This document shows positions 1 through 36,603 of a stretch of DNA of 36,603 nt, one piece after another (position 1 is the stretch's first letter; every line of letters starts with the position of its first letter). The translations under genes and the position numbers were made by a program. This DNA comes from an uncultured Dehalococcoidaceae bacterium. GTDB taxonomy: Bacteria > Chloroflexota > Dehalococcoidia > Dehalococcoidales > RBG-16-60-22. The notes below the pieces were generated by a model. It was not told the origin of the DNA. It worked only from the letters and a program-made list of their open reading frames with translations, and did not search any database. The stretch covers positions 1 to 36,603 of the forward strand of contig CAYNDI010000001.1 of NCBI GenBank assembly GCA_964395955.1, in the 5' to 3' direction.

Positions 1-735
1 AATATACTGCGGGGAGATATGGGTAAATCCATTGTTCTGGGTCAGGATGTGGGGTATTTGATATCCAAAAGGCTACCGGTAACCATTTATTTCGGTGTCA
101 TGTCTTTTATCGTGAGCGCATTTTTCGGCATCATTTTCGGCGTAATCTGTGCTCTCAGAAGGGGTAAATGGATTGATTCGGTAGTTACTGTTTCGGCCAA
201 TATCGGCATTACGCTGCCTGCTTTCTGGGTGGGAATATTACTGATGTATCTATTCTCGCTGACGTTGCATTGGCTGCCTACTGGCGGTTATGTGTCTCCT
301 GCAGAAAGTCTGGGACAAAGTCTGCGTGCGGCAATCATGCCCGTTATCTGCCTTTCTCTATTCTCGGTTGCTTCACTAACCCGTCAGACGCGCTCTGCCA
401 TGCTTGAGGTTGTCAGCCAGGATTATATCCGGACCGCCTGGTCCAAGGGTTTGCATGAGCGGGTAATAATTCTCCGGCATACCATAAAGAATGCCATGAT
501 ACCTGTTATTACCATCCTGGGCTTACAGGTCGGGCTGATCTTCGGGGGATCGGTCCTGATAGAAACCGTCTTCAATATTCCGGGAATGGGACGGCTAATG
601 GCCAATTCTTTATTTTCTCATGATTACCAGATAGTCCAGGCTGGGACACTGGTCATCGCTGTGGTAGTGGTGCTTTCCAACCTGTTGGTCGATATTTCCT
701 ACGGCTGGTTTGACCCGCGTATAAGGTACGGTTAA
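1..735 (+). CDS. ABC importer permease, Opp/Dpp/Nik family (DppB/OppB-like); 5' end lies outside the window
   Basis: Frame 1 is open from nt 1 (NILRGDMGKS...), so the ATG at 19 is internal. It is a multi-TM protein with a binding-protein-dependent permease cytoplasmic loop (DYIRTAWSKGLHERVIILRHTIKNA). A partner permease and two ATPases follow. Confidence 0.85.
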   Translation, partial: NILRGDMGKSIVLGQDVGYLISKRLPVTIYFGVMSFIVSAFFGIIFGVICALRRGKWIDSVVTVSANIGITLPAFWVGILLMYLFSLTLHWLPTGGYVSPAESLGQSLRAAIMPVICLSLFSVASLTRQTRSAMLEVVSQDYIRTAWSKGLHERVIILRHTIKNAMIPVITILGLQVGLIFGGSVLIETVFNIPGMGRLMANSLFSHDYQIVQAGTLVIAVVVVLSNLLVDISYGWFDPRIRYG

Positions 736-746
736 GGAGTGCGGAA

Positions 747-1652
747 ATGCAGAATAATGTAGCCAATACAGTTAAACCGGCGGTATTGTCTGAAATCGCA
801 CCGGCCCAGAGCGAGTTACGCCGGGTGATGAGGGTATTTTTTGGCCGCAAGCTTGCGGTAGTCGGTTTGGTACTGATTGTCTTTTTGATTATAACGGCCA
901 TATTTGCTCCATGGCTGGCACCCTATCCTCCTAATGACATTGACATGCTTCAAACTCTGGCCAAACCCAGCGCGGAACACTGGCTGGGAACCGATAATCT
1001 GGGAAGAGATGTTCTGAGCCGCATTATTTATGGAGCCCGTACTTCTATAATAATTGCTCTCGGCGCGACCGCGGTGTCCGTCATACTGGGCGAGGCTTTA
1101 GGTCTAATCGCCGCTCATTTTGGCGGAATCATTTTTCAAATTATAATGCGCTTTATCGATGCCTTAATGGCAGTTCCGATGCTTTTGGTTGCTCTGATTA
1201 TGGCTTCCTTGCTGGGTGGCGGGGTGAAAAACGTAATCTTGGCTCTGGGTGTCGGCATGCTATCCGTCCACGCCCGAATGATGTGCGCCCAGGCGCTCAG
1301 TGTCAAGCAAAATGATTATATTCTAGCCGCCAGGGCGATGGGCATGGGCGATCTGCGCATGATGTTCCTGGAAATTGTGCCCAATGCTTTCCCGGCTCTA
1401 GTGGTCGTCATCACTGTAGGCCTGGGGGCGGTTATTCTGGCAGAAGCTGGCCTGAGCTTTCTGGGCGTGGGCGTAATGCCCCCTTATCCAGCCTGGGGCG
1501 GTATGATCAGCGACGGTTACAAATATATACTCTCTAACCCTGCATTGTCACTTTCTCCCGGCGTAGCCATAATGCTGGTAGTCTTTGGTTTTAATATGAT
1601 GGGAGACGGGCTCCGCGATGCCCTGGATCCCAGGTTAAGGGGAGTTATATAA
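747..1652 (+). CDS. ABC importer permease, DppC/OppC-like
   Basis: The N-terminal TM helix is followed by HWLGTDNLGRDVLSRIIYGAR, typical of the OppC/DppC N-terminal region, and by a multi-TM permease core. An AAGGAG RBS sits 7 nt upstream of the ATG. Confidence 0.85.
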   Translation: MQNNVANTVKPAVLSEIAPAQSELRRVMRVFFGRKLAVVGLVLIVFLIITAIFAPWLAPYPPNDIDMLQTLAKPSAEHWLGTDNLGRDVLSRIIYGARTSIIIALGATAVSVILGEALGLIAAHFGGIIFQIIMRFIDALMAVPMLLVALIMASLLGGGVKNVILALGVGMLSVHARMMCAQALSVKQNDYILAARAMGMGDLRMMFLEIVPNAFPALVVVITVGLGAVILAEAGLSFLGVGVMPPYPAWGGMISDGYKYILSNPALSLSPGVAIMLVVFGFNMMGDGLRDALDPRLRGVI

Positions 1653-1685
1653 AGTATAGGACCATAAGAATAATGAGAAGTGTGT

Positions 1686-2678
1686 ATGACTGTCATTTTA
1701 AATGTTGAAAACTTAAAAACCTATTTCCATACGTACCGCGGGCTGGTCAAGGCTGTGGATGGCGTCTCTTTCCATGTCAATGAGAAGGAGATAATCGGGT
1801 TGGTGGGAGAAAGCGGGTGCGGGAAATCGGTAAGCATGCTTTCGGTGATGCAGTTGATAGCGGTGCCGCCGGGCCAGATTGCCGGCGGCACCGTTGAATT
1901 CGAAGGTCAGGACTTATTGAAGTATAAACCCAAAGGCGACAAAATGAGTGCCGTACGCGGCGCCAAGATTGCCATGATATTTCAAGAGCCGATGACCTCG
2001 CTTAATCCGGTTTTGACTATCGGCCGTCAGATTACAGAAATGCTGGAATTACACCTCAAGATGGACCCGCAAACCGCCAGGAAGCGGGCGGTGGAGCTAC
2101 TCAACCATGTAGGTATCCCCGAGGCTGAGAGCCGCCTTGATTCCTACCCGCACCAGTTCAGCGGCGGAATGCGACAGAGAGTAATGATTGCCATTGCCCT
2201 CTCATGTAATCCTAAAATACTCATCGCCGATGAGCCGACTACGGCGGTAGATGTGACCACTCAGGCGCAGCTGCTGGAGCTTATGCAGGAAATGGTGAAC
2301 CGGTTTAATACTTCACTCGTCATCGTTACCCATAACCTCGGTATCGTGGCGCGTTACGCCGAGAGAATATACGTCATGTACGCCGGTCGTATCGTGGAAT
2401 CAGGTCTTTCGGAAGATATTTTCTTACATCCCCGTCATCCTTACACCATCGGACTCCTTAAATGCGTACCCCAGCTGGGGGAAACGAAAAGCGATAGAGA
2501 ACTGGTCCCTATCTCCGGATTACCCCCGAACCTTATCGAGATGCCCCATAATTGTGCATTTTTGCCGAGATGCTCTTACGCTATTGATAAATGCCGAAGC
2601 GAACCCTGGCCTGAACTCCGTTCGGCAGGTGAACAACATTATGTATCGTGTTACGTTGACACCCGGGAGAATGCATGA
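1686..2678 (+). CDS. ABC importer ATPase, DppD/OppD-like, with a Cys-rich C-terminal oligopeptide-type domain
   Basis: Walker A is GESGCGKSV, the ABC signature is [15 protein letters not shown] and Walker B is [12 protein letters not shown]. The C-terminus reads [15 protein letters not shown]. The ORF track starts at GTG 1680; I prefer ATG 1686 ([10 protein letters not shown]). Confidence 0.85.
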
Positions 2679-3661
2679 ACGTTCAACAGAATAATAATCT
2701 TCTGGAAATTAGAAATTTAAAGATGTACTTTCCCATTAATAAAGGATTGTTACGTCGTAAAGTCGGTGACATCAAGGCTGTAGATGACGTGAGTTTTGCC
2801 ATCAGGAAGAACGAGACTCTAGGCCTGGTAGGAGAAAGCGGTTGCGGCAAGACGACTACCGGCCGCTGTATCTTACGGCTTTATCGGCCGACCTCGGGAA
2901 ATATCATATTTAACGGCAACGATATTTCTTCTCTAAAAGATAGACAGTTAAGACCCATCCGCTCAAATATGGGGGCTATTTTCCAGGATCCCTACGGTTC
3001 TCTCAATCCGCGTCAGACAGCGCGCACTATTGCCGGTATGCCGCTGATAATTCATGGCATGACCCGCAGTAGAAATGACTTAAATGATAATGTGGCCGAA
3101 CTTTTTAAAATCGTGGGACTGGATTCAAGTATGATGGACCGTGTCCCCCATGAATTCAGCGGTGGTCAACGCCAGCGCCTGGGAATAGCCCGAGCCCTGG
3201 CCTGTCGTCCCTCGCTGATTATCTGTGATGAGCCGATTTCAGCCCTTGATGTTTCCATTCAGGCCCAAATAATCAATCTGCTGGGGGAACTCCAGAAGAA
3301 GATGGGACTTACCTATCTCTTCATTGCCCATGACCTTTCCGTGGTACAGCATATCAGCGACCGGGTAGCGGTAATGTATCTGGGCCGGATTGTGGAAATA
3401 GCCAGCGCCAAGGAACTCTACCAGAATCCGCTCCACCCGTATACCAAAGCGCTGTTGTCAGCGGTACCGATTCCGAATCCTGTAATAGAAAGGGGCCGGG
3501 TACGTATCGTTTTAAAGGGAGAGGTCCCCAGTCCGGCCAACCCCCCGGCGGGCTGCCACTTCCACCCGCGCTGCGAGTTAGCTGTTCAGGAATGCCGTGA
3601 GGAAAGGCCCCAATTACACAAACATAGCCGCGAACACGAGGTAGCCTGCATTAGAGCCTGA
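2675..3661 (+). CDS. ABC importer ATPase, DppF/OppF-like
   Basis: Walker A is GESGCGKTT, the signature is [15 protein letters not shown] and Walker B is [12 protein letters not shown]. The C-terminus reads [17 protein letters not shown]. An ATGA stop/start overlap links it to the upstream ATPase. Confidence 0.85.
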
Positions 3662-3727
3662 AAGGTTCCGTTTCCCGGCAGGAGCTCGCCCCTTCCTGTG
3701 ATTCAGGACCGGACCTGCTTATAAATA

Positions 3728-3900
3728 ATGCATGAACAAAGCATTGTTGAATCGCTATTAGCCCTGGCAATCGAAAACGCGGAGAAAGCCAAAGCCAGCA
3801 AAATTCTCAGGATTTATCTGGTTGTCGGCGAACTCTCCGGTGTGGTCGAAGAGTCCGTGGATTTTTATTTCAGCATCCCTGGCAAAGACACCATCGCGTC
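3728..3900 (+). pseudogene. hypA: Truncated hydrogenase nickel-insertion protein HypA (N-terminal ~58 codons only)
   Basis: MHEQSIVESLLALAIENAEKAKASKILRIYLVVGELSGVVEESVDFYFSIPGKDTIA matches the HypA N-terminal pattern (MHE.SI ... GELS.V ... F.F ... GTIAEGA). The CxxC...CxxC zinc site is absent. After about residue 58 the 137-aa ORF becomes low-complexity sequence unrelated to HypA. Confidence 0.6.
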
Positions 3901-4102
3901 AGAGTCCAGCCATAAGACCCTCCATTTTAGCGGCGGGGATGACGAACATCATCTCTCCCTCGTCGCCGAGCGCCCGCTGGTACTCGCCGGGGTCGGGGAT
4001 GACGACCCGGTAGCCGCCCTTGAGCATCGGCGTGACAACGGCGTGAGCACAGGAAGGAGGGAAGAACCGGCCGTTTACGTTCGGTATTTCATCAATGTCC
4101 AC
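3899..4102 (-). CDS. Hypothetical 67-aa ORF (GTG start) abutting the hypA breakpoint; possibly a gene fragment
   Basis: This ORF is antisense to the non-HypA tail of ORF 3728-4141 and ends exactly where the HypA similarity stops. I recognise no family. It may be non-functional. Confidence 0.2.
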   Translation of the reverse strand: MDIDEIPNVNGRFFPPSCAHAVVTPMLKGGYRVVIPDPGEYQRALGDEGEMMFVIPAAKMEGLMAGL

Positions 4103-4118
4103 CTGAGGGGATTCGAAC
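4098..4118 (-). other. tRNA 3'-end-like fragment (T-loop, T-stem 3' arm and acceptor 3' arm); not an intact tRNA
   Basis: The minus strand reads GTTCGAATCCCCTCAGGTGGA, i.e. the T-loop consensus TTCGAAT plus 13 nt. The upstream sequence cannot pair to form the T-stem or the rest of a cloverleaf. Confidence 0.2.
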
Positions 4119-4409
4119 TAACGATACCAACAACAAGCTGAATATTTGCATAAAAGCTCTGACTGCTGTAAGTACTGCCCATCAATTATAATGAACCAAG
4201 TGGCAATATGGGTTTAAGTCATGTAATCACCGGAAAGACCCGATAATACTATTAGCTCCATCATGTTCCTCAAACTGTCTTCAACGATGGCAATTGCCTC
4301 GCAAGAAGGCATAACATAACTTCAAGGTTTTCCACGGATAGTCTTGGAGAGGGGGCGAAGCCCCCTCTCGCTGCGCACTTCCCTTTTTAGGGGTGGGGTA
4401 AAAGACTAA

Positions 4410-4460
4410 GGGATAGGCCGTTGATTATACGAGGGCGGCCCGGGTGGGAAAAGATAACAA
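4410..4460 (+). repeat. 51-bp repeat unit, copy 1
   Basis: Sequence is GGGATAGGCCGTTGATTATACGAGGGCGGCCCGGGTGGGAAAAGATAACAA. Confidence 0.9.
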
Positions 4461-4571
4461 CCGAAGGGGGTGGGGTGATTAATAGATTCCAGCCTGCGCT
4501 GTAATGACGGTAGATAGGACGGATTCTTCACTATGCTCAAAATGAACGGATGGGTTGGATTCATGCTCTGT

Positions 4572-4622
4572 GGGATAGGCCGTTGATTATACGAGGGCGG
4601 TCCGGGTGGGAACAGATAACAA
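4572..4622 (+). repeat. 51-bp repeat unit, copy 2
   Basis: It differs from copy 1 at only two positions (C>T at unit position 30 and A>C at unit position 42). Confidence 0.9.
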
Positions 4623-4737
4623 AGGGAAAAAAGAGGGGTCAGCGGTGAAGCTTGAACGTATCAATTAAATACAAACGGAACCTTTAACAATATAAGCAAA
4701 TATGTATTAGTTGCCGGCTTTAGTAACGTTGATTCGC

Positions 4738-4766
4738 TTGCTAGGTATCCCTTTATGTGTAATAAT
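4738..4766 (+). promoter_or_regulatory. Putative sigma70-type promoter of the plus-strand glycan operon
   Basis: The arrangement is TTGCTA (4738-4743), a 17-nt spacer and AATAAT (4761-4766). A GGAG RBS lies at 4782-4785 and the ATG at 4791. The same TTGCTA-N17 layout occurs upstream of the minus-strand operon. This is a motif-only prediction. Confidence 0.3.
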
Positions 4767-4790
4767 TAATCTAAATTCACCGGAGTTTTC

Positions 4791-6290
4791 ATGAAGGTAG
4801 TGCTGGTAAATCCCCCGCAGACCCTCCCTGCTAAAAGCGTCGGGGTACTGGAAGCAAGGATACATCCCCCGCTGAGCCTGCTTTACCTGGCGGCCGTCCT
4901 GGAGAAAAAGGGGGTTGAAATCAGCATCGTCGATGCTCTCGTAATCGGGGAAGGCGCTTTATTCCGCGAGGGTGACAGCCTGCATTTTGGCGCCCGCTGG
5001 CCGCTTTTAAAAGAAAAAATCGCCGAGCTTGAACCGGATATCGTCGGCATTACCAGTCCGTTCACCAGCCAGCTTAAGAATGCCCTGGCCGCCGCCCGCC
5101 TGGTCAGGGAAATCAACCCTGAAATCCCGGTCATTGCGGGTGGCCCCCATGCCGTCGTATCGCCCGGTGATTTTCTGGCTGAGAAGACTATCGACGTGGT
5201 GGTCATGGGCGAGGGAGAGCTGATATTACCGGAGCTTATCAGTCATTATGCCGGTTCCGGCCCAGACCTGGCCGGTATCAGGGGAATCGCTTTCCGGAAC
5301 GAAAAGGGCGAAGTCGTTGTCAACGAACGTGCCGCGCCCGTAGAAAATCTCGACGAACTCCCTTATCCCGCTTATCACCTTCTCAACATGGAAGACTACT
5401 TTCTGGTTCACGAGAAGGGCTTCAAGGGGCGCTCATATGCCAGCGTCAGCCAGACCGTGCCTGTTATTACCAGTCGGGGCTGTCCCTTCAACTGCTGCTT
5501 CTGTTCGGTGCATCTCCATATGGGACGCAAGTGGCGTCCCCACTCGCCGGAACATGTCCTGGGGCACCTCAAGCTACTCAAAGAAAAATACGGCGTGCGC
5601 CATATCGATTTTGAGGATGATTGCATTAATCTGAACGAAAAAAGGTTCGATGAAATCCTGGAGATGATGATAGGGGAGAAGCTGGGTCTGACCTGGAATA
5701 CCCCCAACGGCGTGCGCGGCGACCTTCTTAACGAGTCGCTGGTCAGCAAGATGAAAAAGTCCGGCTGTCTCCGTATCACCATCGCTCCCGAGTCCGGCGA
5801 CCAGGACACTTTAGACAACATCATCGATAAAAAGCTGGACCTACGGAAAATAGAGGCTACGGCCGGGCTGCTGCAGAAATATAAAATAGCCACGCATGCC
5901 TACTATATAGTCGGGTTCCCCGGCGAGACCCCGGCTAAGATGCAAAATACTTTCGACTTTGCCGCCAGGCTGCTGAAAAAGTACGGTGTCGTCCCCTCGG
6001 TCACCATGGCCAGCCCGCTTATCGGCACCCGCCTTTATAACGAATCCAAGAAAGCCGGCTATCTAATAAAGGAGCCCGCCCCGGAGGATATTCTGCTCGG
6101 CTCACATCCCGGCGGCGCCGGTCTGCTCCGTACATCTGAGTTCACGCCGGAAAGCGTCCGGGCGGCTATCAAGAAGTTCTACCGGCGCGTCTTTTTCATC
6201 GCCCTCGGCAAGGCGCCGACTTTAATTCTAAGAGACCCCAAAGCCGCCTTTGAAAAAACGAAAGGGCTGCTCAAGCTGGCGGCCGGTTAG
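4791..6290 (+). CDS. B12-binding-domain radical SAM protein (class B radical SAM)
   Basis: The N-terminal Rossmann-like cobalamin-binding-type domain reads MKVVLVNPP..., DIVGITSPF and IPVIAGGPHA. The radical SAM cluster motif CxxxCxxC is present in TSRGCPFNCCFCS. Length is 499 aa. Confidence 0.8.
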   Translation: MKVVLVNPPQTLPAKSVGVLEARIHPPLSLLYLAAVLEKKGVEISIVDALVIGEGALFREGDSLHFGARWPLLKEKIAELEPDIVGITSPFTSQLKNALAAARLVREINPEIPVIAGGPHAVVSPGDFLAEKTIDVVVMGEGELILPELISHYAGSGPDLAGIRGIAFRNEKGEVVVNERAAPVENLDELPYPAYHLLNMEDYFLVHEKGFKGRSYASVSQTVPVITSRGCPFNCCFCSVHLHMGRKWRPHSPEHVLGHLKLLKEKYGVRHIDFEDDCINLNEKRFDEILEMMIGEKLGLTWNTPNGVRGDLLNESLVSKMKKSGCLRITIAPESGDQDTLDNIIDKKLDLRKIEATAGLLQKYKIATHAYYIVGFPGETPAKMQNTFDFAARLLKKYGVVPSVTMASPLIGTRLYNESKKAGYLIKEPAPEDILLGSHPGGAGLLRTSEFTPESVRAAIKKFYRRVFFIALGKAPTLILRDPKAAFEKTKGLLKLAAG

Positions 6291-6324
6291 TACATGGTGG
6301 ACTTAATGCCATACAATGATAAAC

Positions 6325-6407
6325 TCCTCTCCCTTGATGGGAGAGGAAGGGTGAGGGTGAAATCGTAGTCCCCTCTCCTTTAGTCCTCTCCCACAGGGGG
6401 GAGAGGA
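6325..6407. repeat. Pair of REP-like palindromic hairpins sharing the same 9-bp stem
   Basis: The first hairpin is TCCTCTCCC-ttgat-GGGAGAGGA (6325-6347) and the second is TCCTCTCCC-acaggg-GGGAGAGGA (6384-6407). Both lie in the 177-bp gap after the radical SAM gene. No T-tract follows either hairpin. Confidence 0.8.
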
Positions 6408-6467
6408 AATACATAAAGCTTCGTATGCAAACAGATGCTGGTAGAATATAGCTAGCGAGGTGTTAAG

Positions 6468-7466
6468 ATGAGAGAATATTTAAGCGCCTATAAAGGCAAA
6501 AGCGTCCTTATCACCGGTGGAGCCGGGTGTGTCGGTCGCAATCTGACCAAAGCCCTGATTAAAGCCGAAGCGGCCAAGGTTATCATTCTAGATGATCTTT
6601 CCGCCGCCGCTAAATGGAATATCCCGGCGGCTCCCAACGTAGTTTTCATACAGGGGAGCATACTGGACGAGGAAGCTCTGAAGCGGGCATTTGCTAACCG
6701 CCCCGAATTCGTATTTCACCTGGCGGCGCACTTCGCCAACCAGAACTCGGTGGATAACCCGGAGACCGACCAGACCGTTAACGGCCTGGGCACTTTAAAA
6801 GTGCTGGAATACGCCAACCTGGCCGGCATCGAGAAGTTCGTTTTCGCCTCCTCCGGGTGTTCAGTCTACGGTAGCCAGGCCCCGCTGCCGCTCAAGGAGG
6901 ACTTCGTTTCGCTGCACCTGGATACCCCCTATCAAATCACCAAGCTCCTCGGCGAGCTTTACTGCAACTTTTTCTATAATCATTATAAATTGCCGGTCGT
7001 CATCGCCCGCTACTTTAACGTCTACGGGCCGGGCGAGATACCCGGCGCCTACCGCAACGTCATCCCCAACTTCATGTGGTGGGCTATCCACAAGAAGCCC
7101 CTGCCGATTACCGGCACCGGTGACGAGACCCGCGATTTCACCTTCGTCGAGGACATCGTCGCCGGCACGATGCTGCTGGGCATCGTCCCCGAAGCCGTCG
7201 GCGACGCTTTTAATCTGGCTTCCGAGACCGAGACAAAGATTAAGGACATCGCTGATATGGTGAACGAAATTACCGGCAACGATAAAGGTATCGAGTTGAT
7301 ACCGCGGCGGGACTGGGACAAGATAACCCGGCGGAGAGCTTCGATTGAAAAAGCCGGGAAAGTCCTGGGCTACGAGCCGGGAATGGCTATGAAAGACGGT
7401 ATCAGGAAGGTCTACGACTGGATTATGGAGAACCGGAGCCTGATAGAGTCCAGCGCCAAGTTTTAA
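6468..7466 (+). CDS. NAD-dependent sugar-nucleotide epimerase/dehydratase (extended SDR)
   Basis: The glycine-rich motif is ITGGAGCVGRNL, the catalytic serine region is ASSGCSVYG and the YxxxK motif is YQITK. A GAGG RBS lies 7 nt upstream. Confidence 0.8.
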   Translation: MREYLSAYKGKSVLITGGAGCVGRNLTKALIKAEAAKVIILDDLSAAAKWNIPAAPNVVFIQGSILDEEALKRAFANRPEFVFHLAAHFANQNSVDNPETDQTVNGLGTLKVLEYANLAGIEKFVFASSGCSVYGSQAPLPLKEDFVSLHLDTPYQITKLLGELYCNFFYNHYKLPVVIARYFNVYGPGEIPGAYRNVIPNFMWWAIHKKPLPITGTGDETRDFTFVEDIVAGTMLLGIVPEAVGDAFNLASETETKIKDIADMVNEITGNDKGIELIPRRDWDKITRRRASIEKAGKVLGYEPGMAMKDGIRKVYDWIMENRSLIESSAKF

Positions 7467-7482
7467 GCTTATCCGGGATTGA

Positions 7483-8634
7483 ATGCCGCTAATGCGTAAA
7501 AAAGAGGCTGTTTTCGTGAGGTCGAACCCTTTAGACCGGGATGTCCGCCTGCCCAAGGAGATAACGGCGATTAACCTTGCGGGCTATGGCACCCGGCACA
7601 TTTACTGGGACCGGGAAGGAAAAGCCGATGAGCCGATGGAACTGGAAAATCACCGGGCGATACCCTTCCGCCTGAGGGCTCCCTGGGGTAAATGGATTTT
7701 GTTTTATCTCCCCCTCTGGTGGGGCTTCGTTTTCTTTCGCCTGGTGACGATGCGGTTCGATATCGTTCACGTTGTTAATTTCGATAGCGTCCTTCCCTGC
7801 GTCATCGCGGCGAAACTTAAGAGGAAGCCGGTTGTTTATGAACTCCTTGACGTATACGAGGAATTGCTCCCCGCCGGACTGCGGGCGGTCGGCCTGGCGG
7901 TGGACAAGTTAATCATGCGCCTGGCTACCGCTATCATCGTCGTCGATGACGAGCAGGTAGCGGGCATCGGCGGTATCCCCCACCGTCGTATCGTCACCGT
8001 TTACGATTCTCCACCGGATTATCTCGTCAATCAGGATAGCCCTCCCGCTGATATTGAGAAGAACAAGCAGTTCACGCTGTTTTATGCCGGCCAGCTGCAT
8101 CGGGACCGACTGCTCAATCTGGACAAGGTAATCGAGGTGGTTAAAGAAATCGATGGCGTAAAGCTGGTATTAGCGGGCTACGGGGATATGGCCGCGGAAA
8201 TCGGAGAGCTGGCTGCCCGGCTGCCTGACAGGTTTGAGTTTATCGGGAAAATACCCTACGCCGAGGTAATCCGATGCGGGCTGACGGCCGACCTCTTTTT
8301 CGTCCTCAGGGACCCCGTCCTGCCGTTTTACCGCTACATCTGCGGCAGCACCCTGTTCAACGCCATGATTTGCGGCAAGCCCATCCTGGTCAATCAGGGC
8401 ACTTCGACAACGAAGAAAGTCACCGCGGAGAACTGCGGTATAGCCGTGAATTCCGGTGATGTCAACGAGATAAAGCAGGCGATTATCAAACTACGCGATG
8501 GTCCGTCGCTCTGCCGCGAGCTGGGAACCAATGCCCGGCGGGCCTACGAGCAGCGTTATAGCTGGGATATCATGGGACAGCGGCTGGTCAATCTTTACAA
8601 CGAACTGACTCAGGAGGTTAAGGGTGCCGGATAA
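7483..8634 (+). CDS. GT-B glycosyltransferase (GT4-like)
   Basis: The protein is 383 aa with a two-Rossmann-domain layout. The C-terminal domain reads FYAGQL...VKLVLAGYG...GSTLFNAMICGKPILVNQG, resembling the GT4 donor-binding region. Confidence 0.65.
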   Translation: MPLMRKKEAVFVRSNPLDRDVRLPKEITAINLAGYGTRHIYWDREGKADEPMELENHRAIPFRLRAPWGKWILFYLPLWWGFVFFRLVTMRFDIVHVVNFDSVLPCVIAAKLKRKPVVYELLDVYEELLPAGLRAVGLAVDKLIMRLATAIIVVDDEQVAGIGGIPHRRIVTVYDSPPDYLVNQDSPPADIEKNKQFTLFYAGQLHRDRLLNLDKVIEVVKEIDGVKLVLAGYGDMAAEIGELAARLPDRFEFIGKIPYAEVIRCGLTADLFFVLRDPVLPFYRYICGSTLFNAMICGKPILVNQGTSTTKKVTAENCGIAVNSGDVNEIKQAIIKLRDGPSLCRELGTNARRAYEQRYSWDIMGQRLVNLYNELTQEVKGAG

Positions 8635-9682
8635 ACTTAAAGTTGGTATTGTCGGCTGCGGCGGTGTCGTTCATCAGGAGCATATACCGAGTTTTTCGAG
8701 GCTGCAGAACGTCGTTATTCAGGCGGTATGTGACCAGAACCGGGAACTGGCCCGGCAGACTGCCGCCAAATATAGCATCCCCGGTGTCTACGCCGGGATA
8801 ACGGATATGCTCGCAAAAGAAAGGCTGGACATCGTCGATATCTGTGTGCCTCCCCAGATACACGCCCCCCTGGCTTTAGAGGCTTTGCAGGCGGGTTGCC
8901 ACGTGCTGATGGAGAAACCGATGGCCCTCAAGGTCTCCGATTGCGACGCCATGCTGGAGGCTGCTAAAGCGAAAAACAGGCAAATCTGTGTCATTCACAA
9001 CCAGCTTTTTAATCCCCCCTTCCCCCGGGCCCGGCAGCTGGTGGCTGAGGGTGCTATCGGGGAGCTGACCGGACTGAGAATACTGCTTTCCGACCACCGC
9101 GACGAGATGATAATGAAGAAGGACTACTGGATACACAAGCTTCCCGGCGGCGTTATCGGGGAGTCAGGCCCACATATCGTCTATCTCACCCTGGCCTTTC
9201 TCAACAGCGTGAAAAACGTGGATGTCAGCGCCATGAGCTTTCTGGAACACCCCTGGGCGCCCTTCGATGAGTTTCGGCTGGGACTGGAAGGCGAAAAAGC
9301 CATGAGCTCGGTGGTCATGTCATATTCCAGCACCCGCCACGACCTTCTCGTCGATATCATGGGTACCGAAGGGTACATCCACGTCGACCTTACCGCCAAG
9401 TACCTGGTCCGCTACGGCGATAAGGCGTCGATAAAGCCGTCGCGTTTCGCCCGCTATTTCCTGAGCACACGCATGCAGGAGGCGGGGGGTATCGCCGGCA
9501 ACGCGCTGGGCTACCTTACGGGCAGGCTGAAGTTCGGCCATGAGCTGCTCATTAAAAGCTTCGTCGATAGTATCCTGAACGGCGGCCGGCCCCCGGTAAC
9601 CGGCGAAGAAGGCCGGGAGGTGGTGAAGGTCATGGAAATGATTGTGGCCAGGCTGAACGAGAAGTACGGGGGCAGCCGGTGA
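8624..9682 (+). CDS. Gfo/Idh/MocA-family NAD(P)-dependent oxidoreductase
   Basis: The N-terminal Rossmann motif is KVGIVGCGGV and the EKP motif is VLMEKPMA. It has a GTG start with an AGGAGG RBS ~9 nt upstream and overlaps the previous gene by 11 nt. Confidence 0.8.
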   Translation: MPDKLKVGIVGCGGVVHQEHIPSFSRLQNVVIQAVCDQNRELARQTAAKYSIPGVYAGITDMLAKERLDIVDICVPPQIHAPLALEALQAGCHVLMEKPMALKVSDCDAMLEAAKAKNRQICVIHNQLFNPPFPRARQLVAEGAIGELTGLRILLSDHRDEMIMKKDYWIHKLPGGVIGESGPHIVYLTLAFLNSVKNVDVSAMSFLEHPWAPFDEFRLGLEGEKAMSSVVMSYSSTRHDLLVDIMGTEGYIHVDLTAKYLVRYGDKASIKPSRFARYFLSTRMQEAGGIAGNALGYLTGRLKFGHELLIKSFVDSILNGGRPPVTGEEGREVVKVMEMIVARLNEKYGGSR

Positions 9683-9697
9683 AAACAGAAAGGTATC

Positions 9698-10438
9698 GTG
9701 CCGATGCAGGAAATTAAGAAGGCCGTTGTCCTCGCCGCCGGACTCGGCAGCCGGTTGAAACCGCTGACCGATACCGCCCCCAAGTGTCTCACCGAGGTCA
9801 ACGGAAAGGTATTGCTGGAGCATACTCTCGGCATACTCGAAAACAACGGCATCGATGAGGCGGTAATCGTCGTCGGCTACCTGGGGGACATCATCGTCGA
9901 TAAAATCGGGCCTGGATTCGGTAAAATGAAAGTCGCCTATCTCTGGAATAAAATCTACGAAAAAACGAACTCCATGTACTCCGCCTGGCTGGCCAGGGAG
10001 TACCTTGAGCAGGGGGCTATGCTCATCGAGGGAGACACCATCTTCGAGGAGTCCCTTCTACGGGGCGTACTCGGTGAGTACCCGGGCCGGGCCTGCTGGG
10101 TCGGCGACAGGTTCACGCCGGTGCATGACGGCTCAATGTCCACGACAGATAGCGAGAATAGAATCGTCGAATTGAGAATCGTCAGGGAGAAGCTCAGGGA
10201 GTACCGGAGCAATTACTTTAAATCTACCGGTGTGCTTAAAATCACGTCGGAATACGGTCGGGCGCTATCACGGTGGCTCGATGAAGACGTCCGCCGGGGC
10301 AATGTCAGGATATATTTTGATATTGTCATCGCCGGGCACCTGGCGGATGCCCCGATATTTATTCACGATTTCACCGGGGGGAAATGGATCGAGATTGACG
10401 ATATCGGAGACCTGAGGAGGGCGGAGCAGCTGTTTTAA
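9698..10438 (+). CDS. LicC-like nucleotidyltransferase (phospho-alcohol or sugar-1-phosphate cytidylyl/nucleotidyl-transferase)
   Basis: AVVLAAGLGSRLKPLTDTAPKCLTEVNGKVLLEHTL resembles the LicC / 2-aminoethylphosphonate cytidylyltransferase / NTP_transf_3 N-terminus. Length is ~245 aa. An alternative ATG start lies at 9704. Confidence 0.65.
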   Translation: MPMQEIKKAVVLAAGLGSRLKPLTDTAPKCLTEVNGKVLLEHTLGILENNGIDEAVIVVGYLGDIIVDKIGPGFGKMKVAYLWNKIYEKTNSMYSAWLAREYLEQGAMLIEGDTIFEESLLRGVLGEYPGRACWVGDRFTPVHDGSMSTTDSENRIVELRIVREKLREYRSNYFKSTGVLKITSEYGRALSRWLDEDVRRGNVRIYFDIVIAGHLADAPIFIHDFTGGKWIEIDDIGDLRRAEQLF

Positions 10439-10457
10439 CGAAATCTGAAAGACGGTT

Positions 10458-11174
10458 ATGGGTCTATTAAAATACTACTGGAAAGCGGTTCACTGCCTGG
10501 GCTATTTCGACCGGCATAATAAAGGCGCCTGGCGGCCTGATACCGAGCACAAGGTGAAAATCGATTACAAAACGGTAGTCAGTGAGTCCGACAGAAAACA
10601 GTGTCTCCACTTTGGTCCCGAAGACGCCGCTAAAGAAGAAGCCGCTTTATCGCCGTATATCGATATCAACCCGCAGTCAAGGGTGCTCGACCTCGGCTGC
10701 GGGGACGGCCGGTGGGGGAAGATACTGGCCCCCCGCTGCAGGGAATATGTGGGCGTGGACTTCTCTAAAAAGCTGCTGGAAAAAGCCCGCCGTAACGTCC
10801 CTGATGCCAATGCCGGGTTTATCTGTCATCCGGCCCAGGAGTATTATGCTGACGAACACTTTGATTTAATTCTCATCATCGGCCTGCTGACCTACCTCAA
10901 CGACGAGGATATTATTAAACTGGCCGGTAACTGCCGCAAGATGCTCGCCGGAGGCGGCCGGCTTATCGTCAGGAACGTCTCGCTGGGGGACAACTCCTGC
11001 CGCCGGCAGGTGTACGATTACCGGCCGGGCGCCTGGCTGGGGTGGCTGGGAGACCCCGGTTATCAGGTGATAAGACGCAACCGGGAGGAGGAGCTGTCTT
11101 TCTTTAAGGACTTCCGCCTCGTTAACGACCAGTCGATAGCCGGCACCGCCTACAGATTTTATATCTTCGAGTGA
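10458..11174 (+). CDS. Class I SAM-dependent methyltransferase
   Basis: Motif I is RVLDLGCGDGRWG and the acidic post-I residue is in YVGVDFS. Length is 238 aa. Confidence 0.75.
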   Translation: MGLLKYYWKAVHCLGYFDRHNKGAWRPDTEHKVKIDYKTVVSESDRKQCLHFGPEDAAKEEAALSPYIDINPQSRVLDLGCGDGRWGKILAPRCREYVGVDFSKKLLEKARRNVPDANAGFICHPAQEYYADEHFDLILIIGLLTYLNDEDIIKLAGNCRKMLAGGGRLIVRNVSLGDNSCRRQVYDYRPGAWLGWLGDPGYQVIRRNREEELSFFKDFRLVNDQSIAGTAYRFYIFE

Positions 11175-11180
11175 GGTATT

Positions 11181-11873
11181 GTGAGTAAAGAGAAAGTCGT
11201 CGGTATCCTTGGAGGTATGGGTCCCCTGGCCACGGTGGAGTTTTTCCGTCAGGTGGTTTCATCTACTGCGGCCAGGAAAGACTGGGAGCATTTGAGGATT
11301 ATTATTGATAATAATACCAAAATTCCGAGTCGGACCCGGGCTGTCCTGTACCGGGAAGACAGCCCGGTGCCGATGATGATAGCCAGTATTAATATGCTGG
11401 CCGATGCCGGGGCGGACTTTGTGGTTGTGCCCTGCAATTCCGCCCACTATTTCTTTGATGATGTGACCCCGCATATCCGGATTCCCTGGTTGAATATGAT
11501 TGATATCACTTCTCGTACATTTTCAAGTAAGTTGCAGCGGCCGCTTGTCCTGGGGGGTTATATCACTGTCGAAAAAAGGCTTTACAGTCGGAATCTGCCC
11601 GGGGCGGTATATCCCGCCGGGCCCTGGAACACTTTCGTGACCGAGGTTATTGAAGAGATTAAACTTACGGCCAGGTTGCGTCCGCAGATGAAAAACATGT
11701 TTATGGAAATGATCGAACATTATCGTCATGAGATAGATTCGGTATTACTGGCCTGCACCGAGCTTCCCCTGGTATACAGGAGTAAAAGCCTGCACGGTAT
11801 TCCGGTCGTTGATTCCGGTCTGGAATACGCCCGTGAAGCCGTCAGGTACGCCCGTGGCAGCGCCAGTCATTAA
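11181..11873 (+). CDS. Asp/Glu/hydantoin-racemase-family protein (aspartate-racemase-like)
   Basis: The sequence contains GILGGMGPLAT and two catalytic-Cys motifs, VVPCNSAHYF and LLACTELPL. It has a GTG start and is 230 aa. Confidence 0.75.
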   Translation: MSKEKVVGILGGMGPLATVEFFRQVVSSTAARKDWEHLRIIIDNNTKIPSRTRAVLYREDSPVPMMIASINMLADAGADFVVVPCNSAHYFFDDVTPHIRIPWLNMIDITSRTFSSKLQRPLVLGGYITVEKRLYSRNLPGAVYPAGPWNTFVTEVIEEIKLTARLRPQMKNMFMEMIEHYRHEIDSVLLACTELPLVYRSKSLHGIPVVDSGLEYAREAVRYARGSASH

Positions 11874-11885
11874 GGGATTTATGCT

Positions 11886-12869
11886 ATGCCGTTCAAACAG
11901 ATAGCCAGCCCCGCCCCAGAATATCTGGCGGCCACGGATATCTTTATCGGCGATATGTCGGATACCAATTACGAGTTCCTGCTCTTCGACCGTCCGGTTA
12001 TCCTGCTGGCCAACCGATGGCTGCGGGAAAATTTCCCCGATATCGGCATTAAAACGGATTTAGCCGGCCTGGAATCGTCCATCGGGAGAAGCATCGAAAA
12101 TCCCGCCGAGTTTCACGAGTCACGGGTGCTGTGGCTCAACAAGACGATTTATCAGCCGGATGGCCGGAGTTCCGGGCGGTGCCTCGATATCATGATGGAG
12201 AGGGTAAAAATCGACAATCCTAGATTTGTCTTCATCCACGGCGGCGATGCCGTCAGGAAGACCAACCTGGCACCCATATATACGGAGGCCCGCCGGAGGG
12301 GGCTGGATGCCAGTTTTGTGGTATCGCAGCGGAAGTCGAGAGGGCGGAACGATACCATTTATGTAGCAGCCCATGTCGCCGACCTTAATATCGACGGAGG
12401 GTACAAGGTACACTTCGACCACGGCCTGAAAGGCCAGGGCACGGCTAACGTGGCCACGGCTATCGAGTATTACCGGGAGAACGATTATTTTCCTCTGAAT
12501 GACCTGCATATCACCGCCGGGGAGGTCGGCCAGGCGAGGACCGAGATGCTGCTGGGTCCCCGGCGTGATAGAGCCGTCATCGGCGGCTACCCCAAGGCTG
12601 ATGACCTGCTCCGGCTCAATACTGAGGAGAATAAGAAGAGTGTTTTTAGAGAACTGGGCTTTGAGACAGGCAGACCGATGCTGACCTACGCTTCCGCCGG
12701 CTCGCAGAGCCAAGACAAGCCCGGCGGCTCGCTGAGTGACGAGGTTATCGAGTTATTGAAAGATATCGCGTCCCGCCGGGGCTATAATATCCTTATCAAG
12801 CTGAAGTACCCGAAAGGTATTATCGTCCTCCAGGCGTTGAATAAACTCCGCAGGATGCTGGCGATATAG
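11886..12869 (+). CDS. TagB/TagF-like (Glyphos_transf-like) phosphotransferase with motif order suggesting circular permutation
   Basis: The family's normally C-terminal motifs (ATDIFIGDMSDTNYEFLLFDRPVILLA ... PDGRSSGRCLD) occupy residues ~15-100. The normally N-terminal and middle motifs follow: HFDHGLKGQG (WHG-like), GGYPKADDL, MLTYASAG (YAPTWR-like) and ILIKLKYP (K.HP-like). Confidence 0.5.
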   Translation: MPFKQIASPAPEYLAATDIFIGDMSDTNYEFLLFDRPVILLANRWLRENFPDIGIKTDLAGLESSIGRSIENPAEFHESRVLWLNKTIYQPDGRSSGRCLDIMMERVKIDNPRFVFIHGGDAVRKTNLAPIYTEARRRGLDASFVVSQRKSRGRNDTIYVAAHVADLNIDGGYKVHFDHGLKGQGTANVATAIEYYRENDYFPLNDLHITAGEVGQARTEMLLGPRRDRAVIGGYPKADDLLRLNTEENKKSVFRELGFETGRPMLTYASAGSQSQDKPGGSLSDEVIELLKDIASRRGYNILIKLKYPKGIIVLQALNKLRRMLAI

Positions 12870-12881
12870 CCGGTAAAGCGT

Positions 12882-13970
12882 ATGAGTAAAAAACCGGATG
12901 AAATAAAAGTCGCTCTGGTAGGCATTTATCCGCCGCCCTACGGCGGCGTCTCCATCCATGTGCACCGGTTGCATGCCCTCTGCATGGATAACAATATCCG
13001 GTGTACGGTCTGGGATATCAGCCGCCACGTCAAGAAAATCCAGAATATCGTCAATATGAGCCGACCCTGGAACTGGCCGCGCGTCCTCGCTTCCCGGCAG
13101 GACATTATTCACGTCCATACCACGGGTATGCACTGGATTATTCCGGCGCTATTCTATTATCTGGCCAGAATTACGGGTGCTGAATACGTGGTTTCTTACC
13201 ATAGCCTCAGGTTCGGTCCGCGGGATTTTAATCCACTAGGACGCAGGGTACTGAAGACCATCCTGTCGTCGGCGGCGTGCTGCATCGCTACGAACACAGA
13301 AATAATGGAGAAGCTCATTACTCTCGGCGCGGTAGCGGAAAGAGTCAACGTGGTACCGTCTTTCCTGCCGCCGGTAAAAAAAGAATCGGAGATTGCGGCA
13401 ATACCCCGGGAAGTCAGTGACTTCATGGACGGACATAAGCCGGTAATATCGGCGAGTGCCTTCAGAGTCATCATTTATGAGGGTATTGACCGCTATGGTA
13501 TTGACATGTGCCTGGAGGTGTGCGCTGAACTGCAGAAGTTATATCCTCGTATCGGCCTGGTATTTTGCCTGCCGGACACAGGCGATGGTAGGTATTTCCG
13601 GGAGATGAAACGCCGGATTGCCGAAAAAGGAATAGCGGATAGCTTTTTATTTCATACCGCGCCCGGGCAGTTCTATCCCTTGCTCATGAAAAGCGATATC
13701 CTGGTGAGACCCACCAACACGGACAGCTACGGAATATCGGTGGCCGAAGCCCTGTATTTCGGGGTGCCGGCCATTGCCAGCGATGTCTGTCCGAGACCCA
13801 CCGGCACGGTGCTATTTAAGAACCGTGATGTTAAGGACTTTATCGACCGTGTTAAAATGGTCTGGGATAATTATGGTCATTATAAGTCGGAACTGGAGTC
13901 TCTGGAAGTGACCAGCGGACTGGACGGGATACTGGAAATATACCGTAGTATTACCGGGGAAGGAAGATGA
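12882..13970 (+). CDS. GT-B glycosyltransferase, family GT4-like
   Basis: The N-terminus is [19 protein letters not shown] and the C-terminal E-x7-E-like region is [27 protein letters not shown]. Length is 362 aa. Confidence 0.75.
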
Positions 13971-14563
13971 AACGCAAATTTGACGGTGTTTATTTCGGAT
14001 TCAGGTCTCTTTTTGAGGAGTGTTTGAGAGCTTTTCCCACATATCTGGGCATTATACTTCGTAGTTGGTACTGGAAAGGTAGGTTCCATAAATGTGGCAC
14101 GCCAGTGTCTCTGAGCAAGGGGATTGTTATCACCGGAAGTGAGAATATAGAACTGGGTAGCCATATAGGTATTATGATGAGAAGTTATATATACGCCCAT
14201 AATAACGGTCACGTGAAAATGGGTAACTTGGTTAATATCAATACTAATGTGCAAATAGGTGCCGCTGATGGGGGCGATATTTCTGTCGGGGATAATGTTA
14301 TCATAGGTCCTAATGTGGTTATCAGAGCCAGTAATCACGTGTATACACGTACGGATATTCCCATTCGTGAGCAGGGGCATACCGGCGGTAAAATTATTAT
14401 TGAAGACGATGTCTGGATTGCTGCTAATGCCGTTGTATTGCCGGATGTAACAATCGGTCGGGGGGCTATCGTAGCTGCCGGTGCTGTAGTAACTGGTGAT
14501 GTACCTCCGTACCAGATTGTGGGAGGTGTTCCGGCGAAGATTATTGGTAGTAGAAAGGCATAA
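13967..14563 (+). CDS. Left-handed beta-helix (hexapeptide-repeat) acyl/acetyltransferase
   Basis: Hexapeptide repeats are clear: [23 protein letters not shown] ... [50 protein letters not shown]. An ATGA overlap links it to the upstream glycosyltransferase. The gene is visibly AT-richer than its neighbours. Confidence 0.85.
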
Positions 14564-14579
14564 ATTTCGATAAAAAGTA

Positions 14580-15407
14580 ATGATCAGCATCATCGTTCCA
14601 ACTTATAACCGGGCCCGCCTGGTCGCGGAGACAATCGACTCGATACTGAAACAATCTTTCCGGGACTTCGAGTTGATTATTGTGGATAACTGTTCTACTG
14701 ACGATACTGAAAAAGTCATTAAAGGATACTCCGACGGGCGTATCCGGTATTTTAAAAATGACAACGCGGGTGTTATCGCGGTCAACCGGAATTACGGCAT
14801 AAGCCAGGCTCGCGGCGAGTATATAGCCTTCTGTGACGATGATGACCTCTGGCTGCCGGACAAGCTGGAAAAACAGTTGCCGGAGTTCGAGAGGGACAGC
14901 CGGCTGGGCCTGGTCTGTGCCAATGCCCTTCTTTTCAATGAAACGGGCGACCTCGGACACTTCCATAAGACCAGTCTTACCGGTGCCGATTTTACGTTGA
15001 AGTCGCTTGTCTTTGGCAACCTGGTAATCTGTTCCTCGGTGCTGATAAAGAAGGACGTTTTCGATGACGTCGGGATTTTTGATACCAACCCGGCCATCTT
15101 TACCGCCGAGGACGGCGAACTCTGGATGAGGATAGCCTATAAATATCGAATAAAATATGTAGATTTACCTCTCGTTAAATACAGGGTACACGCCAGTAAT
15201 ATCAAGAAAACGGCTGCCGCCGCCATGAAACGAAACCGGGCCTTGTACCGCAGCTTGTTGAACAAAGGGGTAATCGGGCGCGGGTTTTACAGCCGGCTCT
15301 ACCTGCGGGCGCTGGTGATTGAGTTGCTCTGGCGTACGCATACCATTAAGTTAGCATCCTGGTTGAAGTGGTTGGTACGCAGGAATACCGGTGCCCGGGT
15401 GATTTAG
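14580..15407 (+). CDS. GT-A glycosyltransferase, family GT2
   Basis: The sequence contains ISIIVPTYNRARLV, IIVDNCSTDDT and the DxD region AFCDDDDLW. Length is 275 aa. Confidence 0.85.
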   Translation: MISIIVPTYNRARLVAETIDSILKQSFRDFELIIVDNCSTDDTEKVIKGYSDGRIRYFKNDNAGVIAVNRNYGISQARGEYIAFCDDDDLWLPDKLEKQLPEFERDSRLGLVCANALLFNETGDLGHFHKTSLTGADFTLKSLVFGNLVICSSVLIKKDVFDDVGIFDTNPAIFTAEDGELWMRIAYKYRIKYVDLPLVKYRVHASNIKKTAAAAMKRNRALYRSLLNKGVIGRGFYSRLYLRALVIELLWRTHTIKLASWLKWLVRRNTGARVI

Positions 15408-15433
15408 AGTAATCCTCTAACTCACCTGAAGGC

Positions 15434-16402
15434 TTAACCGGCTTTTCCCAGGTAGTCCAAAAGTTCTACAATACCAGGTCGGAAACTTTCGGATACGGTA
15501 AATCCCAGGCCCTTTATCCGGGTGATATCATACTTGAATCTGGGGATATTGCTGTGCTGCCGAGCATCGGATGATATATCTCCGCCCGGTAATATCACCG
15601 GAACCTTTTTACCGTATTTACTATCGTAAATACCGGCTATCTCATGGGCTGCTTCGAGTATGGTATACGTCTGCCCGCTGCCGAGGTTGTAACTGGGGTA
15701 TTGGAGGGTTGATTCCGGCAATGTAGCTATCATCTCAATTGCCCGGCATACATCAGCGACGGGTATAAAATCACGCTGTGGGGTACCGTCGGAAAGGAGC
15801 TTTATTACGCCTTTCTCTGTGGCTGTTTTGCACAGCTCGTTAATGACCAGCCACCAGCAGTTGCAGTCGGCGAACACCGGCGCCCCATAGCCGTTGGAAA
15901 CCCGTATGCTGATGCATTTTAGCCCCTTTTCCCGGGCATAAAGCGAACCAAGCTCCTCGCAGTAGTGATGGGTCAGGCCGTAGGCGTTTACTGGCTCGAG
16001 CGGAGTTTCTTCGCTGATAACCGTGCCGTTTTCGTATCGACCGTACACCTGCTGTGTGGACAGGTAAATAATCCTGCCGCCGGCTTTTTTAGAATATAAC
16101 TCCAACAGCTCCCAGAAAATGCCGATGTTTACGTTCAGAGCCTTGAGAATATCCTGTTCGCTTGCCCGATGGTCCAGCGATATGGTGAAAACAATACTAT
16201 CGATATCTTCTTGTAGCGCTGAAGCAAGTACCTCCTGAGTGGCGGCATCACCCTCGATGACCCTCGTCATCATTTTCTGCCATTTACCGGAGTCTTTGGG
16301 CAGGTGATGTACCAGGGCGGTAACGCTATGTCCCCGACCGGCCAGGTATTCCGAGATTCTCCCCCCGAGGTACCCATTGGCGCCCGCTAACAGGATTTTC
16401 AT
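15434..16402 (-). CDS. Extended-SDR sugar-nucleotide reductase/epimerase; predicted last enzyme of the CDP-6-deoxyhexose pathway, with an atypical active site
   Basis: The NAD motif is ILLAGANGYLGGRI and the serine region is YLSTQQVYG. The expected YxxxK reads YGLTH (Y141, H145; codons checked on the DNA at 15968-15982). Confidence 0.7.
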   Translation of the reverse strand: MKILLAGANGYLGGRISEYLAGRGHSVTALVHHLPKDSGKWQKMMTRVIEGDAATQEVLASALQEDIDSIVFTISLDHRASEQDILKALNVNIGIFWELLELYSKKAGGRIIYLSTQQVYGRYENGTVISEETPLEPVNAYGLTHHYCEELGSLYAREKGLKCISIRVSNGYGAPVFADCNCWWLVINELCKTATEKGVIKLLSDGTPQRDFIPVADVCRAIEMIATLPESTLQYPSYNLGSGQTYTILEAAHEIAGIYDSKYGKKVPVILPGGDISSDARQHSNIPRFKYDITRIKGLGFTVSESFRPGIVELLDYLGKAG

Positions 16403-16416
16403 ATTATTTTCTATCC

Positions 16417-16866
16417 TTAGCGTGGTACGTTTTTCCAGTCATATGGCACTTTATCTCCGGTGGGGTCGTAGCGGATGATTTCATCCGGCTCGTGGGGAAC
16501 CGTGGCGCAGTTGGCGACGATGGCTGTCTCGGTGCCGGTGCCTTTAAAGCCGTTGATTACCCCCGTCGGTATGCGGATGAGCTGGTAGTTGTCTTCCCCC
16601 GTGAAAATCTCCATCAGTTCCTTGAATGTTGAAGACTCCGGCCGGGCGTCGTACAGGACAAGCTTTATCATGCCCTTTATTACCGCGTAGTTCTGTACCT
16701 GGCGGGTATGTTCGTGCCAGCCCTTGACCACTTCCGGATAGACCGTGGAGAAATAGATTTCGCCGAACCTTTCGAAATCGGGGTCGTCGCAACGCAACAT
16801 GTGCATTATCATGCCGCGTTCGTCGCTGATTTTACTCAGCGGTTTTATCTTTACCCCGTCAATCAT
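16417..16866 (-). CDS. Cupin-fold sugar-nucleotide 3,5- (or 3-/5-) epimerase, short RfbC-like
   Basis: The 149-aa sequence DERGMIMHMLR...FGEIYFSTVYPEVVKGWHEHTRQVQNYAVIKGMIKLVLYD resembles the RmlC-related short epimerases found in CDP/dTDP-sugar clusters. Confidence 0.65.
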   Translation of the reverse strand: MIDGVKIKPLSKISDERGMIMHMLRCDDPDFERFGEIYFSTVYPEVVKGWHEHTRQVQNYAVIKGMIKLVLYDARPESSTFKELMEIFTGEDNYQLIRIPTGVINGFKGTGTETAIVANCATVPHEPDEIIRYDPTGDKVPYDWKNVPR

Positions 16867-16868
16867 TG

Positions 16869-17858
16869 CTACCCCTTCTCCGCCCTGAAAAACTCCGTGT
16901 ACCAGGCAATGGTCTCTTTCAGGGCTTCATCAATACTGTATTTCGGTTTCCAGCCGAGGATTCTCCTGGCTTTCTCCGCCGTGAGGTACTGGTGCTTTAT
17001 CTCGTTATTAGCCTCATTCATCACTACCGGCTTTAATTCCGTCCGGCCCATCAGCTTGAGTATTTTTTCGACCAGTTCCAGTACGGGAATTTGCAGCTCG
17101 TTGGAGAAGTTAAACGCCTCGCCGTGGATGTTCGGGTCTTCCATCTTCTCGGCGAGGTGCAGGTAGGCCAGGGCGGCGTCCTTGACGTAAAAATAGTCGC
17201 GGATAAAAGTGCCGTCGCTCCGGATGGCCGGTGGTTCATTGTTAAGCAGGTAGCGTATCGTCCCCGGCACGATGCGATTGAAATTGAGGTCGCCGGGCCC
17301 ATAGAAATTACCGCACCGTGTCACACAGACCGGCAGCTTATAGGTGGTGAAATAGGCGTGAGCGAGGAGGTCGGCGCAGCTCTTGGAAACGTCGTAGGGG
17401 TGCGCTCCCTGTAGCGGTGAGTTCTCATCATAAGGCAGCTTCGGCTGGTCGCCGTAAGCTTTATCGCTGGAGGCTATCACTATTTTCCTGACCGCCGGCA
17501 CCCTCCGGCAGGCCTCCAGCAGGCACCATGTCCCTTTGATATTCGATTCGAATGTGGAAAGCGGGTTGCTGTTGGCGATGCCGACTATCGTCTGGGCGGC
17601 CAGGTGAAAGACGGTATCGACCTCGTATTCGTTGATGGTTCTTTCTACCGTATAGAAGTCCTCGATACTGCCGCGCACGACGTTTATTTCTTCGTAAACG
17701 CCCGACCGGATGAGGTTGGATTTAGGTACCATGTCCCGCACCAGCCCTACGACGTTTGCCCCGCTGTCTACCAGCATGCCGGTGAGATGCGAACCCAGCA
17801 GGCCGGTGCCGCCCGTTACCAGGACATTCCTGTTTTTCCAGTAATTCGTCATGCCCAC
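16869..17858 (-). CDS. rfbG: CDP-glucose 4,6-dehydratase-like SDR
   Basis: The sequence contains [28 protein letters not shown] and YDVSK (YxxxK). It overlaps the upstream rfbF by 10 nt. Confidence 0.7.
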
Positions 17859-18637
17859 ACCTCCCAGTATCTCTTATTTTCCCGGCACAGTTTATCCAGG
17901 TAGTCGCGGTCGCGGATGTTGTCCATGCACTGCCAGAACCCATCGTGCCGGTAGGCCTGTAGCTGCCCGTCTTTAGCCAGCTTTTGCAGGGCGCCGAACT
18001 CGAAATCACAGCTTTCATCCGGTGTGAGATAGTCCAGGAAATCCCTCCTGAAGACGAAGAATCCGCCGTTGATAATACCGGTGCCGAGCTGCGGCTTTTC
18101 CTCGAATTTCAGGACCGTTTCGCCGGAAAGCACCAGCTCCCCGAACCTCGAAGGCGGCCTGACCGCCGTGACCGTGCCGGTCTTGCCGTGGGAAAGATGA
18201 TAGTCATACAGCTTGTTGATATCGATATCGGCCAGTCCGTCACCGTAGGTCAGGAGAAAATTATCCGATGTTATATATTTCTCCAGGCGTTTTATCCGTC
18301 CGCCTTTCAGGGTGTTCAGGCCGGTATCGACGAAGGCTATTTCCCAGTCGTTCTCCGCGGGCGTGTTGTGAATCACGGGCGACTTTTTGGGGTCGGCAGG
18401 GAGGGTAAAATCGGCCGACATCAGCCGGAAATCGTGGAAATATCTCTTGACGTATTCACCCTGGTAGCCCAGCGCCAGGACGAATTTTTTAAATCCGTAA
18501 TGGGCGTAGATTTGCATGATATGCCGGAGGATGGGTTTACCGCCGATTTCCACCATCGGCTTGGGCTTGAGGACGGTCTCCTCGCTCAATCTCGACCCCA
18601 TCCCTCCGCATAGTATGACCACTTCAGGCTTTTCCAT
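17849..18637 (-). CDS. rfbF: Glucose-1-phosphate cytidylyltransferase
   Basis: [62 protein letters not shown] is a very typical RfbF N-terminus, and the 262-aa length fits. Confidence 0.85.
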
Positions 18638-18662
18638 GAGCCGGGACCCCCAGATTATTTAT

Positions 18663-20465
18663 TTAGCATTGTACCACTTCCCGCCACACCTCTTCATTAA
18701 CCGGCGAAAAAAAGTGACTAATATCCCCGCCGGGTGCCGCCGCGGGATAACCGGTTTCGTTCAGGACAGTGATTGCTACGTCTCTCATGTCATTTTCATA
18801 GCAACTCTTTACACTTATCTCATCCATTTCTGCTATAGAATCGAGGCCGATGTTGTTTTCCGAACGGTACCTGACGACCGGTACGCCGGTCAGGAACATT
18901 TCCAGGACCATGGTCGATGAATAGCAGATGACCAGGTCGATTTCATGCAACATTTCCGGGATGTTTTGTTTCGTTTCTTTAAAATGGGCGGGCCAGGGAG
19001 GCAGCTTTATTCCCAGACGTTCGGGATTTATTGCCGGGTGGTACTTGATGAGCACCTGGATGGTGTTCATATCCGCAAAGGCATTGAGAGTAGCCAGCAG
19101 CATTTCCCCGGTAAGTCCGACCAGGTACGGCAGCGCCACCAGGATAGTCTTTGGCCGTTTCGTTACTTTTTGAGGGCGGTTTCCTGTGGTATGGTGGAGG
19201 TACTCGTATCTCAAAGCTCCGCCGTTGACCAGTTTCGTCGCGCCGAAACCGGCTTTCTCTAATTTTCCCAGCGTACTGTCGCTGTCGGTAACGATGCAGT
19301 CGGGCAGCGGCATGTGGTCGGATTCCCCGGCGCCGGCGAAGTAGTTCAAAAGGAACGAGGGCACCGTGGAATGCTGGTAGGCGATGAGCCTGACATTCTT
19401 GCCCGATTCCGCAGCGGCCAGGCAGAGCATTTTTTCCGATGGCTGGTTTTCAAAAGGATAGATAATAGTGATTTTTTCACTATCTATTTCTTTCAGCCAT
19501 CTTTTATAGGCGTAATAATAGGCGAGGTGGTTATGGAAAAATATTTCCTGCAGTGCCTGTCTCCTGAGTAGAGTCTTCAAGTGTCCCGTCTCTTTCCCGA
19601 TAAAGATGCTGAAGAAGGCAAAGAAACTCTTTAAAATATCCCGCAGGTGGAGGTAGTTGTCCAGGAAGGTAAATTCAAACCCGCCGTGCGCCAGGCATTT
19701 CTTTTTTAAGTTCTCCCGCATAAACATGGGCGTGATATAGGTAATTTTCAACGCGTTTTCCGCCAGGATAGCCGGCAAACGCCCGAAATACCCATCGTGA
19801 AACTCCCCGTCGGCGGTGAAAAACCTCTCCTGTACCCAGGAATAGATATATACCCGTCTATCGTTTTTCCCGGCTTGAGAGATGATTCGTTTGTTCCGAC
19901 TGCCGAACAATGCCGCGTTCAGGTAATGCTTAAAGGCTCTCTGGAGGAAGTACAGCCGGTAGGCGATGAACCGGGCTGACAGCTTGATGGCCTCCGGCCA
20001 CAGCCATTTACGGCTTTTAAAACGAAGTCCGGGTTTGCCTTTCTCGTAACACTCCCGGAGGTGCCGGTAAAGCCAGCGGTCCGTTACGAAAACAACCAGT
20101 AATTTTTCTCCGTTACGCGTTTCGGTGCATAGCTTTTCGAAGAGGTCGGCGTAACACCAGAGCTGGAAAAAATCGCTGGTCAGCGGATTGCGGTAGGCGG
20201 TATCCGAGGCCCACCAGTAGCGTTGGTTCTTTTGCTCCCGCCCCAGCCCGGCCAGGAAATCCAGGAAGGGCTGTTTCTGCTTCTCGGCTGTCTCCTCCAG
20301 CAAATCGCCCAGGAGCCGTCGGTTTTCTGCTCCCATTAAAACCGAGATACTCTCTCTCTGGGCGGTATCCTTTCCCAAATATAGCCAGGTAAAGTCCCTG
20401 CCGGCGGTGGCCTGCTCTGCCTTACCCGCGTCATCCGGATGGAAAACGATGACCTCGTCCTGCAT
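18663..20465 (-). CDS. Large (600-aa) uncharacterised protein; the C-terminal third resembles TagF / capsule-polymerase (KpsC/KpsS-type) GT-B-like transferases
   Basis: The ORF is long and clean, in an operon context. Its C-terminus carries KTILVALPY..., IQVLIKYHPA and IDLVICYSSTMVLEMFLTGVPVV, which match the K.HP and TDYSS..E...P-like motifs. I recognise nothing in the N-terminal ~400 aa. The CDS call is firm; the function is tentative. Confidence 0.5.
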   Translation of the reverse strand: MQDEVIVFHPDDAGKAEQATAGRDFTWLYLGKDTAQRESISVLMGAENRRLLGDLLEETAEKQKQPFLDFLAGLGREQKNQRYWWASDTAYRNPLTSDFFQLWCYADLFEKLCTETRNGEKLLVVFVTDRWLYRHLRECYEKGKPGLRFKSRKWLWPEAIKLSARFIAYRLYFLQRAFKHYLNAALFGSRNKRIISQAGKNDRRVYIYSWVQERFFTADGEFHDGYFGRLPAILAENALKITYITPMFMRENLKKKCLAHGGFEFTFLDNYLHLRDILKSFFAFFSIFIGKETGHLKTLLRRQALQEIFFHNHLAYYYAYKRWLKEIDSEKITIIYPFENQPSEKMLCLAAAESGKNVRLIAYQHSTVPSFLLNYFAGAGESDHMPLPDCIVTDSDSTLGKLEKAGFGATKLVNGGALRYEYLHHTTGNRPQKVTKRPKTILVALPYLVGLTGEMLLATLNAFADMNTIQVLIKYHPAINPERLGIKLPPWPAHFKETKQNIPEMLHEIDLVICYSSTMVLEMFLTGVPVVRYRSENNIGLDSIAEMDEISVKSCYENDMRDVAITVLNETGYPAAAPGGDISHFFSPVNEEVWREVVQC

Positions 20466-20481
20466 GCCGACAGGTCTCCTT

Positions 20482-21261
20482 CTAGCGGTCTTTATCGATG
20501 AAATCTTTCAGCTCGGTCGTGGCTTCCCGGCACCTGGCGTTGAGCATGATGGCGTCCGTGCTGTAGGCGATGAAGGTGAAGCCTTCTTTGGCCCTGTCTT
20601 TAACGTCCGAGGGAACCGGCGGGACGACATGAATGCCGGCGGCTTTTCCGGCGGCTCTGGTGGCGGCGAGTACTTTTTCTCGTGCCTGCTTCACCAGCGG
20701 GTGGTCCAGTTCTCCGGTGACGCCCAGTGAGCCGGAAATATCGTACGGCCCTATCATCACCCCATCGATGCCGGGGACGGCGATGATATCGGCGATGTTC
20801 TCTACGGCCTGTTTGTGCTCAATCTGCACGATTACCAGGCTTTCCTTGTTTACCGTGTCCTTGTATTCATCGAACTTTTCGCCCCATGCCTGAGCGCGGT
20901 AAAGCCCCACGCTCCTGTCGCCTTCGGGCGGGTACTTCACCGAGCGGACGGCTTTCTCGGCTTCCTCGGGGGTATTCACCATAGGCACGATAACACCGTA
21001 TGAACCGGCATCCATTACTCTCTTGGCCAGCGTCGGGTCGTTGCTCGTTAACCTTACCAGCGGCACGCGGCCGGAAGCCTCTATGGCCCGTACCAGCGAT
21101 TCGACGTCCTGAATGCCGATGACGCTGTGCTCCATGTCGATAGCCAGCCAGTCGAACCCGCTTTCCGCCATTATCTCGGCGATAGCGCCGTGCGAGAGGG
21201 TAATCCAGCTCCCCAGCGAGACTTTCCCGTTGCTGAGTTTTTGCTTTACTTTATTTTTCAT
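20482..21261 (-). CDS. HpcH/HpaI-family (class II, divalent-metal) pyruvate aldolase
   Basis: GSWITLSHGAIAEIMAESGFDWLAIDMEHS, VRLTSNDPTLAKRVMDAGSYGVIVPMVNTPEEA, KYPPEGDRS and VQIEHKQAVENIADIIAVPGIDGVMIGPYDIS follow the HpaI/YfaU/GarL pattern. Confidence 0.8.
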   Translation of the reverse strand: MKNKVKQKLSNGKVSLGSWITLSHGAIAEIMAESGFDWLAIDMEHSVIGIQDVESLVRAIEASGRVPLVRLTSNDPTLAKRVMDAGSYGVIVPMVNTPEEAEKAVRSVKYPPEGDRSVGLYRAQAWGEKFDEYKDTVNKESLVIVQIEHKQAVENIADIIAVPGIDGVMIGPYDISGSLGVTGELDHPLVKQAREKVLAATRAAGKAAGIHVVPPVPSDVKDRAKEGFTFIAYSTDAIMLNARCREATTELKDFIDKDR

Positions 21262-21276
21262 CTTCCCCCACCTGTC

Positions 21277-22041
21277 TTAACCCGTCGGTACGGGTAATTT
21301 ATTATTAGTGGCGCACACGTTGTAGACGCTTTCCCTGTCCGTTTTATCGATTGTGTAATTACCCCCCGCCCCCGCCACGATGGCCAGGCCGGCGGCGACG
21401 TCCCACAGCCGGATACCGGTCTCAAGGTAGGCGTCCCCCCGCCCGGCGGCAACGTAGGCTAAAGATAGTGCCGCCGAACCTATCCACCTCAGCTTTAGGA
21501 AGGCGCGTATCTGTTCGACCATTCTTTTCACGGCCTCCGGAGAGAAGTCGGCGTTCGGCGGAAAACCGGAAAACAGTATCGCTTTCTCGATTGTGTCCGT
21601 ATTGGAAACGTTAATTGCGCTGCCGTTGAGCCAGGCGCCGCTCCCGGTGATGCCCGTGAAAAGCTCGTTCCGGTTGAAATCGTAGATGGCGCCCAGCAGC
21701 GGTTCTTCCCCTCTGCAGAGAGCGATGGACACGCAGTTAACCGGTATCCCCTTGATGAAATTGATGGTGCCGTCGAGGGGGTCGACAACCCACTGCAAAT
21801 CGCTTTCCCCACTGCCTTTTATCACGCCTTTTTCCTCGGAAAGTATGGTGATAGCCGTTTTCTCCCGGAGAAAATCTATGATGATGTTTTCCGACTCTTT
21901 ATCGGCGGATATTTTTATATCCTTGCCCTCGCTGGAGTCGATTCTGACCTCGTCTTTGTTAAGGCTGGCCAGGTATTTCCCGGCCGTTACAGCGGCGTCC
22001 CCGGCGATTTGCAAATACTTGTCCAGCGTCTTTTTATCCAT
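21277..22041 (-). CDS. Inositol-monophosphatase-family (IMPase/SuhB-like) phosphatase
   Basis: The signature motifs are ILSEE, WVVDPLDGTINFIKG and LWDVAAG. Length is 254 aa. Confidence 0.8.
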   Translation of the reverse strand: MDKKTLDKYLQIAGDAAVTAGKYLASLNKDEVRIDSSEGKDIKISADKESENIIIDFLREKTAITILSEEKGVIKGSGESDLQWVVDPLDGTINFIKGIPVNCVSIALCRGEEPLLGAIYDFNRNELFTGITGSGAWLNGSAINVSNTDTIEKAILFSGFPPNADFSPEAVKRMVEQIRAFLKLRWIGSAALSLAYVAAGRGDAYLETGIRLWDVAAGLAIVAGAGGNYTIDKTDRESVYNVCATNNKLPVPTG

Positions 22042-22042
22042 A

Positions 22043-22960
22043 TTATTTTATATTTTTCAAGGCATCGAGCAGGTTGTCCACCGTTTCCATCTCCATGCGC
22101 TGCCGGCATTCCCGTGAATAGGAGCCGACGTGCGGCGTCAGTATCACCTGCGGTAAATCGGTCAGCGGCCCCCGATAGGGCTCTTCGGTAAAGGTATCCA
22201 GCCAGGCCCCGGCCACTTTACCCGACTTGATAGCCTCCACCAGACTGTCCTCGTCGATTACCCCTCCCCGCGCCGCGTTTAAAATATAGACGCCGTCCTT
22301 CATCATGCCGAACTCGTCCTTACCCAGTATCCGGGACGTGCCACTGACGTGCAGGGTAACGATATCCGCCTGTGCCAAAGCCTCCTGAAGAGTCACAATT
22401 TCGACTTCTTCAACGATGCCTTTATGGAATTTATCCACGGCCAGCAGTTTCACATCGAAAGGTTTGAGCAATTTTGCCACGTAGCGCCCGATTCTCCCGA
22501 AGCCGATAATCGCTACTGTTTTACCGGATAGCTGCGTCCCGATTTTCTTGCTCCATTTCTTCTCGTGCAGTTCCCGGTCCATGAGGGGTATCATACGCAG
22601 CAGTCCCAGCATAGCTCCTATGGCTAGTTCGGCGACGGCCGCTGTCGGGGCGTCAGGCGTGTTCATCACGGCTATGCCCAGTTCCCGCGCTGCCGTCAGG
22701 TCGATATTGCTCATCTCTACCCCGCACCGTGAAATGACTTTAAGGCTGCTTTCCGCCATAGTTTCCCGATCGATGGTCTCCAGCCCGGCAATCAGCCCGG
22801 TCACTCCCGGCAGCAGGCTTTTTAGTTCCTCTCCGGTCAGCTTTCTATGGAATGGATTGGGCACTATCTCGAAGCCGTTCGACTCCAGTTTTTCGAGCGG
22901 CGACTTATCGAGTTCACCGAATGACGAGGGTGCTATCAGGACTTTCTTTATCTCATGCAT
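22043..22960 (-). CDS. D-isomer-specific 2-hydroxyacid dehydrogenase (glycerate / phosphoglycerate dehydrogenase-like)
   Basis: The NAD motif is VAIIGFGRIGRYVAKLL. The catalytic region reads NAARGGVIDE ... LTPHVGS. Length is 305 aa. Confidence 0.8.
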   Translation of the reverse strand: MHEIKKVLIAPSSFGELDKSPLEKLESNGFEIVPNPFHRKLTGEELKSLLPGVTGLIAGLETIDRETMAESSLKVISRCGVEMSNIDLTAARELGIAVMNTPDAPTAAVAELAIGAMLGLLRMIPLMDRELHEKKWSKKIGTQLSGKTVAIIGFGRIGRYVAKLLKPFDVKLLAVDKFHKGIVEEVEIVTLQEALAQADIVTLHVSGTSRILGKDEFGMMKDGVYILNAARGGVIDEDSLVEAIKSGKVAGAWLDTFTEEPYRGPLTDLPQVILTPHVGSYSRECRQRMEMETVDNLLDALKNIK

Positions 22961-22972
22961 TTTTCTTGTCCG

Positions 22973-23941
22973 CTATTTACGCCAGAAACCGCGTAGTAAA
23001 TCACCGCGTAACATACCATCCAGAACCGACTGCATCTGCGAGACCAGTTGCGGGTCACGCGACTGATTATTGAGGCGCAGGAGAGTATCGATGTCCAGTC
23101 CGTTGCTCTGCAAGTGGACGGGTTTGAACCCGCAGCGTTCCGTCATCTGCCGCAGCGCCTCCGCAGAGAAGAGCATGATGTGCCGGTCGCCTTCGATGAT
23201 GCGGTCGATATAACCGCCGTATTTTTCGTAATAGCCCACCAGCAGCGAGTCCCCGTTGGGCACTTCCAGCACCAGCAGGCCGCCGGGCTTCAATAACTGA
23301 TATACCTTTTCCAACACCTGCTGTGGCCGGGTGAAATGTTCCAGGACGCCCCAGAGCATGATACAGTCGAACTTATGCTTTGCCGGTTGAAAATCGAAAA
23401 TCGATTCGCGGATTATATTCAGACCGAATTTCTCCCGGGCATAGCCGGCCGATAATTCGTTGAATTCCACGCCCAGGCATTCCCACCCGTTTTCGTTGAA
23501 GATGCTCAACAGCTCGCCGAGTCCGCACCCAATATCCAGGATGCTCCCCGGCTCTTTAAAGTACGCGGCTATCTGCTCGTATTTACGTCTGCCGATTACC
23601 TCCCGGCGGTAATCGACCGCGGGAATCAGCTTGTATCTGGCGGCGGCGTTATCGTCCTCCTCGTTATAGGCATCGTGCAGGATGGACTCTTTTAGCCGCG
23701 GGTTGACGTAAACCATGCCGCACCGGGCACGGCGTACGTGACGGAAACGGTTGACGGTAAACTCGGCGTTGAACCTGGTTTCTCCGCAGTTGTAGCAGTT
23801 GACGCTTTCGAAATATTCATCCCGGGATGAGCCGTCCCGCTTAAAGTACCGCGACAGCACCTTCTCGTAATGTTCGTGTATTTTATCCAGGTTGGGATTG
23901 AGTTCCCGGGTGCGAATCACCTGGTTTTCTTCCTGTTTCAT
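22973..23941 (-). CDS. Class I SAM methyltransferase with an N-terminal Cys4 zinc-ribbon (MT-A)
   Basis: The zinc ribbon is CYNCGE...x18...CGMVYVNP. Motif I, ILDIGCGLGELL, is canonical, and LGVEF supplies the acidic residue. Confidence 0.75.
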   Translation of the reverse strand: MKQEENQVIRTRELNPNLDKIHEHYEKVLSRYFKRDGSSRDEYFESVNCYNCGETRFNAEFTVNRFRHVRRARCGMVYVNPRLKESILHDAYNEEDDNAAARYKLIPAVDYRREVIGRRKYEQIAAYFKEPGSILDIGCGLGELLSIFNENGWECLGVEFNELSAGYAREKFGLNIIRESIFDFQPAKHKFDCIMLWGVLEHFTRPQQVLEKVYQLLKPGGLLVLEVPNGDSLLVGYYEKYGGYIDRIIEGDRHIMLFSAEALRQMTERCGFKPVHLQSNGLDIDTLLRLNNQSRDPQLVSQMQSVLDGMLRGDLLRGFWRK

Positions 23942-23970
23942 CTTGCTCCGTATCGCGTTATTATCGCCGG

Positions 23971-24585
23971 TCAGGCTTTACTGAGCTTCAGTCGAAGGTA
24001 TGACGTTACCATGTGGTCGATGACCATGTGGATGTCCTCGACCGGGCCGTATTCGCCCTTGCCGGTTTTTACCAGCACGGCGTAATCGCAGAGTGCGGCC
24101 AGCTTGCCGCCGTCGAAGCCTATCAATCCAATGACCGTACCGCCCATTTCTTTAGCCAGGCGGGCCGCCGCCAGGATATTCGGCGAGTTGCCGCTGCCGG
24201 AGATGGCAATCAGCAAGTCGTTTTTGGCGAACAGGTTTTGCATCTGTACGGTGAAAATGTCTTCGTAGGTAAAATCGTTGCCCAGGGCGGTCAGCAGGGG
24301 CACATTATCCACCAGGCTGATGGCTTTGAAACGGATTCCTTTATCCGGTCGACTGCACTGGATAAGGTCGGTGGCGAAGTGCGATGCCGTGGCGGCGCTG
24401 CCCCCGTTCCCCACCAGGAAGATAGCACTCCCTTTACGTGTTTTATCCAGTAATAACCCGGTCACCTGCTCCAGCACCCTGTAATCCATGCTTTGCAGCA
24501 GTTTACTCAGATGCACGCCGTAGCCGGAGAAAAAGTCCCTGGCTTTATCCATCCCGCGGAGTGACTGCGGTACCTGGTTTTCCAA
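23971..24585 (-). CDS. SIS-domain sugar-phosphate isomerase, GmhA-like
   Basis: IFLVGNGGSAATASHFATDL, LGNDFTYEDIF, LLIAISGSGNSPNIL and IGLIGFDGGKL match the GmhA (sedoheptulose-7-P isomerase) pattern. It is a single 204-aa SIS domain with no CBS domains. Confidence 0.75.
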   Translation of the reverse strand: MENQVPQSLRGMDKARDFFSGYGVHLSKLLQSMDYRVLEQVTGLLLDKTRKGSAIFLVGNGGSAATASHFATDLIQCSRPDKGIRFKAISLVDNVPLLTALGNDFTYEDIFTVQMQNLFAKNDLLIAISGSGNSPNILAAARLAKEMGGTVIGLIGFDGGKLAALCDYAVLVKTGKGEYGPVEDIHMVIDHMVTSYLRLKLSKA

Positions 24586-24617
24586 CTTCGGCTACCTCCT
24601 TGAAGATAACTATGTTT

Positions 24618-25625
24618 TTACATCTTTTTTGCCATGACGCGCGCGTAAGAGCTCAGCCGACTCTCCTGGAGAAAGTCCTGGAGGGCGTGCCAGGCTTTTT
24701 CGTCACGTTTCTTGAAAATATATCTCAGAAAATCCGGTATTGCGATATCCGGATTGTTCGCGGTGGCCGTACGTACTATTTCCACGTCCAGCCGGCCCGG
24801 CGTGCTTAGCTCTATTACTTCGAATCCCGTTTCCTTCAGCAAATTCTGGATAGCCTCTATCGAGAGCAGGTTAATCCTGTCCGGGGGGTGCAGGCGGGGC
24901 GAATCACCGTCTAATATCTGGTATTCAAAACCGCTGCTGGTATTGGTGGTAAAGAAGAACAGTCCCTGCGGTCCCAGGGCATTATGCACTTCTTTGATAA
25001 AAGCCATGGGGTCGAAGATACGCTCGATAACCTCGAAGGCGGTGAATACATCGGCTTTTCCGTCGAGCCCTTTGATATTTTCGCAGAATGAAACGCTTTC
25101 CGGCAGCAGGCCTTTCTCTTCCGGTAGCTCCGGTTTGATGGCGATTAAACGCTTGAATATACCGGCTTCATCGAGGGTGCCCAGCAGGGCGGGGTATTTG
25201 GTGCGGTAATCGGCGAAGGTCCCGGCTTCCGGCAGGTATTCGTCCGAAAGCTCCATTACCCACTGACCGAGGGGGAAGAACTGGTTGCGGTAGCGTGTTT
25301 CCCGGGTCCTGGCGGCAATCTCGTTTCTCCAGAAAGTGATAGCCTTCGAGTCGCGGTAAAAACCGTCCAACCTGTCCGCCGTAGGCCTGGGCGAGGCGAA
25401 CAGGGTGCCGCAACTCTGGCAGAGATTATACTGGAAACCCGTTTTCACGAAGGTTTTTTTATACTTTTTACCACCGCAGCCGGGGCAGTCCGTCTTTACC
25501 AGCTTTGATTCATCCGCCAGCAATACCCCCAGTTCGTCCTGTACCAGCTCCTTGTAGCGTTCGTACAGGGTATCCGGCCTTATCTCCGTTTCCCGCAGGT
25601 CTTCCAGAAAAACCACGCGTCTCAT
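24618..25625 (-). CDS. Zinc-ribbon methyltransferase-fold paralog (MT-B) with a degenerate SAM-binding motif I
   Basis: It is clearly paralogous to MT-C: both have CPGCGG...C..CGTLF..PRP, TPG.LD..IV and a shared C-terminal helix. Where MT-C has GDIGAGFG, MT-B has ADYRTKYP, and the post-I acidic residue (AIEPS) is AIKPE. Confidence 0.7.
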   Translation of the reverse strand: MRRVVFLEDLRETEIRPDTLYERYKELVQDELGVLLADESKLVKTDCPGCGGKKYKKTFVKTGFQYNLCQSCGTLFASPRPTADRLDGFYRDSKAITFWRNEIAARTRETRYRNQFFPLGQWVMELSDEYLPEAGTFADYRTKYPALLGTLDEAGIFKRLIAIKPELPEEKGLLPESVSFCENIKGLDGKADVFTAFEVIERIFDPMAFIKEVHNALGPQGLFFFTTNTSSGFEYQILDGDSPRLHPPDRINLLSIEAIQNLLKETGFEVIELSTPGRLDVEIVRTATANNPDIAIPDFLRYIFKKRDEKAWHALQDFLQESRLSSYARVMAKKM

Positions 25626-26671
25626 TTGACTATCCCTCTTTGTTTATTCAGATACCCCGCCCATTCGTTATCGGCGCGGTATATCCTCTGCACCATTTCC
25701 ATGACCTTGTAAGCGTCACGGGAGGAGCCGATGGCTACCGGCGTGTCCTCTATAATGTGCCGGGCGAAATCGTCGATTTCCATCTGCCATGACTTATCGT
25801 CTTCATAGAGGGTCAGTGTTTCGTGGGGATTAGGCAGCGGGTAGCCGTCGCGGTCATAAAGGCACCGGGCGGTCTTCAGCGTTTCCGGTGCATATGTGCC
25901 CGTGGCGGAGAGAATCCCGTCGACGGTCAGGTAGCCCTTTTCCAGGTAGATTTCCATGAGGAAACGGTGTTGCCACTGGGTTGCCGATGAATGCACCATC
26001 GCCACCTGGTTGGCCGTGTTTTTCATGATGACGAAGGCATTGTCCTCGACGGCGGTATTCCAGTAGGAACGGTTGATGAAGCTGTGGATATCGGTAAAAT
26101 CGGCGCAGAACATCAGCAGCAGGTCGACGAGGTGAATACCCTGGTCGAGTAATATGCCTCCCCCCGATATCCCGGGCTGAGTGCGCCAGTTTCGGTCGTA
26201 GCCGGGTCCGCCGGCTTTCCCGTAAATCCCCCGTATCCACATTATCTTCCCCAGCCGCCCCCTGTCGACGATTGATTTGGCGTCCTGCATGGCCTGGTGG
26301 TAGCGGTGGTTGAAGCCGAATTTTAATTTTACAGGCGGATTGGCAGTTTCTGCTTCCCGCATCAGGATAACGTCGTCCAGGTTTTTACCCGGCGGCTTTT
26401 CGCAGAATACATGAATACCCCGGTTCAGGGCATTGACCACTATCTCCGGGATATAGAGGTTGGGTGTGCATACAAATACGGCGTCAAGGTCCTGTTCCAG
26501 GAGGTCGCGATAGTCGCCGTAGAAGACGCTTTTCGGGTAGTCGGGCCGGTCTCCCGTGGTGACATCGCACACGGCGCGCAGGTCGAAAGCCGGATGGTTT
26601 TGGATTACCTCCGCCCGGATATTCCCCATCTTCCCCAGGCCGATGATGCCGACTTTGAGTCTATTTTTCAT
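25622..26671 (-). CDS. Gfo/Idh/MocA-family oxidoreductase
   Basis: The Rossmann motif is KVGIIGLGKMG and the EKP motif is VFCEKPPG. Length is 349 aa. Its stop and start codons overlap both neighbours. Confidence 0.8.
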   Translation of the reverse strand: MKNRLKVGIIGLGKMGNIRAEVIQNHPAFDLRAVCDVTTGDRPDYPKSVFYGDYRDLLEQDLDAVFVCTPNLYIPEIVVNALNRGIHVFCEKPPGKNLDDVILMREAETANPPVKLKFGFNHRYHQAMQDAKSIVDRGRLGKIMWIRGIYGKAGGPGYDRNWRTQPGISGGGILLDQGIHLVDLLLMFCADFTDIHSFINRSYWNTAVEDNAFVIMKNTANQVAMVHSSATQWQHRFLMEIYLEKGYLTVDGILSATGTYAPETLKTARCLYDRDGYPLPNPHETLTLYEDDKSWQMEIDDFARHIIEDTPVAIGSSRDAYKVMEMVQRIYRADNEWAGYLNKQRGIVK

Positions 26672-27761
26672 GCCCGCCTTTTATAATTTGTTCCATGCGC
26701 AGGTATACGTCGTCAAGCTGGACAAGTCGCAATAGTTTGCATATTTCGTAAACGACTATCTTATTATTCGAGTTCCAGGGATATTCCGCAAATCGGTTGA
26801 CGGGGATATCCCTGCCTTTCTTTTCTGGAAAAGCCGATGGTATCTTTTCCACGCGGCTGTCGCAGAGGAAAAGCGAGTCCTGACGGCCGACCCTCTGGAT
26901 GAGTTCCAGGTACTCCTTGATCTGCCGGTGCGTCATCTCCTGGAAAGCCCCGGTGCATACGGACAGGTCAATGGAGTCGTCGGCAATGGCCGGTGTCTGT
27001 CCGGGCGTCAGGAAGACGAAGTCGGCGGTATCGAAGCCGCGCGGACCTAGCTCGTGTGGCATGAGTATTTTCGCGTGTGGGAAGAGGCTGGCGAGGTGGG
27101 GGATAGATAAGCAGAGCGTTTCGGGCAGGTCTACAATGATGATATTGGAGCCGAATGTGTGGTGCAGTAAAGAGGCCAGGTTGCCGTTGCCGGCTCCGAT
27201 TTCCATGATTGTTTTCGGTTTCTCCCTAACGTATCCGTTGATGATATTGGTAAGGTAATAAGTGTAAACCATGTTGGAGTTGAGCTGATATTTATCTCCG
27301 GCGAAGAATACCCGCTTCATTTCTTCGGTAGACCTCACCGCGCCATCCTTCCTGCTTACGGCCGGAAAATCGATGCGTCCTGGGGCTGGTTCGATATCGG
27401 CTATCGGGTCCTGTGCCATCACCGCATCGAAAGCATGGAAATAGTCGAATAATCGTATCTGGCTTACCGCCTTTGCTCTGAAGTATTTATTCGCGATAAA
27501 TTCAATAATCGCGCCGGGATTACGCATGGCGGTGGCAGCCCTGTTTTTAATTACAGTGGTCGCGTTTTTCGCGGGTGGTACATAGTAGCCGGACATTCCC
27601 GTAACAGTGACGGTGCTATCGGATATTTGTACATGTATTTTGCCGGCATGGTATTCCCAGTAATCGGACTTGGCATAGCGGGACGTTTTCCGGTATTGAG
27701 GAGAGTCCATGAATTCGATAAATCTGGCGACGATATTTTTTGCCAGATTATAGGTGGCCAT
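26661..27761 (-). CDS. Putative sugar O-methyltransferase (large class I methyltransferase, 366 aa)
   Basis: Motif I, IMEIGAGNGNLASLL, sits late in the protein after a ~180-aa N-terminal domain (SDYWEYH...). This layout recalls the putative sugar O-methyltransferase family found in O-antigen and glycan loci. A strong AGGAG RBS lies upstream. Confidence 0.5.
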   Translation of the reverse strand: MATYNLAKNIVARFIEFMDSPQYRKTSRYAKSDYWEYHAGKIHVQISDSTVTVTGMSGYYVPPAKNATTVIKNRAATAMRNPGAIIEFIANKYFRAKAVSQIRLFDYFHAFDAVMAQDPIADIEPAPGRIDFPAVSRKDGAVRSTEEMKRVFFAGDKYQLNSNMVYTYYLTNIINGYVREKPKTIMEIGAGNGNLASLLHHTFGSNIIIVDLPETLCLSIPHLASLFPHAKILMPHELGPRGFDTADFVFLTPGQTPAIADDSIDLSVCTGAFQEMTHRQIKEYLELIQRVGRQDSLFLCDSRVEKIPSAFPEKKGRDIPVNRFAEYPWNSNNKIVVYEICKLLRLVQLDDVYLRMEQIIKGGHEK

Positions 27762-27868
27762 GATAACCTTCTCCTGCCTGATGCCCGTCGTTCAATTGAA
27801 CCGCAACCCTGCCGTAATCGTTACCTAAGTATAACACACCCGTGAGAGCCTTGATAACTCCCCGGTGA

Positions 27869-28861
27869 TTAACGCCCGGCCGGTTTTCTGGCTACGGCTC
27901 TCATGTGTGAACTGAATCCGCTTGCGGTAATCCAGGCCTGCAGGCTCTCTTTCGCCGCGGGTGTGGCGCGTTCGGCAAATGTCCTCCAGAGTCGTCCCGG
28001 GTCGATATTTTCGTTTCTATACATGCCTTCGACGATGTCCCAGTCGAGTTGCCCCGGGGTATCGACTTTCTCCACGATAAAGCCGCATTTTTCGAGTAAC
28101 AGGGCCAGCGAGCCGGGATTGAAGAAGTTGAGGTGGTGTGGCGGCGTCACGTTCTTGGACTTCTCCCAGAGTATCTGGATATCGAATCCCTCGCCGTTGA
28201 GGGTAGTCAGCAGCAGGCAGCCCCCGGGTTTCAGCAGCTCATGCGCTTTCTTGAGTCCGTCGGCAGGGGTGTGCAGGTGCTCCAGAAGCTCGAAAGATGT
28301 CAGCAGGTCAAAGCTCCTGTCCCGTCCCGTTACTTCCTCTATCCCGCAGGGGATAACCTCCAGGCTTTTCTCACGGCAGATATCGGCCATCTCGCCGGAC
28401 GGCTCGATAGCTGCCAGTTTAACGGCCGGCCAGAATTTACCGAGCTCTTCCAGGAAAATGCCGAATCCAGCGCCGATATCCCCGATAACCCCCTCTGATA
28501 TCTGCGTGAACTCGTCCCGGACGAACTCCGCCCTCGGTCGGAAAATCTTCTCGCGCCGGGCTTCGGCCACCGGTTTGAAGAAGTCGTTGACCCAGAAGCT
28601 GGCCGATTTTGACTTTGTATAGTAGTCCATCAGCAGGTCCGCCGGCGGACGGGGATTAACGAACAGTGTCCCGCAGTCCCGGCACAATACGTAACTGAAT
28701 CCCAGTTTCTCGAACTGGGCCCGGTGGCCCCGCCCGCCGCAGGCCGGGCAGCCAACCGGCCTGAAGAGGCTGCGGTCTTTAAAAATAGTGCGCACGTCTT
28801 CCGCTACCAGTTCCAGGTAGCGGTTCAACACCGAACGCTGGCGTATTTCCTCTTCTTTCAC
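27869..28861 (-). CDS. Class I SAM methyltransferase with an N-terminal Cys4 zinc-ribbon (MT-C)
   Basis: The zinc ribbon is CPACGG...x17...CRDCGTLFVNPRP. Motif I is IGDIGAGFGIF, the acidic residue is in AAIEPS and motif II is FDLLTSFELLEHL. Confidence 0.75.
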   Translation of the reverse strand: MKEEEIRQRSVLNRYLELVAEDVRTIFKDRSLFRPVGCPACGGRGHRAQFEKLGFSYVLCRDCGTLFVNPRPPADLLMDYYTKSKSASFWVNDFFKPVAEARREKIFRPRAEFVRDEFTQISEGVIGDIGAGFGIFLEELGKFWPAVKLAAIEPSGEMADICREKSLEVIPCGIEEVTGRDRSFDLLTSFELLEHLHTPADGLKKAHELLKPGGCLLLTTLNGEGFDIQILWEKSKNVTPPHHLNFFNPGSLALLLEKCGFIVEKVDTPGQLDWDIVEGMYRNENIDPGRLWRTFAERATPAAKESLQAWITASGFSSHMRAVARKPAGR

Positions 28862-28865
28862 CGGT

Positions 28866-29651
28866 TCAATCGCTCCTTTCCGACAGGTATCGGCCGACCA
28901 GCGGGTCTTTTTTCATATATTCTTCCACGGCGTTCAGTTGTTGCGGCGTATCCACCCCTAAGGTCTCGTAGTCAGTCGTTACCATCCTTATCTTGTAGCC
29001 GTGCTCGACGGCACGCAGCATGTCCACGGACTCTATAATTTCCAGGGGCGTCGGCTCGAGTTTATTAAATTTAAAGAGGAAGTCCCGCCGGAAAGCAATT
29101 ATACCCAGCTGCTTGAAGGCGGGTACCTGACCGGACGCCTTTTTTTGCGAAGGTATGGGCTCCCGGGAGAAATACAGGGCGTCGCTGTTATTGTCCACCA
29201 CCGTCTTGACCACGTTCGGGTCTTCGTACTCCTCGCGGTTCTTTATCCTTGCCATGAGGTTGGCGGCTGCCAGCGAAACATCCTCCAGCAGGGGGCGGAC
29301 CACCTCGTCCAGCATCTCCGGGAAAATCAGGGGTTCGTCTCCCTGGATATTGACCACGATGTCAACTTTCTGGCCGGTAGCGGCGATTATCTTTTCCGTA
29401 GCCTCGGCAATCCTGTCGGTACAGCGCTCGTGGGACGCCGAAGTCATGATGGCCTTGCCGCCGATTGATTTTACATAATCGGCAATCTCTTCATCGCACG
29501 TGGCTGCGTAGGCCTCACCGAGGGTTCGACTCATCTTGCTTCTGAAATAGACGTGTCCCACCATGGGTACGCCCAGGATTTTAGCCAGCGGTTTTCCGGG
29601 AAAGCGGGTTGATGCCATCCGGGCCGGGATTATTCCAATTACCTTCATCAT
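28866..29651 (-). CDS. KdsB-like CMP-ulosonic-acid synthetase (3-deoxy-manno-octulosonate cytidylyltransferase family)
   Basis: VIGIIPARMASTRFPGKPLAKILGVPMVGHVY and VVNIQGDEPLI follow the KdsB pattern (IIPARYASTRLPGKPL ... VNVQGDEPL). Length is 261 aa. Confidence 0.8.
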   Translation of the reverse strand: MMKVIGIIPARMASTRFPGKPLAKILGVPMVGHVYFRSKMSRTLGEAYAATCDEEIADYVKSIGGKAIMTSASHERCTDRIAEATEKIIAATGQKVDIVVNIQGDEPLIFPEMLDEVVRPLLEDVSLAAANLMARIKNREEYEDPNVVKTVVDNNSDALYFSREPIPSQKKASGQVPAFKQLGIIAFRRDFLFKFNKLEPTPLEIIESVDMLRAVEHGYKIRMVTTDYETLGVDTPQQLNAVEEYMKKDPLVGRYLSERSD

Positions 29652-29658
29652 CGATGGT

Positions 29659-31176
29659 TCACTCCGTTATATTACTATCCTCAGGCCGGTTTCTCGATAC
29701 GGTGGTGCGTATCTCCCGTATTATTACCCGTAGCTCGGTAATCGAAACGTAGTGGTGATAGAATATTGCGATTATAAAAGCCCAGATTAATAACTGACAT
29801 GCCAGCGTGATACCGGTGAAAGCCCACATGCTGTCTACTGCCGAATATAGATAGTTGTGCAGGAAATAGAAAGGAAGGCAACATGCAAAAGGTACCAGTA
29901 AAACCGCCGCAAACCTGACGAATTCACCCGGCGTTTTATAGATGTAATTTTTTATCAGGTAGTACAGAATCAATGTCACCAGGCCCTGGGTGCAGATGGT
30001 TACCCAGGCGACTCCGACTACTCCGTAACCGAGTTTGATAACCAGAATATCGAAACCGATGTTTAAAGCCAGGCCGATGGAGTAAAAGATCAGCGTGAGT
30101 TTCTGTTTGTTTACCAGGCTGGATCTCAGGATTAGCGAAGGTATAATCGCTATCGCCACCAGATAGAGATTGTAGGATAGTACGTTGAATATCGGTATGC
30201 TGTCGACATACTTCTTCGTCAGCAGGGTGGCTATCAGGGTAAAGATTAATTGAGCCAGGGGGATAACGATAGCCGTGCCCAGCGCCATATACACGGCGAT
30301 ACGCCGGGTATCCCTGAAGCCCTTATAAACCGACTCGGCGATACCGGCTTCCTGCCACAGGATGGGCTGTAACACCCTGCCGAAATCGTTGAAAAAAGTC
30401 AGCGCATAAGTTAGAAAACCCATGGCAAACGTATAGAATCCCAACTGTGCCAGGGGTAATGCCACGGCGATAATCGTCCTGTCGGCCATGCGGAAAGCCC
30501 ATAACATTATCCCCAGCCCCTGGAGAACGATACCTATTTTCACCAGCCGGATAATTTCCCGTCTGTCCAGTGAAAAGCGGAAACCGATGGCCCCCCTGGT
30601 GAAGTAGTAGACCAGCGCCACGGCATGGGCGACCAGCGGCCCCACAATCAGGGCGTAGACTTTCAGCCAGTGCAGGCTGGCCAGTATGATAACCGGGGAA
30701 ATAATCGTGATTACCAGGTTCCCCAGCGCCACTGTGTTGAATTTCTGCCTTATAAAGTTTATGTGGGACCAGAGGCCGGTCAGGCGGTTGACGACATAGC
30801 TCATAGCGATGATGAGTAGGCCGGTTTTAAGAATGGTGTCCGCATAAAAAAAGGAAGCCCCTATGATTACAGCGGTGGGGGCTATAGTATAAAGCAGTTC
30901 GGCGGAAACGGAGATATTCTGGACTCTCAACGCATCTTTCTCCCGGCCTTTTCCCAGGAGCACGGGTATTTCCCGGGAAGCGGCGCCGTATATTCCCGGT
31001 GTCACGAGGCCGACATACATCAGCCATAATGTGAGTAAACCGTAAGTCCCGTATTCCGTCGGGGTGAGTATCGTAGCGGCGTACAGGGTTACGGCCAAAC
31101 CGGCCACGGCCGATATGCCCTGCACGAAAGTGAACTTCATCGAGTTCCTGGCTATGTTGATGATGCTTATCGGCAT
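29659..31176 (-). CDS. Wzx-like oligosaccharide/polysaccharide flippase (MOP superfamily)
   Basis: The protein is 505 aa and very hydrophobic, with roughly 12-14 predicted TM helices throughout. Its position, between glycosyltransferase genes and sugar-activation genes, fits a flippase. Confidence 0.6.
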   Translation of the reverse strand: MPISIINIARNSMKFTFVQGISAVAGLAVTLYAATILTPTEYGTYGLLTLWLMYVGLVTPGIYGAASREIPVLLGKGREKDALRVQNISVSAELLYTIAPTAVIIGASFFYADTILKTGLLIIAMSYVVNRLTGLWSHINFIRQKFNTVALGNLVITIISPVIILASLHWLKVYALIVGPLVAHAVALVYYFTRGAIGFRFSLDRREIIRLVKIGIVLQGLGIMLWAFRMADRTIIAVALPLAQLGFYTFAMGFLTYALTFFNDFGRVLQPILWQEAGIAESVYKGFRDTRRIAVYMALGTAIVIPLAQLIFTLIATLLTKKYVDSIPIFNVLSYNLYLVAIAIIPSLILRSSLVNKQKLTLIFYSIGLALNIGFDILVIKLGYGVVGVAWVTICTQGLVTLILYYLIKNYIYKTPGEFVRFAAVLLVPFACCLPFYFLHNYLYSAVDSMWAFTGITLACQLLIWAFIIAIFYHHYVSITELRVIIREIRTTVSRNRPEDSNITE

Positions 31177-31177
31177 A

Positions 31178-32407
31178 TCATACCCCGGATTTCACTTTCT
31201 TCGCTTCTATCGCTTCTTTTATCCGGGTTTCCAGCTGCTCCGCGATGCTTTCGCAGCTGTGGACTTTCTTCACGTATTCCAGGCCGTTGCGTTCCAGGCG
31301 CTGCCGGTATTCTTTATCTTTCAGGAGGTTGACCAGCTTCTCCGCCATGTCTTCGGCGGTACCGGCAAAAGCTATGCCCTGTTCCTCCCCGGGAGTTACT
31401 GCTACCAGGCCGGGCAGCGGTGTGGCCACAATGGCTTTGGCGCAGGCCAGGTACTGGACTATTTTTCCCGGAAAGATTTCCCGGGTGGCGCCGGTTATCC
31501 GGAAGGGGTTCAGGCACACGGTAGCTATATTGATATATTGCGGCATTGTCTCGTACGGCTGAAAGCCCGTGATAATTACTTTGTCTCCCACCCCCGTCTC
31601 AGTGATGATGCTTTCGAGTTTCCGACGCTGCGGTCCGTCCCCGACGATGAGCAGTTTTACATCGGGTACCCGGCTGGCGATTTCCGGCAGCCGGGGGATT
31701 ATCAGGTCGAGTCCGCTGAAATCGAAGAGCGTGCCCATATAGAGGATGACGTTGTCCTTTTCCTGGATATCCCACTGCATTCGCAGTTCGGCGGGGGCCG
31801 GGAAAGGGTAAAAGATAGCCGTGTCCACCGGCATGGGCAGCAGCTTTATCCTGTCCTCTTTAGCCCCGAAATTAGCCGTATATCTGGAAAGGCTGGGTGT
31901 CAGTGTCAGAATCATGTCCGAACGGGCGTAGACCAGCTTTTCCAGCATCTTAGTAAACGGCCTCAAAACAGGATAGACAACGAGTTGGTTGAGGATGTCA
32001 ATCGACCTGAATACGACGGGGATTTGGTATCGACGGGCAGCGTAGATAGCCTGCAGGCCATTGGTGGCGGCGCTGTAGAGGACGACGGCGTCTATCTTTT
32101 TCTCCCGGATAGTCTTGCTGATGGCTGTGCAATGTGTATAAGCGGCGGATATTCGACTCAGCCCGCCTATTTTTATTAAGCCCGGTCTGATAAGCGTTAC
32201 CGAAGAGCCGCTGAAAGCGCGTGACACGCCTTCTATCTCCTGTGTCTTGAAAGAACCCATATCGGTCAGGCCTTGACGTTTCCAGGTGTTTTCGTAGTCG
32301 ATGGCGTAGATTTTGTGCCCCCGCAGCGATAACGATTCCGCCAGGGTATGGATGTCGAAGACTACCTTGTTCAGCCAGTCGACTTCATGGATGAAGAGGA
32401 CATTCAC
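31178..32407 (-). CDS. GT-B glycosyltransferase, family GT4-like (WbuB-like)
   Basis: The N-terminus is MNVLFIHEVDW... The C-terminal domain reads ILYMGTLFDFSGLD...VKLLIVGDGPQ...ITGFQPYETMPQYINIATVCLNPF...GKIVQYLACAKAIVA. Confidence 0.75.
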   Translation of the reverse strand: MNVLFIHEVDWLNKVVFDIHTLAESLSLRGHKIYAIDYENTWKRQGLTDMGSFKTQEIEGVSRAFSGSSVTLIRPGLIKIGGLSRISAAYTHCTAISKTIREKKIDAVVLYSAATNGLQAIYAARRYQIPVVFRSIDILNQLVVYPVLRPFTKMLEKLVYARSDMILTLTPSLSRYTANFGAKEDRIKLLPMPVDTAIFYPFPAPAELRMQWDIQEKDNVILYMGTLFDFSGLDLIIPRLPEIASRVPDVKLLIVGDGPQRRKLESIITETGVGDKVIITGFQPYETMPQYINIATVCLNPFRITGATREIFPGKIVQYLACAKAIVATPLPGLVAVTPGEEQGIAFAGTAEDMAEKLVNLLKDKEYRQRLERNGLEYVKKVHSCESIAEQLETRIKEAIEAKKVKSGV

Positions 32408-32419
32408 GCTGTAACTCCG

Positions 32420-33346
32420 CTACTTAATGCCATATACGGATTTCATCCATTCTATTGTCCGGGGTATGCCTTCCTCGGGGGGTACCTTCGGGTCGTGTTT
32501 CAGGTCACGCCGGGACTTGCTGTAATCGATATGCTTGACCTGGGTGGTGAAGGGCTCGCCTTTCTTGTAAGTAACCTTGGAGTCGTCCTTGCCCAGGTAT
32601 TCGAGTATCAGGTCGGAGACGTGTTTGATGTCGCATTCCCAGTCTTCCTTGCCGCCGACGTTATAGACCTCGCCGGCGATGAAGTTGTCGGCGATATTCG
32701 CAAAGGTTCGGCAGGTATCCTCCACGTAGTCGAAGATGCGCTTGTGCCCCGTGTAAACGGTATATGGTTCATCGTGGAGGGCTTTATGGATGAACGCGGG
32801 GATAACGCCCCGGTAGGGGTGATAGTGCTCATAGGGACCGTAGGCGTTGACCGGCCGCACCCTGACGGTCTCCGTGCCGAACATCTCCGCCGAGTTCAGC
32901 ACCATGAGCTCTCCCGCCCACTTGGTGACGGCGTAATCGTTCATCTGCTTGATAGCCAGTTTGTCCATCACGTCTTCGCTCATCTTTCCCGTGTAATCGC
33001 CGTAGACCTCGGCGCTGGAAAAGAATATCATCTTAAACTTCTTCCGCTCCTGGAGGCGGAGCATGTGCTTGGTGCCGATGACGTTGGTCTGCCAGAGGTT
33101 TTCGTAGTAGTCCTCGCCGTTCCACCGCCCGTATTCCGCCGCCAGGTGATAAACGAAATCGAAATCGTGAGTATTAAAAATCCGCTCTATCTGCCGGTAC
33201 TCCCGGGTATCGCAGCGTATGTAGTTGGCCGTGGCTGCAGAGTTCATTAAATCGCAGACCCACACCTCATGGCCGCGCTGTCTCAGTTCCGGCACGAGGT
33301 TCGAGCCGATGAACCCGGTGCCTCCGGTAACCAGTATCTTAGCCAT
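32420..33346 (-). CDS. NAD-dependent sugar-nucleotide epimerase/dehydratase (extended SDR)
   Basis: The sequence contains MAKILVTGGTGFIGSNL, FSSAEVYG and YAVTK (YxxxK). I place the start at ATG 33346, which has a GGAGG RBS (33353-33357) 6 nt upstream and overlaps the wecB stop by 8 nt. The 35-codon N-terminal extension in the ORF track (to 33451) lies inside wecB and is rejected. Confidence 0.8.
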   Translation of the reverse strand: MAKILVTGGTGFIGSNLVPELRQRGHEVWVCDLMNSAATANYIRCDTREYRQIERIFNTHDFDFVYHLAAEYGRWNGEDYYENLWQTNVIGTKHMLRLQERKKFKMIFFSSAEVYGDYTGKMSEDVMDKLAIKQMNDYAVTKWAGELMVLNSAEMFGTETVRVRPVNAYGPYEHYHPYRGVIPAFIHKALHDEPYTVYTGHKRIFDYVEDTCRTFANIADNFIAGEVYNVGGKEDWECDIKHVSDLILEYLGKDDSKVTYKKGEPFTTQVKHIDYSKSRRDLKHDPKVPPEEGIPRTIEWMKSVYGIK

Positions 33347-34421
33347 CTTTTGCCTCCATGATGATGTTGATAATCCTTGCGGCGGCCTTTCCGTCCCCGA
33401 AGGGATTGGCCCAGTCCTTCTTCCTGTCCAGCATGGCCGCGGCACACTCAAGTATTTTATCCGCCGACGCGCCGGCCAGTATGTTCGCCCCCGCCTCTAC
33501 TGTTTCCGGACGTTCCGTGTTGTCCCGCAGCGTTACGCAGGGCACTTTCAGGATGCAGGTTTCCTCCTGGACGCCCCCGGAGTCGGTCAGTACCAGCCGG
33601 GCGTTGCTTTCCAGTTGCAGGAAGCTGAGAAAGTCCACCGGGTCGATTGTTTTAACGTTCTCCGGCGGCTTGGCCAGGTCGTCTATCAGCTTTCGGCTTC
33701 TCGGGTGGGCGGGATAAACGACCGGCAGACCGAACTTACCGGCGACCCGGCTTAGTCCCTCCAGGATTGAGCTGAACCTTTCTTCGTTATCGGTGTTCTC
33801 CTGGCGGTGCAGGGTGGCCAGGAAATATTTCTGAGGCTTGAGCTGGAACTGTTTTTCGATGTCTACTTGGCCCCTAGCTAGCTCCAGGTTCTGATAAACG
33901 GCATCGACGATTGTATTTCCGGTGACGAACACCTTCTCCTTGCCGATTCCCTCACCGAGCAGTATCTCCCGCGCTTTGGCTGTCGGCGCGAAGAGGTAGT
34001 CCGAGATATGGTCGGCCAGCACCCGGTTGATTTCCTCCGGCATCGTCCGGTCGTAGGAGCGCAGTCCCGCCTCCACGTGCCCGACCCTGATGCCGAGTTT
34101 GACCGCCGCCAGGGCGCCGGCCAGGACGCTGTTGGTGTCCCCCTCCACGAGGACGATATCCGGCTTTTCCTCTTTGAGTATTCCCTCGATACCGATGAGC
34201 ATCTTGCCGGTCTCTTCGGCGTGGGAGCCGGAGCCGACTTCTATATTATATTTCGGCGGGGGTATTTCCAGCTGGTCGAAAAAGACCTTGTCGAGCTGGT
34301 AGGAATAGTGCTGTCCGGTGTGGAGTGTGAAAAAGCCTGTCCTGTTTTCCTGCAGTATTTTCAGCAGGGGAGCCATCTTGATTATTTCGGGGCGGGTTCC
34401 GAGGATTACCGAAATCTTCAT
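33339..34421 (-). CDS. wecB: UDP-N-acetylglucosamine 2-epimerase (non-hydrolysing)
   Basis: The sequence MKISVILGTRPEIIKMAPLL...HTGQHYSY...VEGDTNSVLAGALAA...HVEAGLRS...TLHRQENTD...TDSGGVQEE is classic WecB/MnaA. It is the first gene of the minus-strand operon. Confidence 0.9.
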   Translation of the reverse strand: MKISVILGTRPEIIKMAPLLKILQENRTGFFTLHTGQHYSYQLDKVFFDQLEIPPPKYNIEVGSGSHAEETGKMLIGIEGILKEEKPDIVLVEGDTNSVLAGALAAVKLGIRVGHVEAGLRSYDRTMPEEINRVLADHISDYLFAPTAKAREILLGEGIGKEKVFVTGNTIVDAVYQNLELARGQVDIEKQFQLKPQKYFLATLHRQENTDNEERFSSILEGLSRVAGKFGLPVVYPAHPRSRKLIDDLAKPPENVKTIDPVDFLSFLQLESNARLVLTDSGGVQEETCILKVPCVTLRDNTERPETVEAGANILAGASADKILECAAAMLDRKKDWANPFGDGKAAARIINIIMEAKDG

Positions 34422-34535
34422 GCGGCAGACTTATCTCCTGACGGGTGATAGTCCCGGAGCCTGGCGATTTGCTGTCACCGGAACCGGTCAACCGGAGAGA
34501 CAGGCTTGGCTCCGGTCAGGTAAATAGTTTCTGTA

Positions 34536-34564
34536 ATTATAACCCACCCCGTTGGCGTTAGCAA
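34536..34564 (-). promoter_or_regulatory. Putative sigma70-type promoter of the minus-strand glycan operon
   Basis: The minus strand reads TTGCTA (34564-34559), a 17-nt spacer and TATAAT (34541-34536). This predicts a ~105-nt leader before the wecB ATG at 34421. This is a motif-only prediction. Confidence 0.4.
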
Positions 34565-34598
34565 GGTAATCCTTATCTCTATACCCCACCTCACATAG

Positions 34599-34647
34599 GT
34601 TATCTTTTCCCACCCTGGCCGCCCTCGCGTCATCTACGGCTTATCCC
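34599..34647 (-). repeat. ~50-bp repeat unit, inverted copy A'
   Basis: Its reverse complement, GGGATAAGCCGTAGATGACGCGAGGGCGGCCAGGGTGGGAAAAGATAAC, matches unit copy 1 at 43/49 positions by hand alignment. Confidence 0.85.
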
Positions 34648-34755
34648 TAAAAGGCTTCTTGTCATTCTGAGCGGAGCGAAGAATCTCAGGGTGGGGACAA
34701 TGTCGTTCCGGAATAGGCTGGAATCCAGTTCTCTTTTCCCCCACCCCCCTCGTGG

Positions 34756-34804
34756 GTTATCTGTCCCCACCCAGGCCGCCCGGTATCATCTACGACTTTC
34801 CCCG
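34756..34804 (-). repeat. ~50-bp repeat unit, inverted copy B' (more diverged)
   Basis: Its reverse complement is GGGGAAAGTCGTAGATGATACCGGGCGGCCTGGGTGGGGACAGATAAC. The conserved core is GGGCGGCC.GGGTGGG...AGATAAC. Confidence 0.75.
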
Positions 34805-34862
34805 TAATTCCAAAAGAGGGAGTGCGCAGCGAGAGGGGCGATAACCCCTCTCAATAATACTT

Positions 34863-34919
34863 CCCCCTCTCAAACATGATAAAGAACGAGTCATAGAGAT
34901 AAAGATGTTTGAGAGGGGG
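34863..34919. repeat. Long palindromic hairpin (15-bp perfect arms, 27-nt loop)
   Basis: The left arm is CCCCCTCTCAAACAT (34863-34877) and the right arm is ATGTTTGAGAGGGGG (34905-34919). The arms share the CCCCCTCTC/GAGAGGGGG motif with the hairpins at 4347-4369 and 34831-34852. Confidence 0.8.
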
Positions 34920-34974
34920 TCAGGGGGTGAGTACAAAAGATATACCTTTAGTGGACGGAAACCCTGTGATTGTC

Positions 34975-35003
34975 TTGCAAAGCAGGCATATATATGCCAT
35001 AAT
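34975..35003 (+). promoter_or_regulatory. Putative promoter of the oligosaccharyltransferase gene
   Basis: The arrangement is TTGCAA (34975-34980), a 17-nt spacer and CATAAT (34998-35003). The spacer contains the 14-bp palindrome GGCATATATATGCC (34985-34998). This is a motif-only prediction. Confidence 0.25.
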
Positions 35004-35051
35004 TGAGCCAACTTTATTACCGAAGCCCCCTTACGGAGTCGCCAATCGGAT

Positions 35052-36603
35052 ATGAGTGCCAGCAGATTATCTCCGAGATTAATTGTCGCCTTACTCGTTA
35101 CCATCGCTTTCGGTATTTCCCTGCTCTTTCGTGTCGTCCTTCCTTTCGACCAGGTTTTCAGCGGTGATTGGGTCAAATATACCAGCGTAGATGCCTATTT
35201 TCATATGCGTCTGGTCGATAACATAGTACATAATTTCCCGCATCTCATGAATTTCGACCCCTACTTCTATTTTCCCGATGGTTCTTATATCAGCAATACC
35301 TATTTCCCGGACTGGCTTTTAGGCGGTATCATCTGGCTGTTCGGCCTGGGTTCTCCCACGCAAAATACGGCCAATGTTATCAGTGTATTATTCCCGGCTA
35401 TGATTGCCGCCCTGACGGTTATCCCCGTTTATTTCATCGGCAAAGCGCTGTTTAACCGCTGGGTAGGCGTTCTGGCGGCGTTTTTGATGGCAATACTCCC
35501 CGGTGAATATTTAGGTCGTACAATACTGGGTCTAAACGATACTCCCGGTATTGAAGTAATGTTAAGCACTACTTTCCTCGCTTTTATTATCTGGGCTATT
35601 AAGACCGCCCGTGAAAGAGAACTGACCTTTAACCATATCTTGAAGTTTGATAGGTCAAAGTGTATTAAGCCTCTCGTGTTAAGTGTCCTTGGCGGAGTAT
35701 TTCTGGGACTGTATCTTATCAGCTGGATAGGGGCGCTGCTCTTTGTTTTTATCTTTATCCTTTATCTGGTCATCAGGTTCATCAAGGACCACCTGGAGCA
35801 GCGTTCGGTTGACTACCTGGGTATTGTCAGTGTCCCATCATTGGTGGTTGCCCTGATAGTCTTTTCACCGATTGCCCCAAGCTCTTTTTACGTAATATCC
35901 CTGGTTCTGGCCATCTTTGTTCCGGTGTTAATCATCGTTATTTCACGGTTGATGACGTCTAGAAAAATAAATCCGTACTATTTTCCCGTCGCGCTGGTCG
36001 TTATGGGCGGTATCGCTGCGGCTATATATTACGGTATTAAACCGGATTTATTTCGTGCGATGCTATCCCGGTTCGATATCTTTACCCCGACCGGGTCTAC
36101 CGCTACTACCACCATCGAGATGCAGCCCTTCCTGGCTCCAACCGGCAGCTTTACCACGGCCATCGGCTGGGGTAACTTCACCACCAGCTTTTTCCTGTTC
36201 AGCAAATGGGCTTTTCCCGGTGTAGCTCTCATATCATTGAGTATTATTATTTACCTTTTCATCAGGAAAGACGGCACGTCACCGGGCTACCTCCGTCCGG
36301 TTATCTGGACTCTGATGATTATTGTGGTAATAATGGTGATGCTGTTGATGTCCGGTTACGGTCACCGGTATTGGTCTCTGGTATTTGCCGCTGTCCTGGT
36401 GGCTCTCCTTTTTATGCCGGGCGATGGGAAGAAACACTGGGCGCTCTTCCTTGTCTGGACTCTGGTGATTTTAGCTTTAACCCTTGGCCAGCGACGTTTT
36501 GCCTATTACCTTGTGGTTAATATCGCCGTGCTTTCCGCGTATTTCTGCTGGCAGGTAGTCTGGCTGGCCGGCATCAGGAAGCTGGCAACCAGGTCGGGGG
36601 AGA
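35052..36603 (+). CDS. STT3/AglB/PglB-superfamily oligosaccharyltransferase, N-terminal membrane domain (3' end outside window)
   Basis: I hand-translated the frame from ATG 35052; it stays open for 517 codons to the window end, so it is absent from the ORF track. The protein is multi-TM. It carries an EL1 acidic motif VDAYFHMRLVDNIVHNFPHLMNFDPYFYFPDG (compare STT3/AglB D.yyh.R...D...YP.G). A second acidic loop reads GRTILGLNDTPGIEV. An EL5 motif TTIEMQPF matches SVSEHQP of STT3 and TIxE of PglB. The catalytic WWDYG region would lie downstream of the window. Confidence 0.85.
   Translation, partial: MSASRLSPRLIVALLVTIAFGISLLFRVVLPFDQVFSGDWVKYTSVDAYFHMRLVDNIVHNFPHLMNFDPYFYFPDGSYISNTYFPDWLLGGIIWLFGLGSPTQNTANVISVLFPAMIAALTVIPVYFIGKALFNRWVGVLAAFLMAILPGEYLGRTILGLNDTPGIEVMLSTTFLAFIIWAIKTARERELTFNHILKFDRSKCIKPLVLSVLGGVFLGLYLISWIGALLFVFIFILYLVIRFIKDHLEQRSVDYLGIVSVPSLVVALIVFSPIAPSSFYVISLVLAIFVPVLIIVISRLMTSRKINPYYFPVALVVMGGIAAAIYYGIKPDLFRAMLSRFDIFTPTGSTATTTIEMQPFLAPTGSFTTAIGWGNFTTSFFLFSKWAFPGVALISLSIIIYLFIRKDGTSPGYLRPVIWTLMIIVVIMVMLLMSGYGHRYWSLVFAAVLVALLFMPGDGKKHWALFLVWTLVILALTLGQRRFAYYLVVNIAVLSAYFCWQVVWLAGIRKLATRSGE

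What the first reader, a model, noticed from the sequence alone, without database searches (positions are those of the whole stretch)
4791..34421. Island architecture: complete tailoring, glycosyltransferase and flippase set, but no priming phosphoglycosyltransferase, Wzy or Wzz
**What the sequence shows.** The 31 genes include four classical glycosyltransferases (7483, 12882, 14580, 31178) and two TagF/capsule-like transferases (11886, 18663). They also include one Wzx-like flippase and at least four nucleotide-sugar pathways, based on UDP-GlcNAc/ManNAc, CDP-6-deoxyhexose, a CMP-ulosonic acid and a LicC-type CDP/CMP-alcohol. I see no WecA/WbaP/PglC/AglH-type initiating transferase, no Wzy polymerase, no chain-length regulator and no ABC exporter in the window.

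**Inference.** A flippase without a polymerase, next to an oligosaccharyltransferase, fits a defined lipid-linked oligosaccharide of roughly 5-7 residues with several non-sugar decorations. It fits a polymerised O-antigen or capsule less well. The priming enzyme must be encoded elsewhere.
Basis: inference. Interest (0 to 1): 0.55.

Follow-up and report, generated by a model that had tools for sequence, protein, structure and literature searches.

The report
Archaeal-type N-glycosylation island in Dehalococcoidia

Summary
Between 4791 and 34421 there are 30 genes in two convergent operons: three GT4s, one GT2, a 600-aa GT-B protein, a TagF-like 327-aa protein, one MOP/Wzx flippase and several sugar-activation and tailoring sets. 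Nothing matches PF00953, PF02397, Wzy or Wzz. No glycan ABC exporter is present. The only polytopic membrane proteins are the flippase and a 5' fragment of an STT3/AglB oligosaccharyltransferase (35052 to the window end).

The window is a whole contig. Orthologous loci with flanks, two of them on 1.1 and 1.56 Mb contigs, keep the same layout. They show no primer, polymerase or exporter within 10 kb of the transferase.

New context: the host is a Dehalococcoidia (Chloroflexota) bacterium. The transferase is archaeal AglB-type; its best solved relative is Archaeoglobus AglB, and a 93% identical orthologue passes TIGR04154.

In other Dehalococcoidales an AglJ/DPM1-like GT2 with C-terminal membrane helices sits beside the transferase.

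Best reading: a lipid-linked oligosaccharide is assembled in the cytoplasm, flipped by the Wzx-like protein and transferred en bloc to surface proteins. This is a new member of a known kind, of moderate interest.

The parts
4791..6290 (+). B12-binding radical SAM enzyme (class B methyltransferase-like); first gene of the + operon
   Evidence: PF02310 and PF04055. Best NCBIfam match is the Sden_1168 P-methyltransferase family, 236 bits, below its cutoff.
6468..7466 (+). SDR sugar-nucleotide epimerase/dehydratase (GalE/TviC-like); part of the conserved core
   Evidence: PF01370 3.7e-50. 89% identical in L011 and 78% in L006.
7483..8634 (+). GT4 glycosyltransferase
   Evidence: PF00534, PF13692 and PF13579. 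75% identical orthologue in L010.
8624..9682 (+). Gfo/Idh/MocA oxidoreductase (sugar 3-dehydrogenase-like)
   Evidence: PF01408. UDP-GlcNAc 3-dehydrogenase model, 108 bits, below cutoff.
9698..10438 (+). Nucleotidyltransferase (AglF/LicC/MurU-like); substrate unresolved
   Evidence: PF12804 and PF00483. All NCBIfam hits are below cutoff.
10458..11174 (+). Class I SAM methyltransferase
   Evidence: PF13649 and others.
11181..11873 (+). Asp/Glu-type amino-acid racemase (CuyB-like)
   Evidence: PF01177 1.6e-32. TIGR00035 139 bits against a cutoff of 93; CuyB 173 bits against a cutoff of 190.
11886..12869 (+). 327-aa TagF-like (CDP-alcohol phosphotransferase-like) protein; small family, possibly domain-permuted
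   Evidence: PF04464 27.7 bits. AF2 pLDDT 88.5. Foldseek top hit is TagF 3l7m, E 6.5e-4. Only 36 representatives at E <= 1e-10 among 1.84 billion. 63% identical orthologue in L010.
12882..13970 (+). GT4 glycosyltransferase (core)
   Evidence: PF00534 and PF13579. 58% identical in L010 and L011.
13967..14563 (+). Hexapeptide-repeat acetyltransferase
   Evidence: PF00132. WbbJ-like, 70 bits.
14580..15407 (+). GT2 glycosyltransferase, elongating type (TuaG/WcaA/PglI-like); not a polyprenyl-phosphate GT
   Evidence: PF00535 1.1e-36. TuaG 3.5e-39, while the AglJ model reaches only 1.3e-4 over the N-terminal 100 aa. PDB hits are chondroitin synthase, SpsA and PglI, with no DPMS, ArnC or GtrB. No C-terminal membrane helix.
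15434..18637 (-). CDP-6-deoxyhexose set of four genes: SDR reductase 15434-16402, cupin epimerase 16417-16866, CDP-glucose 4,6-dehydratase-like 16869-17858, glucose-1-P cytidylyltransferase 17849-18637
   Evidence: TIGR02623 309 bits against a cutoff of 300; TIGR02622 206 bits; PF00908.
18663..20465 (-). 600-aa GT-B-fold protein of the TIGR04326 family; putative transferase for the ulosonic acid (inferred)
   Evidence: TIGR04326 4e-27. AF2 pLDDT 89, pTM 0.90. Foldseek matches GT1 glycosyltransferases, UDP-GlcNAc 2-epimerases and WaaA.
20482..24585 (-). Five genes: HpcH/HpaI pyruvate aldolase 20482-21261, IMPase-family phosphatase 21277-22041, D-2-hydroxyacid dehydrogenase 22043-22960, SAM methyltransferase 22973-23941, GmhA-like SIS isomerase 23971-24585
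   Evidence: PF03328, PF00459, PF02826, PF13489 and PF13580. NCBIfam results.
24618..28861 (-). Four genes: methyltransferase 24618-25625, Gfo/Idh/MocA oxidoreductase 25622-26671, NanM-like sugar O-methyltransferase 26661-27761, methyltransferase 27869-28861
   Evidence: TIGR04371 104 bits against a cutoff of 44. The 26661-27761 gene is absent from the 93% identical strain L001.
28866..29651 (-). KdsB-type CMP-ulosonic acid synthetase
   Evidence: PF02348 2e-47. NF009905 318 bits against a cutoff of 255.
29659..31176 (-). MOP-family (Wzx/AglR-like) flippase; the only polytopic membrane protein in the island
   Evidence: PF13440 51 bits and PF01943 36 bits. About 12-13 hydrophobic spans. Conserved at 65-93% identity in L001, L007, L012, L010 and L011.
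31178..32407 (-). GT4 glycosyltransferase (core, next to WecB and the SDR)
   Evidence: PF00534 1.7e-26. Orthologues at 52-91% identity.
32420..33346 (-). SDR epimerase/dehydratase (core). The true start is probably about 33346, because orthologues are 307-308 aa.
   Evidence: PF01370 8e-47. Orthologue lengths.
33339..34421 (-). Non-hydrolysing UDP-GlcNAc 2-epimerase (WecB/MnaA); first gene of the - operon
   Evidence: PF02350 3.5e-117.
35052..36603 (+). 5' part (517 codons, runs off the contig end) of an AglB/STT3-type oligosaccharyltransferase
   Evidence: PF02516 2e-27. TIGR04154 1e-91. The 93% identical full-length orthologue P0001 scores 511 bits against a cutoff of 450. Its best PDB match is A. 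fulgidus AglB-L, 4.6e-49, and it carries WWDYG.
4362..4620 (.). Left copy of an inverted ~250-bp intergenic repeat that brackets the island (partner at 34599-34838)
   Evidence: blastn 65% over 266 bp, with 88% over a 50-bp core. Alignment.
34599..34838 (.). Right copy of the same repeat, in inverted orientation

Best explanation
The island is the glycan-assembly half of an AglB-dependent (archaeal-type) protein N-glycosylation system carried by a Dehalococcoidia bacterium.

Proposed mechanism (inferred, not shown):
1. A lipid-phosphate carrier is primed by an enzyme encoded elsewhere in the genome.
2. Cytoplasmic GT4, GT2 and GT-B transferases extend it using UDP-ManNAc-derived, CDP-6-deoxyhexose and CMP-ulosonic acid donors.
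3. Methyl, acetyl and probably phospho-alcohol groups are added.
4. The finished oligosaccharide is flipped by the single MOP/Wzx-like protein.
5. The adjacent AglB-type oligosaccharyltransferase transfers it en bloc to Asn residues of secreted or S-layer proteins.

There is no polymerisation step, so no Wzy or Wzz is needed.

What is shown directly: gene content, family memberships, the absence of primer, polymerase, co-polymerase and exporter genes, conserved adjacency to the transferase, and bacterial hosts.

What is inferred: the order of the steps, the glycan size (one primer sugar plus up to five more sugars and a phospho-substituent), the acceptor proteins, and the nature of the primer.
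For: - Complete family scan of all ORFs.
- The only polytopic proteins are the MOP flippase and the transferase.
- The transferase fragment matches PF02516 and TIGR04154.
- The full-length 93% identical orthologue passes the TIGR04154 cutoff and has WWDYG. Its best solved relative is A. fulgidus AglB-L (4.6e-49, against about 1e-6 for eukaryotic STT3).
- The WecB-SDR-GT4-Wzx module is adjacent to the transferase in the window, L001, L007, L012, L010 and L011. The block between the GT2 and the flippase varies, as expected for a glycan-diversity locus serving one transferase.
- No primer, Wzy, Wzz or ABC-2 gene lies within 10 kb in those loci.
- Bacterial host: the relatives lie on contigs of up to 2 Mb labelled Dehalococcoidales, Chloroflexota or Chloroflexia. 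The bacterial gene LepA lies on L013.
- A DPMS/ArnC/AglJ-like GT2 with membrane helices sits beside the transferase, or beside WecB-SDR-GT4, in L003, L006, L013 and L015.
Against: - No glycoprotein, glycan or lipid-linked intermediate has been observed.
- The primer was not found, so the pathway is incomplete as seen.
- The window contains only the N-terminal 517 aa of the transferase. WWDYG and the core domain are inferred from orthologues.
- A Wzy or Wzz gene elsewhere in the genome cannot be excluded.
- I found no literature support for N-glycosylation in Dehalococcoidia in the searchable library.
Confidence: 0.7

Rival explanations
1. The island makes repeat units of a Wzx/Wzy-dependent surface polysaccharide (O-antigen- or capsule-like). 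Its polymerase, co-polymerase and primer are encoded elsewhere, and the neighbouring oligosaccharyltransferase is functionally unrelated.
For: - Wzx-type flippases are typical of Wzy-dependent pathways.
- Content rich in GTs and tailoring enzymes resembles O-antigen clusters.
- TIGR04326 is named from surface-carbohydrate clusters.
Against: - No Wzy or Wzz gene is present in the island or within 10 kb in five orthologous loci.
- The flippase module stays glued to the transferase across transferases that are 55-93% identical.
- Dehalococcoidia are monoderm with no outer membrane or LPS (established knowledge; monoderm Chloroflexota envelope in PMC12488501).
Confidence: 0.12
2. The priming step is in fact encoded in the window by an unrecognised enzyme, for example the TagF-like 327-aa protein, the 600-aa GT-B protein or a GT4 acting directly on the lipid phosphate. 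On this reading the island is self-sufficient.
For: - Two transferase-like proteins have no assigned specificity.
- The 327-aa protein belongs to a very small family and lies in the conserved core of L010.
Against: - All known polyprenyl-phosphate primers are membrane proteins (PF00953, PF02397, or GT2 with membrane helices). None of these candidates has a convincing membrane helix.
- The minimal island L011 lacks both the 327-aa and the 600-aa genes yet keeps the flippase and the transferase.
- The window's GT2 resembles elongating GT2s, not DPMS, ArnC or AglJ.
Confidence: 0.08
3. The contig is archaeal DNA mis-binned into bacterial MAGs, so this is simply an ordinary archaeal agl cluster.
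For: - The transferase belongs to an NCBIfam subfamily described for Euryarchaeota.
- Its best solved relative is archaeal.
Against: - Homologues at 38-59% identity lie on single contigs of 1.1, 1.56 and 2.0 Mb labelled Chloroflexota or Chloroflexia.
- All names given among the top 120 hits are Dehalococcoidales or Chloroflexota.
- L013 carries the bacterial gene LepA next to the GT2-WecB module.
Confidence: 0.03

Closest known systems
Euryarchaeal AglB-dependent N-glycosylation clusters (Haloferax volcanii agl, Methanococcus voltae/maripaludis agl)
   Same: - AglB-type transferase (TIGR04154, with WWDYG).
- A MOP/Wzx-like flippase, as AglR is in Haloferax.
- GT2 and GT4 Agl-type transferases and nucleotide-sugar genes clustered beside aglB.
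- No polymerase or chain-length regulator.
- Glycans carry methyl and other non-sugar decorations.
- The primer is often encoded away from aglB.
- The AglJ/AglK-type primer is a GT2 of the DPM1 clade (PMC4973528). An AglJ-like gene flanks the transferase in related Dehalococcoidales.
   Different: - The host is a bacterium (Dehalococcoidia).
- The carrier lipid is presumably bacterial polyprenol rather than dolichol (not tested).
- No AglJ, AglK or AglH gene lies in this island.
- Orthologues of the transferase carry a J-like domain in the cytoplasmic TM12-TM13 loop.
- The accessory block has KdsB without KdsA.
Campylobacter-type bacterial pgl system (PglB)
   Same: A bacterial en bloc N-glycosylation system that uses an STT3-superfamily transferase and a short, defined lipid-linked oligosaccharide with no polymerase.
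   Different: - The transferase here is AglB-like, not PglB-like. No PglB chain appears among the 60 listed of 64 PDB sequence matches at E <= 1e-3.
- There is no PglC (PF02397) primer.
- The flippase is MOP-type, not the ABC-type PglK.
- There are no bacillosamine genes.
Wzx/Wzy-dependent O-antigen or capsule gene clusters
   Same: A Wzx-family flippase, several GTs, and nucleotide-sugar and tailoring genes in one locus.
   Different: - No Wzy, Wzz/PCP, WbaP/WecA or ligase gene.
- An N-oligosaccharyltransferase sits at the locus edge.
- The host is monoderm with no LPS.

Membership tests
AglB/STT3-dependent N-glycosylation locus (archaeal Agl type) | STT3-family catalytic subunit with the 13-TM N-terminal domain | tested here: met
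   Window 35052-36602 matches PF02516 at 2e-27 and has 13 hydrophobic spans.
AglB/STT3-dependent N-glycosylation locus (archaeal Agl type) | AglB subfamily membership (TIGR04154 above cutoff) with WWDYG and the AglB core domain | tested here: inconclusive
   The window fragment scores 308 bits against a cutoff of 450 because it is truncated at residue 517. The 93% identical full-length orthologue P0001 scores 511 bits, has PF22627 and has WWDYG at residue 708. The C-terminal half of this strain's own gene is not in the assembly.
AglB/STT3-dependent N-glycosylation locus (archaeal Agl type) | Catalytic acidic residues in EL1 and the EL5 TIXE-type glutamate | tested here: met
   In the HMMER alignment of orthologue P0001 to A. 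fulgidus AglB-L (5gmy), D of 'VDAYY', D of 'LND' and E of 'TTIEMQ' align to the Af 'ND', 'FND' and 'TIAE' positions. The window itself reads VDAYF, LND and TTIEMQ.
AglB/STT3-dependent N-glycosylation locus (archaeal Agl type) | Lipid-linked oligosaccharide flippase candidate (MOP/AglR-like) | tested here: met
   PF13440 and PF01943 are both above the gathering score.
AglB/STT3-dependent N-glycosylation locus (archaeal Agl type) | Priming enzyme on the lipid phosphate (AglH PF00953, or AglJ/AglK GT2 with C-terminal membrane helices) | tested here: not met
   None is present in the window or within 10 kb in five orthologous loci. An AglJ-like gene is present beside the transferase in L003, L006 and L015.
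AglB/STT3-dependent N-glycosylation locus (archaeal Agl type) | N-linked glycan on acceptor proteins | not testable with these tools
   Needs glycoproteomics.
Wzx/Wzy-dependent polysaccharide cluster | Wzy polymerase (polytopic, PF04932 or similar) | tested here: not met
   No Pfam hit, and no second polytopic protein in the island.
Wzx/Wzy-dependent polysaccharide cluster | Wzz/PCP chain-length regulator (PF02706) | tested here: not met
   No hit, and no bitopic protein with a large external domain.
Wzx/Wzy-dependent polysaccharide cluster | Initiating phosphoglycosyltransferase (WbaP PF02397 or WecA PF00953) | tested here: not met
ABC-transporter-dependent polysaccharide cluster | Wzm/Wzt (ABC-2 permease PF01061 plus ATPase) | tested here: not met
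   The only ABC system in the window is an Opp/Nik-type importer at 19-3661. ABC-2 permeases occur only near distant Chloroflexia paralogues L004 and L005.
Campylobacter-type pgl system | PglB-type transferase, PglC primer and PglK ABC flippase | tested here: not met
   The best PDB relatives are AglB, with no PglB chain among the 60 listed of 64 matches. No PF02397 hit and no ABC flippase.

The most novel reading that the evidence does not exclude
Dehalococcoidia, bacteria without peptidoglycan, may have acquired a complete euryarchaeal-style N-glycosylation pathway by horizontal transfer. That pathway would comprise an AglB-type transferase, an AglJ-like primer using a monophosphate-linked carrier, and a Wzx/AglR-like flippase. 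They would use it to glycosylate their S-layer or surface proteins, with strain-variable glycans. In this lineage the transferase has additionally gained a cytoplasmic J-like domain, and the glycan includes a methylated ulosonic acid made by a KdsA-independent pyruvate-aldolase route.
Probability: 0.3. Interest if true: 0.75.

Novelty: new member of a known kind. Interest (0 to 1): 0.5.

Why it matters
N-linked protein glycosylation in bacteria is known experimentally almost only from PglB systems of Campylobacterota and Desulfobacterota.

Here a large, conserved family of AglB-type transferases sits in Dehalococcoidia and other Chloroflexota. At least 120 homologues share 40% identity or more. 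Each transferase examined carries its own variable glycan-assembly island.

This would extend archaeal-style N-glycosylation to an environmentally important, wall-less bacterial class. It parallels the reported archaellum transfer from Methanotecta to the same classes (PMC12488501). It also gives a concrete locus for testing how such cells build their surface layer.

For the narrow finding itself, the absence of a primer, Wzy and Wzz is the expected signature of an en bloc oligosaccharide pathway. It is not anomalous.

Tried and rejected
- **Exact-sequence look-ups.** Three window proteins returned nothing. The window turned out to be a whole 36,603-bp contig, so its own flanks cannot be read.
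- **Membrane proteins beside the transferase in L002 and L005.** I suspected that these 6-8-TM, 300-320-aa proteins were WecA/AglH-type primers. They are cation-efflux (PF01545) proteins.
- **The conserved 290-aa membrane protein downstream of the transferase.** I considered it as a hidden primer. It has a HELGH zincin motif and only weak M50B/DUF3267 similarity, so it is not a transferase.
- **The window GT2 as an AglJ/AglK/DPM1-type primer.** Rejected: it has no C-terminal membrane helix, it is TuaG/WcaA/PglI-like, and no DPMS, ArnC or GtrB chain appears among its PDB matches.
- **A relic of the AglJ-like gene in the 34422-35051 gap.** tblastn found none.
- **An AglJ-like orthologue on the island-bearing large contigs.** I looked for their contig lengths among the top 120 homologues. 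None matched, but the list stops at 66% identity, so this is inconclusive.
- **PDB sequence searches.** The 600-aa, 327-aa and 505-aa proteins gave nothing useful. Structure prediction was needed for the first two.
- **Rfam.** At gathering thresholds it found nothing in the window, including the flanking repeats.
- **Literature.** Searches for an oligosaccharyltransferase, AglB or STT3 in Dehalococcoidia or Chloroflexota found no relevant paper. A search for an HpcH-plus-KdsB ulosonic acid route also found none.

Full report
**1. What is in the window**

ORF listing and Pfam/NCBIfam scans of every substantial ORF give the following map.
- 19-3661 encodes an Opp/Dpp/Nik-type ABC importer: two BPD_transp_1 permeases and two ATPases with oligo_HPY.
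- 3728-4141 encodes a HypA-like protein.
- 4791-15407 is an 11-gene + strand operon.
- 34421-15434 is a 19-gene - strand operon that converges on the first.

After a 630-bp gap, an ORF starts at 35052 and runs off the end of the window. It encodes the first 517 residues of an STT3/AglB-type oligosaccharyltransferase (PF02516 2e-27; TIGR04154 1e-91).

**2. Check of the observation**

The four classical glycosyltransferases are confirmed: GT4 at 7483, 12882 and 31178, and GT2 at 14580.

The 505-aa protein at 29659-31176 matches two MOP-superfamily flippase models above their gathering scores. PF13440 scores 51 bits and PF01943 scores 36 bits. It has about 12-13 hydrophobic spans.

A simple hydropathy scan shows that it is the only polytopic membrane protein in the island. 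No ORF hits PF00953, PF02397, PF04932 or PF02706. The intergenic space is too small to hide such a gene.

The nucleotide-sugar modules are real:
- WecB scores 392 bits.
- Glucose-1-P cytidylyltransferase is above its equivalog cutoff, with a dehydratase, an epimerase and a reductase alongside it.
- KdsB is above its cutoff.
- A fourth nucleotidyltransferase, at 9698, has no resolvable specificity.

The two 'TagF/capsule-like' proteins needed structure prediction.
- The 327-aa protein (pLDDT 88.5) has TagF as its top Foldseek match, and it has a short PF04464 match.
- The 600-aa protein (pLDDT 89) belongs to TIGR04326. It has a generic GT-B fold that matches GT1 enzymes, UDP-GlcNAc 2-epimerases and the Kdo transferase WaaA.

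**3. Surroundings and relatives**

The 600-aa protein is on record on an NCBI contig of exactly 36,603 bp. The window is therefore a whole contig and has no flanks of its own.

A genome-collection scan with the transferase fragment found its relatives only in Chloroflexota MAGs.
- The closest is a 93% identical orthologue in an 'uncultured Dehalococcoidaceae bacterium' (L001).
- The others are 38-47% identical and come from Dehalococcoidales and from a 2.0-Mb Chloroflexia contig.

A protein search found at least 120 homologues with 40% identity or more. Every hit that carries an organism name is Dehalococcoidales or Chloroflexota.

Context look-ups recovered orthologous islands on contigs of 187 kb (L007), 128 kb (L012), 1.11 Mb (L010) and 1.56 Mb (L011). 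All of them keep the same order: WecB, then the SDR, then the GT4 (absent in L011), then the Wzx-like gene, directly beside the transferase.

L010 also keeps the other arm: SDR, GT4, methyltransferase, the 327-aa protein, GT4 and GT2. L011 is a minimal version with only two glycosyltransferases.

The window's block 15434-29651 is an accessory insertion between the GT2 and the flippase. It holds the CDP-6-deoxyhexose genes, TIGR04326, the aldolase/phosphatase/isomerase/KdsB set and the methyltransferases.

Downstream of the transferase all of these loci continue with a 290-aa HELGH membrane protein, ThiS, aldehyde:ferredoxin oxidoreductase, FUR and methylmalonyl-CoA mutase. None has a primer, Wzy, Wzz or ABC-2 exporter.

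**4. Nature of the transferase**

The full-length orthologue P0001 passes the TIGR04154 cutoff (511 bits against 450). It has the AglB core domain and WWDYG.

Its best solved relative is Archaeoglobus fulgidus AglB-L (4.6e-49). Eukaryotic STT3 scores about 1e-6, and no PglB chain appears among the 60 listed of 64 matches.

In that alignment the EL1 aspartate, the second acidic motif and the EL5 glutamate align with the Archaeoglobus catalytic positions. The window itself reads 'TTIEMQ' at the EL5 site.

The enzyme is thus archaeal AglB-type but sits in bacteria. The literature states that a few bacterial AglB homologues nest within the euryarchaeal clade through transfer from archaea (PMC4973528). 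Dehalococcoidia and Anaerolineae have also been shown to have received archaellum clusters from Methanotecta (PMC12488501). I found no paper in the searchable library that describes an oligosaccharyltransferase in Dehalococcoidia or Chloroflexota.

**5. The missing primer**

Euryarchaeal AglB pathways can instead be primed by DPM1-clade GT2 enzymes, AglJ and AglK (PMC4973528; their priming role is from my own knowledge of the Haloferax and Methanococcus work).

The window's single GT2 is not of that class:
- It lacks C-terminal membrane helices.
- It is closest to TuaG, WcaA and PglI.
- Its PDB matches are chondroitin synthase, SpsA and PglI.

More distant Dehalococcoidales loci (L003, L006, L015) do carry a candidate. 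It is a 292-299-aa GT2 with two or three C-terminal membrane helices, and it lies next to the transferase. In L013 it lies directly upstream of the same WecB-SDR-rSAM-GT4 module.

Its best NCBIfam model is AglJ, with a full-length alignment at 143 bits, below the equivalog cutoff. Its best solved relatives are Pyrococcus dolichol-phosphate mannose synthase and ArnC. The family is highly conserved in the order: the top 120 homologues are at least 66% identical.

There is no relic of it in the window. I could not determine whether the window's genome encodes it elsewhere.

My inference is that the primer lies elsewhere, and there are two candidate types:
- This AglJ-like enzyme, which would imply a monophosphate-linked carrier as in Euryarchaeota.
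- A WecA/AglH-type GlcNAc-1-P transferase. The conserved WecB would fit a ManNAc-type second sugar on a GlcNAc primer.

**6. Mechanism and rivals**

The best-supported reading (confidence about 0.7) has three stages:
1. A defined oligosaccharide is assembled in the cytoplasm. It has up to about six sugars plus methyl, acetyl and phospho-alcohol decorations in this strain, and only about three sugars in the minimal relative.
2. The MOP protein flips it across the membrane.
3. The AglB-type transferase moves it en bloc to protein.

The rivals are:
- A Wzy-dependent polymer whose polymerase is encoded elsewhere (0.12).
- An unrecognised primer inside the island (0.08).
- Archaeal mis-binning (0.03).

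The first is weakened by conserved adjacency to the transferase and by the monoderm host. The second is weakened by the lack of membrane helices and by the minimal island L011. The third is weakened by the 1-2 Mb Chloroflexota contigs.

**7. Verdict**

The lack of a primer, Wzy and Wzz is the normal signature of an en bloc N-glycosylation locus, so the architecture itself is ordinary.

What raises the interest to moderate is the context. An archaeal-type N-glycosylation island is conserved and strain-variable in a bacterial class without peptidoglycan. It is annotated automatically in databases, but I found no description of it in the literature I could search.

Noticed in passing
Just beyond the window end; L001 10001-12769 (P0001), residues 530-600: Orthologues of the transferase carry a DnaJ-type J domain (PF00226, 2.7e-22). 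It is inserted between the segments that align to A. fulgidus AglB at about 409-441 and from 477 on, which I take to be TM12 and TM13, so it would lie in a cytoplasmic loop. About 30% of the top 120 Chloroflexota homologues have it. In P0001 the signature reads HSD rather than HPD, and only 12 of 120 homologues have HPD in that region. I know of no J-domain fusion to an oligosaccharyltransferase.
   Followed up: partly
window 20482-29651: KdsB scores above its NCBIfam cutoff, but KdsA, KdsC and KdsD are absent. In their place are an HpcH/HpaI pyruvate aldolase, an IMPase-family phosphatase, a GmhA-like SIS isomerase, a PGDH-like dehydrogenase, a Gfo/Idh/MocA oxidoreductase and four methyltransferases, one of them NanM-like. 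The TIGR04326 GT-B protein lies just downstream at 18663-20465. This may be a non-canonical route to a methylated 3-deoxy-ulosonic acid. I found no paper on such a route.
   Followed up: partly
window 4362-4620 and 34599-34838: An inverted ~250-bp repeat brackets the island, about 170-180 bp upstream of the first gene of each operon. It is 65% identical over 266 bp, with 88% cores and an internal ~50-bp direct repeat. A similar sequence appears to occur downstream of the transferase in L001, judged only from a similar translated motif, so it may be a dispersed intergenic element rather than an operon-specific leader. Rfam has no match.
   Followed up: partly
L007 12820-13683; L010 12894-13766; L011 12709-13581; L012 13053-13925: A conserved 287-290-aa membrane protein with a HELGH zincin motif always follows the transferase gene. 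It has only weak M50B/DUF3267 similarity and no NCBIfam match. It may be a processing protease linked to the glycosylation system.
   Followed up: partly
window 26661-27761 versus L001 2727-2809: The NanM-like sugar O-methyltransferase gene is present in the window, L007 and L012. It is absent from L001, whose flanking genes are about 93-95% identical. This suggests strain-level variation of the glycan decoration.
   Followed up: partly
window 11886-12869: The 327-aa TagF-like protein belongs to a very small family. Only 36 representatives reach E <= 1e-10 among 1.84 billion. Its N-terminal 100 residues match the C-terminal part of relatives of about 340 aa, and its residues 200-310 match their N-terminal part. 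This suggests a circular permutation of the two Rossmann halves.
   Followed up: partly
window 3728-4141: The HypA-like ORF matches the HypA model only over its first 60 residues, and its C-terminal half has no match. It may be a frameshifted or degenerate gene.
   Followed up: no
L004 154-2334; L005 17424-19123: In a 2.0-Mb Chloroflexia contig that carries two transferase paralogues (40% identical to the window's), ABC-2 permease/ATPase pairs lie about 5-8 kb from each paralogue. One of them is beside a GmhA-like isomerase that is 42% identical to window 23971-24585. Some Chloroflexota transferase loci may therefore use ABC-type export.
   Followed up: no

What the first reader, a model, noticed from the sequence alone, without database searches (positions are those of the whole stretch)
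11886..12869. TagF/TagB-like phosphotransferase with circularly permuted motif order
**Established knowledge.** In the CDP-glycerol glycerophosphotransferase family the motif order runs N-domain with WHG..K, then G.PR.D, YAPTWR, K.HP, and finally (I/L)TDYSS...E..L...P(I/V)I with a closing DG.as.R.

**What the sequence shows.** In this single 327-aa ORF the normally terminal segment comes first (ATDIFIGDMSDTNYEFLLFDRPVILLA ... QPDGRSSGRCLD, residues ~15-100). It is followed by FVFIHGGD..., HFDHGLKGQG, GGYPKADDL, MLTYASAG and ILIKLKYP. The protein then stops 17 residues later. The upstream racemase and downstream GT4 genes look complete, so no missing halves lie next door.

**Inference.** This is either a genuine circular permutation or a non-functional chimera. 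A permutation could arise by tandem duplication followed by trimming at both ends. It is plausible for a GT-B fold, whose termini lie close together.
Basis: partly seen in the sequence, partly recalled or inferred. Interest (0 to 1): 0.6.

Follow-up and report, generated by a model that had tools for sequence, protein, structure and literature searches.

The report
Circularly permuted TagF-like phosphotransferase family
This gene encodes a real, conserved enzyme with the fold of the teichoic-acid (TagF-type) phosphotransferases, but the last third of the chain has been moved to the front and one "invariant" catalytic histidine is replaced by lysine; it most likely attaches a phosphate- or phosphonate-linked decoration to a cell-surface sugar polymer.

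Summary
The ORF (11886-12869 +, 327 aa) and its unusual motif order are real. Pfam PF04464 matches above threshold, but in wrapped order. Moving residues 1-110 (Pfam test) or 1-107 (family-profile tests) to the C-terminus restores a single collinear match to Pfam, to Cps3D and TarL, and to 52 of 66 canonical-order relatives.

It is not a chimera or misassembly. At least 120 full-length collinear homologs (48-100% identity) occur in MAGs labelled as six phyla. dN/dS is about 0.14 in both segments, and AlphaFold2 gives a confident single-chain model (pLDDT 92) whose best structural match is TagF.

The chain break lies in the C-terminal Rossmann subdomain, between the helix after the strand carrying the second catalytic residue and the next strand. 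The CMP pocket is therefore built from both chain ends. The second "invariant" TagF-family histidine (TarL H433) is an invariant lysine (K307) here.

In 15 of 19 loci the gene sits beside a nucleotidyltransferase. In four it lies directly downstream of PEP mutase, a decarboxylase and an Fe-ADH, which suggests CMP-phosphonate donors.

Verdict: genuine circular permutation, and a new variant of a known enzyme kind. The donor substrate in this window is unresolved.

The parts
11886..12869 (+). Gene for the circularly permuted TagF-like (PF04464) phosphotransferase, 327 aa
   Evidence: ORF; PF04464 27.7 bits, above the 22.1 cutoff; >=120 full-length homologs; AF2 pLDDT 92.4, pTM 0.88; TagF is the best fold match.
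11886..12206 (+). Segment B (residues 1-107). It is homologous to the C-terminal ~100 residues of canonical TagF-like enzymes: strands 3-6 of the C-terminal Rossmann subdomain plus the closing helices that return to the N-subdomain. It carries Y13, D18, D23, S25, E30, P37, N43, W45, and R80..W83..P91-D92-G93 (the canonical 'DG..s.R' ending).
   Evidence: In canonical relatives, profile ~3-107 maps to the protein's C-terminal end. Cps3D 638-664 and TarL 463-492 align to profile 13-43. Residue conservation is shared with canonical relatives. Model secondary structure: E3-7, E19-22, E38-41, E55-57, H62-71, H77-87, H95-107.
11934..11960 (+). Motif T17-D-I-F-I-G-D23-M-S25, the counterpart of the canonical (L/I)TDYSS donor-site motif
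   Evidence: D18 is D in 66/66, D23 in 61/66 and S25 in 63/66 canonical relatives. It aligns with TarL 'ITDLLISDYSS'.
12207..12221 (+). Junction where the ancestral C- and N-termini are fused (residues ~108-112, KIDNP)
   Evidence: Canonical relatives end a median 9 residues after profile position 104. Where aligned end to end, their residue ~14-16 corresponds to family position 124-127, so their residue 1 is at about position 110-113.
12207..12866 (+). Segment A (residues 108-327). It comprises the N-terminal Rossmann-like subdomain (about 113-232), then the inter-domain GYPKAD motif and the first beta-alpha-beta-alpha of the C-terminal subdomain (about 233-327). It is collinear with the start of canonical enzymes.
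   Evidence: Profile 108-325 maps to the N-terminal part of canonical relatives. The segment-A-only model superposes on TagF 3l7j at TMq 0.58, rmsd 6.9 A, and other top hits are GT-B proteins.
12411..12434 (+). H176-F-D-H179-G-L-K-G183. Both histidines are invariant. H179-G180 is the counterpart of the canonical 'HG' catalytic-base histidine (TagF H444, TarL H300).
   Evidence: H176 and H179 are invariant in 46/46 members. H179 aligns with His in 10 of the 12 canonical relatives that align here. The role of the His is taken from PMC10901376.
12582..12602 (+). G233-G-Y-P-K-A-D239, the counterpart of the canonical G(Y/W)P(K/R)xD motif at the start of the C-terminal subdomain
   Evidence: G234 matches 63/66, P236 54/66, K237 (K or R) 62/66 and D239 60/66 canonical relatives. 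It aligns with Cps3D 'TGYPRID' and TarL 'TGVPRTD'.
12684..12701 (+). T267-Y-A-S-A-G272, the counterpart of canonical YAPT(W/F)R (first strand of the C-subdomain). Position 270 is Pro in 38 of the 46 aligned family members and corresponds to TarL P395, next to the cytosine pocket.
   Evidence: Y268 matches 52/66, A269 50/66 and position 270 is P in 59/66 canonical relatives. TarL residue numbering was counted; the role of P395 is from PMC10901376.
12798..12806 (+). K305-L-K307, the counterpart of canonical K-x-H. Invariant K307 occupies the position of the second 'invariant' catalytic His (TarL H433, the leaving-group protonation residue).
   Evidence: K307 is K in 46/46 family members versus H in 51/66 canonical relatives; most of the remainder have a His one or two columns away. 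It aligns directly to TarL H433. The role of the His is from PMC10901376.
12822..12866 (+). New C-terminal helix (residues 313-327, IVLQALNKLRRMLAI). It is homologous to the helix that connects strands 2 and 3 of the C-subdomain in canonical enzymes. It is amphipathic, basic and modelled with low confidence.
   Evidence: Model H313-326, pLDDT 54-58. muH 0.57, net charge +4. Canonical relatives run continuously from profile ~316-326 into profile ~3-17.
9698..10438 (+). Nucleotidyltransferase (NTP_transf_3 / NTP_transferase), the probable maker of the nucleotide-activated donor
   Evidence: Pfam. Homologs, alone or fused to an ApgM-like domain, lie co-directionally near the permuted gene in 9 loci.
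8624..9682 (+). Gfo/Idh/MocA oxidoreductase immediately upstream of the nucleotidyltransferase, part of the recurring cassette
   Evidence: Pfam. Gfo-type or ADH-Gfo fusion genes recur in most related loci.
10458..11174 (+). SAM-dependent methyltransferase, a recurring neighbour
   Evidence: Pfam. Homologs next to the permuted gene in L002, L010, L013, L016, L021 and L022.
11181..11873 (+). Asp/Glu-type amino-acid racemase (best NCBIfam match cysteate racemase CuyB, 173 bits, cutoff 190), immediately upstream
   Evidence: The same racemase-then-permuted-gene adjacency occurs in L010, L013 and L021.
12882..13970 (+). GT4 glycosyltransferase immediately downstream (12-nt gap), a conserved partner in the closest relatives
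   Evidence: Pfam. Orthologs lie 15-16 nt downstream in L001/L007, L005 and L022.
4791..6290 (+). B12-binding radical SAM enzyme. Its closest NCBIfam model is the 'Sden_1168 family P-methyltransferase' (236 bits, below the 575 cutoff). It may tailor the donor.
   Evidence: B12-rSAM genes lie directly beside the permuted gene in L002, L006 and L020, and at the syntenic position in L022.

Best explanation
The gene encodes a functional, naturally circularly permuted member of the TagF-like (PF04464, GT-B fold) phosphotransferases.

Architecture. Relative to canonical enzymes (order A-B), the chain order is B-A. Segment B (residues 1-107) provides strands 3-6 of the C-terminal Rossmann subdomain and the closing helices. 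Segment A (108-327) provides the whole N-terminal subdomain plus the first two strands of the C-terminal subdomain. The ancestral termini are fused with almost no linker at about residue 110. The new termini open in the loop between the helix after strand 2 (which carries the second catalytic residue) and edge strand 3. The CMP-binding subdomain is therefore assembled from both ends of the polypeptide.

Catalysis (inferred). It is expected to follow the TagF/TarL scheme. H179 deprotonates an acceptor hydroxyl, which attacks the beta-phosphorus of a cytidylyl-activated donor, and CMP leaves. The leaving-group histidine of canonical enzymes is replaced by invariant K307.

Role (inferred). The protein lacks the extra N-terminal domain of polymerases, so it probably adds a single phospho-linked substituent to a glycan built by the surrounding GT4/GT2 cluster. 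The donor is made by the co-transcribed nucleotidyltransferase, oxidoreductase, methyltransferase and racemase genes. In a subset of relatives the donor is probably CMP-2-hydroxyethylphosphonate.

Shown versus inferred. Permutation, conservation, purifying selection, fold, the His-to-Lys change and gene association are shown. Chemistry, donor identity, acceptor and the duplication-and-trimming origin are inferred.
For: Wrapped profile matches: Pfam and the family profile against solved Cps3D and TarL.

Exhaustive profile search: full-length single-stretch hits form a discrete clade (E<=1e-46). Canonical relatives come after a score gap, and in virtually all where two or more stretches were detected the order is [profile 108-325][profile 3-107].

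Rotation test on 66 canonical relatives: 65/66 need >=2 stretches with the native profile, while 52/66 align in one stretch with the rotated profile. Mean best-stretch score rises from 44.9 to 66.5 bits and longest stretch from 111 to 214 residues. 51 of the 52 bridge the new termini. The rotated alignment gives a single collinear stretch to Cps3D 541-665 and TarL 352-492.

Real gene: >=120 full-length homologs; MAGs labelled as six phyla; dN/dS 0.14-0.23, similar in both segments; tight operon spacing.

Fold: AF2 pLDDT 92.4, pTM 0.88. TagF and TarL are the best structural matches. Segment A alone reaches TMq 0.58, rmsd 6.9 A on TagF, with GT-B proteins dominating the hit list.

Catalytic residues: K307 aligns with TarL H433 and H179 with the canonical HG histidine; donor motifs are conserved, with residue roles from PMC10901376.

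Context: a nucleotidyltransferase lies co-directionally within <=4.2 kb in 15 of 19 loci. PEP mutase (402 bits, above its equivalog cutoff) plus a TPP decarboxylase and an Fe-ADH lie immediately upstream in 4 loci.
Against: The intramolecular assembly of the C-subdomain from both termini rests on a confident AF2 model and on homology.

Foldseek E-values to TagF are only about 1e-3.

The N-subdomain aligns weakly to solved structures, so the H179 assignment rests on 12 alignable relatives.

The second catalytic His, shown to be essential in TagF, TagB and TarL, is absent, so the mechanism may differ or activity may be altered.

The new C-terminal helix is modelled with low confidence.

No biochemical data exist for any member. 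The donor in this window is unidentified: there is no PEP mutase in the 36.6-kb window. L001/L007 has no nearby nucleotidyltransferase.
Confidence: 0.82

Rival explanations
1. Assembly artefact or recent non-functional chimera: two pieces of a TagF-like gene were joined in the wrong order by misassembly or rearrangement, leaving a pseudogene-like ORF.
For: The motif order is unusual. Pfam similarity is weak (27.7 bits). The window is a metagenome-type contig, and read coverage could not be checked.
Against: The same order and length are found in >=120 clusters from independent assemblies and sources (JGI, ENA, NCBI, Logan), including contigs of 0.1-1.1 Mb. Met1 and the C-terminus are conserved. 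dN/dS is about 0.14 in both segments. The AF2 model is confident.
Confidence: 0.01
2. Not a permutation: an unrelated or only distantly related Rossmann-type protein that shares a few short nucleotide-binding motifs with TagF-like enzymes by convergence, so the 'wrapped' matches are coincidental local hits.
For: The individual Pfam stretches are short (30-45 residues) and weak (12-18 bits each). Rossmann-like beta-alpha-beta units match each other promiscuously; for example, profile 108-183 aligns to unrelated Rossmann domains that follow TagF modules in P0152, P0165 and P0216.
Against: With the family profile, both segments match canonical relatives over ~100 and up to ~200 residues (E down to 1e-23 per stretch). 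After rotation, near end-to-end single alignments appear, for example P0230 residues 16-323 of 330 and P0159 residues 14-298 of 313. Many family-specific residues are shared. TagF is the top structural hit.
Confidence: 0.03
3. The permuted chain does not fold as a self-contained GT-B monomer. Instead, segment B of one subunit completes the C-terminal subdomain of another (an obligate domain-swapped dimer or oligomer).
For: The new termini lie inside a beta-sheet, a geometry that favours swapping. The C-terminal helix has low pLDDT. TagF-like enzymes are oligomeric (TarL is a tetramer, PMC10901376). Only a monomer was modelled.
Against: The monomer model has pTM 0.88, with pLDDT above 90 for both terminal segments. 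The fused old termini need only ~5 linker residues, as expected for an intramolecular GT-B.
Confidence: 0.08
4. The fold is a permuted TagF-like one, but the function is not glycan decoration. The enzyme could act on a small molecule or lipid, or hydrolyse or rearrange the CMP-activated intermediate (for example, a step in phosphonate natural-product biosynthesis), with the His-to-Lys change reflecting different chemistry.
For: The essential second His is missing. Neighbours include B12 radical-SAM enzymes closest to P-methyltransferases and ApgM/PhpG-like domains known from phosphinothricin biosynthesis. In fosfomycin biosynthesis, CMP-HEP is an intermediate and is not transferred to glycan (own knowledge; PMC8158854 is listed).
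Against: Every locus examined is a polysaccharide cluster, with GT4, GT2, epimerases/dehydratases, flippase-type Polysacc_synt_3, Bac_transf and ABC2 transporter genes. A GT4 gene is translationally adjacent in the window and its closest relatives. The acceptor-side catalytic His and the donor motifs are retained.
Confidence: 0.1

Closest known systems
TagF / TarL / TarF / TagB wall-teichoic-acid polyol-phosphate transferases (Pfam PF04464; structures 3L7I-3L7M, 8VA1)
   Same: Same GT-B fold by best structural match. Same donor-site motifs: G(Y/W)P(K/R)xD, YAP, (T/S)D..(S/G)D.S...E and the closing DG..s.R. An invariant HG histidine sits in the N-subdomain. Genomic association with cytidylyl-/nucleotidyl-transferases.
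   Different: The chain order is circularly permuted (B-A instead of A-B). The second invariant catalytic His (TarL H433) is an invariant Lys. There is no N-terminal polymerase domain and no obvious inserted membrane-binding helices. The protein is much shorter (327 aa vs 562-721 aa). It is found in uncultured Chloroflexota, Bacteroidota, Planctomycetota and others, not in Firmicute wall-teichoic-acid loci.
TagF-like capsule polymerases of Gram-negative pathogens (e.g. Cps3D, 8QOY; PMC5974469, PMC11666461)
   Same: Best sequence match among solved structures (E 2e-5 native, 2e-6 rotated). These are also TagF-like modules that work on non-teichoic surface glycans.
   Different: Cps3D is a 1149-aa multi-domain polymerase with canonical order and a canonical His region. 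The protein here is a stand-alone permuted module.
Short (~300-400 aa) canonical-order PF04464 relatives from metagenomes (e.g. P0157, P0159, P0230)
   Same: Closest sequence relatives outside the clade (whole-protein E about 1e-22 to 1e-11). They have similar size and the same minimal architecture, sit in glycan clusters with NTP transferases, and align nearly end to end after rotation.
   Different: Canonical order and a retained second His (51/66). They are themselves uncharacterised.
LicD-type phosphotransferases (phosphocholine / proposed CMP-aminoethylphosphonate transfer to glycans; PMC6697681)
   Same: Proposed analogous role: moving a phospho- or phosphono-substituent from a CMP/CDP-activated donor onto a surface glycan, encoded next to PEP mutase and cytidylyltransferase genes.
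   Different: An unrelated fold and family. No LicD Pfam match here: PF04464 was the only hit.
Other architectural variants of Rossmann-type transferases: split GT-B Alg13/Alg14, and circularly permuted DNA methyltransferases (own knowledge, not tested here)
   Same: They show that two-lobed Rossmann enzymes tolerate breaks or reordering of the chain while keeping the active site.
   Different: Alg13/14 is a split between the two lobes, not a permutation. The break here is inside the nucleotide-binding lobe. I found no report of a naturally permuted GT-B or TagF-like enzyme in the searchable literature.

Membership tests
TagF-like CDP-polyol phosphotransferases (Pfam PF04464 Glyphos_transf) | Scores above the Pfam gathering threshold for PF04464 | tested here: met
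   27.7 bits vs the 22.1 cutoff, E 1.7e-6. Most homologs carry a precomputed PF04464 hit.
TagF-like CDP-polyol phosphotransferases (Pfam PF04464 Glyphos_transf) | GT-B fold: two Rossmann-like subdomains around a cleft | tested here: met
   This applies to a predicted structure only. The AF2 model (pLDDT 92.4) best matches TagF and TarL. Segment A alone reaches TMq 0.58 on TagF and otherwise hits GT-B proteins.
TagF-like CDP-polyol phosphotransferases (Pfam PF04464 Glyphos_transf) | Canonical collinear order: N-subdomain, then GxPRxD, YAPTxR, KxH(P), TDYSS...E...P, and the closing DG..s.R | tested here: not met
   The order is wrapped in Pfam, PDB and relative comparisons, and becomes collinear only after rotation.
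TagF-like CDP-polyol phosphotransferases (Pfam PF04464 Glyphos_transf) | First invariant His (catalytic base; TagF H444 / TarL H300) in the N-subdomain | tested here: inconclusive
   H179 (and H176) are invariant in 46/46 members. H179-G aligns with His-Gly in 10 of the 12 canonical relatives alignable there. The N-subdomain alignment to solved TarL is not significant.
TagF-like CDP-polyol phosphotransferases (Pfam PF04464 Glyphos_transf) | Second invariant His (leaving-group protonation; TarL H433) on the loop after strand 2 of the C-subdomain | tested here: not met
   The position is Lys (K307) in 46/46 family members versus His in 51/66 canonical relatives. It aligns directly to TarL H433. 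The essential role of the His is stated in PMC10901376.
TagF-like CDP-polyol phosphotransferases (Pfam PF04464 Glyphos_transf) | CMP-pocket motifs: YAP proline (TarL P395), (T/S)D..SD.S, and the conserved acidic residue of the following helix | tested here: met
   Y268, A269, position 270 (Pro in 38/46; Ser in the window protein), D18, D23, S25, E30 and P37 are shared with canonical relatives and aligned to TarL and Cps3D.
TagF-like CDP-polyol phosphotransferases (Pfam PF04464 Glyphos_transf) | Uses a CDP-activated polyol-phosphate donor and releases CMP | not testable with these tools
   Only indirect support: nucleotidyl-/cytidylyl-transferase genes lie next to the gene in 15/19 loci.
TagF-like CDP-polyol phosphotransferases (Pfam PF04464 Glyphos_transf) | Monotopic membrane association through amphipathic helices | tested here: inconclusive
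   No transmembrane segment is evident. The C-terminal helix 313-327 is amphipathic and basic (muH 0.57, +4), but so is an ordinary surface helix of a Rossmann fold.
TagF-like polymerases (TagF, TarL, TarK, Cps3D) as opposed to single-addition primases (TagB, TarB, TarF) | Additional domain N-terminal to the GT-B module | tested here: not met
   The 327 residues are fully accounted for by the GT-B module. The criterion comes from PMC10901376. A single-addition role is therefore more likely.
Natural circular permutation (operational definition) | Both segments are homologous to the reference family, in swapped order; a rotated sequence aligns collinearly across the new termini; the old termini abut; the arrangement is conserved in orthologs | tested here: met
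   (51 of 52 single-stretch relatives bridge the new termini; the old termini map to about residues 105-113); for conservation.
LicD family phosphotransferases | Sequence match to the LicD family | tested here: not met
   The Pfam scan at E<=10 returned only PF04464.

The most novel reading that the evidence does not exclude
This clade may be a previously unrecognised class of glycan phosphonyl/phosphoryl transferases. In this reading, a circularly permuted TagF-type enzyme, with a Lys in place of the leaving-group His, installs unusual P-linked groups on surface polysaccharides of uncultured bacteria. These would be 2-hydroxyethylphosphonate from CMP-HEP in the PEP-mutase loci, and an as yet unknown group tailored by B12-radical-SAM, methyltransferase and racemase enzymes in loci like this window. 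It would then be the missing transferase for part of the 'phosphonoglycan' biosynthetic capacity, and the first natural circular permutation of a GT-B enzyme.
Probability: 0.3. Interest if true: 0.8.

Novelty: new variant of a known kind. Interest (0 to 1): 0.62.

Why it matters
- **Protein architecture.** GT-B enzymes are among the most abundant transferases. A natural, cross-phylum circular permutation whose new termini lie inside the nucleotide-binding sheet shows that the fold tolerates this break. It also gives protein engineers a ready-made permuted scaffold.
- **Mechanism.** The systematic His-to-Lys replacement at a residue shown to be essential in TagF, TagB and TarL tests the proposed leaving-group protonation mechanism.
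- **Annotation.** These proteins are currently labelled 'hypothetical' or score only faintly against PF04464, because collinear profile methods see only one half at a time.
- **Phosphonate biology.** The tight linkage to cytidylyltransferase-PEP mutase cassettes points to a candidate for the unknown enzyme that attaches phosphonates to glycans, a recognised gap in phosphonate biology.

Tried and rejected
1. A single-sequence phmmer search against PDB gave only chance beta-galactosidase hits. A family profile was needed.
2. NCBIfam gave no usable family (TarL, 11 bits).
3. Model coordinates are not exposed to scripts, so no CE-CP or TM-align -cp could be run. I substituted the rotated-profile tests and a model of segment A alone.
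4. Search for an evolutionary intermediate. P0241 reads B-A-B but looks like a 5'-truncated two-module protein. P0139, P0135 and P0128 break near the junction but are truncated or frameshifted fragments, not split genes. Long single stretches crossing the old junction in P0152, P0165 and P0216 are generic Rossmann matches to a different downstream domain. The duplication-and-trimming origin is therefore unproven.
5. The idea that His-to-Lys predates the permutation was rejected. The few canonical relatives that appeared to lack His in that column mostly have a His one or two columns away.
6. A phosphonate donor for this particular window was rejected. There is no PEP mutase, Ppd or Fe-ADH homolog in the 36.6-kb window.
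7. The C-terminal helix as a membrane anchor could not be settled.
8. Literature searches for a permuted GT-B or TagF enzyme, and for TagF-like enzymes in phosphonate tailoring, found nothing relevant.
Full report
**1. The observation**

It is packed tightly into a co-directional gene string. The racemase stop codon is 12 nt upstream, with an AAGGGA Shine-Dalgarno-like motif before the ATG, and the GT4 start codon is 12 nt downstream. Both neighbours are complete by Pfam coverage, so no missing half lies next door.

Pfam assigns the protein to PF04464 (Glyphos_transf) above the curated threshold (27.7 vs 22.1 bits, E 1.7e-6), but in two stretches. Scanning the halves separately shows that residues 13-43 match profile positions 264-294, and residues ~226-269 match profile positions 156-198. 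When the first 110 residues are moved to the C-terminus, the match becomes one collinear stretch (profile 157-293, 29.2 bits). At this level the scores are weak.

**2. Not an artefact: a conserved family**

A search of 5.8 billion proteins returned 182 hits. At least 120 of them are full-length and collinear, 48-100% identical and about 325-350 aa long, from JGI, ENA, NCBI and Logan assemblies, including contigs up to 1.1 Mb.

A 46-member alignment shares Met1 and a C-terminus shortly after 'KLKYP'. Its invariant residues lie in the TagF-like motifs: Y13, D18, D23, P37, N43, W45, H176, H179, D239, Y268, K305 and K307.

A scan of one genome per species found the gene in MAGs labelled:
- Dehalococcoidaceae (90% and 74% identity, so the window is probably Chloroflexota), Chloroflexia and Anaerolineales;
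- Elusimicrobia;
- Candidatus Peribacteria;
- Rikenellaceae, Mariniphaga and Cyclobacteriaceae;
- Actinomycetota;
- Pirellulales.

Against four orthologs, dN/dS is 0.14-0.23 and is essentially the same in the two segments. Misassembly or a decaying chimera is therefore excluded.

**3. The permutation, tested at profile level**

The family profile matches the solved TagF-like enzymes in wrapped order:

| Solved enzyme | First segment | Second segment |
|---|---|---|
| Cps3D | chain 541-609 to profile 234-305 | chain 638-664 to profile 13-39 |
| TarL | chain 352-400 to profile 229-276 | chain 463-492 to profile 14-43 |

An exhaustive HMMER search of 1.84 billion cluster representatives gave 1097 hits. 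Full-length single-stretch matches (P0121-P0127, P0134, P0144 and fragments; E<=1e-46) form a discrete clade. After a score gap come canonical-order relatives. In virtually all of these where two or more stretches were detected, the order along the protein is [profile ~108-325] followed by [profile ~3-107].

I then rotated the family alignment at residue 107/108 and compared native and rotated profiles on 66 canonical relatives of 290-500 aa:

| Measure | Native profile | Rotated profile |
|---|---|---|
| Relatives aligned in a single stretch | 1 of 66 | 52 of 66 |
| Mean best-stretch score | 44.9 bits | 66.5 bits |
| Mean longest aligned stretch | 111 residues | 214 residues |

Of the 52 single-stretch relatives, 51 run straight across the family's termini. 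The best alignments are nearly end to end, for example P0230 residues 16-323 of 330 and P0159 residues 14-298 of 313. Canonical proteins end a median 9 residues after family position 104 and begin at about family position 110-113. The ancestral termini are therefore fused with essentially no linker. A rotated 14-sequence alignment also matches Cps3D (541-665) and TarL (352-492) in one stretch each, with better E-values.

**4. Structure**

AlphaFold2 with the family alignment gives a confident single-chain model (mean pLDDT 92.4, pTM 0.88). Only the last ~17 residues are uncertain.

The order of secondary-structure elements fits a GT-B fold read from a different starting point:
- Four strand-helix units (E3-7, E19-22, E38-41, E55-57) and three helices come first.
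- The N-subdomain follows, starting at E113-117.
- Then come the GYPKAD linker, E265-269, a helix, E301-306 and a final helix.

Foldseek's best PDB matches are TagF (3l7m/j/i/k, probability 0.87-1.00) and TarL. TMq is only 0.41 and rmsd about 20 A, as expected for a sequential aligner faced with a permuted chain.

No permutation-aware aligner or coordinates were available, so I modelled segment A alone (residues 108-327; pLDDT 86). Its match to TagF 3l7j improves to TMq 0.58, rmsd 6.9 A and 16% identity. The rest of the hit list becomes GT-B proteins (MshA, UDP-GlcNAc 2-epimerases, CapG, SenB, glycogen synthase). This supports chain order, not fold, as the cause of the poor full-length superposition.

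By homology with TarL, the cytidine pocket is lined by elements from strands beta18-beta21 (PMC10901376). In this family, beta18 and beta19 are at the C-terminus and beta20 and beta21 at the N-terminus. The chain break is in the loop between the helix after beta19 and the edge strand beta20.

**5. Catalytic residues**

The TarL paper states that two invariant histidines are essential in TagB, TagF and TarL. One is the catalytic base in the N-subdomain (TagF H444, TarL H300). The other sits on the loop after beta19 and protonates the CMP leaving group (TarL H433).

- **Second His replaced.** Aligning canonical relatives to the rotated profile shows K307 as Lys in 46/46 family members and His in 51/66 canonical relatives. 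Most apparent exceptions have a His one or two columns away. Counting along the TarL row of the rotated alignment puts TarL P395 on the family's YAP proline column and TarL H433 on K307. The second 'invariant' histidine is therefore replaced by an invariant lysine throughout the permuted clade, including its most divergent member P0144 ('VVIKIKSY').
- **First His probably retained.** H179 (with H176) is invariant and aligns with the canonical His-Gly in 10 of the 12 relatives that align there. The N-subdomain is too divergent for a significant alignment to solved structures.
- **Other motifs conserved.** G(Y/W)P(K/R)xD, YAP, D18, D23, S25, E30, P37 and the closing R..W...PDG..s.R are shared.

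**6. Function from context**

The window and all related loci are surface-polysaccharide clusters with GT4, GT2, epimerases/dehydratases, flippase- or ABC-type exporters and Bac_transf.

Across 19 distinct loci, a tblastn survey shows a nucleotidyltransferase gene co-directional and within <=4.2 kb in 15:

| Class | Donor-pathway genes | Loci |
|---|---|---|
| I | LicC/AglF-like NTP transferase, alone | window, L022, L006, L016 |
| I | Same transferase fused to an ApgM-like phosphomutase domain | L002, L020, L010, L015, L021 |
| II | CTP-transferase-PEP mutase fusion, TPP-dependent decarboxylase and Fe-ADH, immediately upstream | L011, L012, L014, L023 |
| III | TagD-like cytidylyltransferase | L003, L013 |

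- **Class I.** A Gfo/Idh/MocA-type oxidoreductase usually precedes the transferase. It is followed by a B12 radical-SAM enzyme and/or a methyltransferase with or without an Asp/Glu-type racemase.
- **Class II.** The PEP mutase scores 402 bits on TIGR02320, above its equivalog cutoff. The Fe-ADH's best match is the phosphonate-associated Phn_Fe-ADH (PsrA), but at 224.5 bits it is below that model's 423.7 cutoff. From established knowledge of fosfomycin and phosphonate pathways, this set makes 2-hydroxyethylphosphonate and its CMP conjugate.
- **Remaining loci.** These mostly have the gene at a contig edge.

The B12-rSAM enzymes are closest to 'P-methyltransferase' families, but far below the cutoff. 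The window's racemase is closest to cysteate racemase (173 vs 190 bits).

The window has no PEP mutase, Ppd or Fe-ADH. Its donor is therefore probably a phosphate ester of unknown structure, made by the Gfo, NTP-transferase, methyltransferase and racemase genes directly upstream. Papers on phosphonate tailoring propose LicD-like transferases and do not mention TagF-like ones.

The protein lacks the extra N-terminal domain that marks TagF-like polymerases. A single-addition decorating role is therefore more likely than polymerisation. This is an inference.

**7. Origin**

Permutation by duplication followed by trimming is plausible. Proteins with two tandem TagF-like modules exist (P0206, P0217, P0222, P0231, P0201). 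The ancestral termini abut in the permuted protein. No clean B-A-B or A-B-A-B intermediate close to this clade was found, and the candidates turned out to be truncated ORFs or generic Rossmann matches. The discrete score gap and uniform architecture suggest a single origin followed by spread across phyla. That spread may involve horizontal transfer within glycan clusters, which is an inference.

**8. Comparison with what is known, and novelty**

The protein works like, and is homologous to, TagF-like phosphotransferases. Two family-defining features were tested and not met: the collinear motif order and the second invariant His.

Public records call these proteins 'hypothetical' or generic 'CDP-glycerol glycerophosphotransferase family'. 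NCBIfam has no model for them. Literature searches found no report of a circularly permuted GT-B or TagF-like enzyme. To my own knowledge none is established, but absence from the searchable library is not proof.

I classify it as a new variant of a known kind. Interest is moderate to high, for three reasons: a natural permutation that splits the nucleotide-binding lobe, a clade-wide catalytic His-to-Lys swap, and a candidate link to glycan phosphonylation.

**9. Caveats**

- All structural statements rest on predictions and homology.
- Foldseek E-values are modest.
- Intramolecular assembly versus domain swapping is not resolved.
- Taxon labels are those of MAG bins.
- No member has been studied experimentally, and the donor and acceptor in this window are unknown.

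Noticed in passing
L023:4400-9032; also L011:6416-10987, L012:2833-7421, L014:6463-10936: In four loci (three MAGs labelled as different orders, plus one unbinned metagenome contig) the permuted gene lies directly downstream of three genes: a CTP-transferase-PEP mutase fusion, a TPP decarboxylase and an Fe-ADH. Together these are a complete route to CMP-2-hydroxyethylphosphonate. This suggests a phosphonate-transferring subgroup of the family.
   Followed up: partly
L020:4638-7989; L002:9005-12331; L021:4622-6559; L010; L015: A recurring ~645-aa fusion joins a sugar-phosphate-type nucleotidyltransferase to an ApgM-like (cofactor-independent phosphoglycerate mutase / 'proposed homoserine kinase' / PhpG-like) domain. 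It is often followed by a B12 radical-SAM enzyme closest to P-methyltransferase families. The product is unknown.
   Followed up: partly
window 4791-6290 (+): This is a 499-aa B12-binding radical SAM enzyme. Its best NCBIfam match is the Sden_1168 'P-methyltransferase' family (236 bits, cutoff 575), with PhpK also matching. It sits at the head of the same gene string and is 92% identical to its counterpart in the syntenic locus L022.
   Followed up: partly
window 11181-11873 (+): The racemase upstream scores 173 bits on the cysteate racemase CuyB model (cutoff 190). Racemase-plus-methyltransferase pairs recur next to the permuted gene in L010, L013 and L021. This hints at an amino-acid-like (acidic) moiety in the donor.
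   Followed up: no
L009:844-1824 and L011:10001-10987 (same Anaerolineales contig CAZLNX010000019.1): There are two paralogous copies of the permuted gene about 27 kb apart on one contig (53% and 51% identical to the query). Only one of them is next to the PEP-mutase cassette.
   Followed up: no
window 18663-20465 (-) and 26661-27761 (-): Two sizeable ORFs inside the glycan cluster (600 aa and 366 aa) have no Pfam match at the E-value thresholds used (E<=1e-4 and E<=1e-5).
   Followed up: no
window 20482-29651 (-): A second co-directional block encodes an HpcH/HpaI aldolase, an inositol-monophosphatase-family protein, a D-2-hydroxyacid dehydrogenase, a SIS-domain protein, a Gfo/Idh/MocA oxidoreductase, four methyltransferases and a CTP_transf_3 cytidylyltransferase (CMP-sugar synthetase type). 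It looks like a pathway for an unusual CMP-activated acidic sugar.
   Followed up: no
window 19-3661 (+): Four genes of an Opp/Dpp-type oligopeptide ABC transporter (two permeases, two ATPases) precede the polysaccharide cluster. They are unrelated to the finding.
   Followed up: no
proteins P0155 (2415 aa), P0164 (2099 aa), P0181 (3222 aa), P0152 (1444 aa): These are giant multi-domain proteins with two or three canonical TagF-like modules interspersed with GT2, GT4 and methyltransferase-like regions. Shorter tandem TagF-TagF proteins also exist (P0206, P0217, P0222, P0231, P0201). Both are possible raw material for permutation by duplication.
   Followed up: partly
L002, L004, L012-L017, L020, L021, L023: A ~707-aa fusion of a zinc-type alcohol dehydrogenase domain with a Gfo/Idh/MocA oxidoreductase recurs in 11 of the 19 loci, whichever donor pathway is present. 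It may act on the acceptor sugar and not on the donor.
   Followed up: no

Follow-up and report, generated by a model that had tools for sequence, protein, structure and literature searches.

Gram-negative lineages normally possess KdsA and KdsB, and the carbon-carbon bond in the described routes is made by a PEP-dependent synthase of the KdsA or NeuB type. In E. coli KdsB the C5 hydroxyl of Kdo is held by Y185 and Q98, and 5-deoxy-Kdo is not a substrate for the enzyme (PMC12199768). Aldolases of the HpcH family take aldoses (glyceraldehyde, erythrose and ribose; PMC7610986), and enzymes of this family use hydroxypyruvate as the donor with sugar aldehydes (PMC7610986, PMC10099721). We found no published description in the literature of a cassette in which such an aldolase builds a CMP-sugar. 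The window analyzed here is an entire NCBI contig of 36,603 bp, and statements of absence about it cover that contig alone. A preliminary description of the window proposed that one gene block reproduces the four steps of Kdo synthesis with enzymes of other folds. That proposal is partly supported: the association of an aldolase with a cytidylyltransferase held up, and the simple four-step copy of the Kdo pathway did not.

Results

The glycan operon comprises 19 co-directional minus-strand genes (15434-34421) separated by intergenic gaps of -113 to +107 nt, the majority of which are 16 nt or less. An ORF check found the genes named in the preliminary description at precisely the coordinates given there, all on the minus strand (Table 1), which confirms the gene set as originally observed, and the Pfam families predicted for it (PF03328, PF00459, PF13580, PF02348 and PF02826) were all matched. 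Profile searches of the ORFs of the whole contig gave no match to a NeuB- or KdsA-type synthase, as had been claimed.

Table 1. Features of the glycan locus discussed in the text, with supporting matches
Feature	Position	Strand	Evidence
B12-binding radical SAM protein, locus edge	4791..6290	+	PF02310 + PF04055
GT-B-fold protein, 600 aa, candidate CMP-sugar transferase	18663..20465	-	Structure model + Foldseek
Class II (metal-dependent) HpcH/HpaI-family 2-oxoacid aldolase	20482..21261	-	PF03328 HpcH_HpaI, 142 bits
IMPase-family phosphatase	21277..22041	-	PF00459 Inositol_P, 177 bits
PGDH-like D-2-hydroxyacid dehydrogenase	22043..22960	-	PF02826 + PF00389
MT1, SAM-dependent methyltransferase, N-terminal zinc ribbon	22973..23941	-	Methyltransf_23, 99 bits
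GmhA-like single-SIS-domain sugar-phosphate isomerase	23971..24585	-	PF13580 SIS_2 + PF01380 SIS
MT2, methyltransferase-fold paralogue	24618..25625	-	Methyltransf_23, C-terminal half only
Gfo/Idh/MocA NAD(P)-dependent sugar oxidoreductase	25622..26671	-	PF01408 (GFO_IDH_MocA), PF22725, PF02894
NanM-type putative sugar O-methyltransferase	26661..27761	-	TIGR04371, 104 bits vs cutoff 44
MT4, SAM-dependent methyltransferase	27869..28861	-	Methyltransf_23, 67 bits
KdsB', KdsB-like CMP-ulosonic-acid synthetase, changed sugar pocket	28866..29651	-	PF02348, 162 bits
Wzx-type flippase	29659..31176	-	Polysacc_synt_3 + Polysacc_synt

The aldolase scores under all NCBIfam equivalog cutoffs (score/cutoff: HpaI, 205/369; GarL, 191/407; RhmA, 176/441), and its best PDB match is GarL. 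The catalytic residues H45, R70, E148 and D174 do not vary across the aldolase subfamily and correspond to the His, Arg, Glu and Asp of HpaI, GarL and YfaU, while Y173 (73/74) and Y/F233 (70/74) form a signature of the subfamily. His211 in the aldolase pocket might have pointed to a hydroxylated donor, but it is also found in 37 of 43 relatives that lack linkage to a cytidylyltransferase.

KdsB' exceeds the NCBIfam cutoffs for KdsB (PRK13368, 318/255; TIGR00466, 179/155), and because these curated cutoffs are passed, its substrate could be Kdo itself or an epimer close to it. Its identity is about 40% with E. coli KdsB and KpsU and 55-60% with the copies in cassettes of other phyla. Residues R10, K19, Q98 and D100 are retained, and the changes Y11M, S74R, H181Q, Y185I, E210D and Q211M make up a signature present in 41-46 of 47 aldolase-adjacent copies, with H181, Y185 and E210/Q211 replaced in 42-46 of the 47; the EQ pair of the LEQLR motif has become DM. 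Since two Kdo-site residues are lost, one of them (Y185) with a reported contact, KdsB' is unlikely to be a CMP-Kdo synthetase in the strict sense, in line with the preliminary description, and the changed pocket suggests that its substrate probably differs from Kdo.

Linkage was assessed in 21 metagenomic loci where a subfamily aldolase has flanks of 3 kb or more on either side, and in 37 control loci with aldolases of 44% identity or less. A CTP_transf_3 gene lay within 8 kb of the aldolase in 20/21 loci (95%) and within 300 bp in 14/21, whereas a cytidylyltransferase was found in 0/37 controls, which supports a functional link between the two enzymes. A 2-hydroxyacid dehydrogenase was present in 17/21 loci (81%) and a phosphatase, either HAD or IMPase, in 14/21 (67%), compared with a phosphatase in 0/37 controls. 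Across loci the partner of the aldolase is a KdsB-like or else a PseF-like cytidylyltransferase, and the adjacency extends over at least seven named phyla. The gene combination is not a chance juxtaposition: it is syntenic in L001 and L002 (74-92% protein identity), and many phyla have it in a different gene order. Organic-acid catabolism had been raised as an alternative context, but the cassette genes are located within Wzx/Wzy/glycosyltransferase loci, and no catabolic partners (dehydratases, transporters) are conserved around them. Public pipelines label the cassette proteins RhmA/GarL and KdsB.

Named hosts include bins or isolates of CPR, Chloroflexota and Bacillota, among them a Nealsonbacteria bin (CPR, L004), a Ferdinandcohnia isolate (Bacillaceae, L003) and a bin labelled Dehalococcoidaceae (L006, 91% identity). 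The cassette is carried by Gram-negative hosts as well. The Ferdinandcohnia cassette contains a FAH-family (tautomerase/decarboxylase-like) gene.

The dehydrogenase retains the catalytic Arg/Glu/His and is nearest in the PDB to PGDH (1wwk) and human PHGDH, yet it scores 221 bits against TIGR01327 (cutoff 454), and the 'VRS' anion site of PGDH is absent, a conserved G.IAG.EP motif being found instead. Its gene occurs in 81-84% of well-flanked cassette loci. The 2-hydroxyacid dehydrogenase is therefore a core member of the cassette rather than the accessory that it was first taken for, and a Kdo-type scheme offers no step for it. The IMPase-family phosphatase scores under all equivalog cutoffs. 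Most related cassettes have a HAD_2 phosphatase in its place, the IMPase being in the minority, and the HAD proteins are similar to small-acid phosphatases of the phosphoglycolate type. Because IMPase and HAD substitute for each other, the phosphatase appears to be an integral step of the pathway, as first suggested.

The isomerase gene is found in about 24% of cassette loci, mostly adjoining the Gfo gene, and the two form an optional module (type II cassette); the more common cassette type has an SDR instead, as counted with a generic SDR profile. With the SIS isomerase in roughly one-quarter of loci and the IMPase the minority phosphatase, a scheme that copies Kdo synthesis in four steps oversimplifies the cassette. 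Against TIGR00441 gmhA the isomerase scores 114 bits (cutoff 209), and its top PDB matches are phosphoheptose isomerases (about 99 bits). It retains the phosphate loop SGSGNSPN and a metal site of GmhA type, with H, D (for E), E (for Q) and H at what we take to be the positions that bind Zn in the B. pseudomallei enzyme. The heptose precursor hinted at earlier has this below-cutoff similarity to GmhA as its sole support. The top NCBIfam matches of the Gfo protein, IolG and UDP-GlcNAc 3-dehydrogenase, are both far under cutoff.

Four proteins have a methyltransferase fold, as originally counted. Motif I is intact in MT1 (DIGCGLG) and MT4 (DIGAGFG), but reads DYRTKYP in MT2, likewise in its L004 and L086 orthologues. 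MT2, which lacks the SAM-binding glycine motif, is probably not a catalytic methyltransferase. In related loci (L004, L010, L086 and L087) MT4 often lies between the aldolase and the cytidylyltransferase.

The GT-B-fold protein has no Pfam match and scores 95 bits against TIGR04326, 'surface carbohydrate biosynthesis protein' (cutoff 250). Its AlphaFold model (pLDDT 88.6) retrieved only generic GT-B proteins with Foldseek (CalG, UDP-GlcNAc 2-epimerases, WaaA and TarL), and its C-terminal domain is homologous to unannotated cassette companions elsewhere (hhalign probabilities 95-97%). The Wzx-type flippase directly upstream of KdsB' keeps its place in L001 and L002. Cassettes L004, L086, L087, L088, L097, L103 and L116 contain radical SAM genes, most of them B12-binding, and the one at the locus edge in the window may take part in tailoring, an uncertain assignment.

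Discussion

What does the cassette make? We consider it reasonably likely, judging from the sequence comparisons, that it provides an aldolase-dependent route to a CMP-activated 2-ulosonic acid akin to Kdo and the sialic acids but distinct from Kdo, and that the adjacent GT-B-fold protein uses the product. The carbon-carbon bond would most likely be formed by the metal-dependent HpcH-type aldolase rather than by a PEP-dependent KdsA/NeuB synthase. Where present, the GmhA-like isomerase would convert a ketose phosphate to a manno-type aldose phosphate, a step that is not general since the isomerase is found in only about one-quarter of loci. The aldolase, with its catalytic residues in place, would then extend an aldose or aldose phosphate with a 2-oxo acid, which reacts as its enolate. 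We give pyruvate about an even chance of being the donor; hydroxypyruvate from the PGDH-like dehydrogenase is a weaker candidate, and some other compound weaker still. The equilibrium of pyruvate aldol reactions lies toward cleavage, and later steps would need to pull the product.

The IMPase-family protein, proposed to act on a sugar phosphate or acid phosphate, would strip the phosphate before or after the aldol step. KdsB', which belongs to the expected family and keeps its catalytic residues, would link the putative non-Kdo sugar to CMP. Redox steps catalyzed by the Gfo oxidoreductase and by the 2-hydroxyacid dehydrogenase may help to provide the sugar or to modify it, and up to three active methyltransferases would O-methylate it. 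The product is probably O-methylated, although the methyltransferases could act instead on CDP-6-deoxyhexose or ManNAc units from the same operon. Finally, the GT-B-fold protein would transfer the sugar onto the repeat unit, and the Wzx flippase would export that unit.

An alternative, which we regard as fairly unlikely, is that the aldolase nucleophile is hydroxypyruvate and the product a Ko-like 2-ulosonic acid, 3-hydroxylated and non-deoxy. The donor would come from 3-phosphoglycerate, via glycerate or phosphohydroxypyruvate, through the PGDH-like dehydrogenase and the phosphatase. A PEP-dependent synthase cannot make a 3-hydroxylated product, which would explain the use of an aldolase. No partners are better conserved than the dehydrogenase and a phosphatase, which mostly adjoin the aldolase, the dehydrogenase is nearest to PGDH and glycerate/glyoxylate reductases, and the resemblance of the HAD members to small-acid phosphatases, the altered KdsB' pocket and the documented donor range of HpcH-family enzymes are all in keeping with this scheme. 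However, the anion-binding motif of PGDH is missing, His211 is not cassette-specific, and the dehydrogenase is absent from 6 of 37 well-flanked cassette loci, which speaks against an obligatory hydroxypyruvate supply; the aldolase pocket positions in these six are no different. Moreover, a phosphatase used for the donor leaves the SIS-made phosphosugar without one of its own, and we know of no CMP-activated 3-hydroxy-ulosonic acid.

It is improbable that the locus encodes the ordinary CMP-Kdo route as literally first proposed, in which ribulose-5-P is converted to arabinose-5-P, condensation with pyruvate gives Kdo-8-P, and a true KdsB activates the dephosphorylated product, with tailoring after transfer. 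Kdo aldolase activity (EC 4.1.2.23) occurs in nature, the window encodes an aldolase and a phosphatase together with an isomerase of GmhA/KdsD type, and the cytidylyltransferase passes both KdsB cutoffs at an identity of about 40% to KdsB and KpsU. Yet the Kdo-site replacements affect nearly all cassette copies, E. coli KdsB requires the C5-OH contacts, most cassettes are missing the isomerase, the dehydrogenase and Gfo/SDR enzymes are left without explanation, and the cassette also occurs in Gram-negative lineages that are normally equipped with KdsA/KdsB.

More doubtful still is a reversal of the lower glucarate pathway, in which phosphoglycerate would yield D-glycerate (phosphatase) and then hydroxypyruvate or tartronate semialdehyde (dehydrogenase), and a GarL-like aldolase would add pyruvate to give a 3-deoxy-hex-2-ulosaric diacid, the C6 analogue of Dha, for CMP activation. 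Such a scheme, GarK/GarR/GarL run backwards, draws on central metabolites only, suits the minimal type I cassette without an isomerase, and fits both the top PDB match, GarL, and the FAH-family gene in Ferdinandcohnia. Against it, YfaU and HpaI score as well as GarL does, the GarL score is far under the GarL cutoff, a 2-hydroxyacid dehydrogenase yields hydroxypyruvate rather than the aldehyde, a C6 diacid closes only a furanose ring, unlike known KdsB/PseF substrates, and the SIS phosphosugar isomerase has no role. Already disfavoured, and very improbable, is the absence of any common pathway (aldolase, dehydrogenase and phosphatase serving organic-acid metabolism beside a housekeeping or capsule KdsB), for which the public pipeline names and the 7.6 kb between aldolase and KdsB' in the window could be cited, but which is contradicted by the breadth and specificity of the linkage, the embedding in glycan loci, the lack of conserved catabolic partners and the occurrence of the cassette in groups without LPS (a CPR bin, a Bacillaceae isolate).

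The preferred reading, an aldolase-dependent route to a CMP-activated non-Kdo sugar, fits this distribution, as the groups to which the Nealsonbacteria, Bacillaceae and Dehalococcoidaceae-labelled hosts belong are taken to be without LPS. The block described here belongs to a cassette that is widespread but uncharacterised.

Results

The aldolase and cytidylyltransferase lie in one long glycan operon

All of the genes named in the preliminary description were confirmed with identical coordinates, on the minus strand and in the predicted families. They belong to a co-directional block of 19 genes in which the gaps are mostly 16 nt or less and four overlaps occur, and which includes four methyltransferase-fold proteins. 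In its upstream part the block encodes a WecB that scores as the non-hydrolyzing type (426 bits; cutoff 210), together with an SDR epimerase, a GT4 glycosyltransferase and a Wzx-type flippase, and the downstream part encodes an unannotated protein of 600 residues and a CDP-glucose pathway. The window spans a complete NCBI contig of 36,603 bp. No KdsA- or NeuB-type synthase was matched among the ORFs of this contig, and KdsC was not found on it either. Neither Rfam nor tRNA scans of the window gave a hit.

Coordinates and assignments of features in the window
Feature	Coordinates	Strand	Evidence or remark
Opp-type ABC transporter	19-3661		non-glycan flank, together with the HypA-like gene that follows
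HypA-like protein, 137 aa	3728-4141	+	only the first 60 of 112 HypA model positions matched
B12-binding radical SAM protein	4791-6290	+	edge of the locus
Second glycan gene set	6468-15407	+	converges on the co-directional block
Second Gfo oxidoreductase	8624-9682	+	
IspD/MobA-like NTP transferase	9698-10438	+	
Asp/Glu racemase	11181-11873	+	unusual for a glycan locus
Protein with CDP-glycerol glycerophosphotransferase-like segment	11886-12869	+	
Co-directional block, 19 genes	15434-34421	-	
CDP-hexose pathway, last four genes of the operon	15434-18637	-	
Epimerase-like cupin, 149 aa	16417-16866	-	dTDP_sugar_isom and Polysacc_synt_C
Glucose-1-P cytidylyltransferase (NTP transferase)	17849-18637	-	309 bits, cutoff 300
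HpcH_HpaI aldolase (PF03328)	20482-21261	-	142 bits, Pfam cutoff 25
Inositol_P (IMPase-type) phosphatase	21277-22041	-	Pfam
D-2-hydroxyacid dehydrogenase	22043-22960	-	PF02826 170 bits, PF00389 78 bits
SIS_2/SIS, GmhA-like isomerase	23971-24585	-	Pfam
Methyltransferase-fold paralogue	24618-25625	-	SAM motif I lost
Gfo/Idh/MocA oxidoreductase	25622-26671	-	Pfam
Sugar O-methyltransferase	26661-27761		passes NanM-type model
CTP_transf_3 cytidylyltransferase (KdsB')	28866-29651	-	Pfam
SDR epimerase	32420-33451	-	TTG start as listed
Non-hydrolyzing WecB	33339-34421	-	

Besides the glucose-1-P cytidylyltransferase, the last four genes of the operon encode a CDP-glucose 4,6-dehydratase-like SDR, a small 3,5-epimerase-like cupin and a reductase, and as a set they suggest that the glycan contains a second unusual sugar, made as a CDP-6-deoxyhexose. 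The cupin is odd in that its two Pfam families are matched by the same residues, and it is shorter than RmlC-type epimerases. At the other end of the operon, the ORF of the SDR epimerase and the end of wecB share 113 nt. Since its Pfam match begins at residue 39, the true start is probably further downstream. The plus-strand half of the locus additionally encodes glycosyltransferases, a methyltransferase and a hexapeptide acyltransferase.

The aldolase recurs with a cytidylyltransferase in diverse genomes

Relatives of the window aldolase number in the thousands. The closest (53-99% identity) are almost all metagenomic and carry pipeline names only, such as RhmA or GarL. The nearest named relative (89-91% protein identity) lies on a 2.7-kb contig in a bin labeled Dehalococcoidaceae, and so short a contig is weak taxonomic evidence. 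Among the other loci that carry aldolase relatives (designated by L-numbers), L001 and L002 are fully syntenic with the window. A locus in a Nealsonbacteria bin of the CPR (L004) carries genes for a Gfo-like protein, a methyltransferase, a SIS protein, two radical SAM proteins, a 2-hydroxyacid dehydrogenase, an IMPase, the aldolase, a methyltransferase and a CTP_transf_3 protein, and a Bacillaceae isolate (L003) has Wzy, CTP_transf_3, aldolase, 2-hydroxyacid dehydrogenase, FAH, Wzx and HAD genes. Further variants of the neighborhood are found in L086-L089. A scan of species-representative genomes divided the aldolases clearly: those with at least about 45% identity adjoin a cytidylyltransferase, in bins labeled Desulfovibrionaceae, Thermodesulfobacteriota, Omnitrophota, Brocadiaceae, Desulfamplus, Rhodobacterales and others, while those with 44% identity or less, from Roseomonas, Bradyrhizobium and others, never do. 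Searches of plasmids by tblastn returned only catalogued HpaI/GarL-type aldolases of at most 41% identity, and no cassette.

A metagenome scan seeded with aldolase motifs alone gave 80 further loci, and profile HMMs built from the cassette proteins were mapped onto all loci. Linkage was counted in 21 loci that had at least 3 kb on either side of the aldolase, with partners scored within 8 kb. A CTP_transf_3 cytidylyltransferase was present in 20 of the 21 (within 300 bp in 14), a 2-hydroxyacid dehydrogenase in 17, a phosphatase in 14 (12 HAD, 2 IMPase), a Gfo oxidoreductase in 10 and a SIS isomerase in 5. Neither a cytidylyltransferase nor a phosphatase was found near the aldolase in any of 37 control loci, which carry more distant aldolases (44% identity or less). 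Of 37 loci with the cassette, only six had a NeuB homologue close by, in many cases accompanied by a separate cytidylyltransferase. The preliminary description had proposed a Kdo-type route assembled from non-orthologous parts, with a pyruvate aldolase in place of KdsA or NeuB, and had asked whether PF03328 and PF02348 co-occur in glycan loci or whether the neighborhood is instead catabolic; the co-occurrence was borne out (20/21 versus 0/37 in the controls) and a catabolic neighborhood was absent, both of which favor a glycan pathway.

Two architectures of the cassette were distinguished. The commoner, type I, consists of a KdsB-like enzyme, the aldolase, a 2-hydroxyacid dehydrogenase, an SDR and a HAD protein (e.g., L126, L132, L135, L144, L148, L159, L166 and L088). 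The SDR profile also matches generic extended SDRs, so type I is better evidenced by the fixed position of the SDR between the dehydrogenase and the HAD gene. Type II, to which the window belongs, comprises the aldolase, a KdsB-like enzyme, Gfo, SIS, an IMPase or HAD phosphatase and the 2-hydroxyacid dehydrogenase, usually with methyltransferases and sometimes with radical SAM genes, most of them B12-binding. The type I SDR corresponds to the Gfo and SIS pair of type II, and the IMPase and HAD phosphatases are non-orthologous replacements of one another. The partners shared by both types thus define a core of aldolase, cytidylyltransferase, 2-hydroxyacid dehydrogenase and phosphatase, all four of which the window operon has within 8 kb and in a glycan locus.

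Radical SAM genes, mostly of the B12-binding kind, lie inside the cassettes of L004, L086, L087, L088, L097, L103 and L116, which suggests that the sugar is C-methylated or tailored by other radical chemistry. A third type of CTP_transf_3 protein is encoded 5-9 kb from the aldolase in L094, L108, L008 (3926-4693) and L161; it has a D/T/W/Q/N pocket at the positions examined, and the alignment shows a gap at its LEQLR segment. A NeuB homologue accompanies it in L094 and L108, which implies that several CMP-acid pathways coexist in one locus.

The cytidylyltransferase has an altered sugar pocket

The KdsB-like enzyme of the window and its cassette copies (hereafter KdsB') belong to the KdsB family at the sequence level. 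The window protein scores above the curated KdsB cutoffs (PRK13368, 318/255; TIGR00466, 179/155) and shares about 40% identity with KdsB and KpsU of E. coli and 55-60% with cassette copies from CPR or Desulfobacterota. The nucleotide- and metal-binding residues R10, K19, Q98 and D100 are retained in 45-47 of 47 aldolase-adjacent copies. Against a canonical side of three sequences, the substitutions Y11M, S74R, H181Q, Y185I, E210D and Q211M occur in 41-46 of the 47; among the cassette copies, H181 is replaced by Q in 46/47, Y185 by I in 42/47, and the EQ of LEQLR by DM in 44/44. In the E. coli enzyme, the C5 hydroxyl of Kdo is held by Y185 together with Q98, 5-deoxy-Kdo does not serve as a substrate, and H181 has been placed in the active-site model (PMC12199768). 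So consistent a specificity signature speaks against Kdo as the substrate of KdsB'. In other loci the same aldolase is paired with a PseF-like enzyme of 224 residues.

The aldolase keeps its catalytic residues and has a modified aldehyde pocket

Residues H45, R70, E148 and D174 are invariant in 18 members of the aldolase subfamily and align with the His, Arg, Glu and Asp of GarL, YfaU and HpaI. The aldolase nevertheless falls under the NCBIfam equivalog cutoffs for HpaI (205/369 bits), GarL (191-195/393-407) and RhmA (176/441). The aldehyde pocket of this family is formed by a Trp, the Leu of G-x-L and the Val before the last Asp (PMC8560999). Relative to the hydrophobic pocket of GarL, YfaU and HpaI, that of the cassette aldolase retains the Trp but has His211 at the Leu position, Tyr/Phe233 at that of Val and Tyr173 where those enzymes have Ala or Ser, and it is more polar. 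Of these residues, Tyr173 and Tyr/Phe233 alone distinguish the cassette clade. We rejected His211 as a cassette marker of a hydroxylated donor because it is also present in 37 of 43 unlinked relatives.

The other cassette proteins depart from their closest characterized families

The best PDB matches of the SIS protein are phosphoheptose isomerases, and it scores 114 against the cutoff of 209 for TIGR00441 (gmhA). At the positions of the Zn ligands of B. pseudomallei GmhA, the two His are kept, Glu is replaced by Asp and Gln by Glu; the SGSGNSPN phosphate loop is intact. None of the nucleotide-heptose partners (kinase, GmhB, heptose-1-P nucleotidyltransferase) is encoded in the operon. That the GmhA-like gene feeds a GDP-heptose route through the downstream NTP transferase and dehydratase was rejected, since those genes form the CDP-glucose pathway and the heptose kinase and GmhB are absent. 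Another candidate, in which WecB would act as a NeuC-type hydrolyzing epimerase and supply the aldolase with ManNAc, was rejected because the protein scores only 90 bits for NeuC but 426 bits as a non-hydrolyzing WecB.

The 2-hydroxyacid dehydrogenase is closest to PGDH (TIGR01327, 221 against a cutoff of 454) and keeps the Arg/Glu/His catalytic triad when aligned with human PHGDH. The anion-binding Arg motif of PGDH (VRS / RSR) is replaced by IAGLE, and the pattern G.IAG.EP is conserved in 44 cassette copies, which makes 3-phosphoglycerate doubtful as a substrate.

One methyltransferase-fold protein (24618-25625) and its orthologues (L004:4564-5574; L086:3928-4935) have lost the glycine-rich SAM motif I. 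The motif reads DYRTKYP or DYKPKYF in place of DIGxGxG; the protein still has a Cys4 zinc ribbon and the fold's C-terminal half, and the gene is conserved beside those for Gfo and SIS. The paralogue may be a pseudo-enzyme or a binding subunit.

The neighboring protein of 600 residues scores weakly against TIGR04326 (surface carbohydrate biosynthesis protein) and was modeled confidently as a GT-B fold (pLDDT 88.6). Foldseek searches with it returned generic GT-B matches only, none of them to a particular family of Kdo transferases or sialyltransferases. The C-terminal domain shows homology to unannotated cassette companions elsewhere (hhalign, 95-97%), one of which has weak similarity to TarB and the BFO_1060 glycosyltransferase. 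The protein is a plausible candidate for the CMP-sugar-dependent transferase.

Discussion

The enzyme families, intact catalytic residues, gene linkage and altered sugar pocket of KdsB' are established at the level of sequence and gene context, and together they suggest a CMP-ulosonic acid pathway in which another enzyme forms the C-C bond and further steps belong to the core. In the proposed scheme, a ketose phosphate would be isomerized to an aldose phosphate, the aldolase would add the enolate of a 2-oxo acid to the aldose or aldose phosphate, and the phosphate would be taken off before or after the aldol step. The free ulosonic acid would then be activated with CTP, tailored by the redox enzymes and methyltransferases, and transferred by the GT-B protein. 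Isomerases of the GmhA, KdsD and PMI types all yield manno-type aldoses, and products of eight, nine or ten carbons are thus conceivable for type II cassettes. In type I, the aldose must be a central aldose phosphate or one made by the SDR of the cassette.

As the C3 donor of the aldolase we favor pyruvate, at roughly an even chance, since every catalytic feature matches the pyruvate aldolases and 6 of 37 well-flanked cassettes lack the dehydrogenase. Hydroxypyruvate is an attractive, if less likely, alternative: it would let the near-universal dehydrogenase act jointly with the phosphatase and would explain the use of an aldolase in place of a PEP synthase, and the HpcH family offers in vitro precedent for this donor (PMC7610986, PMC10099721). 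Another possible role for the dehydrogenase, with Gfo or SDR, is oxidation-reduction epimerization, by analogy with nonulosonic acid pathways in which redox pairs such as EpaA/EpaB remodel the sugar (PMC12053666).

The product may be an undescribed class of CMP-activated ulosonic acid, with a class II aldolase as the dedicated C-C bond former, a reading we hold tentatively and at slightly less than an even chance. Candidates are a 3-hydroxylated acid derived from hydroxypyruvate, a C5-epimeric or C9-C10 3-deoxy acid, and a multiply methylated form. One competing explanation is ordinary CMP-Kdo made by an alternative route. The CMP-Kdo pathway (KdsD, KdsA, KdsC and KdsB; KpsF and KpsU in capsules) likewise combines an isomerase for phosphosugars, a step that adds a C3 unit to yield a 2-ulosonic acid, a phosphatase and a CTP_transf_3 enzyme. 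However, this explanation is disfavored because it is contradicted by the KdsB' signature, in which H181, Y185 and the EQ of LEQLR are missing, and because it leaves the redox enzymes unexplained. The cassette also differs in lacking KdsA, with an HpcH TIM-barrel aldolase forming the C-C bond, in having an IMPase or HAD_2 phosphatase rather than KdsC and an optional, GmhA-like isomerase, and in adding a 2-hydroxyacid dehydrogenase and a second oxidoreductase to the core. A reversal of the lower glucarate pathway that yields a C6 ulosaric acid would account for the phosphatase, dehydrogenase and aldolase, but it fits poorly, being at odds with a pyranose-type cytidylyltransferase and a SIS enzyme. 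That the genes have unrelated functions and share no pathway is excluded as far as comparative genomics can do so.

The nonulosonic acid pathways (NeuC/NeuB/NeuA, Pse, Leg, and the Kdn-9-P synthase, phosphatase and CMP-Kdn synthetase) resemble the predicted pathway in that they also deliver a CMP-activated alpha-keto acid from a surface-glycan locus; some cassettes have a PseF-like cytidylyltransferase, and a NanM-type O-methyltransferase is present. Unlike those pathways, the cassette has no NeuB-type PEP condensation, and its core includes neither an aminotransferase nor an acetyltransferase. The window aldolase shares its fold and its catalytic His, Arg, Glu and Asp with the catabolic class II enzymes HpaI/HpcH, GarL and RhmA/YfaU and with the hydroxyketoacid aldolase SwHKA, but its context is biosynthetic glycan loci and not the catabolism of aromatics or sugar acids. 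In vitro, those enzymes add pyruvate or hydroxypyruvate to sugar aldehydes (PMC7610986).

The reaction proposed for the cassette aldolase is that of Kdo aldolase (EC 4.1.2.23) and the N-acetylneuraminate lyase NanA, both of which join pyruvate and an aldose into a 3-deoxy-2-ulosonic acid. They act in catabolism; NanA, which belongs to another family, is a Schiff-base enzyme of class I, and to our knowledge neither serves as a dedicated biosynthetic step of a CMP-sugar pathway. We also know of no established route to Kdo, sialic, pseudaminic or legionaminic acid or Kdn that does not depend on a PEP-dependent synthase of the KdsA/NeuB type, and genome surveys for acidic surface sugars accordingly search for those genes. 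In our full-text literature search, no account of an aldolase-dependent route to CMP-ulosonic acids came to light.

A similar gene set may exist in a cultured pathogen. The capsule locus of Campylobacter coli 76339 (BN865_07090-07150) contains consecutive genes annotated as encoding a 2-dehydro-3-deoxyglucarate aldolase, a D-3-phosphoglycerate dehydrogenase, an NAD-dependent epimerase/dehydratase, a HAD hydrolase and a GT42 sialyltransferase homologue (PMC3928612). Going by the published annotation only, this is the type I order beside a CMP-sugar transferase family, and the published table names no cytidylyltransferase (PMC3928612).

If the proposed pathway is correct, surveys based on KdsA and NeuB overlook a whole set of organisms, and the cassette would represent a third, independent solution beside those two enzymes in many mostly uncultured phyla, including the CPR and Chloroflexota. 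It would bring one or more new sugars to bacterial glycobiology and correct a systematic mis-annotation, since these proteins now go under the names RhmA/GarL, phosphoglycerate dehydrogenase and KdsB. It would also offer new biocatalysts, namely an aldolase tuned to sugar acceptors and a cytidylyltransferase of altered specificity. The apparent cassette in the C. coli capsule locus, known from annotation only, would add medical relevance and an experimental handle.

What the first reader, a model, noticed from the sequence alone, without database searches (positions are those of the whole stretch)
35052..36603. STT3/AglB-type oligosaccharyltransferase hidden from the ORF track, directly downstream of the glycan island
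An open frame of at least 517 codons starts at 35052 and runs off the window. Its sequence carries the hallmark loops of the STT3/AglB/PglB family:
- DAYFHMR...FDPYFYFPDG in the first external loop
- a second acidic loop, LGLNDTPGIEV
- TTIEMQP, which resembles eukaryotic and archaeal SVSEHQP more than the bacterial PglB TIAE context

The gene sits 630 bp from the start of a 30-kb sugar-activation, glycosyltransferase and flippase island, separated only by repeat elements. This strongly suggests an en-bloc N-linked (or O-linked) protein glycosylation system. The RBS and promoter style suggest the host is a bacterium. If so, an AglB-like rather than PglB-like enzyme would be notable.
Basis: partly seen in the sequence, partly recalled or inferred. 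Interest (0 to 1): 0.7.

Follow-up and report, generated by a model that had tools for sequence, protein, structure and literature searches.

The report
Archaeal-type N-glycosylation enzyme in a bacterium
The open frame at the end of the window is the first half of a gene for an archaeal-type (AglB) enzyme that attaches ready-made sugar chains to proteins; it sits in a Dehalococcoidales bacterium beside its sugar-building genes and belongs to a large bacterial clade that databases annotate automatically but the papers I could search do not describe.

Summary
Positions 35052-36603 (+) form a 517-codon frame with no stop that runs off the window. The chance of this is 3e-10, and dN/dS against its ortholog is 0.23.

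- **Family:** It is the membrane domain of an AglB-type oligosaccharyltransferase. It matches Pfam STT3 (2e-27) and TIGR04154, and its best solved relative is Archaeoglobus fulgidus AglB. No PglB chain matches.
- **Catalytic residues:** D47, R156, D163, E356 and R481/R482 align with the AfAglB-L catalytic residues. One metal ligand differs: Pro165 replaces His163.
- **Missing C-terminus:** WWDYG cannot be seen in the window. A collinear ortholog (93% aa identity, L001) has WWDYG and a DK-type motif, as do 114 of 114 full-length homologs.
- **Host:** The host is bacterial. Named relatives are Dehalococcoidia/Chloroflexota, some on 1-2 Mb contigs. They separate from Methanosarcinales/Syntropharchaeia/ANME-1 AglBs in 84% of NJ bootstraps.
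- **Context:** The divergent layout of WecB, epimerase, GT1 and Wzx flippase opposite the OST is kept in relatives only 56-59% identical.
- **Unexpected:** The ortholog and 16 other bacterial members carry a cytoplasmic DnaJ-type J domain before the last membrane helix.
- **Novelty:** The enzyme is a new member of a known kind.

The parts
35052..36603 (+). 5' part (517 codons, about 56%) of an AglB-type oligosaccharyltransferase gene. It covers TM1-TM12 plus an extra 2-TM hairpin (aa ~412-460) and is cut off by the window end.
   Evidence: The ortholog L001:10001-12769 is 922 aa.
35184..35198 (+). SVDAY. D47 is the catalytic, metal-binding Asp of external loop 1 and aligns with D47 of AfAglB-L.
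   Evidence: Alignments; invariant column D47; residue roles from PMC7226087.
35253..35282 (+). FDPYFYFPDG, a conserved segment of external loop 1 (AfAglB-L has FDPFTYYPYG).
35514..35555 (+). GRTILGLNDTPGIE, the second metal-site motif. R156 and D163 align with AfAglB-L R154 and D161. Pro165 replaces the ligand His163, and E168 is conserved.
36108..36128 (+). TTIEMQP, the TIXE/SVSE-type motif of external loop 5. E356 aligns with the catalytic E360 of AfAglB-L.
36486..36509 (+). GQRRFAYY, conserved Arg pair at the outer end of TM11/TM12 (AfAglB-L has GQNRFAYY). This is the likely phosphate-binding Arg for the lipid-linked donor.
   Evidence: The role is inferred from PglB R375 and yeast R404 in PMC7226087.
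34975..35003 (+). Sigma-70-like promoter candidate TTGCAA-17-(TG)CATAAT, about 49 nt upstream of the ATG.
   Evidence: consensus match only.
34422..35051 (.). 630-bp divergent intergenic region with dispersed REP/MITE-like repeats (34584-34624 and 34741-34781), a perfect 15-nt inverted repeat (34863-34919), and a minus-strand promoter candidate (34564-34536).
29659..34421 (-). Conserved core transcribed divergently from the OST: WecB UDP-GlcNAc 2-epimerase (33339-34421), NAD-dependent sugar epimerase/dehydratase (32420-33451), GT1 (31178-32407) and a Wzx-type flippase (29659-31176).
   Evidence: The same order is found in L001, L017 and L018.
15434..29651 (-). Strain-variable accessory cassette: KdsB-type CMP-ulosonate synthetase, methyltransferases, GFO/IDH oxidoreductase, SIS isomerase, 2-hydroxyacid dehydrogenase, IMPase-like phosphatase, HpcH aldolase, a 600-aa protein with no family match, nucleotidyltransferase, dehydratase and epimerases.
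   Evidence: The cassette is absent from L017 and L018. Gene 26661-27761 is absent from L001.
6468..15407 (+). Second arm of the glycan cluster: epimerase/dehydratase, GT1, oxidoreductase, nucleotidyltransferase, methyltransferase, racemase, a Glyphos_transf-like protein, GT1, hexapeptide acyltransferase and GT2.
   Evidence: Matching genes occur in L018.

Best explanation
The ORF is the N-terminal membrane domain of a functional single-subunit AglB-type (GT-C, STT3 family) oligosaccharyltransferase in a Dehalococcoidales (Chloroflexota) bacterium.

Shown:
- Family membership.
- The catalytic residues D47, R156, D163, E356 and R481/R482.
- Purifying selection.
- The bacterial host.
- Conserved divergent pairing with a glycan-assembly cluster.
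- A bacterial clade that separates from Methanosarcinales/Syntropharchaeia/ANME-1 AglBs.

Inferred:
- The neighbouring genes make nucleotide sugars (UDP-ManNAc through WecB, and a CMP-ulosonic acid through the KdsB-type enzyme).
- GT1/GT2 enzymes build a polyprenyl-phosphate-linked oligosaccharide on the cytoplasmic face.
- The Wzx-type flippase turns the oligosaccharide to the outer face.
- The OST then transfers it in one block to Asn in N-X-S/T sequons of exported proteins. It does this with the missing C-terminal domain, where WWDYG and the DK-type motif form the +2 Ser/Thr pocket.
- The most likely acceptors are S-layer or other surface proteins, because Dehalococcoidia lack peptidoglycan.
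- The gene most likely entered an ancestor of these Chloroflexota once, from a Methanotecta-type euryarchaeon, and then diversified there.
For: Family:
- Pfam STT3 E 2e-27 against PMT_2 1e-4, which is below its cutoff.
- TIGR04154 scores 308 bits over model positions 2-434 and 511 bits for the full-length ortholog.
- AfAglB-L is the best PDB match and the catalytic residues align.
- An AF2 model of family member P0026 (pLDDT 85, pTM 0.79) matches AfAglB-L at Foldseek E 1e-30.

C-terminus:
- L001 is collinear with the window at 92-94% nt identity.
- Its 922-aa protein has WWDYG at aa 708-712 and D-x6-K-x3-V with the same spacing as AfAglB-L.
- 114 of 114 full-length homologs have WWD[YF]G.
- D47, D163, E356, R431/R432, WWD, D708 and K715 (P0026 numbering) are invariant in 50 sequences.

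Functionality: dN/dS is 0.23 against L001.

Host:
- Record titles and names point to Dehalococcoidia/Chloroflexota.
- Contigs reach 1.1, 1.56 and 2.0 Mb.
- Sigma-70-like promoters are predicted.

Link to the glycan genes:
- The same layout of WecB, epimerase, GT1 and flippase opposite the OST occurs in L017 and L018, at 56-59% OST identity.
- Sugar epimerases are the commonest neighbour family across the other loci.

Origin:
- Methanosarcinales, Syntropharchaeia and ANME-1 AglBs lie outside a clade of 111 of 135 sequences that contains all 13 labelled bacteria. NJ bootstrap support is 251 of 300.

Envelope context:
- Dehalococcoidia genomes lack peptidoglycan synthesis, and S-layer glycoproteins have been hypothesised for them (PMC4959651, PMC3971608).
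- An archaellum transfer from Methanotecta into the same classes is documented (PMC12488501).
Against: - The window ends at aa 517, so WWDYG and the DK motif of this exact gene are not seen. The source contig could not be recovered.
- Pro165 replaces the metal ligand His163 of AfAglB-L in this subclade (33 sequences, against 163 with His), so the metal-site geometry may differ.
- No initiating transferase (phosphoglycosyl transferase or Dol-P-hexose synthase type) was found in the window.
- The OST and the island are transcribed divergently and are not one operon.
- No acceptor protein, glycan or activity has been observed for any member of the bacterial clade.
- The only structure of a Chloroflexota archaellum shows probable O-linked, not N-linked, glycans.
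- The tree is NJ on 450 columns, only 19 tips carry taxon labels, and the archaeal sister group is unresolved.
- Most host labels come from MAGs.
Confidence: 0.78

Rival explanations
1. The enzyme is a repurposed GT-C. The bacterial clade kept the AglB fold but now transfers the lipid-linked glycan to something other than protein Asn. Candidates are a wall polymer, a lipid, protein O-linkage, or water (release of free oligosaccharide).
For: The His163-equivalent metal ligand is replaced by Pro in the window's subclade. The bacterial clade has its own EL5 signature, TT[ILVM]EMQP, where archaeal relatives have TIAE. Lineage-specific insertions occur: J domains and TM hairpins. The solved Chloroflexota archaellum carries probable O-glycans. 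No N-glycoprotein is known from this group.
Against: The residues that read the sequon and activate Asn are invariant across the clade: D47, E356, WWD and the Lys of the DK motif. The ortholog passes the curated TIGR04154 cutoff. Known O-oligosaccharyltransferases and O-antigen ligases belong to other families, and PMT_2 scores below its cutoff.
Confidence: 0.1
2. The contig is really archaeal, either mis-binned or chimeric, so this is an ordinary AglB in its usual domain.
For: The best family model is an archaeal subfamily. Nearly all host labels come from MAGs. Identity to Syntropharchaeia AglB (40%) equals identity to distant Chloroflexota members. Archaeal-family neighbours (DUF1616) appear at two loci.
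Against: Relatives lie on single contigs of 1.1, 1.56 and 2.0 Mb, and the 2.0 Mb contig makes up most of a MAG classified as Chloroflexia. All 13 labelled bacterial sequences separate from all 6 labelled archaeal ones in 84% of bootstraps. The inserted J domain is 55-61% identical to Thermus DnaJ. Sigma-70-like promoters are predicted, and L001 carries a Fur-type regulator.
Confidence: 0.03
3. The gene is a decaying remnant of a horizontal transfer and no longer does anything.
For: One canonical metal ligand is lost (Pro165). The J-domain HPD motif is degenerate in many members, including the closest ortholog, which has HSD. The window copy is only seen in part.
Against: dN/dS is 0.23 and the 517-codon frame is intact. 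The family has 310 clusters at 50% identity with E<=1e-30, and the catalytic positions are invariant. Synteny with glycan genes is conserved.
Confidence: 0.03
4. The gene is a PglB-type bacterial OST or another non-OST GT-C enzyme (ArnT or PMT type).
For: The host is bacterial. There is a weak PMT_2 hit at E 1e-4.
Against: No PglB chain matches at E<=10 by sequence. By fold, PglB ranks 17th (1e-10) and PMT ranks lower. The family has a DK-type motif, not the MXXI motif.
Confidence: 0.01

Closest known systems
Archaeoglobus fulgidus AglB-L (PDB 3WAJ/3WAK/5GMY/7E9S)
   Same: It is the best sequence match (E 2.5e-28 for the fragment, about 1e-46 to 1e-49 for full-length relatives) and the best fold match (Foldseek 1e-30, TM 0.66). 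D47, R154, D161, E360, the QNRFAYY Arg, WWDYG and a DK motif with the same D-x6-K-x3-M/V spacing all align.
   Different: Identity is only 27% over the membrane domain. Pro165 replaces the metal ligand His163. The window protein has an extra 2-TM hairpin between TM10 and TM11, its ortholog has a J domain between TM12 and TM13, and its host is bacterial.
TIGR04154 subfamily: archaeosortase-A-associated AglB of Euryarchaeota; nearest sequences here are from Methanosarcinales, Syntropharchaeia and ANME-1
   Same: The full-length ortholog passes the curated cutoff (511 against 450 bits). Identity to these archaeal proteins is 34-40%. The D-x-H..E, WWDYG and DK motifs are shared with most of the bacterial clade.
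   Different: The bacterial sequences separate from them (84% NJ bootstrap) and have their own signatures: TT[ILVM]EMQP against T[IV]AE-x-x-P, and QRRFAYY against QNRFAYY. Co-occurrence with archaeosortase A and PGF-CTERM, which defines the subfamily's name, was not examined.
Campylobacter PglB (PDB 3RCE/5OGL/6GXC)
   Same: It is a single-subunit bacterial OST next to a glycan-assembly locus with a flippase. It has the same GT-C fold (Foldseek 1e-10).
   Different: There is no detectable sequence match at E<=10. The window family has a DK-type motif rather than MXXI. Nothing suggests the extended D/E-X-N-X-S/T sequon requirement.
Eukaryotic STT3A/STT3B/Stt3
   Same: It has the same fold (Foldseek 1e-19 to 1e-13) and the same DK motif. 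Sequence matches run from 2e-10 to 0.02.
   Different: Eukaryotic STT3 works inside a multi-subunit complex. The sequences are much more distant. The eukaryotic EL5 motif is SVSE.
Membrane-anchored J-domain proteins (E. coli DjlA; eukaryotic Sec63)
   Same: In the ortholog and 16 relatives, a J domain is held at the membrane next to export-related machinery. It matches Pfam DnaJ at 79 bits and superimposes on DnaJ J domains at about 1 Å rmsd.
   Different: Here the J domain is inserted inside an OST polypeptide. It faces the cytoplasm (Sec63's faces the lumen). Its HPD motif is often degenerate. My searches found no paper describing such a fusion.

Membership tests
STT3/AglB/PglB oligosaccharyltransferases (GT-C fold) | N-terminal multi-span membrane domain that matches the STT3 profile | tested here: met
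   PF02516 scores E 2e-27 and 97 bits against a 24.5-bit cutoff, over aa 26-400. About 13 hydrophobic segments are present.
STT3/AglB/PglB oligosaccharyltransferases (GT-C fold) | Catalytic Asp in external loop 1 (AfAglB-L D47, PglB D56) | tested here: met
   D47 in SVDAY aligns with AfAglB-L D47 and is invariant in 50 homologs.
STT3/AglB/PglB oligosaccharyltransferases (GT-C fold) | Second metal-binding motif D-x-D / D-x-E / D-x-H, preceded by a conserved Arg | tested here: inconclusive
   R156 and D163 are present and invariant. The third position is Pro165 where AfAglB-L has the ligand His163. E168 is conserved at +5. Family-wide counts are H 163 and P 33.
STT3/AglB/PglB oligosaccharyltransferases (GT-C fold) | Catalytic Glu of the TIXE/SVSE motif in external loop 5 | tested here: met
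   E356 in TTIEMQP aligns with AfAglB-L E360 and is invariant.
STT3/AglB/PglB oligosaccharyltransferases (GT-C fold) | WWDYG motif in the C-terminal extracytoplasmic domain | not testable with these tools
   The window ends at aa 517, before this domain, and the source contig was not recovered. By proxy, the collinear 93% ortholog has WWDYG at aa 708-712, and 114 of 114 full-length homologs have WWD[YF]G.
STT3/AglB/PglB oligosaccharyltransferases (GT-C fold) | DK motif (AglB/STT3) or MXXI motif (PglB) that completes the +2 Ser/Thr pocket | not testable with these tools
   The motif lies outside the window. The ortholog has D-DQTVRS-K-YWA-V, which aligns with AfAglB-L D-IEMETC-K-YYA-M. The D-x6-K-x3-[VIM] pattern is nearly universal in the family.
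STT3/AglB/PglB oligosaccharyltransferases (GT-C fold) | Transfer of a lipid-linked glycan to Asn of N-X-S/T | not testable with these tools
   This needs biochemistry or glycoproteomics.
TIGR04154 (archaeosortase-A-associated AglB subfamily) | Whole-protein score at or above the curated cutoff of 450 bits | tested here: inconclusive
   The window fragment scores 308.5 bits over model positions 2-434 of 831 and falls short only because it is truncated. The full-length ortholog scores 511 bits.
TIGR04154 (archaeosortase-A-associated AglB subfamily) | Co-occurrence with archaeosortase A and PGF-CTERM proteins in the same genome | not tested
   Only 10-kb flanks were available, and no exosortase or archaeosortase family appeared among the 25 families listed for 92 neighbouring ORFs.
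PglB-type bacterial OST | Detectable similarity to PglB, and an MXXI motif | tested here: not met
   No PglB chain matches at E<=10. The family has a DK-type motif. PglB ranks only 17th by fold.
J-domain (DnaJ/Hsp40) co-chaperones; applies to the ortholog's insert, not to sequence seen in the window | J-domain fold with a His-Pro-Asp motif | tested here: inconclusive
   PF00226 scores 79 bits in L001. The modelled J domain of P0026 has pLDDT 86-93 and about 1 Å rmsd to DnaJ. HPD is canonical in P0026, P0049, P0057 and P0063, but it is HSD in L001 and degenerate in many others.

The most novel reading that the evidence does not exclude
The window's gene continues, as in its 93% ortholog, into a DnaJ-type J domain inserted in the cytoplasmic loop between TM12 and the last TM. 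The enzyme would then be a fusion of an OST and a co-chaperone. It would recruit DnaK to the glycosylation site, holding export substrates unfolded or timing their delivery. That would physically couple Hsp70-assisted export to N-glycosylation in a bacterium with an archaeal-style envelope. Functionally this would parallel the eukaryotic Sec61-Sec63/BiP-OST assembly, but it would have arisen independently after a cross-domain gene transfer.
Probability: 0.15. Interest if true: 0.8.

Novelty: new member of a known kind. Interest (0 to 1): 0.6.

Why it matters
OST-dependent N-glycosylation in bacteria is usually described as a PglB trait of Campylobacterota and some Desulfobacterota.

Here an archaeal-type AglB is shown to belong to a large, diversified clade in Dehalococcoidia/Chloroflexota. 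The whole family has 310 clusters at 50% identity with E<=1e-30, and 111 of the 135 sampled sequences fall on the bacterial side. Members sit beside flippase and glycan-assembly genes.

These bacteria lack peptidoglycan and are thought to have S-layers. The same classes also acquired an archaellum from Methanotecta-type archaea, the group that holds the nearest archaeal AglBs.

If the enzymes are active:
- The archaeal-like envelope of Dehalococcoidia would include archaeal-style N-glycosylation.
- The known taxonomic range of N-OSTs would widen.
- New single-subunit OSTs would be available for glyco-engineering.

The J-domain variants add a testable link between chaperones and glycosylation.

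The limit on novelty is that NCBI and IMG pipelines already name these proteins correctly. What is missing is any description or experiment.

Tried and rejected
- **Recovering the window's own contig.** Exact-protein look-ups of three neighbouring genes found nothing. The genome scan and the metagenome scan returned relatives but not the source contig. The C-terminal half therefore rests on orthologs.
- **tRNA and Rfam scans of the window** for taxonomic or regulatory clues found nothing.
- **PglB, ArnT/PMT or O-antigen-ligase identity** was rejected.
- **Repeats as island boundaries.** Copies flank the island in inverted orientation, but the same element is scattered through other intergenic regions of L001, so I rejected the idea.
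- **A search for an initiating transferase** in the window and in L017/L018 found none. The GT2 is generic (TuaG/PglI-like, far below cutoffs).
- **Literature searches** for AglB/STT3/OST together with Chloroflexi or Dehalococcoidia, and for J domain plus OST, found no relevant description. The library holds only open-access papers and bioRxiv preprints, so this is absence of evidence only.
- **Naming the donor lineage.** In bootstraps the archaeal sister of the bacterial clade is unresolved.
- **First bootstrap run.** It had a distance overflow and was redone with a cap on distances. Only the second run is used.
Full report
**Observation.** Translating 35052-36603 (+) gives 517 codons from an ATG with no stop, and the frame runs off the window. 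With the window's base composition the chance of this is 3e-10. The ORF tool omits it only because it does not list ORFs that reach an end of the sequence. All the quoted motifs are present at aa 45-49, 68-77, 155-168 and 353-359. The nearest gene is a true WecB UDP-GlcNAc 2-epimerase (33339-34421, minus strand; 426 bits against a 210 cutoff). It starts 630 bp away and is transcribed divergently.

**What the protein is.**
- Pfam gives STT3 at E 2e-27, while PMT_2 stays below its cutoff.
- NCBIfam gives a single hit, TIGR04154 'oligosaccharyl transferase, archaeosortase A system-associated', at 308.5 bits over model positions 2-434 of 831. That is the half of the model the fragment can cover.
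- The best solved relative is Archaeoglobus fulgidus AglB-L (E 2.5e-28).
- In that alignment D47, R156, D163, E356 and the Arg of GQRRFAYY fall on AfAglB-L D47, R154, D161, E360 and QNRFAYY. The roles of these residues are taken from PMC7226087.
- One difference: Pro165 sits where AfAglB-L has the metal ligand His163.

**The missing half.**
- The source contig could not be recovered.
- A genome scan found L001, from an uncultured Dehalococcoidaceae MAG. It is collinear with the window at 92-94% nucleotide identity over 23977-36597.
- Its OST is 93% identical over the 517 residues and 922 aa long. It passes the TIGR04154 cutoff (511 against 450 bits) and has WWDYG at aa 708-712. Its motif D-DQTVRS-K-YWA-V aligns residue for residue with the DK motif region of AfAglB-L.
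- Among the 120 closest database proteins, all 114 that are long enough have WWD[YF]G, and almost all have D-x6-K-x3-[VIM].
- In a 50-sequence alignment the catalytic and sequon-reading positions are invariant.
- dN/dS between the window and L001 is 0.23.

**AglB, STT3 or PglB.**
- A J-domain-free homolog (P0001) matches AfAglB-L at 9e-47, human STT3A at 2e-10 and yeast Stt3 at 0.02. It matches no PglB chain at E<=10.
- An AlphaFold2 model of family member P0026 (pLDDT 85.2, pTM 0.79) gives the same order by fold: AfAglB-L 1e-30, eukaryotic STT3 1e-19 to 1e-13, PglB 1e-10, then DPY19 and PMT.

**Host and origin.**
- Every named close relative is Chloroflexota, Dehalococcoidia or Dehalococcoidales.
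- Several relatives lie on very long contigs of 1.11, 1.56 and 2.0 Mb. The 2.0 Mb contig carries two 98%-identical copies about 640 kb apart.
- An exhaustive search of 1.84 billion cluster representatives found 1871 clusters at E<=1e-3 and 310 at E<=1e-30.
- In an NJ tree of 135 sequences, the labelled Methanosarcinales, Syntropharchaeia, ANME-1 and Archaeoglobus proteins fall outside a group of 111 sequences that contains all 13 labelled bacteria. That split appears in 251 of 300 bootstraps. The archaeal sister group is not resolved.
- The archaeal relatives keep D-x-H..E, T[IV]AE and QNRFAYY. The bacterial clade has TT[ILVM]EMQP and QRRFAYY, and the window's subclade has D-T-P.
- These results fit one transfer from a Methanotecta-type euryarchaeon followed by diversification.
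- The same donor group was proposed for the archaellum of Dehalococcoidia and Anaerolineae (PMC12488501). That paper does not mention an OST.

**Link to the sugar genes.**
- In L017 and L018, whose OSTs are only 56-59% identical to the window's, the same block is transcribed divergently from the OST: WecB, epimerase/dehydratase, GT1 (in L018 only) and a Wzx-type flippase. GT1, methyltransferase and GT2 genes lie beyond it and an AFOR gene lies downstream.
- The window has the same two arms (6468-15407 and 29659-34421) and an extra cassette of about 14 kb (15434-29651). The cassette includes a KdsB-type CMP-ulosonate synthetase (318 bits against a 255 cutoff), a SIS isomerase, an HpcH aldolase, a phosphatase and methyltransferases.
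- The layout looks like a conserved core with a strain-variable middle, as in O-antigen loci.
- In more distant loci the recurrent neighbour is a sugar epimerase (7 of 92 neighbouring ORFs).
- No initiating transferase is encoded in the window, so the type of lipid carrier remains open.

**Mechanism.**
- Shown: the family, the catalytic residues, purifying selection, the host and the conserved synteny.
- Inferred from how AglB and PglB systems work: glycan assembly on a polyprenyl phosphate, flipping by the Wzx-type protein, and transfer in one block to Asn of N-X-S/T on the outer face of the membrane.
- S-layer or other surface proteins are the likely acceptors. Dehalococcoidia genomes lack peptidoglycan synthesis, and S-layer glycoproteins made by archaeal-like glycosyltransferases have been hypothesised for them (PMC4959651, PMC3971608). 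Neither paper names an OST.

**Unexpected feature.**
- The L001 ortholog carries a DnaJ-type J domain (Pfam DnaJ 79 bits; aa 533-596) between TM12 and the last TM (aa 619-643).
- The C-terminal domain must lie outside the cell, and the segment before the last TM is strongly basic. The J domain should therefore face the cytoplasm. This is inferred from the known topology of AglB.
- An HMM of this insert finds it in 16 of 318 fetched family proteins. All are on the bacterial side of the tree and they fall in several subclades.
- The modelled domain superimposes on DnaJ J domains at about 1 Å rmsd and is 55-61% identical to Thermus DnaJ.
- HPD is canonical in four members but degenerate in many. 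L001 has HSD.
- P0001 and P0002, which are 74-76% identical to the window's fragment, lack the insert.
- The window ends 15 residues before the point where the insert begins in L001, so its presence in this gene is probable but not shown.
- My searches found no paper describing such a fusion.

**Verdict.** TIAE is also the archaeal state, so TTIEMQP is not evidence of eukaryote likeness. O-linkage is unlikely because the sequon pocket is invariant. The enzyme is a new member of a known family in an unusual host. Annotation pipelines already label these proteins, but the literature I could search does not discuss them.

Noticed in passing
L001:11597-11788 (J domain) and 11855-11929 (last TM); also P0026, P0031, P0041, P0049, P0057, P0063, P0065, P0075, P0121, P0123, P0124, P0130, P0173, P0174, P0178: A DnaJ-type J domain is inserted in the cytoplasmic loop before the last TM of the OST. 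It occurs in several bacterial subclades and in none of the fetched archaeal relatives. HPD is canonical in four members and degenerate in many (HSD in L001). The window ends just before the insertion point.
   Followed up: partly
window 34599-34624 and 34756-34781 (+); 4433-4458 and 4595-4620 (-); L001 9512-9593, 9687-9738, 12840-12886, 13106-13153, 14095-14158: A short repeat, GTTATCTNTNCCCACCCNGGCCGCCC, is dispersed through intergenic regions (4 copies in the window, 0 expected by chance). It lies on both sides of the sugar island in inverted orientation but also elsewhere in L001. It looks like a REP/MITE-like element of this lineage.
   Followed up: partly
window 34692-34920: This segment of the intergenic region does not align with the otherwise collinear L001 in the blastn comparison. 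It contains a perfect 15-nt inverted repeat (34863-34877 / 34905-34919), so it may be a small inserted element.
   Followed up: no
window 35544-35546 (Pro165): The window's subclade has D-T-P-x-x-E where AfAglB-L, the archaeal relatives and most bacterial members have D-x-H-x-x-E. The His is a metal ligand in AfAglB-L. Counts in fetched proteins are His 163 and Pro 33.
   Followed up: partly
window ~36285-36431 (aa ~412-460): The window's OST has an extra pair of TM helices between TM10 and TM11 compared with P0026-type members. Other members carry different hairpin insertions: P0005 and P0014 after EL5, and L002, L004 and L005 before the last TM. The TM domain appears to tolerate modular insertions.
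   Followed up: no
window 15434-29651 (-): This accessory cassette is absent from L017 and L018. It encodes a KdsB-type CMP-ulosonate synthetase, a SIS isomerase, an HpcH-type aldolase (not KdsA), an IMPase-like phosphatase, a 2-hydroxyacid dehydrogenase and several methyltransferases. It may be a non-canonical route to a CMP-activated, methylated ulosonic acid. Gene 26661-27761 is missing from L001.
   Followed up: partly
window 18663-20465 (-): A 600-aa ORF inside the sugar island has no Pfam match. It appears soluble, and its C-terminal half loosely resembles a glycosyl- or phosphotransferase by eye.
   Followed up: no
L017:12709-13581 (overlaps the OST stop codon); L018:12894-13766; L001 from 13211 (broken by a run of N): A conserved 290-aa polytopic membrane protein with an HELGH motif lies directly downstream of the OST. 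It gives a weak Peptidase_M50B-like hit (E 9e-4, below cutoff). It could be a processing partner.
   Followed up: partly
L004 and L005 (CAWCLJ010000004.1, 1321922-1343301 and 682538-703917): Two 893-aa OST paralogs, 98% identical, lie about 640 kb apart on one 2.0 Mb contig, each in a different neighbourhood.
   Followed up: no
window 3902-4101 against L001 17962-18161 (opposite strand): The HypA-like region upstream of the island in the window matches a segment downstream of the OST in L001 at 93.5% identity and in inverted orientation. The two close genomes therefore differ by a rearrangement around the island.
   Followed up: no
L002-L016 neighbourhoods: Recurrent non-sugar neighbours of the OST are transglutaminase-like membrane proteins (3), B12-binding radical SAM enzymes (3; the window also has one at 4791-6290), DUF169 (3) and DUF1616 (2; E 4e-70), which I recall, without checking here, as a mostly archaeal family.
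   Followed up: no
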